From contig JAZONU010000165.1 in NCBI GenBank assembly GCA_045654605.1, positions 1 to 41,079 of the forward strand: a DNA stretch of 41,079 nucleotides, given 5' to 3'. The notes below the pieces were generated by a model that was given only the letters and a program-made list of their open reading frames with translations, did no database searches and was not told the origin of the DNA. Origin of the DNA: Candidatus Caccoplasma sp. (GTDB lineage Bacteria > Bacteroidota > Bacteroidia > Bacteroidales > G3-4614). Positions 1-41,079 of this stretch are shown here, in pieces (within the stretch, counting starts at the first letter, position 1; every line of letters begins with the position of its first letter). A program made the translations under genes and the position numbers.

Positions 1-627
1 AGTTTTAAGGAAAAAATAGCGGAGTACAAAAAGAAAAAGGAAGAAAAAGACTCTAAAGTATCAAAGAAATGGGAGAAAGGCACACTTAGAAATCAGAAGA
101 AGTTAAGGGCTAAAAGTCTTATATATAATTATCGTAATGTAGATAAAGGTAAAGGGTTGGATATGGATCTAACAGAAGATTGGGTTATCGAAAATATATT
201 CAGAAAAAAATGTATATACTGTGGCGAACATGATTGGAGGGAGTTAGGATGTGACCGTAAAGATAACACCAAAGGACATACTACGGATAACGTTGTTTGC
301 GCATGTAAGCGGTGCAACATGATAAGAGGGGATCAGTTTACGATGGACGAGATGAAGATGATAGGCAAGGTTATCAAGATGCTGAATGAGAAGAGAAAAA
401 AGGTGTTAAAATTAGACAGAAAGATGAGAAACGGAGAAAAGAATCCCGATCACCTGCGAAAAGCGAAACGCGTTGCCAAGTGCGATAAATACGGCCGTAT
501 AGTAGAAAAATATCATTCAGCGGCGGTGACAGAGGAATATGGTTATGTTGCAAAAATGGTAAGAAGGGCATGTAAAAGATTCAATGATGGTTATACTTAT
601 AGAGGTTATTTATGGAGGTACATTTGA
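1..627 (+). CDS. HNH endonuclease with NUMOD-like C-terminal DNA-binding tail; 5' end truncated by the window edge
   Basis: Frame 1 is open from base 1; the track ORF 157..627 starts at an internal TTG. CIYCG...DRKDNTKGHTTDNVVCACKRCNMIRG forms a CxxC...HN...CxxC HNH finger. GEKNP and the tail YTYRGYLWRY resemble modules of the HNH at 28655..29452. Confidence 0.8.
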   Translation, partial: SFKEKIAEYKKKKEEKDSKVSKKWEKGTLRNQKKLRAKSLIYNYRNVDKGKGLDMDLTEDWVIENIFRKKCIYCGEHDWRELGCDRKDNTKGHTTDNVVCACKRCNMIRGDQFTMDEMKMIGKVIKMLNEKRKKVLKLDRKMRNGEKNPDHLRKAKRVAKCDKYGRIVEKYHSAAVTEEYGYVAKMVRRACKRFNDGYTYRGYLWRYI

Positions 628-628
628 T

Positions 629-747
629 TAGTACATTGTAAATTAGATAGTTGACAAATTATTTTTTACAAAGGTAGAATATTTCTCGCATTTTTCAAAG
701 TGATGTGATATTTATTGATAAAGCCACAATAACGGCTAATATTTATA
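629..747. repeat. Left copy of a perfect direct repeat of at least 119 bp (attL-like)
   Basis: Base-for-base identical to 40961..41079. It starts 1 nt after the HNH stop codon. Identity breaks on the left side (628 vs 40960). Confidence 0.9.
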
Positions 748-918
748 CGATATGACGGATCTATATTTAATCCTACTAATTATTTACATTTTGCTTGTCA
801 CATATCCATTAATGAGCAAGGGAGTTGACATGTTTTTAAAGGACTTAGCCATAGTCCTTAAGTATATTACATATGGCATAATAACACTAATAGCATGGGT
901 TATAAGGAGAGTTAGACG

Positions 919-1407
919 ATGAGTAACAATAGGTATTTCAATCAAAATGAAGCAACAGACTATCAAAAACTCTTAGCATTTAATGATGCGGTTGGTATAT
1001 TCCAAGAACTCATACCAATTGACGGTTGTAAACACTATGATGCATCCGGTGTAACAATAGATGGCAGAACAGCGAGAATAGAACTGAAGACAAGGAACAA
1101 CAATATAAGGCAGTATGATGGGTTATTCATCGAAGACCATAAGGTTAGCAATCTCCATTTCGACTACCTTGCATTTGGCGATGAACCCATTTATCTCAAT
1201 TTCTGCAATGACGGCATTGCGCTTTTCAACCTTGAGCAAATATGCATCCGTCCAAAGGTTAACATCTCCCGCACAAAGAGCAACGGATATGAATGCTATG
1301 AGTACAACAGCAGGAACGATCTTTCACCCGATGATGCAACATTATACGACAATAACTATAATCTAATTCAAATCTCACAGTGGAAGAAAAGGCAGAAAAG
1401 TTCATGA
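919..1407 (+). CDS. Hypothetical protein, possible PD-(D/E)XK-fold nuclease
   Basis: 162-aa ORF. HYDASG...ARIELKTRN fits a D...E-x-K nuclease motif. The stop overlaps the next start (ATGA at 1404..1407). Confidence 0.45.
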   Translation: MSNNRYFNQNEATDYQKLLAFNDAVGIFQELIPIDGCKHYDASGVTIDGRTARIELKTRNNNIRQYDGLFIEDHKVSNLHFDYLAFGDEPIYLNFCNDGIALFNLEQICIRPKVNISRTKSNGYECYEYNSRNDLSPDDATLYDNNYNLIQISQWKKRQKSS

Positions 1408-1991
1408 CATTCGTTGGTGATAACTATGAAAGGCTGAAGGATAAGATGCTAAGGTATTGTGTTTCTAAACATGTGTCATTCGATGATGATGTCTTTGGCA
1501 GTACGATAGTCAAGATATACGAAAAGATTCTCAAGGATGGAATGGAAGACGATACAGAGGCGGGATTTGAAAGTTATTTCTTCATGAGTTTCAAGACAAA
1601 TCTATTAAGGGAGAGACAATACAGCCGTAATCAGAAGCAAGACGATAACATAGAACAAGATGAGATTGGAGAGGTTTATGACCGTTATTACAATAACACA
1701 AACGATTCAGCAACGGTTAAACTTCAAAAGGATTTGAGGGTTGATTACAAAGTACTTAAACTACTACTACTCATTGAGCAGAACTTCGATGCAGAGAGTT
1801 ATAGGTTGGTTAAACTTAAGTTCCTTGAGAGCCTCACATACAAGCAACTTGCAGAACGTACCGGTATAAAGGACTGCCGTAACAAGGTATTGGCGGTACT
1901 TCAGTGGCTAAGGGAACATTCAGAAGAGATAGAGAAGGATATAGAGTGTGAATTTCAAGACGATTATGGCGATTGGCTTGAGTTCAATTAA
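1404..1991 (+). CDS. Sigma-70 family (ECF-like) sigma factor candidate
   Basis: The first ATG of the track ORF 1380..1991 is at 1404. FESYFFMSFKTNLLRERQYSRN looks like region 2. YRLVKLKFLESLTYKQLAERTGIKDCRNKVLAVLQWLRE looks like the region 4 helix-turn-helix. Confidence 0.6.
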   Translation: MTFVGDNYERLKDKMLRYCVSKHVSFDDDVFGSTIVKIYEKILKDGMEDDTEAGFESYFFMSFKTNLLRERQYSRNQKQDDNIEQDEIGEVYDRYYNNTNDSATVKLQKDLRVDYKVLKLLLLIEQNFDAESYRLVKLKFLESLTYKQLAERTGIKDCRNKVLAVLQWLREHSEEIEKDIECEFQDDYGDWLEFN

Positions 1992-2008
1992 AAAAAAGTG
2001 AAAATAAA

Positions 2009-2016
2009 TATGTTTA
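2009..2016 (+). promoter_or_regulatory. TATGTTTA box (candidate late promoter element)
   Basis: Intergenic, 12 nt upstream of the ATG at 2029. One of 11 copies with conserved flanks. Confidence 0.5.
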
Positions 2017-2028
2017 AATAAAAAAGTG

Positions 2029-2346
2029 ATGGAAACATATATAAAAGCAGAGGATATCGAACTTTTAAAGGATTTAATCAATAGAAAGAACAAGGGTTTG
2101 TCAGTGACAGCATCAACCGTTGTTGAACTATATAACCGTATAATGGGTAAGCCTGCGAAGCCAACAAGTTGTAGGGCATGTCTGATTGGTTATATTTCAA
2201 CAATGGAACGTAAGTGGGCTAACATTGAGAGAGCCATTGAAAAAACAAAGGAAGCAGAAATGAAGGAAGAAGCACCGGTGGAAGAACAGCCAAAGGAAGC
2301 AGAAGATAAGCCCAAGACTAAGGGCGTAACCAAAAAGAAGAAATAA
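2029..2346 (+). CDS. Hypothetical protein with K/E-rich C-terminus
   Basis: ORF track 2026..2346. The ATG at 2029 follows a GTG. Confidence 0.55.
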   Translation: METYIKAEDIELLKDLINRKNKGLSVTASTVVELYNRIMGKPAKPTSCRACLIGYISTMERKWANIERAIEKTKEAEMKEEAPVEEQPKEAEDKPKTKGVTKKKK

Positions 2347-2347
2347 C

Positions 2348-2857
2348 ATGGGACTAACCAAATCGCATAGCCTACCTGATGCCAAGGATCGTAAACCAAA
2401 GGCTCGTAAGTTGGATGGAAAATACTTTATCGAAGGCAAGTCGTATAAGGTTGTAGAGGATTTGGTTGAGAAGATTTACTGTTCAATATTGAACGGTGAA
2501 ACGAGGTATCAGATACAAAAGAAACTCATGGAGGGGTTGTTTGAGGGGCAACCAAAACCATACAGCATACAACAGGCAAGGGCATACTATGCTGCTGCAC
2601 TTGACCGCATAAAGGGCGATTCTGATATGAAGCAAGAGGAGGTGAGGAACGTTATACTTGGAAGGTATGAAGCAATTTTCAATGATGCGGTATTGATAGG
2701 TGATAGACAGTCTGCATTAAGGGCATTGGAAAACATAGGAAAGATATACCGTATAAATGATGATGTAAAGACGAATGTTAATATCAATACCGATAAGGCG
2801 GGTAATGTTAAGATTCAGTTCGGTTTTAAAGACGATGATGAGGAGAATGAAGAATGA
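2348..2857 (+). CDS. Putative small terminase subunit
   Basis: 169-aa ORF immediately upstream of the large terminase and overlapping it (ATGA at 2854..2857). The call rests on position and size only. Confidence 0.4.
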   Translation: MGLTKSHSLPDAKDRKPKARKLDGKYFIEGKSYKVVEDLVEKIYCSILNGETRYQIQKKLMEGLFEGQPKPYSIQQARAYYAAALDRIKGDSDMKQEEVRNVILGRYEAIFNDAVLIGDRQSALRALENIGKIYRINDDVKTNVNINTDKAGNVKIQFGFKDDDEENEE

Positions 2858-4125
2858 GTGCGGTACAGTTTGACATAAAACTTTCAGAGGCACAGCAAGA
2901 GGTATATGACATGGTGCATAGAAAGGATCTGAAGTATATTACCGTTGTATTCAGCAGACAGTCAGGAAAGACGGTGTTAATGCTTTGCCTTGTAATAGAG
3001 TGGCTTATCAATAAGAATGCGAATATTGCCTATGTGTGTCGTAACTATATACTTGCCAAGAAGTTATACCGTCAACTTGTAAAGATATTACCAAAGGATT
3101 TTATAAAGAACGCTAATGGGAGTGATTTCTTCATCGAAAGTGTATATGGTGGACAATTGACATTCTTTTCTGCTGAGAGTGGCGCAAGCCTTAGAGGACA
3201 GACATTTACACACATGATATGTGATGAGTTTGCCTTCTTTAAGATGGAACAGACAGACGGTACACACCTTTGGAATGACATTCTATCACCAACAGTTAAA
3301 GCACAAGGGGAGAAGGTTGTATTTGTAAGCACCCCACTTGGTAAACAGAATATGCTCTATGAAATGTATCTAAGGGGATTATCACCCGAATATCCAAAGT
3401 ACGGTAGCATACTGAAGACTATCTATGATGATGGCTTTATAACTCCTGATGGAATAGAAGATATAAAGAAAAGTATACCGGAGATGAGTTTTAGAAGTGA
3501 ATATTTATGTGAATTTCTCGATGGTGCATTAACTTTCTTTACCGGTTTTGAAAATTGCTTTGAAAACTTTAGATATACAGCATCAACAGAGTGGGTTGGT
3601 ATTGATGTCAGTGCAAATGGTGAGGATGCAACCGTTGTTGCAAGGATAAACGATAAGAATGAGGTAAAGGTTGAAAAGATTGACGGTACACTTGATAAGA
3701 AGTATGAGAAGATAGCGAACATCATTAACCGTATAAACCCCAATGCAGTGTATTTTGAAGTGAATGGAATAGGAGCGCCAATGTATAATGAAGTACAGAA
3801 GATGCTAAGGAATAAGAATAGAATGCATGAATGGACTACAACCAATGAAAGCAAGGAAGAGATAATAACGGATCTTGCAGTAGAGATTGCCAATAAGAAT
3901 ATCCATTTCGATAGCACAGATACAGAGTTATATGGTGAGTTTGGCACATTCATAGCGAAGATAAGCAAGACAAAGAAACTTACATTTGGAGCGCAGAATG
4001 GTAGGCATGATGATATGGTGATGGCGGTTGCAATGGCGCTGAAATGTAAGAAGGATTATAGGCGAAATAGAAATAATAATAACACATTTATAACGGCATT
4101 TGGTAGTAGAGGATGGGCGAAATAA
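2854..4125 (+). CDS. terL: Terminase large subunit
   Basis: Walker A-like VFSRQSGKT, Walker B-like HMICDEFAFF, and C-terminal nuclease-type acidic motifs (GIDVSANGEDATVV, GRHDDMVMAVAMAL). Confidence 0.9.
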   Translation: MSAVQFDIKLSEAQQEVYDMVHRKDLKYITVVFSRQSGKTVLMLCLVIEWLINKNANIAYVCRNYILAKKLYRQLVKILPKDFIKNANGSDFFIESVYGGQLTFFSAESGASLRGQTFTHMICDEFAFFKMEQTDGTHLWNDILSPTVKAQGEKVVFVSTPLGKQNMLYEMYLRGLSPEYPKYGSILKTIYDDGFITPDGIEDIKKSIPEMSFRSEYLCEFLDGALTFFTGFENCFENFRYTASTEWVGIDVSANGEDATVVARINDKNEVKVEKIDGTLDKKYEKIANIINRINPNAVYFEVNGIGAPMYNEVQKMLRNKNRMHEWTTTNESKEEIITDLAVEIANKNIHFDSTDTELYGEFGTFIAKISKTKKLTFGAQNGRHDDMVMAVAMALKCKKDYRRNRNNNNTFITAFGSRGWAK

Positions 4126-4811
4126 TGGAAGACAGCGAAAAGATAATTGATTTGGGTGAGTGGACTGTTCCCACATCATGGGATGATATAACGGTAGAAA
4201 AGTTTAGTGAACTTGAGCGTTTCTATGAAGGCAAGGATGAAAAGTTTAATACTATTGATGCGTTACATATACTGACAGACAAGACAGCAGACGAGGTAAT
4301 GGCATTACCCATTGACTTTGTAGAGAAGATGTTGGGGCAATTAAAGTTCTTATATACACCAACAGAGCCAATTAAACCGTCAAATCAGATTGAGATTGAC
4401 GGTGAAAAGTATACAGTACATACTGAGAGACAAATGAAAACAGGTGAGTTTGTAGCAGTTGATACGGTATTAAAGGCTGATAGGCATGATTATGCAAGCA
4501 TAATGGCAATACTATGTAGGAAGGATGGAGAAGAATATGATAGCAAGTTTGAGAATGAGATATTGCCCGATCGTATAGAGTTATTCAAAAAGCAGTCAAT
4601 GCTTAAGATACGTCCCATTGCGTCTTTTTTTTTAAGTATTTGGAGTCTATCCACAGCACCTTCCCTATTGTCTTTACTCATAAAGGAAGAGTTGAACAAC
4701 ACAGCCAAGAGTATAGAGACTTTAAGAAAAGATGGTCGTTTATCGCTACTGTCTACGATGCGGCTGAAGAGAAAATTGAAAAAGTTGAAGAAATCAATAG
4801 AACGTATCTGA
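4125..4811 (+). CDS. Tail assembly chaperone (G-like, frame 0 product)
   Basis: Directly upstream of the tape measure. The likely start is the ATG at 4125 overlapping the terL stop (TAATG); the track start is 4113. A T9 slippery run sits at 4625..4633. Confidence 0.6.
   Translation: MEDSEKIIDLGEWTVPTSWDDITVEKFSELERFYEGKDEKFNTIDALHILTDKTADEVMALPIDFVEKMLGQLKFLYTPTEPIKPSNQIEIDGEKYTVHTERQMKTGEFVAVDTVLKADRHDYASIMAILCRKDGEEYDSKFENEILPDRIELFKKQSMLKIRPIASFFLSIWSLSTAPSLLSLLIKEELNNTAKSIETLRKDGRLSLLSTMRLKRKLKKLKKSIERI
4625..4633 (+). other. T9 homopolymer, candidate -1 programmed frameshift site
   Basis: tc-T TTT TTT TTA read in frame 0. The -1 frame is open from 4607 through the run to 4915. Confidence 0.55.
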
Positions 4812-4915
4812 ACGATTTTCTACAGTATATGACATACATGACTGACAAGGGAGAAATGGAAAGGGCTGAAGAGAAATTTAAAGAAACATTAAGGAAGATG
4901 AAAAATAACCGGTGA
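4631..4915 (+). CDS. -1 frame extension of the chaperone (GT-like product 4125..4630 plus 4631..4915)
   Basis: Track ORF 4640..4915 lies in the -1 frame relative to 4113/4125. The sequence EEKIEKVEEINRTYLNDFLQYM looks like genuine protein. Confidence 0.5.
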   Translation, partial: FKYLESIHSTFPIVFTHKGRVEQHSQEYRDFKKRWSFIATVYDAAEEKIEKVEEINRTYLNDFLQYMTYMTDKGEMERAEEKFKETLRKMKNNR

Positions 4916-4924
4916 AGATTAAAG

Positions 4925-4950
4925 GGGTTAGTTAACGCTAACCCTTTTTT
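4925..4950 (+). terminator. Rho-independent terminator
   Basis: GGGTTAG-ttaacg-CTAACCC followed by TTTTTT. Confidence 0.8.
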
Positions 4951-4962
4951 GTTGGTACAAAG

Positions 4963-4970
4963 TATGTTTA
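4963..4970 (+). promoter_or_regulatory. TATGTTTA box
   Basis: 12 nt after the terminator and 19 nt before the ATG at 4990. Confidence 0.55.
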
Positions 4971-4989
4971 TTATAAAAAGATGTAGAAA

Positions 4990-7900
4990 ATGGCAAGTGC
5001 AACAAAAGAATATAAGATTGTCATAAACGGTTTAACTGAGAGCGTTAGCCAAGTGAAGGCTTTGAGTAGTTCACTTGATGCACTTAAGGCTAAAATAGAT
5101 GCCCTCAAAAGTCAGACTATCAATGTTACGGCTAATGGTAATGGCGGTGGTAACAAGACATCTGAACTTGATCAAGAGAATAAGTTGCTCAAGCAGATAG
5201 AAGCAACTGAAAGGAAGATATCTGAAACTCGTTCCGATGATTATAAGGAACTTGTTCGTTTGAAAGATGAGTTGAAGCAAATTAAGAAGCAACAAGACGC
5301 TGCTGCTGCAAGTGCTAAACTCATGAACAACGAATATTCCCGTAACACAATGGCGGGCATGAAGGAAGAGTTGAAAGATATCCTCAGAGTAATGGACTCG
5401 CTTGATGTAGATAGCAATGAGTATAAGCAACTTAACCAAGACGCTAAGGAACTTCAAGAAACCCTCCGCGACCTTGAGGCTGCTCGCTCTTCTTTTGGCC
5501 GTAACGTTGGAAATTACACCTCAGCAGTTGATGGCTTTGATAAGTTGAAGGTTGCTGTTGGTGGTACGGTATATGAGTTTAACAGCCTAAGAGAAGCAGA
5601 AACCAAATTAAAAAACAATTTGGGTGTACTCATCCATAACAATAAGGAGAATACAGAACAGTATCAGGAGTTAGAAGAAGCGATATCCAAGGTTATAGAT
5701 GCTCAGAAGAAACTAAACTCTGCAATTGGTGACGCTAAAGCAAGTTCACAGACGATGGACAATATGCTTGATACCTTTGAGAGTATTGCAGCGTTTGGCA
5801 ATGCTATGGGTGGTATCAGAGCATTCTTTGGTTTTGATGATGCGCAAATACAGAAGTCAATACAAAGGCTTGTGGCTCTTCAAAGCGTCCTACAAGGCAT
5901 TGAGAAGATTAGGCAGCAGATGAATACCGGTGAAGGACTTGGAAAGATATTCTCAATTGGTTCAGATGCTGTGGATAGGTTTGTTGCGAAATTGACAGGT
6001 GCTGAAGTAACGATGGAAGGACTTACAAAGTCCTCTAAGGCTGCAACAACCGCTGTTAGATTATTGTCAAGTGCTTTGAAGATGATAGGGATAGGCGTCA
6101 TAACCGCTGTCGTTACCGCTGCCCTTTCTGCCATTCAGAGACTGTCAGAGGAACAGAAGAACCTCATAAACACATCTGACATCCTCAATGCCAAGATGGC
6201 TGTGCTCAACAATACGGTGGAGACACTTAAGGAACAGGCAAGGTCTGACTATCTGAAGGGTGTCATTACCGAGGAGGAGTATCTCGCAAAGGTGTATGAG
6301 GCTGAGAATAGATACCTGAGGGAGAACATAAAACTTTGGAGGCAGAGATCCAATGAGTCCTATTCACCTTTAGACAACCCGCTTAACGGCAGACTTAGGA
6401 AAGAGAACGGCAGCGGTGGGTACGACTACATGTCAAACCTTGGTATCTTCTCTTCAAAGCAAGTTGAAACCGGCATAAAGGACTTGGAGGACTTGGAGCA
6501 CAGGTTCAACATGCTGAGCAATGACCTTCTTGAGGACAGCAGCATTTGGGAAAAGGCTTGGGAGGTAATAGCACACCCAAAACTGAACAAGAGGAACTTG
6601 GTGAACATGATGGGCAACGACATCATTGTGGAATATGTCAACCAAATACAGAAAATAGACCTCAATGCCAAGGACGCTGAGAAAAGCATAGGGTCGCTGT
6701 ATCATAGGATGCAGGACTCAAGGGCGTTCCAAGAGGCTTATGCCAACATCGATAAGATAGTCCCCGATGAGAAGCTTGCCGATAACATAAAGACGATAGT
6801 TGACGCATTTAATGAACTTGGGAAGGCAGCGGAGAAGAACACAGTGGATGCAGCCAAGGCATTGCAGCAACTGAACATCGACACAATGAACGACAGGGGG
6901 CTTGGTGCCTATGCCAAGCAAAGGGCTGAACTCGCCAAGCAAGAACAAGATGAGTTGATGCAGTATGAGCATAATGAAGAGGTAAGAAACAAGATTCGCG
7001 ACAAATACGCCAAGCAAAGGGCTGACATAGACTTGGAAGAGACTAAGGCTGTAAGACAGGCTCAGAACGAGATAAGCAACTACCGCATACAAGCAATGAA
7101 GGAAGGGCTTGCTAAACAACTTGCTCAATTGAACCAAGAGAGGAAGGAAAGAATACAACAAGCACAAGAAACCGGTATTGCTGTAGGTGAGAAGATAAAG
7201 GCTATAGAGGAGTTGTATAATGCTCAGACACTCGAAGCAGAAAAGGAATGGGCTGAACAGATGACAGAAGCCTACAATGAGTTTTGGGAGAATATTGCAA
7301 ATACCAACTTTGAAAATGCCAAGGCTAATTTTAAGACTCAGTTGGAAGATCTGTCAAAGTTACTCAAAGAACAAACTGAACAGTCTCAAGACAGAAACTT
7401 TAACGGTGTAGATACTTCTTACCCTCTTCGTTATAGTTTAAGGGATAAGACGAATATTGAAAATATACTTGGTGTATCCCTTGACGATCAGTCAACATTG
7501 TTGGAAAGGTACAATGAGATAATGAATGCCTCAAAGACTTTCTACAATGAAGTACTCAACTTGCAGACAGAGTACTACAACAAGTCCAATGAGATTCAGC
7601 AGGAGTCTTTAATGAAACAAGAAGAGGCTGACAAGGCTGCTGAGGAAAAGAGGTATAACGACCTCCTGACATCGATAGCCAAGCAAGAAGAGGCTGAGAT
7701 GGACGGTCTTGTCAAGGATGAAAGCTATGAGAGGAAGAAAAAGGAAATAAGGGACAAATACAATAATTTAAGCGAGGCTGCTGAAAAGGCGCATATTAAC
7801 AAACTTAAGTCAATAGAGGAAGAGCATAGGGTTGAGAGCGAAAAAAATGAGCAAACGCGTATTGACGGTATACAACAATCCACAAATGACTATTTTCAAA

Positions 7901-9162
7901 ACAATTTAGAAAAGTATAGGGAGTTTTATAATCAATTGACAGATTTGGCTAATTCTCAGCCAATATTACATAAGTCGGGCTTTATTAACATCAAGGCGAC
8001 AAGGAAAAACTATCAAGAGGCGCTTGAAGGCTATAGAAAACTCCTATCAGATGTAGATGCAGCAAGGGATGATCTTATCGAAAAGTTCAATAATAAAGAA
8101 CTTACCTTGGTTGATATGGAGAAAATCAAGGCTGAGTTGGCAGAACTTAAAAAGCAGATAATAGAAACATCAAGTGGCGCTCAAAATAAGCAGAAAGAAG
8201 AGGAAGAATCCAACATTGATAAGATTATGTCAGAGGTATCAATGTACACTTCTTATGGTCTGCAAACAATATCAAGCATATTTGATATGTTTTGGGCATT
8301 CCAAGATGCGGCATATGAGAAAGAAATGGAGCAGATCGACAAGGACATTGAGGCGTTGGAAAAGAAACTTAATGAACAAAAGGAACTTGTACAGAAATAT
8401 GTCTCCGATGTCAATAGTATTGAAGATGAACTTGCAACGGCAAGGGGTGATCGCCGGCAAGAACTGATTGATCAACTCAATACTCAAAAGGCTGCTGAAA
8501 GGGAGGCATTGGCCGAACAGAAACGCATTGAAAGGGAAAAGGAGAAACTTGAACGGAAACAAGAAGAACTTGAATTAGAGCAAAGGAAAAGGCAGCATGA
8601 GAGAGATATAGCACAAGCAATCGTAAATGCCGCAATGGCTGTTAGTTTTGCACTTGCAAACCATTGGCCAATGCCTGCAATTGCACTTGCATCAATGGCA
8701 GCAGTACAAGGCGCTGCACAAGTAGCAGCAGTTAAGGCTCAGAAATTTGCAAGCGGTGGTATAATCGAAGGTAAGTCCCATGCAGCCGGTGGCGTTAAGG
8801 TGTTGGGTGGCGCTGCTGAAGTAGAAGGTGGTGAATTCATTACCAATAAGTATACAACGGCTAAGAATGCACAGTTGCTTGAGTTTATCAACGGTAAGAA
8901 GAAAAAGATATACTTAGAAGATATGATTGATTTCTATACTGACGGTAGAATGAAGAAGAACATCATATCAGCATCACCAAATAGAAGGTATGCAGATGGT
9001 GGACAATTACCTACCCTTAGAACTGATATCAATATCAATAACCGTATATTGGATGCTATTGAGTCTGTTGCTAATCGTCCTTCATATGTGAGTGTGGTTG
9101 AAATAGAAGACGTATCACAGAGCATGAGAAGTGTAAGAGCGCAAGCAGGATTGACTGAGTGA
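4990..9162 (+). CDS. Tail tape measure protein
   Basis: 1390 aa, long coiled-coil K/E/Q-rich segments, hydrophobic segments (GIGVITAVVTAALSAI; AIVNAAMAVSFALANHWPMPAIALASMAA), and position after the chaperone. Confidence 0.9.
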   Translation: MASATKEYKIVINGLTESVSQVKALSSSLDALKAKIDALKSQTINVTANGNGGGNKTSELDQENKLLKQIEATERKISETRSDDYKELVRLKDELKQIKKQQDAAAASAKLMNNEYSRNTMAGMKEELKDILRVMDSLDVDSNEYKQLNQDAKELQETLRDLEAARSSFGRNVGNYTSAVDGFDKLKVAVGGTVYEFNSLREAETKLKNNLGVLIHNNKENTEQYQELEEAISKVIDAQKKLNSAIGDAKASSQTMDNMLDTFESIAAFGNAMGGIRAFFGFDDAQIQKSIQRLVALQSVLQGIEKIRQQMNTGEGLGKIFSIGSDAVDRFVAKLTGAEVTMEGLTKSSKAATTAVRLLSSALKMIGIGVITAVVTAALSAIQRLSEEQKNLINTSDILNAKMAVLNNTVETLKEQARSDYLKGVITEEEYLAKVYEAENRYLRENIKLWRQRSNESYSPLDNPLNGRLRKENGSGGYDYMSNLGIFSSKQVETGIKDLEDLEHRFNMLSNDLLEDSSIWEKAWEVIAHPKLNKRNLVNMMGNDIIVEYVNQIQKIDLNAKDAEKSIGSLYHRMQDSRAFQEAYANIDKIVPDEKLADNIKTIVDAFNELGKAAEKNTVDAAKALQQLNIDTMNDRGLGAYAKQRAELAKQEQDELMQYEHNEEVRNKIRDKYAKQRADIDLEETKAVRQAQNEISNYRIQAMKEGLAKQLAQLNQERKERIQQAQETGIAVGEKIKAIEELYNAQTLEAEKEWAEQMTEAYNEFWENIANTNFENAKANFKTQLEDLSKLLKEQTEQSQDRNFNGVDTSYPLRYSLRDKTNIENILGVSLDDQSTLLERYNEIMNASKTFYNEVLNLQTEYYNKSNEIQQESLMKQEEADKAAEEKRYNDLLTSIAKQEEAEMDGLVKDESYERKKKEIRDKYNNLSEAAEKAHINKLKSIEEEHRVESEKNEQTRIDGIQQSTNDYFQNNLEKYREFYNQLTDLANSQPILHKSGFINIKATRKNYQEALEGYRKLLSDVDAARDDLIEKFNNKELTLVDMEKIKAELAELKKQIIETSSGAQNKQKEEEESNIDKIMSEVSMYTSYGLQTISSIFDMFWAFQDAAYEKEMEQIDKDIEALEKKLNEQKELVQKYVSDVNSIEDELATARGDRRQELIDQLNTQKAAEREALAEQKRIEREKEKLERKQEELELEQRKRQHERDIAQAIVNAAMAVSFALANHWPMPAIALASMAAVQGAAQVAAVKAQKFASGGIIEGKSHAAGGVKVLGGAAEVEGGEFITNKYTTAKNAQLLEFINGKKKKIYLEDMIDFYTDGRMKKNIISASPNRRYADGGQLPTLRTDININNRILDAIESVANRPSYVSVVEIEDVSQSMRSVRAQAGLTE

Positions 9163-9175
9163 TAACTAATGAAAT

Positions 9176-9207
9176 GGGGGGTATCTATGATGGTATTCCC
9201 CTTTTTT
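9176..9207 (+). terminator. Rho-independent terminator
   Basis: GGGGGGTATC-tatgat-GGTATTCCCC (with G-U pairs) followed by TTTTTT. Confidence 0.75.
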
Positions 9208-9239
9208 GTTTATTATGAATATCAGTCCTTATAAAAAGG

Positions 9240-9247
9240 TATGTTTA
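9240..9247 (+). promoter_or_regulatory. TATGTTTA box
   Basis: 17 nt before the ATG at 9265. The track start 9241 lies inside the box and is therefore unlikely. Confidence 0.5.
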
Positions 9248-9264
9248 ATAAAAGGGTAATAGAA

Positions 9265-9561
9265 ATGAAAAACGAAAGTTGGTCAGATTTATCAGTTAAG
9301 GAAAAAGCAGCAATAATCTCAGCGATTGCAGCCTTTATCGTTGGTTGGGCATTGACCATAGCCGGTTTCTGTGTTTACCCACTTGGAGAAATCGCAGACA
9401 GTATATTATGGGTACTTGGGCAAGCACTTATCTATGCTGCAAGTGTCTTTGGGATAACATCATACTTTACATGTGAATCAAGACGCTTGAAACGGGACAT
9501 AACAGAGTTCGTTGAGAGAAGTATTGAAAGACAAAGCGAGCATGAATCAGAGAGCGAATAA
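9265..9561 (+). CDS. Holin-like small membrane protein
   Basis: Two hydrophobic helices (AAIISAIAAFIVGWALTIAGFCVY; SILWVLGQALIYAASVFGITSYF), a charged C-terminal tail, and location in the lysis cluster. Confidence 0.5.
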   Translation: MKNESWSDLSVKEKAAIISAIAAFIVGWALTIAGFCVYPLGEIADSILWVLGQALIYAASVFGITSYFTCESRRLKRDITEFVERSIERQSEHESESE

Positions 9562-10060
9562 CATTATAATAGGCATATTGCTTACACTTGCTGTTATACT
9601 ACTTATAACGGTTGGGCATTATAAGGGAAAGGTTAAGGATAAACCTCTCTCAGATACCCTTGTAACCGTACATTATGATACTGTTTACAATACAATATTT
9701 AAAGTAGTCGAAAAGCCCGTTTTAAGGCTCGTAGAGACGATAAAACATGATACGGTATATCAGTCCAACGATACCGTAATAACGCTTCCTATCGAAAGAA
9801 AAATATATAACGATACCATCATATGCGAAGAAGCAGACAGTGTCATATTGGAGAGTACTATAGTAGGCATAAATCCATCCTTAGAATCAATCAAAGCAAA
9901 GTTGAAAAGGCGAGAAATTCATCAAAGCACAGAGAAAATAATCACAAAGTACAAGGAAAAGAAAGGTTTTTATATCGCGCCTAATGCGTCAATTGGATAC
10001 GGTATATTCAGTAAACAGCCGGATATCTACCTTGGTGTGGGAATAGGATACAGATTTTAA
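9542..10060 (+). CDS. N-terminally membrane-anchored lysis-cluster protein (spanin-like candidate)
   Basis: The ATG at 9542 gives MNQRANNIIIGILLTLAVILLITV, a signal anchor. The C-terminus YLGVGIGYRF has alternating hydrophobic residues and a terminal Phe. Confidence 0.4.
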   Translation: MNQRANNIIIGILLTLAVILLITVGHYKGKVKDKPLSDTLVTVHYDTVYNTIFKVVEKPVLRLVETIKHDTVYQSNDTVITLPIERKIYNDTIICEEADSVILESTIVGINPSLESIKAKLKRREIHQSTEKIITKYKEKKGFYIAPNASIGYGIFSKQPDIYLGVGIGYRF

Positions 10061-10061
10061 T

Positions 10062-10247
10062 ATGGAAGAACAACATTACAAGGTAGACTTTTATACAGAC
10101 GATTGCGTCATGTACATTGCTGATGAGGGGTGGTATTTTACCGATATAACTGAGTTTTACAATTACGGTAGGATAATATATGACAGTCCAAAGGTTAAGT
10201 TCAGCAAGTATTATAAGGTTAAAAGAATATTAAAAGAGGATGAGTGA
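10062..10247 (+). CDS. Hypothetical small protein
   Basis: 61-aa ORF packed between lysis genes. It overlaps the endolysin start by 8 nt. Confidence 0.45.
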   Translation: MEEQHYKVDFYTDDCVMYIADEGWYFTDITEFYNYGRIIYDSPKVKFSKYYKVKRILKEDE

Positions 10248-10671
10248 GTACATTACAAAAAACTTTACCTATGATGAATTAACCGGTTCAACAGTAGCAA
10301 AGAGACTTGGACTTGACAATACACCATCTGAGGTAGAGAAGAAGAGGCTTGTAATGCTTGCAAATGAGGTGTTACAGCCGATCAGGGACGCATGGAAGAG
10401 CGCAATCATTGTCAATAGTGCATATCGCAGTGAAGAGGTAAATAAAGCCGTAGGAGGCGTTAAAAACAGTCAACATAGAAAAGGTGAGGCTGCTGATATA
10501 ACGGTTGGTAGTAAGGAAAGGAATAAGAAGTTATTCAATTTTATACAGAAGTTGATTAATAACGGTACAATAGAAGTTGGACAACTTATTGACGAATATC
10601 ATTATAGTTGGATACATGTATCACTACCAAGGTCGAATGCAATGAACAATCAGATACTACACTTAGGTTAA
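10240..10671 (+). CDS. Endolysin, peptidase M15-type (zinc D-Ala-D-Ala carboxypeptidase-like)
   Basis: SAYRSEEVNKAVGGVKNSQHRKGEAADI (H-x6-D) plus the downstream WIHVS His match the M15 metal-binding pattern. Confidence 0.85.
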   Translation: MSEYITKNFTYDELTGSTVAKRLGLDNTPSEVEKKRLVMLANEVLQPIRDAWKSAIIVNSAYRSEEVNKAVGGVKNSQHRKGEAADITVGSKERNKKLFNFIQKLINNGTIEVGQLIDEYHYSWIHVSLPRSNAMNNQILHLG

Positions 10672-10722
10672 GAATCATCGCTCGTTTATCTATATACATT
10701 TCGCTACACATTATGGACGGCA

Positions 10723-10756
10723 GAGGGATTAGACGGTGACTAATCCCTCATTTTTA
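10723..10756 (+). terminator. Rho-independent terminator
   Basis: Perfect 10-bp stem GAGGGATTAG/CTAATCCCTC, 7-nt loop, then ATTTTTA. Confidence 0.8.
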
Positions 10757-10774
10757 TGGGTATTTTTTGCTGAG

Positions 10775-10782
10775 TATGTTTA
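10775..10782 (+). promoter_or_regulatory. TATGTTTA box
   Basis: 18 nt after the terminator. It has the longest leader of the set, 53 nt to the ATG at 10836. Confidence 0.5.
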
Positions 10783-10835
10783 ATGTAAAAGGAATCAATC
10801 CTTTGTAATAATAAGATTAAAAAACAGAAATTAAT

Positions 10836-11786
10836 ATGGCATTAGCACAGACAAATTACATTGACGACAGTGGTCTCAATTATTGTGGTACTGAGGCTCA
10901 AGAAATATTCGCTAAGGATATTTACAACATCGACCTCAGACAGTACGGTATTACTTTCATCGACGGTCTGAAAGGCAAGCGCAAAATCTACATGGGTACT
11001 CCTGATGCTGCATGGCAAGCATACTCTTGTCCTTTTACTCCTGATGGTGAAGTTTCTCTTGCAGAGGCTGAAATTGAGCCGGTTGCAATAAAAGTTAACA
11101 AGGAGTTCTGTAGGAATGAATTTTGGGACAACTACCTTGTTGAACAAACTTCTATCACTTTAAACGGTGGTATTCCTCGTTCATTCTCTGAGTGGTATTT
11201 CGACATGTTGCGCAAGCAAATGGCAAAGGAATATCAGCAAATCTTTTGGCAGGGTGACGTTGACGCTTCAGGTTCTGTTCTTTCAGTAACTGATGGTGTT
11301 GAGAAGAAGTTGGTTGAAGATGGTGCAGAGGTTATTTCCGGTGCTGCTTTCACTGTTGATAACGCAATCTCTCAGGTAGAGGCTGTTATTATGGCAGGCA
11401 TCGAACTTGCTGCTACTGATGGTGTTGATACTGAAGGTTACAAGGTATTCATCAACCATGCAGATGCAAGGGTACTTGAGGTTGCTCTTGGTAAAGTTTG
11501 CTGCGGTAATTCAAGAGATCAGATCTTTGGTAACTACGCTCGCGAGAACGGACGTATCTTCATAATGGGTTATGAGGTTGTTCCATCAATGGTTAGCAAG
11601 TCAACCGTTATATTTGGTCCGGCTAAGAATCTTGTTCTTGGTTTCGATACTTATGACAGCCACTTGCAGTACAAGTTGATTTACATGATGGATACTACTC
11701 TTGATGACATGTACCGCGTTGCTGCTATCAGCAATATCGCTGTAGGTGTTGTATTCCCTGAACTCTTCGTAATCAGCAAACCTTAA
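10836..11786 (+). CDS. Putative major capsid protein
   Basis: 316 aa, no transmembrane segment, its own promoter box and a downstream terminator, and visibly restricted codon choice typical of highly expressed virion genes. There is no motif-level proof. Confidence 0.5.
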   Translation: MALAQTNYIDDSGLNYCGTEAQEIFAKDIYNIDLRQYGITFIDGLKGKRKIYMGTPDAAWQAYSCPFTPDGEVSLAEAEIEPVAIKVNKEFCRNEFWDNYLVEQTSITLNGGIPRSFSEWYFDMLRKQMAKEYQQIFWQGDVDASGSVLSVTDGVEKKLVEDGAEVISGAAFTVDNAISQVEAVIMAGIELAATDGVDTEGYKVFINHADARVLEVALGKVCCGNSRDQIFGNYARENGRIFIMGYEVVPSMVSKSTVIFGPAKNLVLGFDTYDSHLQYKLIYMMDTTLDDMYRVAAISNIAVGVVFPELFVISKP

Positions 11787-11818
11787 TAACTAATTAAAAG
11801 AAAGAAAGGATATAACAT

Positions 11819-12355
11819 ATGGCTATTTGTACACTTAATAGGGATCTTTTGAAAAGCACTTCATGCGGCTATTCACTCCCAACCATTACCGATATCTACC
11901 TTGCTAACTTTGAAGATGTAACCGCTACTGCTATTTCTGCAGGCACCGGTGCTTCTGCAGGTTGTGAGGAAGTAACGGGTATCACATTGGAGAGCGGTAC
12001 TACATTCTACCACATCGAGCCTGCAAAGGACTCTGTGACTTTCGCAGATGAACTGACTGTTGGTGATAGCGGTAATAAATATCGCGCTCAGAGCCTTACC
12101 TTCACTGTTAACGGTACTTACGATGCTTGCATGCATGGTGCATTGGACGCCCTTTCACTTGGACGTTACATTGCAGTTGTTAAGACTGCTGAAGGTTCTT
12201 ATTTGATGTTAGGTAGGGTTACCGGTGTTGAGGCTGAATCTGCTTCTATCAACGGTGGTGAAACTAACGGTTTGATTGTTACTTTGAGTGCAAACACTAC
12301 TGAGTCAGCACTTCCATTGTCTGCTGCTGCAATCGCAGTTGTTCTTGGTGACTAA
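11819..12355 (+). CDS. Abundant virion protein, major tail tube candidate
   Basis: 178 aa, A/G/T/S-rich. It shares a promoter-terminator unit with 10836..11786. Confidence 0.35.
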   Translation: MAICTLNRDLLKSTSCGYSLPTITDIYLANFEDVTATAISAGTGASAGCEEVTGITLESGTTFYHIEPAKDSVTFADELTVGDSGNKYRAQSLTFTVNGTYDACMHGALDALSLGRYIAVVKTAEGSYLMLGRVTGVEAESASINGGETNGLIVTLSANTTESALPLSAAAIAVVLGD

Positions 12356-12390
12356 TTCTAACACTACATAGATAACAATTCGGTTATCGA

Positions 12391-12419
12391 GGGGTACAGA
12401 ATCGCTGTACCCCTTTTTT
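12391..12419 (+). terminator. Rho-independent terminator
   Basis: GGGGTACAG-aatcg-CTGTACCCC followed by TTTTTT. Confidence 0.85.
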
Positions 12420-12431
12420 ATGGCCTCTGAG

Positions 12432-12439
12432 TATGTTTA
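12432..12439 (+). promoter_or_regulatory. TATGTTTA box
   Basis: 12 nt after the terminator and 18 nt before the ATG at 12458. Confidence 0.55.
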
Positions 12440-12457
12440 ATATAAAGACAAAGTGAA

Positions 12458-13009
12458 ATGCTTAAGGATATTGTTAACATAATAAAGAATGTTGCGTTAA
12501 GGCATAAAGGGGTGCGTACTTTCAGATATCAGTCAGATCTGCTGAATAATGCACAGAATAACTACGGTACATACCAAGTGTACCTTGATGATATCTCTCA
12601 TCATGCATTAAACATCACTACCAATATATTTAAGGTGGAGTTTGAAATGTATGTGCTTGCACAGCCAACAAAGGAACAAGACTCAATCCTTGATATACAG
12701 GATAACGCGTATACAATAGCGGTTAATATACTTGGATATTTAGATAACATGCCCGAATATCAAGGAATATTATCAGTATATGACTATGACATCATGACGC
12801 TTGCACATTATACAGATGATGACAGTGCCGGTGTTAGAATGAGCATTGTTTTGGCAGTGCCTTCACCTCTCAATCTCTGTACATTGGAGGATAACTTTAA
12901 CGATGAGCCATATGAGGAAGACGATGATGTTGATATAACCGTTGATGATAAAGAGATAGGCGATTTGCAGATAACTAAAATAAAACTCCCAAAGAATGAC
13001 AGATGTTAA
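12458..13009 (+). CDS. Head-tail joining or tail completion protein candidate
   Basis: 183 aa with an acidic C-terminus. The call rests on position between the capsid/tube genes and the tail genes. Confidence 0.35.
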   Translation: MLKDIVNIIKNVALRHKGVRTFRYQSDLLNNAQNNYGTYQVYLDDISHHALNITTNIFKVEFEMYVLAQPTKEQDSILDIQDNAYTIAVNILGYLDNMPEYQGILSVYDYDIMTLAHYTDDDSAGVRMSIVLAVPSPLNLCTLEDNFNDEPYEEDDDVDITVDDKEIGDLQITKIKLPKNDRC

Positions 13010-13496
13010 AGCACTTCTCAAAGGACTTGCTGAAGACATAAAGGCTGAGGTATTAAGACGCATGTCGAGTTCCATAGGTATTAATCCGAGAACCGGTACG
13101 AATACACTTGTGGGTAGCGACTTGTATAACAGTGTTAATACTACGGTTGATGGTGATAACACAATAGTCTTTTCAATCCTTCAGCATTGGGAGTATGTGG
13201 CATTGGGATGGAAGCATACAGGAAGATTTCCTGGTACAAAGCACTTATTCCTGCAGAATCTAAGTGATTGGATAGATAGGAAGAATGTACATTTAGGGAA
13301 CATGACCCACACACAGATGGTTTATGTTATATACCGTAAGATAAATATGGAAGGTATCAAGGCAAGACCCTTCCTAACATACGATCCACATGAAGACCCG
13401 TCTGTTATAATGCCTTTCTTGAATGATTTCTTCGATTCATTCGCTGATAAGGTATTCGATGAAATAACAAAAGAAATAGATAAGAAGTTTACATAA
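12996..13496 (+). CDS. Head-tail adaptor candidate (HK97 gp10-like)
   Basis: 166 aa. HWEYVALGW resembles the Y-x-x-x-E-x-G signature of gp10-type proteins. It overlaps the previous gene by 14 nt. Confidence 0.35.
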   Translation: MTDVKALLKGLAEDIKAEVLRRMSSSIGINPRTGTNTLVGSDLYNSVNTTVDGDNTIVFSILQHWEYVALGWKHTGRFPGTKHLFLQNLSDWIDRKNVHLGNMTHTQMVYVIYRKINMEGIKARPFLTYDPHEDPSVIMPFLNDFFDSFADKVFDEITKEIDKKFT

Positions 13497-13497
13497 A

Positions 13498-14880
13498 ATG
13501 GCAAGCATTACATATAACGGTTTATCAAGCCCTTCTCTGCTTACTTTCAGTGATATTCCTAATATATTGAAAGTCAGTGAGAATTTTACAGGCTCAAAAT
13601 CACAGATAACAATTAATGTTGTTGGTGGTAGTACAGCATTGGCAACCGGTAACAGCCAATATTACATTACAGTACTTGATGAGACAATAGAGAATGTTAT
13701 TGACTATTCTAACGCCACAGGAAGAAGGTTTTATATATCAGACACTGTAAGTACTGCTGTATCAATTGCAATGGCTCTTCGCAATTGTGGTAGCATCATG
13801 AGCGAGTGGGATATCACCTATTCCCAAAGTTCTGTCTATCTAAAGGCTAAGACATACGGTAGCAAACTTAATCGTACAAGTGTACTTGTAACAAATCTAC
13901 CTTCATCTGTGCTTACCTATTCACTGTATGACGGTTCACAAAGTTCAGACATGTTGGGTGGTAAGGTGATTGTAAAGGTTCTTCATGATGGTGCTGAGGT
14001 AACTGACATGACAAAGTATTGGTATGACAACTCTGTTGGATTCGATATATCACCCGTATTGCAGACGTTCCTTAATTATGGCAATGGTGAAAGATATTCG
14101 CTTCAGGTAGACGGTATATCAAATAATGGTCGTTATACCAATATTGGCAGCATTCCCGAACAGATTGCCACTTATGGTTATTATGCGAATGACAGTGAAA
14201 AGTACCTATCCATAAATAACAGGATATTACTCAACAATAAGGGACTATTCTATACATACAGCAATGTTATTCCATTAACGGTTATGTCGCCAAACCAAAG
14301 CGCAACCATTTCTTGGTCGGCATATACAAGCAACATGGTTCAGTTGGGAGGCGGAACATCCCCTGCAAGTCCCGTTAATGGTTATTTTGCTGACGTTACA
14401 GTGACAGTGCCGAATAGCATATTTACAGACTCATACATCGTTGATATTTCCTATGGTGGGGATACTATAAGGTTCAACGTTATAAAGCCTCTGAAGGCAG
14501 CAGAAGGGTATGTAAGGGTATATTGGAGAAATGAGTACGGTGGCATATCATTCTTTGACTTTACGGGACAAATGGCAGAGAGCAATAGCAACAGCATAGA
14601 GACATACAATGAGAATATCTATGGACTCTATGACGGTAGATATGAAGGAAAGCACATTTATCAGAATGAAGCAAAGACTTCTTATACCGTAACATCCCAA
14701 CTGCTTAAGAAGGGTGGAGAGTTATTTGCTCATTCACTCCTTAAGAGCAAAAAGTTATGGGTTAGGGAGAATAACAAGGACAAGGTTGTGATACCAAAGG
14801 GTGTTGATGTTTTAGAAATAGAGAATCAAAACGATGTATTTCAAGTTAGGTTCTCATATGAATACGGAGAAAATCTTTAA
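13498..14880 (+). CDS. Virion structural protein (distal tail protein candidate)
   Basis: 460 aa. It starts 1 nt after the previous stop and precedes the largest tail gene. Confidence 0.3.
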   Translation: MASITYNGLSSPSLLTFSDIPNILKVSENFTGSKSQITINVVGGSTALATGNSQYYITVLDETIENVIDYSNATGRRFYISDTVSTAVSIAMALRNCGSIMSEWDITYSQSSVYLKAKTYGSKLNRTSVLVTNLPSSVLTYSLYDGSQSSDMLGGKVIVKVLHDGAEVTDMTKYWYDNSVGFDISPVLQTFLNYGNGERYSLQVDGISNNGRYTNIGSIPEQIATYGYYANDSEKYLSINNRILLNNKGLFYTYSNVIPLTVMSPNQSATISWSAYTSNMVQLGGGTSPASPVNGYFADVTVTVPNSIFTDSYIVDISYGGDTIRFNVIKPLKAAEGYVRVYWRNEYGGISFFDFTGQMAESNSNSIETYNENIYGLYDGRYEGKHIYQNEAKTSYTVTSQLLKKGGELFAHSLLKSKKLWVRENNKDKVVIPKGVDVLEIENQNDVFQVRFSYEYGENL

Positions 14881-14885
14881 AAATC

Positions 14886-17744
14886 ATGATTATCGACAAT
14901 AAGCACATAGTATCAATATATGTCAGTGGCAAGTTGCTTGAGTTGGAGAATAGCAGTTCATCCAATATACGGTTAAATGAAACAATATTCAACCCAACGA
15001 AGAGTCAGACAACACAGGCAAGTTATAGTTTTTCATTCAGTATACCGTCAACGCCTAATAATAACGAGATATTGGGGTTTGCAAATGTCCTTCCTCATGA
15101 TGGAAAGTTTTTGGCAAGGTATAATTGTGAGGTGTATGCAGATGAAACACTGATATTCAAGGGTAGTCTTTCTATCAGTGAGTTCGATCATGATAAGCAG
15201 CAATACAAGGCAAATCTTATATCATTTAAGGTGAACGACTTGGATGAGATATTTGATGATGCGGTGTTATCAGATATCCCTTGGTATGTGGACTTTCAAG
15301 GCGCTTCAACAATAAATGCGGTTAATGCTGATTATACATCAAAGTATTATTTTCCATTTGTAAGCTATGGTGTATTCCAAAAGAAACCTTATTTAACAGA
15401 TGAGGTTGGTAATGAGTATACATCAAAGTTCAATATTGACATGTACAATAGGTTTTGGGTAGAGTCATTTTACCCGTCAATGAATGTCATGGAGACGGTT
15501 AAAAAGGCGTTGGAATGGAAGGGATATACCGTTGGTGGTACAGCATTTCAAGATAGGGTTACAAGTGGGTTATTTGCATCATGCAACCTTTCAAGCGAAC
15601 AGATACCAACATATAACCTTGGTAACCCAAGATTCGGAAAGGTGGTTATTGGTGGTTCATGGAACAATGCAACACAGACAGACACTTCTTTCTACCAAGA
15701 CCTTGATTATCCGTATGAGAAGATAGGTTTTTCAACGGCAGATCTGCAGTACAATTTCAAGGGTATTGATGTATGGAATATGTGGGAAACGATGAACACC
15801 ACCAACCTATCAGAACAATATCTTTTTGACCCTGAAGAAAATTGTGTTGTTGTACCGGCAGATGGTTGGTACAGGATAAGACTTGTGGTATCTGCTGAAT
15901 TGTCAGGTTATGGAACCACATTCACAGCAGAACAATACAGAACATCAGGTGCAGCATCCGAATATACGGTTGAAAACACCACCATAACTTGCAATTTGTC
16001 AGGGCAGACACCACTTGAAATACAGTTGGTTAGGAACTACGATGAAAATATCGAACTTATCAAGGGTAAGAAGAATGTTAGATACATGAACGGAAACCCC
16101 AATGATGAGTACTACGGTCAAGATGGCGGAAGAACATCGCCTAATAAAGTAGAGTGGTACACAGAGTACCCGCATCAAAAACTATACGATGCTGAGAACC
16201 CTACAAAGGGAAATGAGGCTACTGCAAAGGCAGTTGGTTCAACATCTACGACTGACAGTCAAGGAAGAACGGGTGGAAGGGTATCATCAGACAATACAAC
16301 TATTGGTGGCGGTTCAAGGACAACTACAAGGAGAAGACCAGGACAGACAGAGCATACCATAGGATATATGCATAAGGATGGGAATAATGTCGTTATGCCT
16401 TATGACCAAAATGTATCAGAGGCGTTCATATGCGGTTTTTCTTCGATAGGTGATGGTACGGTATCTGTTATGAAAAACGGTAAGTCTTGGTACAGAGGAA
16501 ATGCCATTAAAAATAAGGTTTTGGCAAATGTAACGGGTCTTGAGTTCGTTACGAAGAGTGGTACATCATTCGTATCTGAGGATACATCTATGAATTATAA
16601 TACATATCCGGAGTCTCCTGCAAATGTATGCAATACAACACTTGGAATGTTTATGAGCGGACAGGTACATCTATGTGTCTATCTTAAGAAGAATGATATA
16701 CTTGAATTGATGGCAATACAGAGGGATTTCAGCGGACAGAAATATGTATGCAGTGCATCAACCTATTTTGAAATGGAGGCTGTATCACCCATTATTGGTG
16801 AAGAGAAATTAAGAAGCACCGGATATAACTACTATACTCCTACTGCATTCCCATATGAACTTAACCTTTCAAACTTCATGAACAATGAAATGAGGATTGC
16901 TGATTGGATTAAGCAAGTGTGCGACACACTAAATATAGAGATTGTACAAGATGGCAAGAATATCGATTTTAATGTCCGTAGAGGCATTAAAAAAGACGGT
17001 ATGGCATATATATCCATTGATGACAGAGTGAGTGACAGAGAGGCTGTAAGCAGCCGAATTAACTATCCTGCAAGGCTTGGTGCAAAGTGGAATATCAACG
17101 TTGATGAATATGGGTATGAAACAACCGTTCCTTCTGAGTGGATAAATGAAACTGATTGGGCGGATCATGGTGATAAGGGCTATGAGATTGTGCAGTTAGA
17201 TAGTGATCCGTATAACACTTCATCAGATGTGATGGATTCAAGGTTCTCATACTGTTGGTATGTTCCTTTCAACCTTATGCAGGAAGGTACATCAGGCACT
17301 CAGTTAACAACGTTAAATATTCCGGTAATTGAATTGTCAGAGTTTATGGCCGATGGGTATGGTTATGATGAGGCAATGAAACATGACGGTTATTCACTTA
17401 CTCAGAGATTTTGGTTTAGACAAAACCCATCGCAGTATACAAGGCAACTTGCAAGTTGGATGGATGAGAATGTTTATCTTGACATACCAACACCGTTATT
17501 GGATGATGTGATGATGTCTTATAAGTACACTGAGAAGAGTTTATTGACTGAATTACTCAATGTCTATCCAAGACTATCATCCAACTATGTTACCATTAAT
17601 GTGTACCTTACACCTCAAGAGTATATGCTTCTTAAAGCCGGTACAAAAGTTAGATTTAATGATGACATCTACATATGTTGTGAGATAAGTGGATTTGATG
17701 CGAGTGGTACTAACTTGACAAAGTTAAAACTTATGAAACAGTGA
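14886..17744 (+). CDS. Large tail tip or baseplate hub protein candidate
   Basis: 952 aa with an internal S/T/G/R-rich disordered stretch (STSTTDSQGRTGGRV...TTTRRRPGQ). Position before the fibre genes. Confidence 0.4.
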   Translation: MIIDNKHIVSIYVSGKLLELENSSSSNIRLNETIFNPTKSQTTQASYSFSFSIPSTPNNNEILGFANVLPHDGKFLARYNCEVYADETLIFKGSLSISEFDHDKQQYKANLISFKVNDLDEIFDDAVLSDIPWYVDFQGASTINAVNADYTSKYYFPFVSYGVFQKKPYLTDEVGNEYTSKFNIDMYNRFWVESFYPSMNVMETVKKALEWKGYTVGGTAFQDRVTSGLFASCNLSSEQIPTYNLGNPRFGKVVIGGSWNNATQTDTSFYQDLDYPYEKIGFSTADLQYNFKGIDVWNMWETMNTTNLSEQYLFDPEENCVVVPADGWYRIRLVVSAELSGYGTTFTAEQYRTSGAASEYTVENTTITCNLSGQTPLEIQLVRNYDENIELIKGKKNVRYMNGNPNDEYYGQDGGRTSPNKVEWYTEYPHQKLYDAENPTKGNEATAKAVGSTSTTDSQGRTGGRVSSDNTTIGGGSRTTTRRRPGQTEHTIGYMHKDGNNVVMPYDQNVSEAFICGFSSIGDGTVSVMKNGKSWYRGNAIKNKVLANVTGLEFVTKSGTSFVSEDTSMNYNTYPESPANVCNTTLGMFMSGQVHLCVYLKKNDILELMAIQRDFSGQKYVCSASTYFEMEAVSPIIGEEKLRSTGYNYYTPTAFPYELNLSNFMNNEMRIADWIKQVCDTLNIEIVQDGKNIDFNVRRGIKKDGMAYISIDDRVSDREAVSSRINYPARLGAKWNINVDEYGYETTVPSEWINETDWADHGDKGYEIVQLDSDPYNTSSDVMDSRFSYCWYVPFNLMQEGTSGTQLTTLNIPVIELSEFMADGYGYDEAMKHDGYSLTQRFWFRQNPSQYTRQLASWMDENVYLDIPTPLLDDVMMSYKYTEKSLLTELLNVYPRLSSNYVTINVYLTPQEYMLLKAGTKVRFNDDIYICCEISGFDASGTNLTKLKLMKQ

Positions 17745-17753
17745 TGAACGAAA

Positions 17754-17786
17754 TGGGGATATTTAAACGATATTCCCATTTTTTTT
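17754..17786 (+). terminator. Rho-independent terminator
   Basis: TGGGGATAT-ttaaacg-ATATTCCCA followed by T8. Confidence 0.8.
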
Positions 17787-17796
17787 GTCTTTCAGA

Positions 17797-17804
17797 TATG
17801 TTTA
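17797..17804 (+). promoter_or_regulatory. TATGTTTA box
   Basis: 10 nt after the terminator and 16 nt before the ATG at 17821. Confidence 0.55.
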
Positions 17805-17820
17805 TAATAAAAAGAATACA

Positions 17821-19140
17821 ATGCCGGTTTCAATATACGAATTAGACTGCAAGTATCAGAGACTCAATCTTAAGAAAGAGGTGTATCTTATCCCTGAGAG
17901 TCATCTTAAGAGAATACACATAGATAACGGTGCAGCATACATAGACGGTCTTGACACACTGCCAACACATATATCAGTTGAGGAAGTGACTCTTAACGAG
18001 GAAACATCGTTGGACGAGAGATTTAGGTTCTCAAAAAACCTTACATTCAAGGTTAGGGGTAGAAAGGACTTGGATTTCTTGGATGAAAAGTACTATGCCA
18101 TTGTGGTTACAGAAGAAGATGTAAAGTATTGCGTTAACGTTGAGTTCCCATCAACGGTCACATACGCATATACACTGTCACAAGACACCGATGAGACACA
18201 ATTTACGCTTCGTACAGAGTCAAATCACCCAACTCTAAGGCTTGCTACTGACATATCATCAGCAATCGACTGTAAGGGCTATTTTCTGTCTTGTGTAAAG
18301 GAAATAAGGCTCTTGGAGAAGTATAAGGCAGCACTTAGAGAAGGACATGGTGTAACGAGTTCTGAGGCTTTTAAGAAGGTTGACTACCTAAAGGAGTCAA
18401 TAACATTCACAGAGGCTTATAACGGCAACAATGTTACCACAACCCTTTCATTTGACATCCCACTTTCAGAATATAAAAGCAGTTGGCATTACAATTTACT
18501 TGAATTTATATACAATACCTATTCTCTTATATTAGAGGCATGTGGTGGTTATCATTATGCAGGGTTTAACTTTGGATTAGAGCCTGCATTTACCGTTAAT
18601 GGCGATGGTGATAACGCTATGATAAGCATTGTACTTACAGAGGTTTCAGACAGAGGTGGCAAGTTCTATGTCAACCCTCTCCCTGAGGATATCAACAGTT
18701 CAACTACCTATGTATTTACAGATGAAAACGGTGGTTATATATGTATAGAGGGTGGACTTGCACAGTATACACTTCAGAAGGAACTTAACTTCCTTGATAA
18801 CCCTACCGGCAATTACAGAGCCTTAGTTGGGTATGAGGGTATGTTTCCCGATCTGAACATTGTTGGCACATTCAGCGAGGTTATGATGTTCCAAACCGAT
18901 AAATGCGGTGGTGAAGGTGGTGGTGGAATGACAGGTGGAACACTTCCTGACATCATCGAACTACAGAGTGGACAATGTAAGTCATACACATTCTCAGCAG
19001 TGTGCGATTGGCATGTATCAGAAATCACATCCGATCTTACTGTAACCCCAATGAGCGGTGTTGCAAACAGACTGTATACAATAACGGTATGTAAGAATGG
19101 GGATTCAGGTTATAATCCCGGTGGTGGAACAACTGATTAA
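17821..19140 (+). CDS. Tail or baseplate protein with a C-terminal BACON-like domain
   Basis: The track start 17785 lies in the terminator T-run; the first ATG is at 17821. The C-terminal GGTLPDIIELQSGQCKSYTFSAVCDWHVSEITSDLTVTPMSGVANRLYTITV is repeated at the N-terminus of the next gene. Confidence 0.5.
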   Translation: MPVSIYELDCKYQRLNLKKEVYLIPESHLKRIHIDNGAAYIDGLDTLPTHISVEEVTLNEETSLDERFRFSKNLTFKVRGRKDLDFLDEKYYAIVVTEEDVKYCVNVEFPSTVTYAYTLSQDTDETQFTLRTESNHPTLRLATDISSAIDCKGYFLSCVKEIRLLEKYKAALREGHGVTSSEAFKKVDYLKESITFTEAYNGNNVTTTLSFDIPLSEYKSSWHYNLLEFIYNTYSLILEACGGYHYAGFNFGLEPAFTVNGDGDNAMISIVLTEVSDRGGKFYVNPLPEDINSSTTYVFTDENGGYICIEGGLAQYTLQKELNFLDNPTGNYRALVGYEGMFPDLNIVGTFSEVMMFQTDKCGGEGGGGMTGGTLPDIIELQSGQCKSYTFSAVCDWHVSEITSDLTVTPMSGVANRLYTITVCKNGDSGYNPGGGTTD

Positions 19141-19157
19141 AATAAAAGATAAATAAG

Positions 19158-20351
19158 ATGAGTTCATTTTTCGAAATATCATATTGCGACCAAATAAAAC
19201 ATGTTGATGTGGTAGATAAGATACCTCAAAGTGGTGGAACATTGCCATCAACAATTACATTTGATGGTATAGGCTGTAAAAACTATACCTTCTCTGCAAA
19301 CTGCGATTGGGATATGACATCTACAAGCCCTAATATAACCGTAACACCAAGCACCGGTGCTGCAAATGTATTGTATGACATTTCAGTATGCTATATCGGT
19401 GAAGGAAATAAGGTTGTAGTGACAGATTTAAGTGGGAATACCTATTCAATACCATGCGATGATACGAATACGCTTAATTGGGAATATTATGAGTATCAAA
19501 AGACAAGCATCTCAGGGGGTTATAGAAACATTACTGAAGCAGTGATTGGTGATTGTGTTCAGGTATTAAGTGCAAGTTGTTTTCAGGATTGTAGAAATTT
19601 GGATTGCAGTTCGATATCAGGCGCAACAGGATTAAGAGAGATTGAAATGGCTGCATACGAAAATACACATGTTTATAGAAACAGACAACAAATATATGGA
19701 GGCACTTTAAACCTGCCAAATGGACTACAGAAGGTTGGTTCAAGGGCTTTTGGTTATACAGGGTTCAATAACCTTAATATACCTGCTTCGTTGACCGATA
19801 TTGCTCATGGATATGGTGGTACAAATAACTATATGATAAGACACCCATTTGTGGGTATGACGGCACTTGGAACTTATGAATATGAAGAATATTCAGGGCT
19901 TACCTATTCAATAACGGTTGATACGGGAAATACTGTTTATGATTCAAGGAATAACTGCAATGCGATAATGGAAACTGCTACAGATACACTGATATTTGGT
20001 TGTCCTAATACCGTTATACCTGATGAAACAAAGATAATTGGAGTTTATGCATTTGTAGGTGGGGCTGAGTATTCAGGTAAGACAATAACAATACCAAGCA
20101 GTGTAACTGAAATACAAGTATCAGCATTTGAAGGATGCATATTGGATTCTGTAACAATTCTTGCCACAACACCACCAATAATGAGAGGTAGCAATTATAC
20201 AGGCACAACAGGTAATAATTATGCGTTTTACGCCGGTTATGGTGTAACACCATACCCTATTTATGTACCAAGTGAGAGTGTGGAAACATATAAGGCAGCA
20301 GATGGATGGACTTACTATGCAGATAGAATAACAGCAATACCAAACAGTTAA
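19158..20351 (+). CDS. BACON-like plus LRR_5 (BspA-like) receptor-binding candidate
   Basis: N-terminal GGTLPSTITFDGIGCKNYTFSANCDWDM...TVTPSTGAANVLYDISV. LRR_5-type units (SASCFQDCRNL, NTVYDSRNNCNAIMETATDTLIFGC). C-terminal cap motif TTPPIM...PIYVPSESVETYKAADGW. Confidence 0.65.
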   Translation: MSSFFEISYCDQIKHVDVVDKIPQSGGTLPSTITFDGIGCKNYTFSANCDWDMTSTSPNITVTPSTGAANVLYDISVCYIGEGNKVVVTDLSGNTYSIPCDDTNTLNWEYYEYQKTSISGGYRNITEAVIGDCVQVLSASCFQDCRNLDCSSISGATGLREIEMAAYENTHVYRNRQQIYGGTLNLPNGLQKVGSRAFGYTGFNNLNIPASLTDIAHGYGGTNNYMIRHPFVGMTALGTYEYEEYSGLTYSITVDTGNTVYDSRNNCNAIMETATDTLIFGCPNTVIPDETKIIGVYAFVGGAEYSGKTITIPSSVTEIQVSAFEGCILDSVTILATTPPIMRGSNYTGTTGNNYAFYAGYGVTPYPIYVPSESVETYKAADGWTYYADRITAIPNS

Positions 20352-20356
20352 GAAAA

Positions 20357-22051
20357 ATGGCAAGACAAGCAACGATTATAGTAAATTATTGTAATGTATC
20401 AGGGACGGTGACAACCATATTCCCCGATGGGGGTACAAACAAGTGCTTACCAAATGGTTCAAACTATGAGGTAACTGCTGCTTTACAGACACTTACGGTT
20501 AATGTGCTTTGCCCCATAAGTGCAATTACGGGTGATTTGCAGAACACCTTTACATCTTCTCAGATAACATTTACCATACCTCAGAATGATTCAACGTCTC
20601 AGAGGATATTTACAGAGGTTGTGACATTTGTTGACGGTACAACTGCAACAATTTACATCACTCAGAAAGGATACAGTTCAAAATATGTACGGGTTCCAAT
20701 ATCTGAGCATTATATGTGCTATCAAGGCAATAAGTACTATGCAAACAGACAGATGATATCCTATGACGGTGGTGTAAATTACATATGGAAAGAACCACCC
20801 GTTTATGCCCGTTCAGCGACAATCTATTCAAGCGGTGATACTGACTGTTATGAAGGTGATTGTGAGTGGGAGGATTTGGTGGGACAAACCTACTGTCTTT
20901 CAGGCACTCTGTATTCTGTTCAGCAAAAGGTATGCGACGGTGTATATACTGAGGAAAAGAGACTGAACCAAGTGATAGGAGAGTGTACAGACCCTGCAGA
21001 AGGCTATGAATACAGATGGGTACTTTCAACGGGTCTTACCATATGCGGTGAGAATACAAGTGGTGGTACAGGACCAACACCTGACACAGGTGATACACCA
21101 ACGGTTGTTACTGATAAGTGGATTGAAAATGGATATACATGTAGTGGATATGACAAGTATATCGAAGAGGTGCATGTATATTCAACTGACGGTGAGATAT
21201 TTTTCCCTGAATACCCACCTGAGGTACGACTTGGTGCATTGGTAGAAGAAAATAGTGAGTATTGTGGCTATGAACTAAAAACAAAGTGGCAAGATGACGG
21301 TGATGAGGATTGCTACGGTACAACGCTAAGGCATGTGCTTGTTAAGTACGTCTCAGACGATATGGGTCAGACTTGGACAAAGGCTGTTCCTGAAGAGACA
21401 AAGCCGGGCGATATCATCGAGACAATGAGCCCTACATGCGGATACATAGATTGGGAGGCATATAAGTACATTGGTGTATATGATGGCGATGCAACAAATC
21501 CACACCTTGTAGACTATAACGGCTCATATGTAGTTACAACTGCTGATACAAAACCAAGTGGTGAGGATATATCACACCTTACAAGGATAATAGTAGGCTC
21601 TGCTGTTACTGCCATAAGTGATTACTGCTTCGAAAGTGCTGTAAATCTTACTGAAACGGGAACACTTCCAAATACACTAAGGAGCATTGGTACCGGTGCA
21701 TTTGCATATTGTACGTCATTGCCTAACAGTGGAATAACACTTAACGAGGGATTGCAGACGATAGGAACGAATGCATTCAACCACTGTACAAGCCTTACAA
21801 GTATGAGAATACCATCAACGGTGACAAGCATTGGGCAAGGTGCTTTTTGGGGCTGTACAAACATAACAAGCATCACATTCGTAGGAAATACACCACCTAC
21901 ACTGCCAAATACATCATTTGATGACCTTCCAAGCAATTATGTGATATATGTTCCTTATGCAGCATTAACGACATATCAAACGGCTTATAGTTGGTGTAGT
22001 TCGCATATACAGGGTTCAATAACCCCAAATCCTAATGTACCAACAATGTAA
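20357..22051 (+). CDS. Cys-bounded repeat plus LRR_5 receptor-binding candidate
   Basis: The C-terminal third carries LRR_5 units (IGTGAFAYCTSL, IGTNAFNHCTSLTSMRIPSTVTSIGQGAFWGCTNITSI) and the cap NTPPTLP...VIYVPYAALTTYQTAYSW. Confidence 0.65.
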   Translation: MARQATIIVNYCNVSGTVTTIFPDGGTNKCLPNGSNYEVTAALQTLTVNVLCPISAITGDLQNTFTSSQITFTIPQNDSTSQRIFTEVVTFVDGTTATIYITQKGYSSKYVRVPISEHYMCYQGNKYYANRQMISYDGGVNYIWKEPPVYARSATIYSSGDTDCYEGDCEWEDLVGQTYCLSGTLYSVQQKVCDGVYTEEKRLNQVIGECTDPAEGYEYRWVLSTGLTICGENTSGGTGPTPDTGDTPTVVTDKWIENGYTCSGYDKYIEEVHVYSTDGEIFFPEYPPEVRLGALVEENSEYCGYELKTKWQDDGDEDCYGTTLRHVLVKYVSDDMGQTWTKAVPEETKPGDIIETMSPTCGYIDWEAYKYIGVYDGDATNPHLVDYNGSYVVTTADTKPSGEDISHLTRIIVGSAVTAISDYCFESAVNLTETGTLPNTLRSIGTGAFAYCTSLPNSGITLNEGLQTIGTNAFNHCTSLTSMRIPSTVTSIGQGAFWGCTNITSITFVGNTPPTLPNTSFDDLPSNYVIYVPYAALTTYQTAYSWCSSHIQGSITPNPNVPTM

Positions 22052-22075
22052 TAAATGTAATAATAAAAGACAAAG

Positions 22076-24682
22076 ATGGGAGTTTATACTTTATATAGGG
22101 CATATTATAAGCAGAGAAGACCTTCAGGCAGCACTCAGAGTTGGCAGACAGTTTTACCAATGGAGATATCATACACTGACGGATCGGGACATACAACGGT
22201 TATTGAAGAAAACAGTACTCATTGTGGCTATGAGCCTCCAATAGAGCCTATTTATCGTTGGGTGAATATACCGATTAACCAAGACTATGACTGTGATACA
22301 ACCACATATACCAAGTACTACAAGCAGAAGAGACAGGTATCATACGATAATGGTGCAACGTACAATGATGTATCTCCGGCTCAGTATCAAAGGGGTTCAG
22401 CATATGAAACGAACAGTATTGATTGTGGATATATTGATCCAACGGGATATAAGGTAATATTAACTTATAGGGATGGAACAACGAAATATATACCTTGCAA
22501 TAGTTCTACCGAACTGACAGAAAGCGAAGTGAGGAGTGCTTATTCGGGCGAAGTTGTTAATGCTGTTGTGGGTAGTTGCGTAACAAAACTTTATCGATCT
22601 TTTTATAACTGTAAGTGCTTAACAAGTGTAACCATACCAAGCAGCGTAACTAAGATTGGTTTGGGCGCGTTTGATGGCTGTTCTTGTCTTACTAACGTTA
22701 ATATCCCTAATAGCGTAACGACAATCGATGACAGCGCATTTGATGATTGTAGCAGTCTGACAAGCATAATTATACCTAACAGTGTTACAAGCATTGGCGG
22801 TAGTGCATTCTTCGGCTGTAGTGGTTTAACAAGTGTTACAATGCCTGACAGCATTCCTATTGGTACAAAATGTTTCGCTAATTGCGTTAATTTACAAAAT
22901 ATAAATTCAAACAGAGTAAAATTAAATCAAGGGGCTTTTGAGGGATGTAAAAGTCTTAGTTCAATCAATATTGACAATAGTGTAGATACGATTTTCACCA
23001 AAGCGTTCAATGGTTGTTCAAGTCTTACAAGTGTGACAATACCAAGTGGAGTTACAAGCATTGGCGATAGTGCATTCAAGGACTGTAGTAATTTAACAAG
23101 TATAACTATACCAACCGGTGTAACTATAATCAGTTACTATGCTTTTGAAAATTGCAGCAATTTAACAGAGATAATCATTCCAAATAGCGTAACAACTATT
23201 TGGTACGGGGCATTTAATGGCTGTTCAAGTCTTACAAGCATAACTATACCAAGCAGTGTGACGGCAATAACAAGTGGAAGTGCTATAGAAGATTGGAACA
23301 TCATACAAGGATGTACTTCTCTCATAAGTGTTGTTGTGGATCAGAATAATACGGTATATGATTCAAGGAATAACTGCAATGCCATTATCAAAACCGACAC
23401 TAATACATTGATAGGGGGTTGTAAGACAACCGTTATTCCAAGTGGCACTATATCAATAGGGCAGTGTGCTTTCAGAAATAATGAAGGCGTAACAAGTATG
23501 ACTATACCACAAAGTGTTAATACGATAGGTAGGTATGCTTTCAGCGGTTGTACGGGTTTGATAAGTGTAAGTATCCCTAACGCATTAAGCAGTTTTGGCG
23601 TTGGAGCATTTGAGAATTGTAGTAGTTTAACAGGTATAACAATCCCTGATAGTGTTAGTTCAATACCATCATTCTGTTTCTGTGGTTGCAGTAGTTTAAG
23701 AAGTATAAACATCCCAAGTCGGGTGACTTCACTTTCAAACAATGCATTTGATGGGTGTTATAGTGTTACTTCAATAACGGTTGACGCAAACAATACAGTG
23801 TACGACTCAAGGGATAATTGCAACGCAATTATTGAAACCGACACTAATGCTTTGATATATGGTTGTAAAAATACGACTATTCCTAATACGGTGACAACGA
23901 TCCGCGGACGCGCATTCTATGAAATATTGGGAATGACTTCTATTGATATACCATCTTCAGTTACTTACATCGGTGATAACGCATTTGGAGGTTGTTATAA
24001 TGTTACTTCAATAACGGTTTCTAATAGCAATACCGCATATACCTCAAATGGGAATAACGGTATATTCTCAAAGAATGGTAAATCGTTAGTAGTTGGGTGT
24101 AGTACTACTGTTATTCCTAATGGTGTTACAAGTATTAACAATAATGCGTTTTTTGGATGTAAAAACCTTACAAGCATAACCATACCAAACAGTGTTACAA
24201 GCATCGGTAATTTTGCTTTTGACCATTGTTCAAGTCTTACAAGTGTAACAATTCCGGATAGTGTAACGAGTATAGGAACTGAGTCGTTTGGATATTGTAC
24301 GAGTCTTCAGAGTGTGATAATAGGCGATGGGGTTGTTACCATACCATTAAACGCATTTATGGATTGTCCTAACTTGTCAAGTGTTACTTTTGGGGATAGT
24401 GTAACGAGTATAGGTCATTATGCTTTTACTCGCTCTAATCTTACAAGTGTGACATTACCAAGCAGTGTTACAACACTTGGTGAAGACGCTCTAAGGAATA
24501 AGAACGAAGATGTAGCGCAAGAAATAACATGGCTCGCAACTCAACCTTCGCAATCATCATTGTTTTTTAATTTTAACGCATGTGGAAGTGTTATTTATGT
24601 GCCATCATCTGCGGTAGAATATTATAAAAACAATTTCCGTTATGGGTATTATAGTGACTTTTTCAGAGCCATTGGCAGTTAA
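22076..24682 (+). CDS. Large LRR_5 (BspA-like leucine-rich repeat) fibre or adhesin protein
   Basis: 868 aa with more than 20 units of the type IPxSVTSIGxxAFxGCSSLTSITIP, two YDSR(N/D)NCNAII(K/E)TDTN(T/A)LIxGCK modules, and the cap VIYVPSSAVEYYKNNF. Confidence 0.8.
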   Translation: MGVYTLYRAYYKQRRPSGSTQSWQTVLPMEISYTDGSGHTTVIEENSTHCGYEPPIEPIYRWVNIPINQDYDCDTTTYTKYYKQKRQVSYDNGATYNDVSPAQYQRGSAYETNSIDCGYIDPTGYKVILTYRDGTTKYIPCNSSTELTESEVRSAYSGEVVNAVVGSCVTKLYRSFYNCKCLTSVTIPSSVTKIGLGAFDGCSCLTNVNIPNSVTTIDDSAFDDCSSLTSIIIPNSVTSIGGSAFFGCSGLTSVTMPDSIPIGTKCFANCVNLQNINSNRVKLNQGAFEGCKSLSSINIDNSVDTIFTKAFNGCSSLTSVTIPSGVTSIGDSAFKDCSNLTSITIPTGVTIISYYAFENCSNLTEIIIPNSVTTIWYGAFNGCSSLTSITIPSSVTAITSGSAIEDWNIIQGCTSLISVVVDQNNTVYDSRNNCNAIIKTDTNTLIGGCKTTVIPSGTISIGQCAFRNNEGVTSMTIPQSVNTIGRYAFSGCTGLISVSIPNALSSFGVGAFENCSSLTGITIPDSVSSIPSFCFCGCSSLRSINIPSRVTSLSNNAFDGCYSVTSITVDANNTVYDSRDNCNAIIETDTNALIYGCKNTTIPNTVTTIRGRAFYEILGMTSIDIPSSVTYIGDNAFGGCYNVTSITVSNSNTAYTSNGNNGIFSKNGKSLVVGCSTTVIPNGVTSINNNAFFGCKNLTSITIPNSVTSIGNFAFDHCSSLTSVTIPDSVTSIGTESFGYCTSLQSVIIGDGVVTIPLNAFMDCPNLSSVTFGDSVTSIGHYAFTRSNLTSVTLPSSVTTLGEDALRNKNEDVAQEITWLATQPSQSSLFFNFNACGSVIYVPSSAVEYYKNNFRYGYYSDFFRAIGS

Positions 24683-24690
24683 CTAAATAA

Positions 24691-24698
24691 TATGTTTA
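24691..24698 (+). promoter_or_regulatory. TATGTTTA box
   Basis: 20 nt before the ATG at 24719. Confidence 0.5.
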
Positions 24699-24718
24699 TA
24701 TAAAAAGAAGATAACTAT

Positions 24719-25492
24719 ATGAATAATTGCGATTATAACATCTACGACTATTGGGGCTGTTGTAACTCCATTGACCTTTCCCACTATGCCACTGATTCAG
24801 ATATTGACAAACTGTGGGATGCGCTTGAGGCTATTTCAATAAGCGGTGAATGCGAATGCGATTTAACAGAGATTGAAGCCCAATTATCTGCAATACAGGC
24901 TTCGATCATAAGCCTTGCTGATAGAGTATCCACCCTTGAGGGAATAATGGCTCAGAAGGCAGATTCCTCAGCCCTTACAGAGATATGGGATGCGCTCTCA
25001 GAATGTTGCAGTGGAACACCAACGCCACCTGAGCCTCCAACCCCAACAGGCACAACCAAAAAGTTCGTAATAACGGTATCAGGAGGCTCAAACATTGAGG
25101 CTGATTGTGATACAGACTACTACTTGGACTCAACACAGACCAAGCAAGACTCAAGTACATTTATGAGATACCTTACCGCTGAGATTGGGGACTGTATAAC
25201 TGAGATCGGTGATGGTGTATTTCAAGGCTGCTTTAACATGACAAGTATAACCGTACCAAGTGGAGTGACTGACATACATAACTACGCATTCTCAACAACT
25301 CATGTGGAGGCACCCGTAACACATTTGGATATCTATATCTACGCTACGATACCACCAACATTACATGATGATGGTGAGCCTCAATTTGGGTATTTCCCTG
25401 AAGATTGTACAATATATGTCCCAAGTGGCTCATTAACGGCATATCAAAGTGCATGGCCTGACATTGCATCGAAAATTCATGCAATTGTCTAA
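24719..25492 (+). CDS. Coiled-coil, proline linker and single LRR_5 cap protein (fibre-associated)
   Basis: Cys-rich N-terminus, heptad-like LSAIQASIISLADRVSTLEGIMAQK, PTPPEPPTPTG linker, then IGDGVFQGCFNMTSITVPSGVTDI and the cap IPPTL...TIYVPSGSLTAYQSAW. Confidence 0.55.
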   Translation: MNNCDYNIYDYWGCCNSIDLSHYATDSDIDKLWDALEAISISGECECDLTEIEAQLSAIQASIISLADRVSTLEGIMAQKADSSALTEIWDALSECCSGTPTPPEPPTPTGTTKKFVITVSGGSNIEADCDTDYYLDSTQTKQDSSTFMRYLTAEIGDCITEIGDGVFQGCFNMTSITVPSGVTDIHNYAFSTTHVEAPVTHLDIYIYATIPPTLHDDGEPQFGYFPEDCTIYVPSGSLTAYQSAWPDIASKIHAIV

Positions 25493-25503
25493 ATCAAGTT
25501 AAG

Positions 25504-25535
25504 GGCTTATCAGTTTATGGTAAGCCTTTTCTTTT
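25504..25535 (+). terminator. Rho-independent terminator
   Basis: GGCTTATC-agtttat-GGTAAGCC followed by TTTTCTTTT. Confidence 0.7.
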
Positions 25536-25540
25536 GAAAG

Positions 25541-25548
25541 TATGTTTA
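25541..25548 (+). promoter_or_regulatory. TATGTTTA box
   Basis: Follows the terminator directly; 19 nt before the ATG at 25568. Confidence 0.5.
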
Positions 25549-25567
25549 AAGAAATAAGCAATCAGAT

Positions 25568-25744
25568 ATGATATACAGTCAAATAAACGGGATGGAAGGT
25601 TACTATGAGTTGGTTGCTGATAACGGTGATAAGATGCTTATACCGTCAACCAATATAATCATAGTTAACGATGGGAGTGGTTTGCTCTCTATAAAAAACA
25701 CAGCCTCAAGGTGTACAGTTGCACTTGTGAGAGATAATAATTAA
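25568..25744 (+). CDS. Small hypothetical protein (58 aa, below the ORF-track cutoff)
   Basis: Hand translation: MIYSQINGMEGYYELVADNGDKMLIPSTNIIIVNDGSGLLSIKNTASRCTVALVRDNN-stop. It is preceded by a TATGTTTA box at the usual spacing. Confidence 0.4.
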   Translation: MIYSQINGMEGYYELVADNGDKMLIPSTNIIIVNDGSGLLSIKNTASRCTVALVRDNN

Positions 25745-25771
25745 TAATAATTGAGATAGTTTCAAAATATT

Positions 25772-27484
25772 ATGTCTGCAAATAAGATTCAATTAACAAA
25801 AAACGATGAGTCAGTACTCTTTACCTTCACTGACTCCAAACATTACCTTACCGGTAATGGACGAATTGAAGTGCCTTTGAACAGCCTATCGCTTGTTATC
25901 GATTCAAGCGACATGGTGACATTTAGAAAGGCTGCATCAAATGACATCTTCGTATCAGCACCTATCAGCGACTTTGGAATGTCAAAGGCTGAAATAGAGG
26001 AGTGGTACGCAGAGAATATGGTGGGTGCATCCGGAGGTGGTGGTATTGACCCTGAGACACTTGCTGAATTGGTATCAAGCGCTGAATATGTATCATCTTC
26101 TTCTACCATCGATTTTAAGAATGTCGACGGTGAGGTGATAAGCACAATAAACGCAGAACCTTTTATCACCGATGGTATGGTGGATAATGTTCAGATAAGC
26201 GGTAATAACCTTGTCATAACCTTTAATGTTGATGCGGGTAAACAACCTATTAGTATTCCACTGTCAAGCATATTTGACCCAAGCAACTACTATGATAAGA
26301 GCGCAACAGATACGCTTCTCAGTGGTAAGGTGGCTGTAACTGATTACAACACATATACGGCTGCTACCAATACCGCATTAAGTGGAAAGGCTGATGTATC
26401 TGCTGTAACGGCTATCGCTGATTCACTTAGTGGTAAGCAAGATACATTGCTATTCTATACCGAGGAAGACAATACTGAGGACGGTACAAAGGATGCTATG
26501 ATTGAGACGGTTATTGAAGACACTGAGAACGGTGTAACAAAAACTGCATATGTAGAGTCACTTGTAAATGATTATTCTCCATTTGCTGAAATATATGCTT
26601 CTACTGAAGTTAACAATAGCGAAGAGTCATATCAAAAAAGTGCTGATGTATATGTTGATTCAGAAGATGGCCTTTATCTTGGTTATCAGACACAAGACGA
26701 TAATGAACAGACTTACTCTGAAGCTAAATTAGAAATTGGTGCTAATGGTATTTCTCTAAATGTAGATAACGGAGAAGATATTGTATCCTTTAACGTCACC
26801 GCTGATGGTGTTGATATTGATGGTGATGCCGTTGTTACAGAATCCCAACTTATTGACTATGCTACGGTAGCATCACTTAGTGGAAAGCAAGACACCCTCA
26901 TTGCCGGTAGTGGAATAACCATAAGTGGAAATGTTATCAGTGCTGATGGTGGAAGTAGTGATCCTAACAAGTTGGATGTAACGGCATTTACCGCATACAG
27001 TGCTGCAACTTCTACCGCAATAAGTGGAAAGGCTAACGCAAGCGATGTGGTGTCAATATCCGATTATGATGAGGCTCAGAGAGTGACTGCAACAGCCCTT
27101 AATGACCTAAATGATAGGAAACAAGACACCCTTGTAGCCGGTAGTGGAATTACCATAAGTGGAAATGTTATCAGTGCTGATGGTGGAGGTGGTTCGATAA
27201 CAATTGACCAAACCCTTGACAGTGGTTCGACAAATGCTGTTGCAAATAGCGCGATAACGGATGCAATAGATGCTGTTTCTGATGCATTAAGTGGAAAGGT
27301 GGATACATCTGCTGTAACAAGTTCTGTAACAAGCGGTTCAACAGATGTTGTAACAAGTGGTGGTGTATATGAGCAGATGGGTGGTCTGAAACTTAGGAAA
27401 CTAACACAAGCCCAATATGATGACCTTGTTACGAAGGATGATAATACCCTTTACATCATAACTAATGTTGTTAATAACGCTTAA
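25772..27484 (+). CDS. Tail fibre protein
   Basis: Repeated xxALSGKADVSAV / SLSGKQDTLIAGSGITISGNVISADGG segments, and the C-terminal LTQAQYDDLVTKDDNTLYIITN typical of fibre tips. Confidence 0.7.
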   Translation: MSANKIQLTKNDESVLFTFTDSKHYLTGNGRIEVPLNSLSLVIDSSDMVTFRKAASNDIFVSAPISDFGMSKAEIEEWYAENMVGASGGGGIDPETLAELVSSAEYVSSSSTIDFKNVDGEVISTINAEPFITDGMVDNVQISGNNLVITFNVDAGKQPISIPLSSIFDPSNYYDKSATDTLLSGKVAVTDYNTYTAATNTALSGKADVSAVTAIADSLSGKQDTLLFYTEEDNTEDGTKDAMIETVIEDTENGVTKTAYVESLVNDYSPFAEIYASTEVNNSEESYQKSADVYVDSEDGLYLGYQTQDDNEQTYSEAKLEIGANGISLNVDNGEDIVSFNVTADGVDIDGDAVVTESQLIDYATVASLSGKQDTLIAGSGITISGNVISADGGSSDPNKLDVTAFTAYSAATSTAISGKANASDVVSISDYDEAQRVTATALNDLNDRKQDTLVAGSGITISGNVISADGGGGSITIDQTLDSGSTNAVANSAITDAIDAVSDALSGKVDTSAVTSSVTSGSTDVVTSGGVYEQMGGLKLRKLTQAQYDDLVTKDDNTLYIITNVVNNA

Positions 27485-27501
27485 AATAATATATAAGAAA
27501 T

Positions 27502-28533
27502 ATGGCAAATAAATATATACAAGCATATGCAACTGAGGCGGCTTATAACGCTGCAAGCAAACCAAGTCCTAATGTATCGTTCGTATATGCAACAGATAAG
27601 TTATACTACAACGGTGAAGAACATCAAATGCCTATTGATTACTCGACAAAGTATCTGACATTTGTCGCGTTGGAAGACGGAACGATTAGCTGTAGTTATA
27701 ATTATAGAAATCTTTATTATTCATTGAATAGCGGTACTACTTGGACAAATTATACCGGTCAAGTGACGGTACAGAGTGGTAGTACTATTATGTGGAAGAG
27801 CAACGCCCCAATTGTTACTTATGCAAAAAACATCTCATTTTCTTCAACGGGGTTGATTAATATTGAAGGGAATGCACTGTCTCTTATTTACGGTGATGAT
27901 TTTATAGGTAAAACAACCATTAGTACAGCGAAGAACCAAGAAGACTTCAAGGGGGCATTTGGCGCGTTAAAAATAGTGAGCGCTGAGAACCTAATTTTAC
28001 TCGCTGCTAACACAAGTAGTTGTTATCAAGACGCTTTTGCAGGGTGTTCAACAATGACAATACCGCCAAAACTTCCTGCAACGGAATTGGGAGGTACTTG
28101 TTATGGTAATATGTTCGCAAGTTGTACGGGTCTAACTACTGCTCCTGAGCTTCCTGCAACTACATTGGCGCAACAATGCTATTGGAGAATGTTCTATGGT
28201 TGCACAAGTCTAACTACAGCACCTGAACTTCCTGCAACTACATTGGCAAATTGGTGTTATAATTATATGTTCAGTGGTTGTACAAGTCTAACAACAGCAC
28301 CTTCAATACTTCCTGCAACTACATTGACAACTTCTTGTTATAGTTATATGTTCAATGGTTGTACAAACATTAATTCCGTAACTTGCCTTGCAACTTCGAA
28401 TATAATTAGTTCAAATATTGGTTATTGGCTTGATGGTGTTGCTGCAACCGGTACATTCACAAAGAAAGCGGGAGTCACTTGGCCAAGTGGAGCAAGTGGT
28501 ATCCCTACGGGTTGGACTGTGGTAGAGGTCTAA
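27502..28533 (+). CDS. DUF285/BspA-type 26-residue-repeat receptor-binding protein
   Basis: Four units LPATxLxxxCYxxMFxGCTSLTTAPE (28072 onward), then the conserved end VTCLAT...W..GVAATGTFTK...GIPTGWTVV. It is a paralogue of 29503..30999. Confidence 0.75.
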   Translation: MANKYIQAYATEAAYNAASKPSPNVSFVYATDKLYYNGEEHQMPIDYSTKYLTFVALEDGTISCSYNYRNLYYSLNSGTTWTNYTGQVTVQSGSTIMWKSNAPIVTYAKNISFSSTGLINIEGNALSLIYGDDFIGKTTISTAKNQEDFKGAFGALKIVSAENLILLAANTSSCYQDAFAGCSTMTIPPKLPATELGGTCYGNMFASCTGLTTAPELPATTLAQQCYWRMFYGCTSLTTAPELPATTLANWCYNYMFSGCTSLTTAPSILPATTLTTSCYSYMFNGCTNINSVTCLATSNIISSNIGYWLDGVAATGTFTKKAGVTWPSGASGIPTGWTVVEV

Positions 28534-28562
28534 CGCGTTAACCTAACCTAAATAACTAAAAG

Positions 28563-28603
28563 CCCATCACCATCAAATAAAAGGGTGGTGGATGGGTTTT
28601 TTT
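28563..28603. terminator. Bidirectional terminator between convergent genes
   Basis: CCCATCACCATC / GGTGGTGGATGGG stem (one bulge), flanked by an A-run on the left and T7 on the right. Confidence 0.7.
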
Positions 28604-28654
28604 AATAATAATATAACAATTATATATTTTATGAGTATAAAAATTGGCGATACG

Positions 28655-29452
28655 TTATGATGCGTACCGCCATTTATATTTTCCTGCACTTATCTTTTTT
28701 CCTCTGCAACATTTAGAAATGTCACCATCATCTATGCCGGTTTGTCTTTCTGCCTCCATTATTGATTCGTACCTTGCTACAAGTGTCGTACCGTCAAGTT
28801 CTAATTGTTCAACTGCTTTTAGTAACCAATATGGTTTTCTCCCCTTTCTTTTTTCACTCATCTTTTTCTTGGCTTCTTCTGAGTGATGTTTGCCAAGCAT
28901 ACTTTGTTCTCCTTTATTTGATTCACTAATCTTCATACGAGTTTCTTCTGAAGTGGTATGACCTTTTTTCGTTTCGCTCATTTTTTTTATAGACTCTTCT
29001 GAGTGATGCTTACCGTACATTGGATTCTTTTCACCTTTCAAGCCTCTATGGTGCAAACTGATATGCTCACTATGTGTTAGCCAACACAAATTTGATATTG
29101 AGTTATTCCTCGGATTATGGTCTTTATGATGAACAACCAACCGTTCACTGCTGTCTAATAATTCATTTGGTATTGGCACAAACATTTCGGCTATCAAACA
29201 ATGAAGATGTTTTGAAATTCGTTTTCCATTTTCTAAGATGAAGCCATATTTTTTATATCCGCCTTTATTAGTACTCCCATCAACTTTCTTCAAGTCACCA
29301 TTCTTTTTAATTCTCCATAGCGACCAATCATTTTCTCCCTCTCCCTTTCCGAGTAGGTGGTCATCTAAACCATCGATATTATAAAAAGTATAATTATTCA
29401 TATAACGCGTTATTTTATAAAATATAGTGTTTTGAACGGTTTTTTCAAACAT
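28655..29452 (-). CDS. HNH homing endonuclease (NUMOD4-like N-terminus, HNH, three NUMOD3-like units, NUMOD1-like HTH)
   Basis: VVHHKDHNPRNNSISNLCWLTHSEH is the HNH motif. GEKNPMYGKHHSEESIKKMSE, KGHTTSEETRMKISE and LGKHHSEEAKKKMSE are the repeats. The C-terminus is FxSxxEAERQTGIDDGDISKCCRGKKISAGKYKWRY. An alternative start is the ATG at 29401. Confidence 0.9.
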   Translation of the reverse strand: MFEKTVQNTIFYKITRYMNNYTFYNIDGLDDHLLGKGEGENDWSLWRIKKNGDLKKVDGSTNKGGYKKYGFILENGKRISKHLHCLIAEMFVPIPNELLDSSERLVVHHKDHNPRNNSISNLCWLTHSEHISLHHRGLKGEKNPMYGKHHSEESIKKMSETKKGHTTSEETRMKISESNKGEQSMLGKHHSEEAKKKMSEKRKGRKPYWLLKAVEQLELDGTTLVARYESIMEAERQTGIDDGDISKCCRGKKISAGKYKWRYAS

Positions 29453-29472
29453 TTTCCTTTAATCTCGAAAAG

Positions 29473-29480
29473 TATGTTTA
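29473..29480 (+). promoter_or_regulatory. TATGTTTA box
   Basis: 22 nt before the ATG at 29503. Confidence 0.5.
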
Positions 29481-29502
29481 TAATGTAAAACAATAGTTTA
29501 TT

Positions 29503-30999
29503 ATGAGTATAAAAATTGGTTCGAACGATATAAGCAAGATATACCTTGGCTCTACAGAGATTGAGAAGATATACCAAGGTAGCACCGTCATATATTCAGG
29601 AGGTAGTGAACCGACACCACCAAGTTATGATACACAATACCTTACTTTTAGGGCTTTGGAGAGTGGTACGTTCAAATTCAGTGGTACAACGCCAACAACG
29701 GCAAATACATTGCAGTACTCAGTGGACAGCGGTGCAACATGGAATACCCTTGCCTTTAATACTGATAGCCCAACGGTACAAAGTGGTGGTACAATTATGT
29801 GGAAGGCAAGTGGATTGGCAACGGACACAAATAATGGAACATTGAAGTTTATTTCAACGGGTCGTTTTGAGGCTGAGGGAAATGTTATGTCACTCATAAG
29901 CGGTGATACATTCACAAGCGCAACAACAATACCAAGTAATAATTATTTCCATTGGTTATTTAATGGATGTTCGGGATTGACGAGTGCGGAAAACATGGTA
30001 CTCCCTGCAACTACATTGGCAGTGGGTTGTTATAGTCAAATGTTCCAAGGTTGTACAAGTCTAACAACCCCGCCACAGCTTCCTGCAACCACATTGGCAA
30101 ATAGTTGCTATTCATATATGTTCAATGGTTGTACGTCTTTGGCAACTGCGCCTGAACTTCCTGCTACTACATTGGCAGATTGGTGTTATAGCGGTATGTT
30201 CCAAGGTTGTACAAATCTAACAACGGCACCACAGCTTCCTGCAACCACATTAACAAATAGTTGCTATCAAAATATGTTCTATGCCTGTACAAGCCTAACA
30301 ACAGCACCTGAACTTCCTGCAACAACATTAGCAGATTATTGTTATTATAGTATGTTCGAAAATTGCTCAAGCCTAACTACAGCACCACAACTCCCTGCAA
30401 CTACGTTGGCAGAATGTTGTTATCAAGGTATGTTCGAAAATTGCTCAAGCCTAACTACAGCACCACAACTCCCTGCTACCACATTGGCAGATTATTGTTA
30501 TTATAGTATGTTCGACAGTTGTACAAGCCTTAATTCCATTACTTGTCTTGCAACGGATATAAGTGCAGTCGATTGTACCACAAGTTGGGTGAATGGTGTT
30601 GCTTCAACAGGTACATTTACGTCTGCCGTAGGAATGGCTGATTGGAGGTGTGGCAAAAATGGTATACCTACCGATTGGACGGTTGTAGGTGGTGAGCCTT
30701 GCCAAGGTGGTGGCGATGTAGTGGTTGAATTGAATGCTGATGTAGACCTCAATCAATGGTGCGGTGTCGAATTGCCGCAATATTTGATAAATTTTGATCG
30801 CATGATTAATGGTAGTTTATATTTTAATGATAATGACTCAGATGCTTGTGATGGGAGTTTTTATATGGGGCAAGAGGTAGACATGAGATTTTCTTCTCCT
30901 CCAATTGACTTGGATAATTACAGATACCTATGTGCTTTGCAACCGAACTTTTTTGACTATCCCAACACTCTCTACTTCTCAGATGACCCTGACGCATAA
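29503..30999 (+). CDS. DUF285/BspA-type 26-residue-repeat receptor-binding protein with an extra C-terminal domain
   Basis: Seven LPATTLAxxCYxxMFxxCxSLTTAPQ/E units, the conserved ITCLAT...WVNGVASTGTFT...GIPTDWTVV, then a roughly 95-aa extension absent from 27502..28533. Confidence 0.75.
   Translation: MSIKIGSNDISKIYLGSTEIEKIYQGSTVIYSGGSEPTPPSYDTQYLTFRALESGTFKFSGTTPTTANTLQYSVDSGATWNTLAFNTDSPTVQSGGTIMWKASGLATDTNNGTLKFISTGRFEAEGNVMSLISGDTFTSATTIPSNNYFHWLFNGCSGLTSAENMVLPATTLAVGCYSQMFQGCTSLTTPPQLPATTLANSCYSYMFNGCTSLATAPELPATTLADWCYSGMFQGCTNLTTAPQLPATTLTNSCYQNMFYACTSLTTAPELPATTLADYCYYSMFENCSSLTTAPQLPATTLAECCYQGMFENCSSLTTAPQLPATTLADYCYYSMFDSCTSLNSITCLATDISAVDCTTSWVNGVASTGTFTSAVGMADWRCGKNGIPTDWTVVGGEPCQGGGDVVVELNADVDLNQWCGVELPQYLINFDRMINGSLYFNDNDSDACDGSFYMGQEVDMRFSSPPIDLDNYRYLCALQPNFFDYPNTLYFSDDPDA
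30001..30546 (+). repeat. In-frame 78-nt (26-codon) tandem repeat array, seven units
   Basis: Units start at 30001 with a 78-nt period. 30352..30398 and 30430..30476 are identical over 47 nt. Confidence 0.85.
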
Positions 31000-31032
31000 C
31001 CACATTTAATCACAATACTACTACTTATAAAG

Positions 31033-31067
31033 GGCGATGGGTAAATAATACTTATCGCCTTTTTTTA
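31033..31067 (+). terminator. Rho-independent terminator
   Basis: GGCGAT(GG) / (TT)ATCGCC stem followed by T8. Confidence 0.65.
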
Positions 31068-31096
31068 TCCATAAAAACGCGTTATTTATCCATAAA

Positions 31097-31104
31097 TATG
31101 TTTA
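31097..31104 (+). promoter_or_regulatory. TATGTTTA box
   Basis: 29 nt after the terminator and 24 nt before the ATG at 31129. Confidence 0.5.
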
Positions 31105-31128
31105 ATATAGAATAAAATATTTATATTT

Positions 31129-32370
31129 ATGGGACGTAAACAAGGAAGTCTTAATAAGCCAAAAATAACCGGTAACAACCTATCTGTCTTACGTTTTGAG
31201 AAGCAGATAGAAGGATCCGCGATAACGCGTAAGAATACAGCGTATGATTTCATATCATGGGGTCAGCGTAACACATATCCTGACATACTCTTAGGGCTAT
31301 ATAACGAAAGCCCAACTCATCATGCAGCAATACAGTTTGAGGTTGCAAGCATCATAGGCAATGGTGTTGACTATGAGGCAATGAAACTTGACGGTAGTCA
31401 GGTATTCCCTAATTACGCGTATTCATATGATGAACTGATACGAAACCTTGCACTTGATTTCAGTCTATACGGTAGTTACGCGCTACAGATAATTAAGAAC
31501 AAGGATGGAAAGTCGTACAGTTTTTGGCATATGCCTATGGACAAAGTACGCTGTGCGCCTTATGACGAAGACGGTCAAATAACTCAGTACGCGATAAGCA
31601 ACGATTGGAGTAAGATATCACAGAATCCCCCTATATGGTTAGATAGTTTTGACATGAGGGACGAAAGCACCATCGAAAAGGGTAAGCCTTATCTGTATGT
31701 ATATAGGAAGTACAGCCCAACTATGGAGTACTACACAAGCCCTACATACCAAGCAGCAATTAAGGCAATCGAAAGCGAATGCGAATACATGAATTTTGAT
31801 CTTCGTACAACGGTTAATAACTTTGTTCCATCAGGTATGCTGTTGCTGAATGAGGTAGAGACAGACGAACAACGAAGAGAGGTAATAGACAACGTACAAC
31901 GAATGTTCACCTCTTCAGAGGGAGCAAATAGCGTTATGATTGCTTTTCGTTCAAATGTGGAGGAGATTAAGCCGGAGTTTATCCCATTCACTGCAAGTCA
32001 GACAAATGTTGACTTATATTCGAATGCGAATCAAAGGAATATCAATAGGATATTAGCCGGTCATCAGATACCAAATGCATCACTCATAGGAATGCCCGAT
32101 GTTAATAACAGTGGTTTTGCCTCAGAAGCCGATAAGTTAGAGACCGCATACCAACTCTATCAGAAGGTGGTTGGTAACTATAACCGTTCATGCGTCATTA
32201 AGACTATCAACGACATGTTTCGTCTGAATGGTGTCAATGTTGAAATTATCATGAAGCCACTTGTCTTTAATGACTTTGGTTCAGATAACGATACGGCTAA
32301 TGATACCACAAGCACTGACGCGAATCAAGACACATCCACCGGTAACATCGAAGAACAAGTGACGGTTTGA
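31129..32370 (+). CDS. Portal protein candidate
   Basis: 413 aa. Its size, acidic C-terminus and position just upstream of the XkdF-like protease/scaffold support the call, as does a general resemblance to portal-family sequences (DFSLYGSYALQIIKNKDGK...). Confidence 0.6.
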   Translation: MGRKQGSLNKPKITGNNLSVLRFEKQIEGSAITRKNTAYDFISWGQRNTYPDILLGLYNESPTHHAAIQFEVASIIGNGVDYEAMKLDGSQVFPNYAYSYDELIRNLALDFSLYGSYALQIIKNKDGKSYSFWHMPMDKVRCAPYDEDGQITQYAISNDWSKISQNPPIWLDSFDMRDESTIEKGKPYLYVYRKYSPTMEYYTSPTYQAAIKAIESECEYMNFDLRTTVNNFVPSGMLLLNEVETDEQRREVIDNVQRMFTSSEGANSVMIAFRSNVEEIKPEFIPFTASQTNVDLYSNANQRNINRILAGHQIPNASLIGMPDVNNSGFASEADKLETAYQLYQKVVGNYNRSCVIKTINDMFRLNGVNVEIIMKPLVFNDFGSDNDTANDTTSTDANQDTSTGNIEEQVTV

Positions 32371-32407
32371 GGATTCCATAATTGTATAAAGAAAAAAGAA
32401 TAATAAT

Positions 32408-32944
32408 ATGATTATCAATAAAAAATATTTAAAGGAGAAATCTCCAATTCCTATCAACTACCAACTTGATGAACTCATGAACTATGTACCCGTTGCTGAA
32501 GCCATTTGGGTTAAGCCGGTAATTGGTGATGACTTCTATGACGAACTTCAAGAGCAAGTGGAAGAAGACGCGTTAACTGAGGAAAACGCAACATTACTTA
32601 TTGACATTCTTTGGCAGTACCTATCATATGCAACGGTATTGGAAGGATTACCCGTTATTTGGGCGAACTTTTCTCAAGTTGGCATAACGCTTGGAAAGTC
32701 AGAAAATTCTGAGTCAGTGAGCCTTAAGGATATGACTTACATCGAACAGCACATAAGAAGGCAAGTTGAGGTACTTAAAGATCAACTGTACGACTACCTT
32801 GAGACACACCTTGAGTCATTCCCATTGTATCATTCAAGGAACTGCACATGTAACAAGTGTTGCACAAAGAATGGCAAACTGAATACCCCAAACCCTATGC
32901 AACAGATATACGGTATGAGGAGAAAATGCACCAATCTTAAGTAA
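32408..32944 (+). CDS. Hypothetical head-associated protein
   Basis: 178-aa ORF between the portal and the protease. No motif recognised. Confidence 0.4.
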   Translation: MIINKKYLKEKSPIPINYQLDELMNYVPVAEAIWVKPVIGDDFYDELQEQVEEDALTEENATLLIDILWQYLSYATVLEGLPVIWANFSQVGITLGKSENSESVSLKDMTYIEQHIRRQVEVLKDQLYDYLETHLESFPLYHSRNCTCNKCCTKNGKLNTPNPMQQIYGMRRKCTNLK

Positions 32945-32949
32945 TAAAG

Positions 32950-32957
32950 TATGTTTA
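32950..32957 (+). promoter_or_regulatory. TATGTTTA box
   Basis: 19 nt before the ATG at 32977. Confidence 0.5.
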
Positions 32958-32976
32958 AAGTAAATAGAGTACTATT

Positions 32977-34005
32977 ATGGCAAAACGTAGAAAGAAATAT
33001 AAGGTAGGTATTGATTCAGAGACTTACGCGATAAGCCTTGTCATGGATCCTGCAATAGAGGAAGATTTTATCTACATGTCTGAGCAAGAACCGGTAAAGA
33101 TACAAATGGCATCAGATGAGAAGCATATGTTATACGGTGCTGTACTTGTTCCTGACAAACCAATATACCGTATATCAGAGGATGGTGAGGAATATTACCT
33201 TCAGTTTACTGCTGAGTCCATAGAAAAGATGTCCCAAGACTTCATGAAGGAATACCGTCAACATAACATGACAATCGATCATGAAGAGGAAGCAACAGAG
33301 GTATATGTTGTGGAGTCATGGATTAAGGAAGACCTGTATAAGGATAAGTCAGTGGCATTGGGCTTGAATGAGCAATTGCCGGTGGGAACATGGTTCATCG
33401 GGACAAAGATAAACAACGTTGAGACATGGGAGAAGGTTAAGAACGGTGAATTGAAGGGATTCTCGGTCGAGAGCATGATACAGTTGGAGGATTTTGCAAA
33501 GATAAGCGATGATAATAAAGATAGCGAAAATATGATTGATTTAAGTGAGGTAACGGCAAAGGATTTCATTGATAAGGTTAAGAGCCTTATTGCCGATGCA
33601 TGGAATAGCAAAGAAGAAGAGGTGGTGGAAGATACGGTTAATGTTGCGATGGAAGAAACACCAACAGTTACAGAGACTGTGGCAGAGACTGTAGTAGAGA
33701 CTCCTGAAGAGCCGATCGCCCCTGAGGTGGTAGAGCAGCCCAAAGTGGAAGAGATCGCGGCTCCTGAGAGTAGCGATGTGGCAAATGAAGAGCCAAAAGT
33801 GGATGCGCATTTAGAAGAGTTGATTAAAAATCTCACTGCTGAGATTGCAGCACTCAAGGAGGCAAACAACGGTCTAACCGAAAAGGTTAAGGAAATGAGC
33901 CATGAGCCATCAACCAAGCCAATAACCGTCAATGGAAAGCCAAATGGCGGTGGTGACGCGTATCAGCAATGGCGATCAACAATGAAAGAACTCTTAGGCA
34001 GATAA
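32977..34005 (+). CDS. XkdF-like prohead protease fused to an acidic scaffold-like C-terminus
   Basis: The N-terminal YAISLVMDPAIEEDFIYM...LYGAVLVPDKPIYR...DHEEEATEVYVVESW resembles XkdF/S78-type proteins. The C-terminal half is E/V/T/P-rich with a coiled-coil (LEELIKNLTAEIAALKEANNGLTEKVKE). Confidence 0.65.
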   Translation: MAKRRKKYKVGIDSETYAISLVMDPAIEEDFIYMSEQEPVKIQMASDEKHMLYGAVLVPDKPIYRISEDGEEYYLQFTAESIEKMSQDFMKEYRQHNMTIDHEEEATEVYVVESWIKEDLYKDKSVALGLNEQLPVGTWFIGTKINNVETWEKVKNGELKGFSVESMIQLEDFAKISDDNKDSENMIDLSEVTAKDFIDKVKSLIADAWNSKEEEVVEDTVNVAMEETPTVTETVAETVVETPEEPIAPEVVEQPKVEEIAAPESSDVANEEPKVDAHLEELIKNLTAEIAALKEANNGLTEKVKEMSHEPSTKPITVNGKPNGGGDAYQQWRSTMKELLGR

Positions 34006-34027
34006 CCAAATTTATTAACGGTTAAAA

Positions 34028-34059
34028 GGGTGCGTACCGTAATGGTATACACCCTTTTT
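34028..34059 (+). terminator. Rho-independent terminator ending the + strand late region
   Basis: GGGTGCGTACC-gtaat-GGTATACACCC (one mismatch) followed by TTTTT. Confidence 0.75.
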
Positions 34060-34261
34060 CATTTAATTATGGCTGAAAAAAAAGTAATTAACTCATATTA
34101 GTTTTTTAAGGGTGTGGGTGCATCTACAACTTTCATACACCCCCACCACTTTATAGATACCGCAGTACCATCCATCGCGGACACCCGCAGCCAAACTATC
34201 CATTTCAAAAAAACCAAATACGCAAAATTATGCGTCTGTATTATTGAAGATATTATATAAT

Positions 34262-34355
34262 CCTTTCTAAGCCCCGATCTCTTTATCGGGGTACAGTTAT
34301 ACCGTCTCAGTGACGATCTCGTCTCTGAGGGGCTTAAAATGCGTCTGAGGAAAGG
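34262..34355. other. Structured GC-richer non-coding element (nested hairpins); function and strand unknown
   Basis: CCTTTC (34262..67) pairs with GAAAGG (34350..55), and TAAGCCCC (34268..75) with GGGGCTTA (34329..36). Local hairpins are CCCCGAT/ATCGGGG (34272..91) and CTCAGTGACG-atct-CGTCTCTGAG (34306..29). Confidence 0.4.
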
Positions 34356-34392
34356 TTAAGGTTTAGGTCTGAACCTCGACAGTTCTCCTTAG

Positions 34393-34704
34393 TTAGTATG
34401 ATGACATGTATTCGTCCTCCATGCTGAAAATGATGATTGACGGGTCATCATGGCACTCACAGTAGTCCCTGACGATGCTGTACCAATAATAACCGTCATC
34501 CTCGTCCTTGTGACCATGAGCCCTTAAGTATATGTTAATGTGCCTCATGTACTCTCGCGATACCTTTAGATTGCTCGTCATATCAGCCATCAGTGCCTTA
34601 CTTACCTTTATTTCGGTTTGCCCGAAGCAGTCCGGTATCTCATTAAGTATTGCCTTTCCAAGGCGAATGGCGTTGTGCTTAATGTCCTTTCCTTTCTTTA
34701 ACAT
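34393..34704 (-). CDS. Hypothetical protein (103 aa), second gene of a two-gene operon
   Basis: ORF track. It starts 5 nt after the stop of 34710..34991. No motif recognised. Confidence 0.5.
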   Translation of the reverse strand: MLKKGKDIKHNAIRLGKAILNEIPDCFGQTEIKVSKALMADMTSNLKVSREYMRHINIYLRAHGHKDEDDGYYWYSIVRDYCECHDDPSIIIFSMEDEYMSSY

Positions 34705-34709
34705 AGCTC

Positions 34710-34991
34710 TTATATTTTGTTGGTTAAACTTTCAAGTCTAATATTGCCGTCAACAACCTCAAATGAATCAAACTCTCTATCTGCGGTATCGCGCATCCAA
34801 AAAGTATCCAACCACTCATCGTTTTCCGTTTCGACGAGCAATGTCAAATAATTAACATTCTCATACTCATAATCACTATCGAATATTGGAGAGCATTCTA
34901 TACCTTCTTCCGATACAAATATTGGAAGGCCGTCCTTTATTTCCGTTATCGTCCAAACCACACCGTCAACGTTTATTACTTCTTTTACCAT
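34710..34991 (-). CDS. Small, strongly acidic hypothetical protein (93 aa)
   Basis: About 23 Asp/Glu against 6 Lys/Arg, counted by hand. First gene downstream of the -7 box at 35102..35109. Confidence 0.5.
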   Translation of the reverse strand: MVKEVINVDGVVWTITEIKDGLPIFVSEEGIECSPIFDSDYEYENVNYLTLLVETENDEWLDTFWMRDTADREFDSFEVVDGNIRLESLTNKI

Positions 34992-35096
34992 AATCTTTAT
35001 TTATTTTAATATTAAACTTCTTTTTAAAATGCTTGGGCTATGCTCCCGCACCACCCAAGCCAAACATGGAAAAATATTTCTTAGAATTAGTTATTA

Positions 35097-35222
35097 CATG
35101 GCAAAGATACACATAATCTGCGAGAAAAGGAAGAAATTTATGTTAAATAATGTTAAAGGATTTGGAGCGTATCATTTTGCGCGTTAACTTTGCAGTTGCT
35201 CGGAGGTGTATACCTTATTATA
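35097..35222. repeat. Copy A of a diverged direct repeat (regulatory block); partner 37607..37732
   Basis: Column-by-column alignment at an exact offset of 2510 bp. Two well-conserved blocks: 35141..35167 (24 of 27 matches) and 35184..35222 (38 of 39). Confidence 0.85.
35102..35109 (-). promoter_or_regulatory. Bacteroides-type -7 box TATCTTTG (TAnnTTTG)
   Basis: Reverse complement of caaagata. It lies about 110 nt upstream of the start at 34991. Confidence 0.5.
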
Positions 35223-35223
35223 A

Positions 35224-35805
35224 TTACATATAACGATTTGGTTTTTTCAGTTTAATACTCCCAAGTATCGACTTGTCGGTGGTAACTGTTCTTTTCTTTT
35301 CTATGAACGAGTCCTTATCAGCATAGCATGTCGCATCACCCTTTGCACTGACATATACAACATAGTCATTCTTCACAACTACGCCAAAAACATTCTTGAC
35401 CTTTGCATAAAACTTGACTTCATAGATGGTTGGCCTATGCCATTTCTCATACGCGATGGAATCCAATCCACTATAATTGCATTCAACAAATTTTCTATCT
35501 GTCACTTTATACTCATGTTTGCCTGTATGTGTCATTGTGATATAACCGTAGTATGTTGTAATGTTAGAATCAGATGCCGGTATTATGTTAATAACCATTG
35601 AATTCATTCCCGCATCTTCGCCGTATTCATCACAAAGTACCAAAGACGACGGGATTGATAGATTGCGTCTTAGTTCATTCAAAGCGATTTTCTTAATGCG
35701 GGTTTCATCTGACTCAGTCTTGATATTGAAATCGAAGATACTTACTGTCTGCGCTACTACTGCGAATAAACAAGCAAAAATTACGAATTCTAAAAGTTTT
35801 TTCAT
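35224..35805 (-). CDS. Exported protein (signal peptide, possibly a lipoprotein), moron candidate
   Basis: The N-terminal MKKLLEFVIFACLFAVVAQTVS is hydrophobic and contains a Cys. Last gene of the four-gene minus-strand cassette. Confidence 0.6.
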   Translation of the reverse strand: MKKLLEFVIFACLFAVVAQTVSIFDFNIKTESDETRIKKIALNELRRNLSIPSSLVLCDEYGEDAGMNSMVINIIPASDSNITTYYGYITMTHTGKHEYKVTDRKFVECNYSGLDSIAYEKWHRPTIYEVKFYAKVKNVFGVVVKNDYVVYVSAKGDATCYADKDSFIEKKRTVTTDKSILGSIKLKKPNRYM

Positions 35806-35823
35806 TGTGAATGTCTTATTTAA

Positions 35824-35892
35824 TTAATTATTTAATACTTTACTTATAATGTCTTTTGATACTGCCTCTCTTTTTTGTTCCTCAGCGAGTTT
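35824..35892 (-). pseudogene. Fossil 3' end (22 codons plus stop) of a paralogue of 36712..37401
   Basis: It translates to KLAEEQKREAVSKDIISKVLNN-stop, compared with QLAEEQRKEAISKDVISKVINH-stop at the end of 36712..37401. There are about 10 nt mismatches in roughly 70 nt. No upstream ORF is attached. Confidence 0.7.
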
Positions 35893-35913
35893 CTGTATAC
35901 CTTATTATATATA

Positions 35914-36699
35914 TTAATTCTTGTTCGGCAAAATGTCATTCATTATATGACCCAATGGGTCTTTTTCCCACTTTGCCTTTTCCATACGCTCATTTTTTCT
36001 TTTTTCTCCGAGTTCAGTAAGACTAACGCTATATAGTATTGAGGGATTCTTAACTTCTTTCCACTCCATTGTATAATTCGTCACAACAGAAATTTTCGCT
36101 ATGTCTTTCGATATTGTAACAATATTCTCTCGTATGTAATTAAATCTTTCCTTTAAATGAGATTCGAGTGTTTTATTAAAAGATATAGTTTCTTCCTTAA
36201 ACAGAACCCCATAAAATTCGTATTCATTAGGTACTACAATTTCGTAATCTTCTTTTAAAGTTGTGTTTGGATTAAATGACAGCGCCTTTTGTGTAAGTAT
36301 TATCTCTACTTTTACTTCGTAGTACTCTGAAAGTTCTTCTATTTCTTCCTCTGTCACTATTTGTTGCTTTTCTTTATACTCGACATTGCAGTAGGCATCC
36401 AATATATCGCTTGATTTTATCTCATTAGTCCTCAACAAATTCAGATATCTAAGACGATCGTATCCTGCTGATCTACCAAATAAATTATTCAAACCTACAA
36501 CAACTTCTTTTTTATTAATAAGTTTTAATGCTTTGTCGAATGTCTCTCTCGTTATTTCTTCTTTGATGTCCTTTTTTTCCAAATTTTTCTCTTTTTTTGT
36601 CTCACTTTTATTATTGGCTCTCCAATATACACCGTCAACTTGAGAATATGTACCAATGCTAATAAAAATACATACTACTAATAATAATACCCTTTTCAT
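35914..36699 (-). CDS. Exported protein (signal peptide), distant paralogue of 36712..37401
   Basis: N-terminal MKRVLLLVVCIFISIGTYSQ. Shared features are RYLN, EYYEVKV/EHYSVSI, and SLTELGEKRKNE/ELSEYGKEQLAE near the C-terminus. Confidence 0.6.
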   Translation of the reverse strand: MKRVLLLVVCIFISIGTYSQVDGVYWRANNKSETKKEKNLEKKDIKEEITRETFDKALKLINKKEVVVGLNNLFGRSAGYDRLRYLNLLRTNEIKSSDILDAYCNVEYKEKQQIVTEEEIEELSEYYEVKVEIILTQKALSFNPNTTLKEDYEIVVPNEYEFYGVLFKEETISFNKTLESHLKERFNYIRENIVTISKDIAKISVVTNYTMEWKEVKNPSILYSVSLTELGEKRKNERMEKAKWEKDPLGHIMNDILPNKN

Positions 36700-36711
36700 A
36701 CCGTTGTTTAA

Positions 36712-37401
36712 TTAATGATTTATTACTTTACTTATAACGTCTTTTGATATTGCTTCTTTTCTTTGCTCCTCAGCGAGTTGCTCCTTACCATACTCAGATA
36801 ATTCAACCGTTATTAAATCTGAGAAATCAACTACATTACCATCCTTTGAAATATATACAGTCTTTACTATTTTAATCTCGTCAATTCCGGCTTTTTTAAT
36901 TACATTGCCGCAATTAAGCAATCCATCCCTATAAATTTCTGTTGCCATAAATGAATAACCATTTCCTAATATACACTCAGGTTTTAACGATAGTGTGATA
37001 GATACTGAATAATGTTCTTCTGTGATGCGTTTTTCTGTTTGATATACAAATACATCTTTATTCTTGTGTTCAGTGGTGTATTCCATCTTCTTTATGTCTG
37101 AAATATCATCTATCTTTGCACCCAATACATTCTTTTTATTGAAATTCAAATATCTGCATTGTCTCCAAATGTCCAAATCCTCAATGATGTTTTGCTTTGT
37201 CTCTTCTCTGTTCAAATAATCAATCGTATAATCCAATGCAATCTTGACTAACTCTTTTTCGTCAATCATGACGGATGTGGTACTATTCAACTTATCATGG
37301 GCTTTCTTACTTTCAATAGACCACCTTAGATATAGACAAATTGAATTAATTATGACAAATGCTATAAAACCGATCAGTAAATACTTTAATACCTTTTTCA
37401 T
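36712..37401 (-). CDS. N-terminally membrane-anchored protein
   Basis: MKKVLKYLLIGFIAFVIINSICLYL is a hydrophobic anchor. See 35914..36699 for the paralogue. Confidence 0.6.
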   Translation of the reverse strand: MKKVLKYLLIGFIAFVIINSICLYLRWSIESKKAHDKLNSTTSVMIDEKELVKIALDYTIDYLNREETKQNIIEDLDIWRQCRYLNFNKKNVLGAKIDDISDIKKMEYTTEHKNKDVFVYQTEKRITEEHYSVSITLSLKPECILGNGYSFMATEIYRDGLLNCGNVIKKAGIDEIKIVKTVYISKDGNVVDFSDLITVELSEYGKEQLAEEQRKEAISKDVISKVINH

Positions 37402-37413
37402 TGTCTTTAAACC

Positions 37414-37593
37414 TTAAATAGTTGAAGTAATTAATAAATAAACCAAGCAGCCAATCAGAAAACATACTGTAAAGATGATGAGCATTATTTTTCCAACTCC
37501 CAAACCAAACTTGAACAACCATACAAAAATGTCAACCATGACATTGTTTTTAAATAAACCTTCCTTCATTTTTCCAATCTTTTTAACTGTCAT
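37414..37593 (-). CDS. Small two-helix membrane protein
   Basis: The track ORF starts at a TTG (37614) that overlaps the -7 box. The first ATG is at 37593, with another at 37569. Hydrophobic segments are VMVDIFVWLFKFGLGVG and IMLIIFTVCFLIGCLVYLLI. Confidence 0.4.
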   Translation of the reverse strand: MTVKKIGKMKEGLFKNNVMVDIFVWLFKFGLGVGKIMLIIFTVCFLIGCLVYLLITSTI

Positions 37594-37606
37594 TCTCTCT
37601 TGATGA

Positions 37607-37732
37607 CATTGCAAATATAGTAATAAAATCCCACATTAGGAAATATTTTATGTTAAATAACGTTAAACGATTTGGAGGTATCGGAAAAACGATTTAACTT
37701 TGCAGTTGCTCGGTGGTGTATACCTTATTATA
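37607..37732. repeat. Copy B of the diverged direct repeat (partner 35097..35222)
   Basis: See copy A. The last 21 bp, TGTATACCTTATTATATATAT (37717..37737), recur exactly at 35894..35914. Confidence 0.85.
37612..37619 (-). promoter_or_regulatory. Bacteroides-type -7 box TATATTTG
   Basis: Reverse complement of caaatata. Same repeat column as the box at 35102..35109. It sits upstream of the four-gene cassette. Confidence 0.5.
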
Positions 37733-37737
37733 TATAT

Positions 37738-37770
37738 GGGAGGGGGGACGCGGCGAGCGAGGGGGGAGGG
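37738..37770 (+). other. G-rich mirror repeat GGGAGGGGGG-N13-GGGGGGAGGG (potential G-quadruplex or triplex)
   Basis: Read directly from the sequence. It contains four G-tracts of 3 or more and is the only such GC-rich tract noticed in this AT-rich window. Confidence 0.6.
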
Positions 37771-37899
37771 CAAACTATAAGTTGAACTATGTTGTTATAC
37801 CTATTCGTTTTCTTTTTAAGCGTAAATCTTATTATTTGAACAATGTTTAAAAGAAAACTAACCCTTGGATCGGCTAACTCTTGGAGGTCTTACCCATTA

Positions 37900-38595
37900 T
37901 CAAAACGATGTCTCAACCCAACTTGAACTGCTGACCTTTTCCTTATCAACTACTGATAGGTATTCTTCCTGCGTAAGCCAATTCTTTTCTTCAGTTATTA
38001 ATCCTAAATGTGCTGCTTTGTACAGTTCTGTATTTGATAGTTTATTTGAAGGTATATTTCCTATTTTATTTATAGTTTCATTTCCATTTTTCTTTTCCTT
38101 TATATTTTCCTTTTCATTTTTATTTATATTTCCATTTACATTTACCATTACATTTTCATTTATCTTTATATTTACCTTTTCATTTACATTTACCTTTTCA
38201 TTTACCATTACAGCCGGCTCATGATTTATAAGGTTTTTTAAAAGCAAATAACTTGGTTTTTTTGTTATCTCATATGAATCGTTCAGAATGTTATCAAAGT
38301 TGAGATAATACTTACCGGCAATGGATGATTGCCCTTTTGTCCTTTTCTTACCGTTTTCGTAGTCCAACAGTCCAAAGTCCTTTAGTTCTAATTTGGCACC
38401 GTTCACAGCACCCTTTGTAAGTTCAGTCCTTTCGCATATCATATCCCTACTAACAATGATGATACCCGTATCCTTAGCCTCAGACCTTGCGTAATAATAA
38501 AGCAGATAGCCAAGCAGTATCTTAGCGTCTTCGCTCATGTCCTCACTCTTTATAATGCGAGGCGGTAAATCTTTAATGTAAATTGTTTTTGCCAT
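37900..38595 (-). CDS. Winged-helix (HTH_36-like) DNA-binding protein; repressor or replication-initiator candidate
   Basis: MSEDAKILLGYLLYYYARSEAKDTGIIIVSRDMICERTELTKGAVNGAKLELKDFGLL fits the wHTH pattern found in replication and regulatory proteins. An N/K/E/V low-complexity linker and a roughly 55-aa C-terminal domain follow. Confidence 0.55.
   Translation of the reverse strand: MAKTIYIKDLPPRIIKSEDMSEDAKILLGYLLYYYARSEAKDTGIIIVSRDMICERTELTKGAVNGAKLELKDFGLLDYENGKKRTKGQSSIAGKYYLNFDNILNDSYEITKKPSYLLLKNLINHEPAVMVNEKVNVNEKVNIKINENVMVNVNGNINKNEKENIKEKKNGNETINKIGNIPSNKLSNTELYKAAHLGLITEEKNWLTQEEYLSVVDKEKVSSSSWVETSF
38078..38215. repeat. AT-rich imperfect tandem repeat (ATTTAC/CATTTAC units, 6 to 18-bp phasing) inside the wHTH gene
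   Basis: Examples: ttcatttacatttacctt (38179..38196) followed by ttcatttaccattaca, and tccatttacatttaccattaca at 38131. It encodes NEKVNVNEKVNIKINENVMVNVNGNINKNEKEN. Confidence 0.7.
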
Positions 38596-38750
38596 ATGTT
38601 AATTAATTTTTTTATCTGCATTTTATCTTTAAATATATCAATATGTGCAAAGAGTACAAAAAAAGATCGAAAAAAAACAATTTCTTTCAATCTTTTTATC
38701 CAAATGTTAAAATTTTTGCTTAAAAATTGTTTTTTCTCAAATAATTTTGG

Positions 38751-38758
38751 TATATTTG
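38751..38758 (+). promoter_or_regulatory. Bacteroides-type -7 box TATATTTG
   Basis: Exact TAnnTTTG match, with a partial -33 (ATTG) 21 nt upstream. It lies 39 nt before the ATG at 38798. Confidence 0.45.
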
Positions 38759-38797
38759 TCGTATAGAAAGATATTTATAGAGAAAGAGAAAAATATC

Positions 38798-39262
38798 ATG
38801 GATTACAACAGCATTGAGGCAAGACATCAGCGGCTTGCACAGTTAAAAGAGGAATTGGCAAAGGACAAGAGGAAGAAACAGAAAAGGGATCGGCTTGAAG
38901 GTATAATGGTTCAAGAGAAGATTGACCGTCTGAAGAATGAAAATGCAATCCTAAGAGAATTGTTACAGACGGGTAAAAAGTATCTTGAAAAGGCTAAGAA
39001 CCTCAATCCAATAACCAAGCCAATGACAACGGCTGATTTTGAGTTGTGGCTTGACGGTGTATCCCTTACAAAGGATGAACATATTGAAAGCCTAAAGAAG
39101 CAGTTCCTTGATTTGCTTGAAAGACGGGAGAAACTGAAGAATTTCAAAAATCAGAATCTCGCTGAGAAGAAACTTGCCATCAACTCATTGGCTATAGAGT
39201 CTGTGCTGACAGATATTGAGGCTTATGAGAATGGACAAGGGGTAATAAGATTTCCATATTAA
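38798..39262 (+). CDS. Coiled-coil hypothetical protein
   Basis: The track ORF starts at a TTG (38747) that overlaps the promoter box; the first ATG is at 38798. The N-terminal half is K/E/R-rich and heptad-like. Confidence 0.5.
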   Translation: MDYNSIEARHQRLAQLKEELAKDKRKKQKRDRLEGIMVQEKIDRLKNENAILRELLQTGKKYLEKAKNLNPITKPMTTADFELWLDGVSLTKDEHIESLKKQFLDLLERREKLKNFKNQNLAEKKLAINSLAIESVLTDIEAYENGQGVIRFPY

Positions 39263-39444
39263 TAACCTGTTGAAGAAAGATAAAATAAAAGCATAATTAA
39301 CACTTTTTTTTCAGTACATTGTTTGGCACCGGTTCGTTGTGATAACGCGCCGGTGCTTATAAAGGCCCTTCAATATCATAATATATTCTCAGTGGTGGGA
39401 GTGGTTGATATCTAAATCCGTCATATCGCCACCCCCACTTCTTT

Positions 39445-40743
39445 TTACATTATCGATACAGCATTAACCAAGTCATCTTCAGCAGATAGTTGCTCGACAT
39501 ATGCGGAAAGACTGTCAACCGATCTTCCAAGCAACGTTGCAAGAGCAATGGGACTTCCACCTTTTGCCATAAATGCCATCGCATAAGAATGCCTTGCAGC
39601 GTAAAAGGTGAGACCACTGTCAATATACGGTATATTGAGGTGTTTCTTCTGTACCAACATGTTTATCTCACCAAAGCATAGTTTCAGCCCCTTGTTAACC
39701 TCTGCCAACTCATAACTTATACGGTTCATTAACTTTTTATCATCGTTTGGCTCAATGCCTTCAAGTATTGGAATGAGCCAATGGCTTCTATTAATATGCA
39801 TAAGCGGACGTATCATTGCATCAGAATAGTCATCCTGCAGTATCCTTATCTTAACGGGTACTGATGTCTTACTTCTCTTAGTATCAATGCAGTAGTAATT
39901 CTTACCGTTGATGTGCTTAACCGTCATCTGTGAGCGCTCAAGTTTGAACATGTCAACCGGTGCAAGACCTTGCATAAGAATGCATGTCATGAAAAGCCAA
40001 AGAGGGTAGTGTTTATCCTTCTTATCGAACATGATGCTACCATTATCCTTGAGAATCATTTCCATATGCTTCTTCATAAAGGCAACGGTTGTGTAGTGTA
40101 TATAACCGTTCTTTATTGGAGTCTTCAGTTTCTTAGCATAGTTCCATGACAGTAATGGATTAACGGTTATAACCTTCTTTTCTACTGCATATGAAAGCAC
40201 TGCTTGTATGCATGATAGATTGGCTCTTATTGTACCGTCACTCAGTCCATCCTTCTTAAGTCTGTCAGCAAACTTCCTTAAGTCAGTTTCTCTCAGTTCA
40301 GCACATTCAACGGTATGTCCAACGAATGCCTCTAACTTTGATGCTGTGGAACGATGTCGCCTTGCAGTGTTATATGAAAGATGGTTGTCATTTATCATCG
40401 CTTCCATCACCTCTTTATATCGCTTCAGGGGCGCGATCTCTACGGTAGATGGTGCAAGTAACATTGCTGCTGTATACGGCTCTCCTGAGGCTTCAAAACG
40501 CGTTCTTCTTTCAATGGCTTCAGCCTTTAACTTCTGCAATATACCGTTAATGGCTGATGCGTTGGGAAATGTCTTCTTAAGGCATTGGTTCTTCTTATCC
40601 CAATCCTTTACATTACATGAGAAATGGGTTGATACTTCCTTTGTACCGTTCCATGCAGCCCTCAGCATAATGGGGTGAGTGCCATCACTCAGAGTCTTAG
40701 TAGTTCTGAGTGTTAAGTTAATTGATGCGGTAAATACTTTCAT
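39445..40743 (-). CDS. int: Tyrosine recombinase / phage integrase (Bacteroidota type with N-terminal arm-binding domain)
   Basis: 432 aa. The N-terminal MKVF...SDGTHPIMLRAAWNG...DW is typical of Bacteroides-type integrases. Catalytic-domain motifs include YAARHSYAMAF and LLGRSVDSLSAYV. It is adjacent to the right repeat. Confidence 0.9.
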   Translation of the reverse strand: MKVFTASINLTLRTTKTLSDGTHPIMLRAAWNGTKEVSTHFSCNVKDWDKKNQCLKKTFPNASAINGILQKLKAEAIERRTRFEASGEPYTAAMLLAPSTVEIAPLKRYKEVMEAMINDNHLSYNTARRHRSTASKLEAFVGHTVECAELRETDLRKFADRLKKDGLSDGTIRANLSCIQAVLSYAVEKKVITVNPLLSWNYAKKLKTPIKNGYIHYTTVAFMKKHMEMILKDNGSIMFDKKDKHYPLWLFMTCILMQGLAPVDMFKLERSQMTVKHINGKNYYCIDTKRSKTSVPVKIRILQDDYSDAMIRPLMHINRSHWLIPILEGIEPNDDKKLMNRISYELAEVNKGLKLCFGEINMLVQKKHLNIPYIDSGLTFYAARHSYAMAFMAKGGSPIALATLLGRSVDSLSAYVEQLSAEDDLVNAVSIM

Positions 40744-40848
40744 GATTCAGTCCTTTTTATAGTACATTTTATTCTTATTACACCGCTAAGTTAGGACATT
40801 TTATATTATCATCAAAGAAAATCGTAAAATATTTATAATCAAGGTGTT

Positions 40849-40947
40849 TTATTTATTACGGTTATAAATAGTGTTGTTGTAGGAGAAATACATTGATACA
40901 CCTACTAACAAGATGATAATCAATACAATAGCGATAATCATAATCAT
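40849..40947 (-). CDS. Candidate 32-aa hydrophobic micro-protein upstream of int
   Basis: Hand translation: MIMIIAIVLIIILLVGVSMYFSYNNTIYNRNK-stop. It is preceded by the same 18-nt leader that precedes the int ATG. Confidence 0.3.
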   Translation of the reverse strand: MIMIIAIVLIIILLVGVSMYFSYNNTIYNRNK

Positions 40948-40960
40948 TTATTCCTTTTTA

Positions 40961-41079
40961 TAGTACATTGTAAATTAGATAGTTGACAAATTATTTTTTA
41001 CAAAGGTAGAATATTTCTCGCATTTTTCAAAGTGATGTGATATTTATTGATAAAGCCACAATAACGGCTAATATTTATA
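40961..41079. repeat. Right copy of the perfect direct repeat of at least 119 bp (attR-like), truncated by the window end
   Basis: Identical to 629..747. Identity starts at 40961. Confidence 0.9.
41001..41031 (-). promoter_or_regulatory. Canonical Bacteroides-type promoter TTTG-N19-TACCTTTG facing the micro-ORF and int
   Basis: The reverse complement of caaaggta (41001..41008) gives TACCTTTG. The reverse complement of caaa (41028..41031) gives TTTG, 19 nt upstream. The same element occurs in the left copy at 669..699. Confidence 0.5.

Follow-up and report, generated by a model that had tools for sequence, protein, structure and literature searches.

The window analysed here, meaning the whole stretch of 41,079 nt, belongs to a phage that is temperate and whose host is probably a gut or rumen member of the Bacteroidota. 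An integrase gene lies on its − strand (39445..40743), and the + strand late region includes a large terminase gene (2854..4125, within 2029..4811), a capsid-like gene matching a PHROG virion structural protein, a block of repeat-rich tail-type genes (17821..24682), a portal gene (PHROG portal, E=1.8e-36) and a protease gene that matches Peptidase_S78_2. A sigma-like gene, a repeated octamer, intrinsic terminators and host-type promoters are the features of interest, and their positions are collected in Table 1.

Table 1. Window coordinates of the sigma-like gene, boxes, terminators and host-type promoters; all start sites (+1) are predictions.
Feature	Position	Strand	Gene downstream	Box to ATG (nt)	Predicted +1	Remarks
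Divergent two-domain (sigma-2 + sigma-4, ECF-type) sigma gene	1404..1991	+				195 aa; candidate box reader
Box 1	2009..2016	+	2029..4811	12	A2021	17 nt past the sigma stop codon
Intrinsic terminator	4921..4953	+				12-bp stem and T-run; ends terminase unit
Box 2	4963..4970	+	4990..9162 (1390 aa)	19	A4975	
Intrinsic terminator	9176..9207	+				scan and folding
Box 3	9240..9247	+	9265..10671	17	A9252	
Intrinsic terminator	10723..10755	+				scan and folding
Box 4	10775..10782	+	10836..11786 (capsid-like)	53	A10787	
Intrinsic terminator	12389..12421	+				closes capsid unit
Box 5	12432..12439	+	12458..17744	18	A12444	
Intrinsic terminator	17750..17790	+				scan and folding
Box 6	17797..17804	+	17821..24682	16	A17809	
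Box 7	24691..24698	+	24719..25492	20	A24703	no upstream terminator
Intrinsic terminator	25501..25536	+				scan and folding
Box 8	25541..25548	+	25568..25744 (58-aa ORF) and 25772..28533	19	A25553	
Box 9	29473..29480	+	29503..30999	22		adjoins inserted − strand HNH gene
Intrinsic terminator	31032..31066	+				15-pair hairpin, 5-nt loop in MFE fold, then T7
Box 10	31097..31104	+	31129..32370 (portal)	24		
Box 11	32950..32957	+	32977..34005 (XkdF-type protease)	19	A32962	
Host-type box TAnnTTTG	35102-35109	−				
Canonical Bacteroidota-type promoter	35161..35192	+				TTTG-N20-TAACTTTG
Host-type box TAnnTTTG	37612-37619	−				
Canonical Bacteroidota-type promoter	37671..37702	+				second copy of 35161..35192
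Host-type box TAnnTTTG	38742-38749	+				
Host-type box TAnnTTTG	41001-41008	−				
Canonical promoter	41001..41031	−	integrase			TTTG-N19-TACCTTTG

Counting both strands of the whole window, there are 11 copies of the octamer TATGTTTA, each of them on the + strand and in an intergenic gap, with none on the − strand; the initial annotation had listed these 11 positions, and each proved exact. The gene model of the window defines 3,440 nt of intergenic DNA, for which a Markov model expects 0.32 copies against the 11 observed (Poisson P = 6e-14), and the + strand coding sequence of the same model holds none against 1.5 expected. Shuffles of the window contained a mean of 3.9 copies on both strands, and none of 100 reached 11. 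The octamer is the most frequent one in intergenic DNA, the runners-up overlap it, and the longer form TATGTTTAWWNWAA is found nine times against 0.11 expected. The early and lysogeny region has no copies.

Spacing to the start codon is as had been described, with the next ATG 12-24 nt downstream, or 53 nt for the capsid-like gene, and conserved flanks give the consensus YATGTTTA-WWNW-AA. The box is preceded by A or G in each of the 11 window copies and at 31 of the 35 sites obtained by pooling the window with IMG/VR loci, and downstream an AA pair lies 5-6 nt past the box; the flank of box 9 (taatgtaaaa) is atypical. Whereas the spacing to the ATG varies, the AA pair keeps a constant distance from the box, and the flanks are therefore anchored to the box rather than to the start codon. 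Each box also holds an internal ATG, out of frame or dead-ended, which would be tolerable if the start site falls downstream of it. None of the 11 boxes has a TTTG 16-23 nt upstream, in agreement with the earlier claim that a −33 TTTG is missing. Positions −45 to −9 of the 35 pooled sites carry no information apart from terminator T-runs, and k-mer enrichment upstream of 52 sites recovered only terminator parts and no −35-like signal. The sequence layout, with the start site predicted, is thus that of a single 8-bp −10-type element with no −35 element.

Seven boxes are preceded by a hairpin and T-run terminator, the last T-run ending 5-32 nt before the box, which matches the number given in the initial annotation. 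A consensus scan found six of these terminators and folding added the seventh (31032-31066), which the scan had overlooked because of its long loop and whose outer pairs draw on the T-run in the MFE fold. Since these seven boxes directly follow strong terminators, the genes downstream need an initiation site of their own. The 12389..12421 stem has changed in a compensatory way at 6 of its 10 pairs across 11 orthologous gaps.

Host-type promoters form a separate class, as previously proposed. The bipartite pattern TTTG-N18-21-TAnnTTTG occurs seven times in the window against 1.3 expected, and four of these occurrences are in gaps on the early and lysogeny side (669 and 41001 on the − strand, 35161 and 37671 on the + strand), the 41001..41031 promoter being duplicated at 669-699. 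No late-region gap contains a bipartite promoter, and the + strand gaps of the late region contain no TAnnTTTG. Exact TAnnTTTG had been reported at 35102, 37612, 41001 and 38751; the first three positions are correct, and the fourth element actually lies at 38742-38749.

The product of the gene ahead of box 1 had been called sigma-like, and profile and structure searches agree with this description. It matches NCBIfam TIGR02937 (sigma70-ECF) over residues 10-156 (E=4e-8, 33 bits, below the curated cut-off of 42.9), as do 39 of 86 members of its family (best 4.5e-9), a family of 235 clusters at 50% identity. The product alone has no Pfam hit at gathering score and no PHROG hit; among the 86 family members, nine match PHROG 1740 'RNA polymerase sigma factor' and nine match Pfam Sigma70_r4_2 weakly (best E 0.002, none at gathering score). 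The AlphaFold model (pLDDT 95.6) shows the arrangement of solved ECF sigmas, with helical sigma-2 and sigma-4 domains connected by a linker. In Foldseek its ranks 1-6 are ECF sigmas H and L and rank 7 is sigma E, and M. tuberculosis sigma H or L within transcription initiation complexes makes up eight of the top nine PDB matches, the other being free E. coli sigma E with the anti-sigma RseA. The ECF sigma alignments span 169-192 columns with probabilities of 0.82-0.98 overall and 0.84-0.98 for the best matches in holoenzyme structures, at modest E-values (0.03-0.2); isolated sigma-4 domains also match the model (TM up to 0.71), and a confident sigma-4-like helix-turn-helix is retained. Profile match and model together point to a genuine two-domain sigma of the ECF type, though a very divergent one.

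Comparison of related genomes indicates that the box and the putative sigma gene are conserved across a large clade of uncultured phages. In 20 IMG/VR loci found via the sigma gene, TATGTTTA is present 57 times on the gene strand versus 7 on the other (P = 8e-11), and YATGTTTAWWNWAA gave 52 distinct sequence matches on the gene strand, mostly upstream of genes. About two-thirds of the relatives checked, with sigma identities down to 38%, have a box at the position of box 1 after the sigma gene; it is absent or altered there in L010, L017, L020, L022, L024, L026 and L028. Orthologues of box 2 are retained in L001, L004 and L058, a different hairpin serving as the upstream terminator in L001, and box 11 has an orthologue in L007. 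ATGTTTA does not vary among 11 orthologous gaps preceding the 'MLKDV...' gene (box 5), whereas the terminator stems there covary. The association is also seen when the sigma gene is not the starting point. Four loci picked by terminase alone all encode the sigma and three of them carry the box or a variant in gaps (CATGTTTA in L039, TATGTTAA in L037), and a motif-first scan of IMG/VR matched 17 contigs, seven with at least two copies in promoter context on one strand, all of them clade members. The sigma gene and the box co-occur in every clade contig whose fetched stretch spans the sigma region; exact + strand boxes number zero in the clade members L037 and L017 and are few in some others. 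The Bacteroides phages B40-8 and p00, used as controls, lack both the sigma and the motif pattern. Since the sample behind this association is free of close relatives from which the sigma gene has disappeared, the boxes could be read by some other conserved factor of the phage or the host.

Taken together, these observations make it probable that the boxes are the −10-type core of phage-specific late promoters that lack a −35 element and are read by a phage sigma. The product of 1404..1991 is most likely that reader, to judge from its predicted fold and its co-occurrence with the box. Early, replication and lysogeny genes would be served by host RNA polymerase with its primary sigma at ordinary TTTG/TAnnTTTG promoters, while the phage protein would bind the host core polymerase and direct initiation at each box. 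TATGTT would then be a −10 hexamer at −12 to −7 that keeps A−11 and T−7, and the conserved AA would supply +1 and +2, so that leaders would measure 8-20 nt, or 49 nt in the case of the capsid-like gene. The units would be insulated by the strong terminators that closely precede seven of the boxes, and therefore the late region would run as about 11 separately initiated cassettes, comprising packaging, the 1390-aa protein, the capsid-like gene, tail, fibres, portal and protease. What sets the box apart from the host element TAnnTTTG is its fixed TG and final A, and if this reading is right these differences would hold back late transcription until the phage sigma has been produced. Against it count the very short predicted leaders and the sub-threshold sequence-level assignment of the sigma. 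ECF-type sigmas normally require a −35 element, and the sigma-4-like domain is kept, yet none was detected at a fixed spacing in the 35 and 52 sites, which also counts against it.

An unlikely alternative is that the boxes are weak −7 variants lacking the −33 element, read by host primary-sigma holoenzyme only with the help of a phage activator. The 1404..1991 protein could itself be this activator, in which case it would work as a sigma-4-like activator or appropriator and not as a sigma. TATGTTTA agrees with TAnnTTTG at seven of eight positions, a missing −33 TTTG is expected of an activator-dependent promoter, and a sigma-4-like domain with no −35 partner would fit as well. However, each of the 11 window copies and nearly every site of the relatives has the final A and the TG at 'nn', and no G-ending form is found among the variants at such sites, unlike what relaxed host-sigma recognition predicts. 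Moreover, the sigma-2-like domain of the protein is complete, and its alignment with ECF sigmas in holoenzyme structures is full-length. That the pattern is a compositional accident of gaps that are indeed AT-rich has a negligible probability and is already refuted by the 11 copies against 0.32 expected (P = 6e-14), the absence of − strand copies and the conservation of orthologous positions in many genomes.

The boxes might instead be oriented sites for a DNA-binding regulator other than a sigma, for example stoperator-like sites at which an immunity repressor would block elongation through late genes in the lysogen. Asymmetric, intergenic, multi-copy sites in one orientation in a temperate phage resemble the stoperators of mycobacteriophage L5, but we consider this quite improbable. 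Copies are missing from the early and lysogeny region, where an operator is expected, and an elongation block would be redundant at the seven boxes that directly follow strong terminators. Immunity specificities usually diverge fast, but the box core stays the same in phages whose sigmas have fallen to 34-48% identity; a −10-like sequence at a fixed distance from the conserved AA also fits such sites poorly. Stoperator-type sites would also be expected at or near the early promoters and would differ between heteroimmune relatives; the missing early copies and the clade-invariant core do not fit this, although orientation and intergenic placement agree. A role of the box as RNA, with UAUGUUUA and the A-rich tract forming a processing, stability or translation-control element in 5' leaders, is slightly harder still to credit. 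Strand specificity and a position 12-24 nt ahead of start codons favour it, and A-rich leaders are reported to favour translation in Bacteroidota (PMC6847099). The A-rich flank, however, is in register with the box rather than the ATG, little transcript containing the element would be left by efficient terminators lying 5-32 nt upstream, an upstream AUG in each leader would be harmful, and no Rfam family matches the box.

The proposed late promoters, with a phage sigma as their probable reader, have known parallels. In T4 the late promoters, TATAAATA, are recognised by gp55, a protein that corresponds to the region-2 part only and depends on gp33 and on the gp45 sliding clamp loaded on DNA. 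Both phages have an 8-bp −10-type element without −35, repeated before late genes; here the predicted +1 lies 5 nt past the box. The parallel with gp55 drawn in the initial annotation stands as a functional likeness, but the 1404..1991 product keeps a sigma-4-like domain, the phage is temperate, and no Pfam or PHROG hit ties the product to gp55 families, so that gp36 of phiEco32 is the closer analogue by domain content. The gp36 protein is a two-domain phage sigma that recognises a single element, tAATGTAtA, centred at −11.5 (PMC12276001, PMC4331800). In common with phiEco32 and phage 7-11, the phage studied here has a two-domain sigma of about 200 aa that is predicted to redirect host core polymerase. 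A single −10-region element with an ATGT core is likewise shared, no −35 consensus being reported for phiEco32 (PMC12276001, PMC4331800), as are multiple copies ahead of genes, which in phiEco32 serve middle and late genes. Apart from a generic alignment of 40 region-2 columns (hhalign E=0.043), searches revealed no sequence similarity between the 1404..1991 product and gp36 (BLASTP best E=0.22). In contrast to this temperate phage, phiEco32 is a lytic E. coli podovirus that uses the cofactor gp79, of which no counterpart was identified here.

Bacteroidota primary-sigma promoters have the TA..TTT skeleton of the boxes and lie about as far from start codons, but the boxes fix TG at 'nn', lack the −33 TTTG and end in A in 11 of 11 cases, where the −7 element TAnnTTTG ends in G. 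No Pfam or PHROG family hit links the 1404..1991 product to RinA-type regulators. In temperate Gram-positive phages, RinA family regulators are encoded just upstream of terS and activate packaging and virion genes, RinA binding a promoter region that precedes terS and governs the late operon (PMC3152322). The two systems share a regulator gene immediately upstream of packaging genes in a temperate phage, the one here being a candidate regulator, and differ in that the phage described here has 11 dispersed boxes parted by terminators.

The octamer TATGTTTA, which the initial annotation had placed in front of the late genes between 2009 and 32957, was recovered exactly at all 11 positions and only on the + strand. 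Shuffling of the window with dinucleotides preserved gave a mean of 3.9 copies (both strands), and 0 of 100 shuffles reached 11. When the window was divided by a gene model composed of the ORF list and family matches, all 11 copies fell, as had been proposed, inside the 3,440 nt (8.4%) of intergenic DNA, where a first-order Markov model predicts 0.32 (Poisson P = 6e-14), and the 37.6 kb of coding DNA held no copy on either strand (expected 1.5 on + and 1.9 on −). TATGTTTA is also the top-ranking intergenic octamer, with runners-up that overlap it, and an extended form, TATGTTTAWWNWAA, occurs 9 times vs 0.11 expected. The box is genuine and strongly conserved, and a chance origin is negligible.

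The placement of the boxes could be reproduced as well. They lie 12-24 nt ahead of the next ATG, or 53 nt in the case of the capsid-like gene, and seven follow a hairpin and T-run terminator, six of them detected by scan and the seventh (31032-31066) by folding. None of the 11 has a TTTG 16-23 nt upstream, where a −33 element would be expected, and a search for a −35 element by column information and k-mer enrichment, upstream of boxes from the window and IMG/VR loci, returned only parts of terminators. Since the region that they serve encodes the terminase, capsid-like, tail-type, portal and protease proteins, we consider it the late, virion region. Host-type promoters form a separate class, as had been suggested, with four in early/lysogeny gaps and none in the + strand gaps of the late region; in the whole window, TTTG-N18-21-TAnnTTTG occurs 7 times vs 1.3 expected.

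Features of the window and HNH genes of related loci
Feature	Position	Strand	Remarks
Large terminase	2854..4125	+	Pfam Terminase_6N
Capsid-like virion protein	10836..11786	+	
Repeat-rich tail-type proteins	box-served region	+	
HNH gene	28655-29452	−	NUMOD3
Portal	31129..32370	+	PHROG portal, E=1.8e-36
XkdF-type protease	32977..34005	+	
− strand block	34393..38595	−	includes DnaD-like replication initiator
Integrase	39445..40743	−	Arm-DNA-bind_5 and Phage_int_SAM_5 domains
Host-type promoters, early/lysogeny gaps	669	−	
	35161	+	
	37671	+	
	41001	−	
HNH gene of L001	11101-11685		NUMOD3
HNH genes of L004	5561-6175		NUMOD3
	13787-14410		NUMOD3

The candidate reader of the boxes is the 195-aa product of 1404..1991 (+), which matched neither Pfam nor PHROG when searched singly. 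A word-indexed search found only 14 close homologues, and a profile search reached 235 clusters at 50% identity, with lengths nearly all about 190-205 aa. Its description as sigma-like is supported by a match to the NCBIfam model TIGR02937 (sigma70-ECF; E=4e-8, residues 10-156), with a score of 33 bits that lies under the curated cut-off of 42.9; by family thresholds, the protein is a relative and not a certified member. TIGR02937 is matched by 39 of 86 family members, a Bacteroides ECF expansion model by 10, PHROG 1740 'RNA polymerase sigma factor' by 9 and, weakly, Sigma70_r4_2 by 9. An AlphaFold2 model from the 86-sequence alignment has a mean pLDDT of 95.6, and its best Foldseek matches in the PDB are almost all ECF sigmas, with probabilities of 0.84-0.98 and 170-190 columns aligned; they comprise sigma H and sigma L from initiation-complex structures as well as sigma E, and isolated sigma-4 domains reach a TM of 0.71; an earlier structure model gave a matching picture. 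Because the NCBIfam, PHROG/Sigma70_r4_2 and structural evidence agree, we regard this protein as a real, very divergent two-domain sigma. Sequence search of the PDB with the sigma profiles gave only noise, and hhalign against an approximate E. coli RpoE sequence gave a weak alignment in which region 4 is in register (E=0.007, probability 5%), a result given no weight here. No functional annotation for family members appeared in the sources searched. No GenBank phage carries the sigma by tblastn, the terminase has only relatives with less than 30% identity among those phages, and a nucleotide search of the window against them gave no match.

Gene order is kept in the contigs that encode close homologues of the sigma (L001-L008 and L058), with boxes at matching gaps: integrase, small ORFs with or without HNH genes, sigma, at least two small genes, terminase and a ~1300-aa protein. 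Across 20 IMG/VR loci with a sigma 34-48% identical, there are 57 copies of TATGTTTA on the gene strand and 7 on the opposite strand (P = 8e-11), and the window and these loci together hold 52 distinct gene-strand matches to YATGTTTAWWNWAA, counted without a position filter, a few of which lie inside genes. Ahead of one orthologous gene (protein start MLKDV...), ATGTTTA and the AA pair are unchanged in 11 genomes, and the terminator stem in these gaps varies, 6 of its 10 pairs showing compensatory substitutions. Minor variants were found in L039 (CATGTTTA), L037 (TATGTTAA) and L058 (TATGTTCA, after the sigma gene). Covariation of the sigma lineage with the L039 and L037 variants was rejected because other genomes have T in some copies and C in others at position 1; this position is simply loose, and clean covariation is absent.

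Loci sampled without use of the sigma gene agree with this as regards the sigma, and most of them as regards the box too. The sigma is present in each of four loci that were selected by the terminase alone (E ≤ 1e-63). When IMG/VR was scanned for the motif itself, as TTTTTCATATGTTTAWWWAAA, 17 contigs matched, 7 of which have at least two copies on one strand in promoter context; all 7 encode homologues of late proteins of the window, and the sigma is encoded in every one whose sigma region was covered. The other 10, very AT-rich, were dismissed as chance matches, nine being single copies and the tenth (L043) having its copies in coding repeats. The repeated octamers of another locus, L028, were likewise rejected as promoters, since they belong to 51-nt coding repeats. 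The sigma and the box pattern are both absent from the Bacteroides phages B40-8 and p00. No close relative that had lost the sigma was found, and the association, though strong, thus stops short of a clean presence/absence comparison.

Taken as far as sequence analysis reaches, these results support the initial interpretation, and we consider it likely that the boxes are −10-type, −35-less late promoters read by the phage sigma. A role as −10-type promoter cores is suggested by the location of the boxes behind terminators, since the genes beyond must be initiated afresh, and by a conserved flank that keeps a constant distance to the box but not to the ATG. With TATGTT as the −10 hexamer, A−11 and T−7 would be retained, the conserved AA would fall at +1/+2 and leaders would measure 8-20 nt; the ATG within every box would be harmless only if transcription begins downstream of it. 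The sigma would be the most likely reader, as no other conserved phage protein with a fold that binds RNA polymerase was found. The first box, moreover, lies directly downstream of the sigma gene in the window and, among the relatives checked, in about two-thirds. The + strand of the gap before the sigma operon (628-751) contains neither TAnnTTTG nor TATGTTTA. Box-like variants stand just upstream in L004 (TATCTTTA, 3474) and in L037 (AATGTTTA, about 7195, 4 nt before the sigma ATG), a hint of possible sigma autoregulation or of a middle promoter class.

The resemblance of the box to the host −7 element could also mean that these are promoters of the host sigma that need an activator, which we consider unlikely. 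The fixed TG and final A set the box apart from TAnnTTTG, and G-ending forms were not seen at such sites, a pattern that would fit insulation from the host primary sigma. Sites bound by a stoperator-like regulator are a still less probable explanation, and an element acting at the RNA level is slightly less probable again.

A phage-encoded sigma that serves dedicated late promoters is a classic arrangement. T4 gp55 works with the late promoter TATAAATA, and the parallel drawn to it holds at the functional level only. A closer parallel to the window sigma and its box is gp36 of phiEco32, a two-domain phage sigma that reads a single element, tAATGTAtA, centred at −11.5 (PMC12276001, PMC4331800), although homology between gp36 and the window sigma is undetectable. 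Typical ECF sigmas have a −35 element, whereas the window sigma has none and yet keeps a sigma-4-like domain. The literature search found no account of this motif or of sigma-driven late promoters in Bacteroidota phages.

Whether this Pfam-invisible sigma family, with at least 235 clusters, serves an abundant, uncultured clade of temperate phages as its shared late-gene switch, acting through a −35-less YATGTTTA-N4-AA, we consider an evenly balanced proposition. Such a promoter would mimic the host −7 box save for three fixed bases. If true, it would provide a naturally orthogonal sigma/promoter pair for Bacteroidota, a phylum with unusual transcription machinery, and would raise the question of what the conserved sigma-4 domain does without a −35 element. 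Confirmation would assign a role to hypothetical proteins that form a widespread family, would supply a precise promoter consensus, together with predicted starts, to annotate a large gut/rumen phage clade, and would offer a compact orthogonal sigma/promoter/terminator toolkit for Bacteroides or Prevotella engineering. It would also be a natural case of an ECF-like sigma working without −35, with three base changes separating phage from host promoters.

The clade probably infects Bacteroidota of gut or rumen; for the window, the promoter type, the integrase domains and late genes that lack Shine-Dalgarno sequences suggest a host among the Bacteroidota. Scans of genome contigs with the sigma and terminase profiles both gave no match, and a look-up of the window's integrase sequence found no record of it. 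A cassette of ~130 nt is present in duplicate (35093-35222 and 37603-37732), each copy with a leftward TAnnTTTG box and a rightward canonical promoter, TTTG-N20-TAACTTTG, followed by CAGTTGCTCGGWGGTGTATACCTTATTATA. The rightward promoter aims into − strand genes, and the cassettes may make antisense or small RNAs or serve as a regulatory switch. A near-perfect E. coli-type match, TTGACA-18-TAGAAT, at 651-680 (+) is most likely incidental, since its position overlaps that of the Bacteroidota-type promoter for the integrase on the − strand (669-699).

The 1390-aa protein (4990-9162) has no Pfam family and a marginal PHROG match (E=0.002); it is conserved in all relatives, with 1302-1410 aa, and is always encoded as a separate unit, from one terminator to the next, that follows the terminase block. 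Two paralogous genes (27502-28533 and 29503-30999) carry 78-nt (26-aa) tandem coding repeats, and 69-nt (23-aa) repeats extend over three or four adjacent genes at 20357-25492 (PHROGs 35892 and 18805); these repeat-rich genes probably encode receptor-binding or tail-fibre proteins. About 16 tandem 12-nt repeats (38019-38215) lie within the DnaD-like gene (37900-38595, −). They are candidate iterons or an origin, lambda ori being located within gene O, or alternatively code for a low-complexity protein linker. The window has no tRNA and no match to any Rfam family.

Intergenic gaps of the late region carry inserted homing-endonuclease genes of the HNH (NUMOD3) type, frequently located between a terminator and a box, and HNH or GIY-YIG genes occupy different gaps in relatives. 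The HNH gene of the window is flanked by a 40-nt duplication (28608-28647 and 29480-29519) that corresponds to the leader of gene 29503 together with its first codons. A 119-nt exact direct repeat (629-747 and 40961-41079) was considered as the mark of a 40,332-bp circle, an idea dropped after comparison with the near-identical relative L058, in which this sequence is single. When window 1-627 is compared with L058 3340-3972, the window's position 1 falls 6 nt past the start codon (ATG) of an HNH gene of 210 aa, which L058 has between its integrase and its sigma operon, and the window therefore looks like a circle of ~41.1 kb opened just inside this gene, with the repeat flanking it.

Follow-up and report, generated by a model that had tools for sequence, protein, structure and literature searches.

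The interval from 19158 to 30999 of the window, the 41079-nt contig analyzed here, is on balance probably a hypervariable adhesin and fiber slot of a phage tail module, in which LRR heads would serve adsorption beside a conventional fiber. The six LRR proteins encoded there are most likely exchangeable binding heads shown on the tail, because their genes occupy the same slot in relatives, are swapped module by module and are frequently fused to a tube-fold protein. We infer their presence in the virion, and equally the attachment of the free-standing ones and their ligand.

The window carries genes for a terminase, a portal, an XkdF-type protease and a capsid-like protein, and it also encodes a 1390-aa coiled-coil tape-measure-like protein; its source is an uncultured long-tailed (siphovirus-like) phage, with a host probably among the Bacteroidota. 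Among the six LRR genes lie one fiber gene and one HNH-NUMOD3 endonuclease gene, and the whole span covers ~12 kb, or 28.8% of the contig, in agreement with the initial annotation, which had put it at about 29% with the HNH gene included.

The LRR array and its neighbors

The six genes had been described as BspA-type LRR genes; their coordinates stand as given, and their type was upheld by LRR_5 matches and repeat HMMs. Scores above the PF13306 (LRR_5) gathering score of 27.7 bits for the whole protein were obtained for five of the six: 19158 (E 1.4e-15, 57.8 bits), 20357 (7e-24, 84.5 bits), 22076 (1e-146, 481.6 bits in six stretches), 24719 (1.6e-7, 31.7 bits) and 29503 (2e-8, 34.5 bits). The exception, 27502, scored 24.3 bits, under the gathering score, and is 43% identical to its paralogue 29503 over 380 aa. 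HMMs built from the window's own repeats counted ~25 units of 23 residues in 22076, as expected from the earlier estimate of more than 20 at the upper end, with 4 in 20357 and 2 each in 19158 and 24719; units of 26 residues number 8 in 29503 and 5 in 27502. Periodicities of 69 nt and 78 nt in the DNA fit these units.

All six genes lie on the + strand. The product of the first (19158-20351) begins with an Ig-like domain, 50% identical to the C-terminal Ig-like domain of the tube-fold protein encoded at 17821, and continues through irregular LRR_5 units to a TPPIM/IYVP cap; its counterpart in the close relative L048 is a 161-aa deletion form. The second (20357-22051) combines a BACON-like Ig domain with three 57-aa Asp-box/'CGY' hairpin repeats, four LRR units and the cap, and its model, which is unreliable across residues 211-364, retrieved the Bacteroides Ig+LRR surface proteins 4fdw and 4fd0 in Foldseek. 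A BACON domain, raised in the initial annotation, was not recovered as a Pfam match (PF13004/PF19190) in the N-terminal Ig-like domains; the modeled residues ~30-110 of 20357 have only a fold resemblance to the BoGH5 BACON domain (3zmr; rmsd 3.0 over 90 columns, E 0.017). In the third protein (22076-24682), two Asp-box/'CGY' repeats precede the long solenoid and a degenerate cap (TQPSQ, IYVP, W absent); its best PDB match is 4fs7 (8e-55), and in L048 only the first ~370 nt of the gene are conserved, the gene there encoding 400 aa. The fourth (24719-25492) has a predicted coiled-coil N-terminus, a proline-rich linker and a minimal LRR with cap, and is 62% identical in L048. The cap (TPP../IYVP/Y/W) had been described as common to four genes, which is correct for 19158, 20357 and 24719 but not for the degenerate end of 22076.

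The remaining two proteins are built on another unit. The fifth (27502-28533) consists of an Asp-box beta domain and five 26-residue units (LPATTLAxxCYxxMFxGCTSLTTAPE), and the sixth (29503-30999) of N-terminal KIYLG strands, an Asp-box beta domain, eight such units and an acidic, Cys-containing tail of ~100 aa with no assigned fold. Homologues of the sixth exceed 8000, many of them from contigs of 100-370 kb. The earlier assignment of this pair to the DUF285/BspA type stands for the 26-residue repeat but not for the curated families, for which we took a PF03382 match at E<=0.01 or a TIGR02167 score of >=30 bits as membership: no window protein matched PF03382 (DUF285) at that E value, and TIGR02167 gave 29.0 bits for 29503 and 18.8 bits for 27502. 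Four listed homologues of 29503 carry PF03382; the pair is related to DUF285/TIGR02167, yet the two are not members by the curated thresholds. Signal-peptide-like or membrane-spanning segments were found in no protein of the region, nor was a lipobox, T9SS domain or other cell-surface anchor found in the LRR proteins.

The gene at 25772-27484 (+) had been called a fiber, and its product indeed ends in Phage_tail_C (PF24243, residues 539-564; 6e-12, 45.1 bits against a threshold of 23.7), following a conserved N-terminus of ~100-230 aa and a repetitive shaft. In relatives the N-terminus is 58-66% identical and the remainder is replaced. The homing-endonuclease gene (28655-29452, - strand) carries HNH_3 (44.2 bits) and NUMOD3 (69.8 bits), both above threshold, within a cassette (28608-29519) flanked by 40-nt direct repeats (family D14) that hold the start of the next LRR gene. 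HNH genes occupy other array positions in L048, in a second close relative, L047, and in other relatives; these differing insertion sites, together with the flanking repeats, suggest that the cassette is mobile.

A short motif, TATGTTTA, recurs 11 times in the window, always on the + strand, a count reached in 0 of 100 shuffles. It stands upstream of the genes for the tape measure, capsid, portal and protease, of 17821 (at 17797-17804, after a terminator-like hairpin at 17750-17782), of 24719 (24691-24698), of the fiber operon and of 29503 (29473-29480). Ahead of the fiber gene, the + strand interval 25501-25744 contains a terminator-like hairpin, the motif (25541-25548) and a conserved 58-aa ORF (25568-25744), in whose place L048 has a 61-aa gene. 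We treat the motif as a regularity of the sequence and not as a mapped promoter.

Tube-fold proteins and the tail core

The initial annotation opened the receptor-binding interval at 17821, which proved mistaken: the gene (17821-19140, +; true start ATG 17821) encodes a tandem tail-tube-fold protein of 439 aa with a C-terminal Ig-like domain, neither LRR nor fiber. Its AF2 model (pLDDT 80.3) retrieved DT57C pb6 (8hqz_p, 1e-4), the DT57C tail tube (8hrg, 2e-4) and the T5 tail tip (7qg9_G, 4e-4); each of the best five PDB matches (E 1e-4 to 3e-3) is a tail tube or tip-ring protein, and minor and major tail proteins in BFVD were matched as well. The model thus predicts two tube-type beta-sandwich domains per chain, with likeness to solved tube proteins. 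After the capsid gene, a single tube-fold protein of 178 aa is encoded at 11819-12355 (+), 53-65% identical in relatives. In HHalign its family (A6) aligned with that of 17821 (A2) at 96.5% probability (E 7e-10, residues 11-158 against 146-274), which makes the smaller protein, probably the major tail tube protein, a paralogue of domain 2 in the larger one. Because this separate 178-aa paralogue exists, we prefer a tip ring over a whole tube as the assembly that the 17821 protein would form. It is doubtful, though conceivable, that the 17821-type protein is instead the major tail tube subunit and that free-standing LRR proteins dock via the duplicated Ig-like domain. If that were true, the ~200-nm tail of relatives with 800-1200-aa versions would wear hundreds of LRR arms in the manner of a 'bottle-brush', which would turn the tail surface into a modular scaffold of exchangeable adhesins.

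Between these two genes lie two large, conserved tail-core genes (13498-17744, +; starts at 13498 and 14886, 460 and 952 aa), whose products are presumed to belong to the distal tail or baseplate. Neither has a match in Pfam, PHROG or PDB; identity is 90-93% in L047 and L048 and ~45% in 15 IMG/VR contigs.

Exchange among relatives and its explanation

Seventeen related IMG/VR loci were mapped gene by gene, and in every one (17/17) the slot from capsid-11819 to portal holds 1-6 LRR ORFs and Phage_tail_C fibers on the same strand. Relatives of the 17821 protein are 620-1280 aa long, and in at least 8 of the 17 loci the tube-fold protein and LRR units form a single ORF (820-1216 aa); P0038 unites tube, Ig, LRR_5 and the identical cap in one protein. 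The window's own version ends in the Ig-like domain only, and therefore the evidence for fusion rests on relatives at 30-41% identity. Comparison of relatives had been proposed as a way to detect gene swapping, and swapping was found: alongside the nearly constant tail core of the close relatives, the LRR genes are 48-89% identical and truncated or replaced, the portal is 59% identical, and heads have been exchanged. The stem of 20357 is 95% identical in P0048 and its head 41%; in P0052 the pattern is reversed. DNA similarity in close relatives stops at domain boundaries, and L047 is 776 nt longer exactly at the 17821/19158 junction. The N-terminal stems of the window's LRR proteins are common only to related phages; bacterial surface proteins match the LRR parts at 35-57% identity and carry dockerin, SLH, T9SS or BACON modules absent from the window proteins.

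In the model that we favor, the binding units would be LRR solenoids of two kinds, the bacterial BspA/LRR_5 kind and the 26-residue DUF285-like kind. Against it, such solenoids are monomers as a rule, and theirs is not the classical fold of a fiber tip; trimers, as in the initial annotation, are an assumption. In many relatives the LRR units form a C-terminal extension of the 17821-family tandem tube-fold protein; free-standing LRR proteins, in the window and in relatives, would be held on the virion by conserved N-terminal stems, whether an Ig/BACON-like domain, Asp-box hairpin repeats or a coiled coil. Heads vary through swaps at domain boundaries, altered repeat number and whole-gene replacement, which the HNH endonuclease genes spread through the array may promote. 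The outcome would be multivalent, exchangeable binding to host surface structures, alongside the conventional fiber. The six proteins may be the determinants of host range, with the broad receptor repertoire suggested in the initial annotation, or accessory adhesins.

The modules might instead decorate the virion for its surroundings (mucus, plant fiber, animal glycans), raising the encounter rate while fiber 25772 and the tail tip set host range, in the way suggested for the Ig-like domains that phage capsids and tails carry. In its favor, the 17821 platform is built like T5 pb6/p140, in which the Ig-like end serves as decoration (compare the 'adherence to mucus' model and lambda gpV). BspA-type proteins of bacteria bind to other cells and to host matrix, and a canonical Phage_tail_C fiber is also encoded. 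We nevertheless consider decoration unlikely: fast, head-specific exchange among close relatives fits host-range determinants in an arms race, and a generic adhesin would need fewer than six distinct heads. It is rather improbable that most free-standing LRR genes serve as a store of spare cassettes, silent or little used, from which recombination supplies the expressed tube-fold or stem genes, and that their products do not occur together in the virion. The duplicated Ig-like domain (end of 17821, start of 19158), the fused form in relatives, the extra DNA of L047 at that very junction and the HNH genes adjoining cassettes, with a gene start inside the 40-nt duplication, would suit such a store; against it, the six ORFs are intact with their own start contexts, three directly preceded by the shared motif, and the repeated handles, 50% identical at the protein level, are too diverged for frequent homologous recombination. 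The window, in which all ORFs of >=260 aa are accounted for except one unknown of 261 aa, also contains no invertase or retroelement.

That the LRR genes are lysogenic-conversion cargo, supplying surface adhesins to the bacterial host, we regard as very improbable. An integrase-like gene (39445-40743), the likeness of the LRR parts to bacterial surface proteins and the great abundance of 26-residue-type homologues on chromosome-sized contigs speak for it. All six proteins, however, lack a signal peptide, lipobox, T9SS domain or surface anchor; their genes are embedded in the structural block, in the same orientation, and have an upstream motif in common with the capsid and portal genes; and in relatives LRR units form one protein with a tail-tube fold. 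A search of 185,579 species genomes turned up no integrated relative, the sole match being a 44-kb contig in a MAG, and the prophage status assumed in the initial annotation is uncertain, supported by the integrase but not by any such relative. Its proposal that these are tail-associated binding proteins and not prophage cargo gains indirect support from the slot, the fusions, the stem/head exchange, the shared motif and the missing export signals.

Significance and comparison with known systems

BspA-type LRR proteins have been studied as bacterial and protozoan adhesins; to our knowledge, no characterized phage has them as tail adhesins, and the matching PHROGs families (phrog_18805, 35892 and 9915) are listed under 'unknown function'. 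LRR-to-tail-protein fusion and head-like exchange in this clade suggest that phages of gut or rumen communities have a repeat-solenoid class of adhesin, whose specificity could shift by repeat number and head swapping and not by point mutation or retroelements. Were binding confirmed, LRR-rich viral contigs could be annotated correctly, uncultured phages apparently infecting Bacteroidota would gain a handle for host prediction, and strain-specific binding reagents could be built on the heads as a compact, monomeric scaffold.

Tannerella forsythia BspA, Treponema LrrA/TpLRR, pneumococcal PcpA and Bacteroides 4fs7, 4fdw and 4fd0, the closest known BspA-type LRR_5 surface proteins of bacteria, are like the window proteins in having the 23-residue unit, an irregular 'VDxxNxxYxSxDG' unit and a cap at the C-terminus, with PDB sequence matches to 8e-55 and a fold match that extends to the combination of Ig and LRR seen in 4fdw and 4fd0. 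The window proteins differ in having no signal peptide or anchor, in lying within a phage structural block and in bearing stems found only in related phages. LRR domains also occur in chimallivirus DUF7941 proteins, which have predicted LRR or carbohydrate-binding ends (bioRxiv 10.64898/2026.04.21.720040); there the predicted LRR domains are placed after a virion-attachment module. That case is unrelated to the present one in phage family, in attachment module and in type of LRR.

T5 pb6 and p140 (8hrg, 8hqz, 7qg9) share with 17821 the order of two tube-fold domains and an Ig-like domain (Foldseek probability 1.0), at 8-11% identity and TM-scores of 0.35-0.5, but the window phage has its separate 178-aa tube paralogue, and in relatives of 17821 the C-terminus is enlarged to 400-800 residues made up of LRR or other modules, an enlargement we do not know of in pb6 or p140. 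Lactobacillus and Lactococcus siphophages have 'evolved' distal tail proteins and BppA/BppU-type baseplates, with carbohydrate-binding modules inserted in tail-tip proteins. The likeness lies in binding modules on a tube-fold tail-tip protein and accessory binding genes just downstream, and the difference in the folds, CBM or galectin there and LRR solenoids here; sequence and profile searches matched no Dit or BppU, apart from one relative at E 0.012. Multi-receptor-binding phages include those with CBA120-type branched tailspikes and Klebsiella phage K64-1 with its many depolymerases. These too have consecutive genes joining conserved N-terminal adaptors to exchangeable C-terminal binding parts, but whereas theirs are trimeric beta-helix enzymes, those of the window would be non-enzymatic repeat solenoids.

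LRR proteins and exchange within the array

The six LRR genes listed by the initial annotation (named here by start coordinate and all on the forward strand) are borne out, with Pfam LRR_5 above threshold in five and slightly under it in 27502. HMMs trained on the window's own repeats counted about 25 23-residue units in 22076, 4 in 20357, and 2 each in 19158 and 24719, as well as 8 26-residue units in 29503 and 5 in 27502; DNA periodicities of 69 nt and 78 nt agree with these units. For the 22076 product, the hits were BspA-type LRR proteins of known structure (gut Bacteroides, Faecalibacterium, Treponema, and pneumococcus), the best E value being 8e-55. Genes 19158, 20357, and 24719 encode the whole of the cap described for the 23-residue type (TPPxL ... 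IYVP ... Y ... W), and 22076 a degenerate form of it. At the Pfam level no window protein was confirmed as DUF285, PF03382 being present in some homologues of 29503, and BACON membership was likewise unconfirmed, the N terminus of 20357 having only a BACON-like Ig fold. The fiber gene 25772 encodes a C-terminal Phage_tail_C tip domain, and the minus-strand HNH gene at 28655-29452 encodes an endonuclease of the HNH_3-NUMOD3 type.

The LRR units are joined to several kinds of stem. An N-terminal Ig-like domain in 19158 is 50% identical to the C-terminal end of the tube-fold protein encoded by 17821. In 20357 the BACON-like Ig domain is followed by three repeats of 57 residues that all contain an Asp-box (SxDxGxTW) and close with CGY, and these lead into the four LRR units and the cap; 22076 has two Asp-box/CGY repeats ahead of its units, and 24719 combines a heptad-rich N terminus, a proline-rich linker, and a minimal LRR-cap. 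An Asp-box beta domain common to 27502 and 29503 lies N-terminal to their 26-residue units, and 29503 carries an additional acidic tail of about 100 residues. That such proteins form trimers is an assumption of the initial annotation. The repeat of about 57 residues (consensus W..Y.C.G..Y....S.DGG.TW.....P....G...E.NS..CGY; 20660-21450 and 22076-22435) occurs both in LRR-protein stems and in the C-terminal extensions of the tube-fold protein in relatives. It had no match in Pfam, and the structure model of 20357 is poor across these repeats (residues 211-364).

Presence, absence, and swapping of individual genes, for which the initial annotation had proposed comparing relatives, are evident in three contigs with the window's gene order (L047 to L049), where genes are truncated or replaced and heads exchanged. 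The large tail-core genes 13498 and 14886 are 90-93% identical to those of the window and the portal 59%, while the tube-fold protein is 92% identical in L047 but 695 aa long, and 52% identical in L048. Gene 19158 is 89% identical in L047 and shortened to 161 aa in L048; 22076 appears as a 400-aa version or is replaced by an HNH gene and a 26-residue-type LRR gene; the 27502 slot holds a 23-residue-type gene, and the 29503 slot two unrelated genes. Homologues of 20357 keep the N-terminal 110 residues at 95% identity with an LRR head down to 41%, and in one homologue (P0052) the pattern is reversed, with 36% at the N terminus and 88% in the head. DNA similarity among the close relatives ends at domain boundaries, and L047 has 776 extra nt exactly where the Ig-like domain of the tube-fold gene ends. 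Phage receptor-binding proteins typically show just such a combination of constant stem and exchanged head.

The HNH-NUMOD3 gene is bracketed by 40-nt direct repeats (28608-28647 and 29480-29519, 75% identical), both copies of which include ATGAGTATAAAAATTGG, the start of 29503, so the endonuclease cassette appears to have been inserted just 5' of 29503, duplicating its start. In relatives, HNH genes lie at different places of the same array. A diversity-generating retroelement is an improbable source of the variation, since the window ORF inventory leaves no reverse-transcriptase-sized ORF unassigned.

The tube-fold protein and its LRR fusions

The first gene of the interval, 17821, had been read as a receptor-binding-type gene; structural matches instead assign its 439-aa product to the tail-tube fold. 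The true start is ATG 17821, since homologues start at that codon. The best structural matches of the model (pLDDT 80, built with 36 homologues) were without exception tail-tube or tail-tip ring proteins: pb6 of the T5-like phage DT57C came top (8hqz_p, 1e-4; 8hrg, 2e-4), with 7qg9_G, a 298-residue chain from the T5 tail tip, and an Acinetobacter phage major tail protein also among the best, followed by tube proteins of Mu, SaPI1, Sf11, and GTA; among predicted viral structures it matched entries named "minor tail protein," "tail subunit," and "major tail protein." The protein comprises two tube-type domains, one more conserved region of beta structure, and an Ig-like domain at its C terminus, which is the layout of the T5-type proteins pb6 and p140. 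Domain 2 has a profile-level homologue (HHalign, 96.5%; E, 7e-10) in the 178-aa product of 11819-12355, a gene located after that for the capsid, and the phage therefore has a small, well-conserved tube protein plus a larger tandem paralogue. Because the separate small tube protein exists, the tip ring, rather than the main tube, is the role we favor for 17821. Sequence and profile searches with the families of 17821, 14886, 13498, and 11819 found no match in the PDB, nor did a Pfam run on all members of the 13498 and 14886 families yield a usable one. Fusion of 17821 with 19158 by frameshifting or read-through was ruled out, as TAA at 19143-19145 closes the frame of 19158 upstream of its ATG.

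The 952-aa tail protein (14886) and an alignment of the 17821 family, used as search queries, recovered 44 IMG/VR loci, 17 of which were mapped gene by gene. All 17 share one order on a single strand: capsid, 11819 homologue, tube-fold protein, a variable run, portal, and DUF6712, the run consisting of LRR genes, Phage_tail_C fibers, and small ORFs, with HNH genes in some cases. At least eight loci have a tube-fold ORF (820-1216 aa) that extends into LRR units, and in others it extends into non-LRR domains. One database homologue (P0038) is a 736-aa chain in which the tube fold occurs together with Ig domains, with LRR_5 units, and with the same cap (NPPSL/IYVP/Y/W). These fusions are the strongest evidence that such LRR modules are physical parts of the tail.

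The window's gene order is rearranged relative to the wider clade (L001 to L044), in which the homologues of 13498 and 14886 lie ahead of the tape-measure gene and the protease ahead of the capsid gene. The window has its protease after DUF6712, and in the window and L047/L048 the 12458-17744 block lies between 11819 and the tube-fold gene.

Genome setting and host

The window is the entire contig (41079 nt, 39% G+C). It encodes a large terminase (2854-4125), a 1390-aa protein (4990-9162), a capsid-like protein (10836-11786), a portal (31129-32370) followed by the DUF6712 protein, an XkdF-type protease/scaffold (32977-34005), and, on the minus strand, replication-initiator-like (37900-38595) and integrase-like (39445-40743) genes. 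Inspected directly, the sequence of the 1390-aa product has long stretches of coiled coil, several hydrophobic segments, and a C terminus rich in glycine; it reads as a tape measure and the phage, therefore, as long-tailed; no sheath gene was recognized in the window. A podovirus with T7-like gene order and 17821 as fiber anchor was considered and dropped, given this tape-measure reading and the tube fold of 17821.

Ahead of the tape-measure gene (4113-4915), a 232-aa gene overlaps a 91-aa ORF (4640-4915) in a different frame, as is typical of tail assembly chaperones with a programmed frameshift. The stretch between the tape-measure and capsid genes (9241-10671) is a likely lysis cassette: it encodes a pair of small membrane proteins as well as a 143-aa protein in which an M15-peptidase-like motif (SxHxxGxAxD) was spotted by eye only. 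T-rich direct repeats of 12 and 18 nt within the replication-initiator-like gene (38029-38214) are iteron-like and could mark an origin. The minus-strand early region also contains diverged direct repeat pairs at 35093-35167/37603-37677 (76%) and 35816-35904/36704-36792 (84%), the latter being the 3' ends of two paralogous genes (35914-36699 and 36712-37401).

An exact 119-nt direct repeat lies at 629-747 and 40961-41079, the second copy closing the contig and giving a cycle length of 40332 nt. Bases 1-628 hold an endonuclease-VII/HNH-like ORF with homologues inside related phage genomes, and the integrase-like gene is just inside the right copy. The arrangement suggests that the contig enters a circular or concatemeric genome via a variant branch of the assembly graph; possibly the repeats are instead attL/attR of a prophage. 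A search for prophage relatives among 185,579 species genomes returned one MAG contig and nothing else.

Near-identity DNA searches with both window halves, and tblastn of the 952-aa protein and of 29503, found no relative among GenBank phages, and exact-sequence look-up of the 952-aa protein found no record. Nonlabens phages (22% identity) are the only isolated phages with a relative of the portal, and a partial or better Shine-Dalgarno match precedes only 5 of 34 start codons; on this basis the host probably belongs to the Bacteroidota. Two database homologues in MAGs labelled Methanobrevibacter and Lachnospiraceae most likely belong to phage contigs binned along with those MAGs.

Tail adhesins or lysogenic-conversion proteins

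The proposal that the interval encodes receptor-binding tail appendages thus loses its first gene to the tube fold, while the LRR genes are real and their fusion and mosaicism fit a tail adhesin. The competing explanation, that the LRR genes encode surface proteins of lysogenic conversion, would make them products displayed by the host. Against it, none of the eight interval proteins has a signal-peptide-like or membrane-spanning stretch, unlike both membrane proteins encoded further upstream (9241 and 9512), and the dockerin, SLH, T9SS, or BACON modules borne by bacterial homologues of the LRR parts are absent here. LRR genes 24719 and 29503 also share an upstream octamer, TATGTTTA, with the capsid, portal, and tape-measure genes. 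Its 11 copies (2009, 4963, 9240, 10775, 12432, 17797, 24691, 25541, 29473, 31097, and 32950), all on the plus strand, compare with 3.9 expected, and 0 of 100 shuffles reached 11. Ten lie 20-60 nt 5' of gene starts, preceding the tape measure, capsid, 12458, portal, protease, and 2026 genes as well as 17821, 24719, the small ORF ahead of the fiber, and 29503, and several are directly 3' of a hairpin and T-run. The octamer is similar to TAnnTTTG, the -7 element of Bacteroidota, and may serve as a late promoter.

We therefore regard tail adhesins as the best-supported explanation of the LRR proteins and as a reasonably probable one, in which virion presence, attachment, and ligand are what we infer. 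Full-text literature searches found BspA-type LRR proteins nowhere described as phage tail components. LRR_5 ORFs occur in other uncultured gut phage records, every one annotated as hypothetical, and a paper on the rumen virome notes a viral cluster rich in LRRs, which it attributed to eukaryotic viruses. In phage Goslar, LRR ends have been predicted for putative host-recognition proteins (preprint, bioRxiv 10.64898/2026.04.21.720040). Modular phage adhesin arrays are a known kind of system; the one proposed here combines an unusual fold with a tube-fold protein as display platform.

What the first reader, a model, noticed from the sequence alone, without database searches (positions are those of the whole stretch)
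35097..37737. Four-gene exported/membrane-protein cassette bounded by diverged direct repeats at an exact 2510-bp offset
The segments 35097..35222 and 37607..37732 align without gaps at an offset of 2510 bp. Two blocks are strongly conserved: TGTTAAATAA(T/C)GTTAAA(G/C)GATTTGGAG and TTAACTTTGCAGTTGCTCGG(A/T)GGTGTATACCTTATTATA. Each copy carries a minus-strand TAnnTTTG box in the same column (35102 and 37612).

Between them lie four minus-strand genes. They encode a 2-TM micro-protein (37414..37593), a membrane-anchored protein (36712..37401), its signal-peptide paralogue (35914..36699) and another signal-peptide protein (35224..35805).

The arrangement looks like a self-contained moron with its own promoter, inserted by duplication of the promoter region of the neighbouring operon. 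The cargo is plausibly expressed from the prophage at the cell envelope. It could be a candidate for superinfection exclusion or receptor masking, but no known family was recognised.
Basis: partly seen in the sequence, partly recalled or inferred. Interest (0 to 1): 0.65.

Follow-up and report, generated by a model that had tools for sequence, protein, structure and literature searches.

The report
Swappable ORFan envelope-gene cassette in phage
A 2.4-kb block of four unknown membrane or secreted-protein genes sits at a gene-swapping hotspot of a phage genome, between two copies of a promoter-bearing repeat; close relatives carry one repeat and no block, so it is a fairly ordinary but well-documented accessory ('moron'-like) cassette.

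Summary
Segments 35097-35222 and 37607-37732 align without gaps (94/126). Two blocks are nearly identical (26/28 and 38/39). The 19-nt spacer between them is random (5/19).

A third, partial copy (35894-35914) follows the stop codon of the 261-aa gene (P3). Behind it lies an in-frame relic of a P2-like 3' end (P2 is the 229-aa gene).

- One sample has replication gene, C-rich tract, one repeat copy, then the downstream operon, with no cassette.
- Another has an HNH endonuclease gene at the same spot.
- Another has an unrelated 153-aa gene there.
- Another has P2-P3 followed directly by the repeat, without the 193-aa gene (P4).

All seven junctions share the motif ATATAATAAGGTATACA. The cassette is therefore dispensable cargo at a recombination hotspot, and it is itself composite.

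The four proteins have no homologues in any library searched. They carry signal or anchor sequences. P3 evolves fast (dN/dS 0.85, against 0.06-0.17 for flanking genes). The lysis module lies elsewhere.

An envelope role such as superinfection exclusion is plausible but untested. The closest analogue is the PeSL regulatory cassette of T4-like phages. Interest is moderate.

The parts
37607..37732 (-). Element copy B, upstream of the cassette. On the minus strand it reads: junction motif, block 2, 19-nt variable spacer, block 1 with two GTTAAA sites 10 bp apart, variable stretch, then the -7 box TATATTTG (37619-37612).
35097..35222 (-). Element copy A. It starts 1 nt after the P4 stop codon and lies upstream of the g93-g103 operon. 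Its -7 box TATCTTTG is at 35109-35102.
   Evidence: It is 92% identical to the single copy in relative L019 and 82% to that in L020.
37717..37737 (-). Junction motif (minus strand ATATATATAATAAGGTATACA) at the upstream edge of copy B, directly after the C-rich tract.
35894..35914 (-). Third, partial element copy. It is the same 21-nt junction motif, abutting the P3 stop codon and with no promoter part.
35816..35893 (-). Relic of the 3' end of a P2-like gene, with its stop codon and the spacer after it. It is cut off upstream by the junction motif and is closed by stop codons, so it is not translated.
   Evidence: family D2: 84% over 89 nt against 36704-36792. One 23-nt stretch is identical to the P2 allele of relative L016.
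37414..37593 (-). P1, 59 aa. It has a basic N-terminus, one strong hydrophobic segment (residues 36-54) and a weaker one before it. It is a small inner-membrane protein.
   Evidence: The codon-usage score is weak but best in this frame. No family hit.
36712..37401 (-). P2, 229 aa, with an N-terminal signal-anchor (residues 7-25) and a soluble domain outside the cytoplasm. It is an ORFan.
   Evidence: The only significant match among 1.84 billion representatives is itself. No family hit.
35914..36699 (-). P3, 261 aa, with a cleavable-type signal peptide (likely cut ...TYS/QVDG). It is a distant paralogue of P2 and evolves fast.
   Evidence: dN/dS is 0.85 against its 88%-identical homologue, with three in-frame indels and a variable patch at residues 165-179.
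35224..35805 (-). P4, 193 aa, with a signal peptide (likely cut ...VVA/QTVS). It is an ORFan unrelated to P2 and P3, and it is absent at this position in relative L016.
35161..35192 (+). Plus-strand promoter-like site in copy A: TTTG (35161-35164), a 20-nt spacer, then TAACTTTG (35185-35192). The same site occurs in copy B at 37671-37702. Its boxes lie inside the two conserved blocks, and its spacer is the unconserved stretch.
37738..37771 (-). C-rich tract on the transcribed strand, between the replication gene and copy B. It is the only 35-nt stretch in the window with 75% G+C or more, and it marks the upstream border of the hotspot.
   Evidence: It is present in relatives L017/L019, and as a variant in L022.
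34393..34991 (-). Downstream operon driven by copy A: g93 (34710-34991, net charge -17) and g103 (34393-34704). The leader carries a conserved hairpin at 35031-35060. A bidirectional terminator-like site lies at 34220-34235.
37900..38595 (-). Replication-initiator-like gene (DnaD/O-like) that forms the upstream flank of the hotspot. It has 12-nt tandem repeats inside it at 38019-38215.

Best explanation
**What it is**

The region is a dispensable accessory cassette. It sits at a hypervariable hotspot between the replication-initiator gene and a small early operon of a circular, integrase-carrying phage genome. The promoter type, the integrase domains and the BspA-like repeats point to a Bacteroidota host.

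**The element**

The hotspot is defined by a 126-bp intergenic element. Its upstream edge is the motif ATATAATAAGGTATACA, and this always abuts the stop codon of whatever gene precedes it. Next come a 39-nt conserved block, a variable spacer of fixed length, and a 28-nt block with two GTTAAA sites one helical turn apart. A TAnnTTTG -7 box follows about 30 nt further on. Homology between the two copies ends about 5 nt past that box, at the expected transcription start. The repeated unit is therefore a whole promoter region.

**Shown**
- Close relatives carry at this junction nothing, an HNH endonuclease gene, an unrelated 153-aa gene, or P2-P3 without P4.
- The window's cassette is composite. 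It consists of P1-P2-P3, then a junction motif, then a relic of a P2-like gene, then P4.

**Inferred**
- The cargo moves by homologous or microhomology recombination through the conserved parts of the element. The two diverged copies are both the substrate and the product of that exchange.
- Copy B drives P1-P2-P3-P4 as one transcript, which reads on into copy A and g93-g103.
- The four products go to the inner membrane and the periplasmic or outer compartment. There they most probably change what the infected or lysogenic cell presents to other phages, by superinfection exclusion or receptor masking. This would fit the fast protein evolution of P3.

I put the structural part at about 0.85 and the functional part at about 0.3.
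For: - **Repeat anatomy:**
- **Third copy and relic:**
- **Empty site:** L017 ends in replication gene, hairpin and the start of the C-rich tract. L019, from the same sample, starts in the C-rich tract and runs through the motif and an A-type element into g93 and g103.
- **HNH allele:** L018 and L022 overlap by 17 nt. Between the C-rich tract and the motif they carry a 127-aa HNH endonuclease gene (phrog_119, E = 1.5e-11).
- **153-aa allele:** L020.
- **P4-less allele:** L016.
- **Shared motif:** seven junctions with five different upstream neighbours.
- **Close kinship of the flanks:** 92-99% DNA identity for the L017, L018, L019 and L021 flanks.
- **Composition:** the cassette has 32.0% G+C, against 39.2% for positions 1-34000.
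- **Operon layout:** the gaps P1-P2 and P2-P3 are 12 nt each.
- **Termination:** there is no terminator-like site between P4 and copy A. A 16-bp hairpin and the C-rich tract lie between the replication gene and copy B.
- **Targeting signals:**
- **Real, fast-evolving gene:** P3 shows in-frame indels and dN/dS 0.85. The replication gene gives 0.12-0.17, the integrase 0.06-0.09, the protease 0.08 and g103 0.12.
- **Lysis genes elsewhere:**
- **Promoter consensus:** TAnnTTTG at -7 and TTTG near -33, from PMC7366714.
Against: - There are no expression data of any kind.
- The minus-strand promoter has no TTTG at -33. It has TTCC at that column in four of five copies.
- In relatives L019 and L022 the -7 box reads CACCTTTG.
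- The direction of change cannot be decided. Recombination between copies B and A would delete the cassette and leave exactly the 'empty' structure seen.
- The join between L017 and L019 across the C-rich tract is inferred, not seen on one contig.
- The replication gene next door is also low in G+C (33%), so composition is weak evidence for foreign origin.
- The function rests only on topology, context and evolutionary rate. Both structure models were useless (pLDDT 38 and 41).
- A dN/dS near 1 could equally mean relaxed constraint.
Confidence: 0.6

Rival explanations
1. The cassette is ancestral at this site. The relatives' empty site is a deletion made by recombination between the two direct copies. 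The repeats would then be two co-regulated promoter/operator regions kept by selection, not scars of an insertion.
For: - A crossover in block 2 between copies B and A gives exactly the L019 structure: C-rich tract, motif, block 2, A-type interior, g93.
- The blocks are conserved while the spacer has randomised. That indicates selection on both copies.
Against: - Unrelated cargo occupies the same junction in other relatives: an HNH gene and a 153-aa gene.
- The cassette is itself composite, with a relic at an inner junction.
- It is lower in G+C than the structural part of the genome.
- The cassette proteins are seen in only one other sample out of billions of proteins.
Confidence: 0.3
2. The two conserved blocks are mainly a plus-strand promoter, TTTG-N20-TAACTTTG, firing away from the downstream operon. 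It would make an RNA antisense to the 3' end of whatever gene lies upstream. That could insulate the downstream unit from read-through or control the upstream gene, as lambda OOP RNA does for cII.
For: - The boxes lie exactly in blocks 1 and 2. The 20-nt spacer is the only part that has randomised, and its length is fixed.
- Only 4 of the 19 plus-strand TAnnTTTG boxes in the window have a TTTG at this distance, and two of those four are these.
- The diverged L022 copy still has TAATTTTG at the same column.
- A plus-strand terminator-like hairpin lies at 35949-35961. In a P4-less allele it would end an RNA of about 80 nt.
Against: - Block 2 is conserved for 30 nt beyond the box, and block 1 for about 24 nt upstream of the TTTG. 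That is more than a promoter needs.
- No plus-strand ORF or structured RNA follows (folding z-scores are about 0; no Rfam match).
- L022 has lost the -33 TTTG.
Confidence: 0.25
3. The junction motif is the target of a free-standing homing endonuclease. Repeated double-strand breaks there, repaired from co-infecting relatives, make the site a hotspot and carry flanking cargo along.
For: - One relative has an HNH endonuclease gene inserted exactly between the C-rich tract and the motif.
- In that genome the motif carries two substitutions (TAATGAGGTATGCA), and block 2 is replaced by a diverged version, as expected for a self-immune allele with a co-conversion tract.
- The lineage has many free-standing HNH genes at varying positions.
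- The mechanism is known from T4-type phages (PMC2988022).
Against: - No cleavage data exist.
- The window has no endonuclease gene at this site.
- Plain homologous recombination through 39 nt of identity would give the same pattern.
Confidence: 0.2
4. The four genes are ordinary lysis genes (holin, spanins) or virion genes.
For: A small two-segment membrane protein followed by an N-anchored protein and secreted proteins looks superficially like a holin-spanin set.
Against: - A separate lysis module exists: a 2-TM 106-aa protein, an N-anchored 182-aa DUF6808 protein and a Peptidase_M15_3 endolysin at 9241-10671.
- The cassette is absent from close relatives.
- It has no PHROG or Pfam match.
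- It lies in the early, minus-strand block next to the replication gene.
Confidence: 0.03
5. The repeat is chance or an assembly artefact.
For: The C-rich tract next to copy B is a place where assemblies break.
Against: - Identity of 94/126 without gaps cannot arise by chance.
- The longest exact shared runs are 21 nt or less.
- The P3-motif-element junction and the C-rich-motif-element-g93 junction both occur independently in other samples.
Confidence: 0.01

Closest known systems
PeSL (promoter-early stem-loop) mobile regulatory cassettes in the hyperplastic regions of T4-like phages (Arbiol et al. 2010, PMC2839356; Comeau et al. 2014, PMC4122927)
   Same: - It is a short repeated intergenic unit that starts at the stop codon of the upstream gene in an AT-rich stretch and carries a host-type promoter.
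- It sits immediately upstream of ORFan genes.
- Copies mark the borders of insertions, deletions and replacements between closely related phages.
- Recombination between two copies would release a circle, here of 2510 bp.
- A G/C-rich tract lies next to it.
   Different: - The promoter motif is of the Bacteroidota type, not sigma-70.
- No stem-loop terminator lies inside the unit.
- There are only two full copies and one partial copy per genome, not about 50.
- The unit is longer (126 nt) and has a 39-nt block of unknown role.
- The phage is a 40-kb integrase-carrying genome, not a T4-like myovirus.
Morons of lambdoid and other temperate phages (reviewed in 'The moron comes of age', PMC3594210)
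   Same: - The extra genes are present in one genome and absent at the same place in close relatives.
- They have their own promoter-like sequence.
- Their G+C content is lower than that of the core genome.
- Products that act at the cell envelope are common among morons.
   Different: - There is no terminator of its own.
- It is a four-gene composite rather than a single gene.
- It lies in the early or replication block.
- Expression from a repressed prophage is not shown.
Intronless homing by free-standing HNH or GIY-YIG endonucleases in T4-type phages (Edgell et al. 2010, PMC2988022)
   Same: - An HNH gene occupies the same intergenic junction in one relative and is absent in others.
- The sequence flanking it is replaced by a diverged version.
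   Different: The window's cargo is not an endonuclease gene, and no cleavage site has been shown.
Phage superinfection-exclusion and receptor-masking envelope proteins (T4 Imm/Sp, P22 SieA, T5 Llp, phi80/HK022 Cor, Ltp of TP-J34 as in PMC3952083)
   Same: They are small membrane-anchored or secreted accessory proteins encoded outside the structural genes, they vary between relatives, and they evolve fast.
   Different: There is no sequence similarity to any of them or to any PHROG family. There is no lipobox. Function is untested.

Membership tests
Moron | Present in one phage and absent at the same position in closely related phages | tested here: met
   L017 and L019 show replication gene, C-rich tract, a single element, then g93, with 92-99% identical flanks.
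Moron | Own promoter | tested here: inconclusive
   A TAnnTTTG box lies 12-19 nt upstream of the P1 start codon, and homology between the copies ends at the expected start site. There is no -33 TTTG and there are no transcript data.
Moron | Own terminator (an autonomous transcription unit) | tested here: not met
   No terminator-like site lies on the minus strand between P4 and copy A.
Moron | Base composition different from the surrounding genome | tested here: inconclusive
   The cassette has 32.0% G+C, against 39.2% for positions 1-34000. The adjacent replication gene has 33.2%.
Moron | Expressed from the repressed prophage | not testable with these tools
   No transcript data are available. 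The sequences at hand show the circular form of the genome.
PeSL mobile regulatory cassette | Repeated intergenic motif with a host-type early promoter, beginning at the upstream stop codon | tested here: met
   The promoter is identified by consensus only.
PeSL mobile regulatory cassette | Stable stem-loop terminator or attenuator inside the motif | tested here: not met
   Folding of both strands of both copies gives z-scores from -1.1 to +0.8. There is no terminator-like site on the minus strand.
PeSL mobile regulatory cassette | Copies lie at the borders of indels and replacements between close relatives | tested here: met
   Seven junctions have five different upstream neighbours.
PeSL mobile regulatory cassette | Many copies clustered in hyperplastic regions | tested here: not met
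   The window holds only two full copies and one partial copy.
PeSL mobile regulatory cassette | Mini-circles formed by recombination between copies | not testable with these tools
   This needs reads or PCR across a P4-end/element/P1 junction.
Integron gene cassette | attC site (imperfect inverted repeats) at the cassette end, with an IntI integrase and attI/Pc next to the array | tested here: not met
   The repeats are direct and have no hairpin. The only recombinase is a phage-type integrase with Arm-DNA-bind_5 and SAM-like domains. It lies 1.7 kb away, beyond two other genes.
Diversity-generating retroelement (template/variable repeat pair) | Repeat pair in which one copy lies in the 3' end of a target gene, mismatches fall at adenines, and a reverse transcriptase gene is nearby | tested here: not met
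   Both copies are intergenic. The 32 mismatches are of nine kinds. No reverse transcriptase turned up among the ORFs scanned.
Known superinfection-exclusion protein families | Sequence membership in a described family | tested here: not met
   Pfam, PHROGs, PADLOC, NCBIfam and PDB give nothing significant for any of the four proteins. The large protein collections give nothing for P2, P3 or P4; P1 was not effectively searched there.
Known superinfection-exclusion protein families | Blocks infection by the same or related phages when expressed | not testable with these tools
   This needs plating assays.
Lysis cassette (holin, endolysin, spanin) | Contains or adjoins the endolysin and is conserved among relatives | tested here: not met
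   The endolysin (Peptidase_M15_3) and its membrane partners are at 9241-10671. The cassette is absent in relatives.
Intronless homing site | Endonuclease gene next to the site in some genomes and absent in others, with the site altered in carriers | tested here: inconclusive
   L022 carries an HNH gene at the junction, with two substitutions in the motif and a diverged block 2. Cleavage is not testable here.

The most novel reading that the evidence does not exclude
The 126-bp element is a portable promoter-plus-linker module. It would work like a PeSL but in a small integrase-carrying phage that uses Bacteroidota-type promoters. Through it, and perhaps helped by a homing endonuclease that cuts its invariant 17-nt edge, unrelated genes are swapped in and out as excisable circles. 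The P1-P4 cargo would be a new family of fast-evolving envelope proteins that exclude competing phages.
Probability: 0.2. Interest if true: 0.6.

Novelty: new member of a known kind. Interest (0 to 1): 0.4.

Why it matters
Natural alleles document how a phage outside the well-studied model groups gains and loses accessory genes. One short promoter-bearing element is the common joint for at least five different neighbours, and the intermediate states are preserved (empty, HNH, partial cassette, full cassette with a relic).

If the element proves to be a general linker, it extends the idea of mobile regulatory cassettes beyond T4-like phages. It would also offer a natural insertion site for engineering phages of this group.

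The four ORFan envelope proteins are candidates for new phage-exclusion or surface-modifying functions. At present this is only a lead.

Tried and rejected
**Family and homology searches**
- Pfam, PHROGs, PADLOC, NCBIfam and PDB sequence searches on the cassette proteins gave nothing significant.
- P3 found only itself and one 88% homologue among 5.8 billion proteins. P4 found only itself.
- For P2, all 1.84 billion representatives were read. The result was itself plus one marginal repeat-protein hit at E about 1e-3, judged to be chance.
- I spent the last protein search on a concatenated query of six proteins. It returned nothing, probably because low-complexity words filled the candidate list. 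That search was wasted.

**Structure**
- AlphaFold models of P4 alone and of P3 with two aligned sequences had pLDDT 38 and 41. No fold search was justified.

**RNA**
- Rfam found nothing relevant in the region. Folding of the repeat on both strands showed no structure signal.

**Searches for the element and for relatives**
- Exact-pattern scans for both conserved blocks in viral, metagenome and genome collections gave no match.
- Protein-based locus searches in IMG/VR with the replication protein, P2 and the integrase found nothing.
- The protease/scaffold gene gave 15 loci of about 50% identity that share nothing else with this region.
- GenBank phages have no DNA match and no close relative.
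- Exact-protein look-ups of window proteins failed.
- The route that worked was to list the 90% clusters of the window proteins and then fetch the contigs of the cluster members.

**Readings rejected**
- Integron cassette, DGR repeat pair, lysis cassette, transposon with target-site duplication (no transposase, and 16-21 nt is too long), small peptide MLNNVK... on the plus strand (only its first nine codons are conserved), and assembly artefact.

Full report
**1. The observation**

The two segments 35097-35222 and 37607-37732 align without a gap at an offset of 2510 bp, with 94 of 126 identical positions. Identity is very uneven:
- left 40 nt: 25/40
- block 1 (35137-35164): 26/28
- the next 19 nt: 5/19, which is random
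- block 2 (35184-35222): 38/39

Homology stops sharply on both sides. The minus-strand TAnnTTTG boxes are at 35109-35102 (TATCTTTG) and 37619-37612 (TATATTTG). The four minus-strand ORFs are as described. The annotated frame scores best of the six for each by the codon usage of the phage's long genes. The margin is clear for P2, P3 and P4 and weak for P1.

**2.

The 15-mer GTATACCTTATTATA occurs a third time, at 35895-35909 (three exact matches against 0.2 expected). On the minus strand this is ATATATATAATAAGGTATACA. It starts immediately after the P3 stop codon and is identical over 21 nt to the upstream edge of copy B.

Behind it lies a relic, not the rest of the element. Segment 35816-35904 is 84% identical to 36704-36792, which is the last 26 or so codons of P2, its stop codon and the spacer after it (family D2). 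The relic keeps the reading frame and mostly conservative changes, but TAA codons close it upstream.

P1, P2 and P3 are separated by 12 nt each. P3 and P4 are separated by 108 nt, made up of this motif and the relic. The 'four-gene cassette' is therefore composite: P1-P2-P3, followed by a later-joined piece consisting of the tail of a P2-like gene plus P4.

**3. Relatives**

Scans of IMG/VR, JGI metagenomes and GTDB genomes found neither the conserved blocks nor close homologues of the neighbouring proteins. The only IMG/VR relatives share just the protease/scaffold gene, at about 50% identity.

Listing the 90% clusters of the window's proteins revealed near-identical proteins in Logan assemblies, and their contigs could be fetched. 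Flank DNA identity to the window is 92-99% for L017, L018, L019 and L021. L020 is 95% identical over the portal-protease genes but only 75-82% over g103, g93 and the element. The alleles at the site are:

- **(a) Empty, sample SRR16020817.** L017 ends with the replication gene, an AT-rich hairpin and TTTACCCTCCCCCC. L019 begins with TCCCCCCCTCCC, then ATATATATAATAAGGTATACA, an A-type element, g93 and g103. The two contigs break inside the C-rich tract. About 12 nt are missing compared with the window. This is the empty site: one element copy and no cassette.
- **(b) HNH, sample SRR16020859.** L018 and L022 overlap by 17 nt. After a variant C-rich tract comes a 127-aa HNH endonuclease gene (phrog_119, E = 1.5e-11). 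Then come TATATATAATGAGGTATGCA, a diverged block 2 and the rest of the element, followed directly by g103. The g93 gene is absent.
- **(c) 153-aa gene, sample SRR30832648.** On the single contig L020, an unrelated 153-aa ORF without a signal sequence ends in TAG. It is followed by TATATATAATAAGGTATATACC, the element, a 96-aa gene and g103.
- **(d) P4-less, sample SRR16020825.** In L016 the tail of P2 and a P3 homologue (88% identical) are followed by TATATATAATAAGGTATACA-CTTCCGAGC. The element follows P3 directly, without the relic or P4.

An alignment of all seven junctions shows the motif ATATAATAAGGTATACA nearly invariant, with five different sequences upstream of it.

**4. What it is**

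The locus between the replication-initiator gene and the g93-g103 operon is a hotspot of gene gain, loss and replacement. The upstream edge of the element is the common joint.

The window's copy A is the resident copy. It is 92% identical to the single copy of L019, including the 19-nt spacer. Copy B shares only the two blocks, the fixed spacing and the -7 box with it. So copy B is an old or foreign homologue, not a recent duplication.

The simplest history has two steps:
- The cassette, carrying its own B-type element, entered by recombination through the motif and block 2 (39 nt, 38 identical).
- P4 was joined earlier or later by an illegitimate crossover between the motif and the GGTA... 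stretch in the tail of a P2-like gene.

The reverse direction gives the same empty structure and cannot be excluded. In that case relatives lost the cassette by recombination between copies B and A. Either way the cassette is dispensable and recombinationally mobile.

**5. How the element may work**

On the minus strand the order is as follows:
- the stop codon of the upstream gene
- the AT-rich motif
- block 2
- a 19-nt variable spacer
- block 1, with GTTAAA-N4-GTTAAA (this pair occurs only in these two places in the window)
- about 28 variable nt
- TAnnTTTG
- the end of homology about 5 nt later, where a Bacteroidota-type promoter would start transcription (consensus from PMC7366714)

For copy B the leader to the P1 ATG would be about 12 nt. 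For copy A it is about 104 nt and contains a hairpin (35031-35060) conserved in all four g93/g103-linked copies.

Upstream of copy B lie a 16-bp AT-rich hairpin (37804-37861) and a 34-nt tract that is C-rich on the transcribed strand (37738-37771). That tract is unique in the window and is conserved as a compositional feature in relatives. Together they may stop transcription coming from the replication gene. This last point is inference.

No terminator-like site follows P4, so the cassette transcript probably runs on into g93-g103. That operon ends at a bidirectional terminator-like site at 34220-34235.

A caveat applies. The minus-strand promoter has no TTTG at -33, and in L019 and L022 its -7 box reads CACCTTTG.

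The better consensus match is on the other strand: TTTG, 20 nt, TAACTTTG (35161-35192 and 37671-37702). Its boxes fall exactly in the two conserved blocks, and its spacer is the randomised stretch. This could be a second, outward-facing promoter making RNA antisense to the upstream gene. It is listed as a rival or additional reading. No RNA structure or Rfam family is detectable.

**6. The cargo**

Topology, and by eye:
- P1 (59 aa) has a basic N-terminus and one strong plus one weak hydrophobic segment.
- P2 (229 aa) has an uncleaved N-terminal anchor.
- P3 (261 aa) has a signal peptide with a plausible signal-peptidase I site (TYS/Q).
- P4 (193 aa) has one too (VVA/Q).
- None has a canonical lipobox.

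P2 and P3 are distant paralogues. P4 is unrelated to both.

None of the four matches any family in Pfam, PHROGs, PADLOC, NCBIfam or PDB sequences. P2, P3 and P4 also find no homologue in the two very large protein collections, apart from the one P3 homologue. P1 was not effectively searched there, because the concatenated query that included it failed. Structure prediction failed for lack of homologues.

P3 is a real gene. Against its homologue it has three in-frame indels and an intact frame. It evolves fast, with 28 non-synonymous and 8 synonymous codon differences, a variable patch at residues 165-179, and dN/dS of 0.85. The comparison genes give 0.12-0.17 (replication gene), 0.06-0.09 (integrase), 0.08 (protease) and 0.12 (g103).

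The phage's lysis module is elsewhere: a 2-TM 106-aa protein, an N-anchored DUF6808 protein and a Peptidase_M15_3 endolysin at 9241-10671.

The most likely role is therefore an accessory function at the cell envelope. Superinfection exclusion or receptor masking fits the topology, the dispensability and the rate of change, but none of it is tested. I put this at about 0.3.

**7. Context**

The window is a phage genome. It has a large terminase, a portal, a protease/scaffold, tail proteins with BspA-type repeats, an integrase with Arm-DNA-bind_5, and several free-standing HNH genes.

Its last 119 nt equal 629-747. In L017 and L018 the integrase-upstream region continues straight into the terminase-side genes. 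The genome is therefore circular or circularly assembled, and no host flank is present. 'Prophage' is an inference from the integrase alone. No cultured relative exists in the GenBank phage set.

**8. Comparison with known systems**

The closest analogue in mechanism is the PeSL, the promoter-early stem-loop cassette of T4-like phages. It is a short repeated promoter unit that starts at the upstream stop codon, precedes ORFans and marks indel borders between close relatives. Recombination between PeSL copies makes mini-circles (PMC2839356; PMC4122927). The element here meets the promoter, position and indel-border features. It fails the stem-loop and copy-number features, so it works like a PeSL but is not one.

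As a moron (PMC3594210) it meets presence/absence and a promoter by consensus. It lacks its own terminator, and its expression is unknown.

The HNH allele at the same joint, with an altered motif, recalls intronless homing (PMC2988022). This is a lead only.

**9. Verdict**

The function is open. It is a new member of a known kind, and interest is moderate.

Noticed in passing
window 38019-38215 (inside the gene 37900-38595, minus strand): Eleven tandem 12-nt units lie inside the DnaD/O-like replication-initiator gene. They encode an N/V/K/E-rich stretch. This looks like an origin with iterons inside the initiator gene, as in lambda O.
   Followed up: partly
window 37738-37771; L017 end, L019 start, L022 18-60: This G/C-rich tract (C-rich on the transcribed strand) is the only 35-nt stretch in the window with 75% G+C or more. 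Two Logan contigs break inside it. A relative has a different but equally C-rich sequence at the same place. It could be a Rho-type termination signal or a DNA structure next to the origin.
   Followed up: partly
window 629-747 and 40961-41079; window 1-627; L017 9102-9734: The last 119 nt of the window repeat 629-747 exactly. Window position 1 lies 6 nt inside a 210-aa gene related to endonuclease VII/HNH. L017 has this gene between the integrase-upstream region and the repeat, and L018 lacks it. The record looks like a circular genome linearised across a polymorphic endonuclease gene.
   Followed up: partly
window 34710-34991 (minus strand): g93, the first gene behind copy A, is 93 aa with net charge -17, like DNA-mimic anti-restriction or anti-defence proteins. 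It is absent in L022. In L020 an unrelated 96-aa gene (19% identity) takes its place.
   Followed up: partly
window 34006-34392 against L019 1046-1918: A second indel site. L019 has an extra 290-aa gene (phrog_5931, E = 8e-36) between g103 and the protease gene, where the window has a 388-nt gap with a bidirectional terminator-like hairpin (34220-34235).
   Followed up: partly
window 9241-10671: The likely lysis module: a 106-aa protein with two hydrophobic segments, a 182-aa N-anchored DUF6808 protein and a 143-aa Peptidase_M15_3 endolysin.
   Followed up: partly
window 28655-29452 (minus strand): A free-standing HNH homing-endonuclease gene is the only minus-strand gene within the block of plus-strand tail and BspA-repeat genes. 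Relatives carry other HNH genes at other places (L018 6787-7401; L020 4862-5452 and 8563-9300).
   Followed up: no
window 35031-35060 (minus strand leader of g93): A hairpin (GCTTGGG...CCCAAGC) in the 104-nt leader between copy A and g93 keeps an invariant stem and a variable loop in all four relatives that have this leader. It is followed by ATTTTAAAAAG. It may be an attenuator or a processing site.
   Followed up: no
L020 3900-4860: About 1 kb has no convincing ORF and ordinary base composition. It lies between the 153-aa gene and an HNH gene, where the window has its replication gene. There is no Rfam match.
   Followed up: partly
window 40742-40771 and 40943-40972: A 30-nt direct repeat (87% identical, TCCTTTTTATAGTACATT core) lies just upstream of the integrase start and again 200 nt further on. 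These may be integrase arm or core sites.
   Followed up: no
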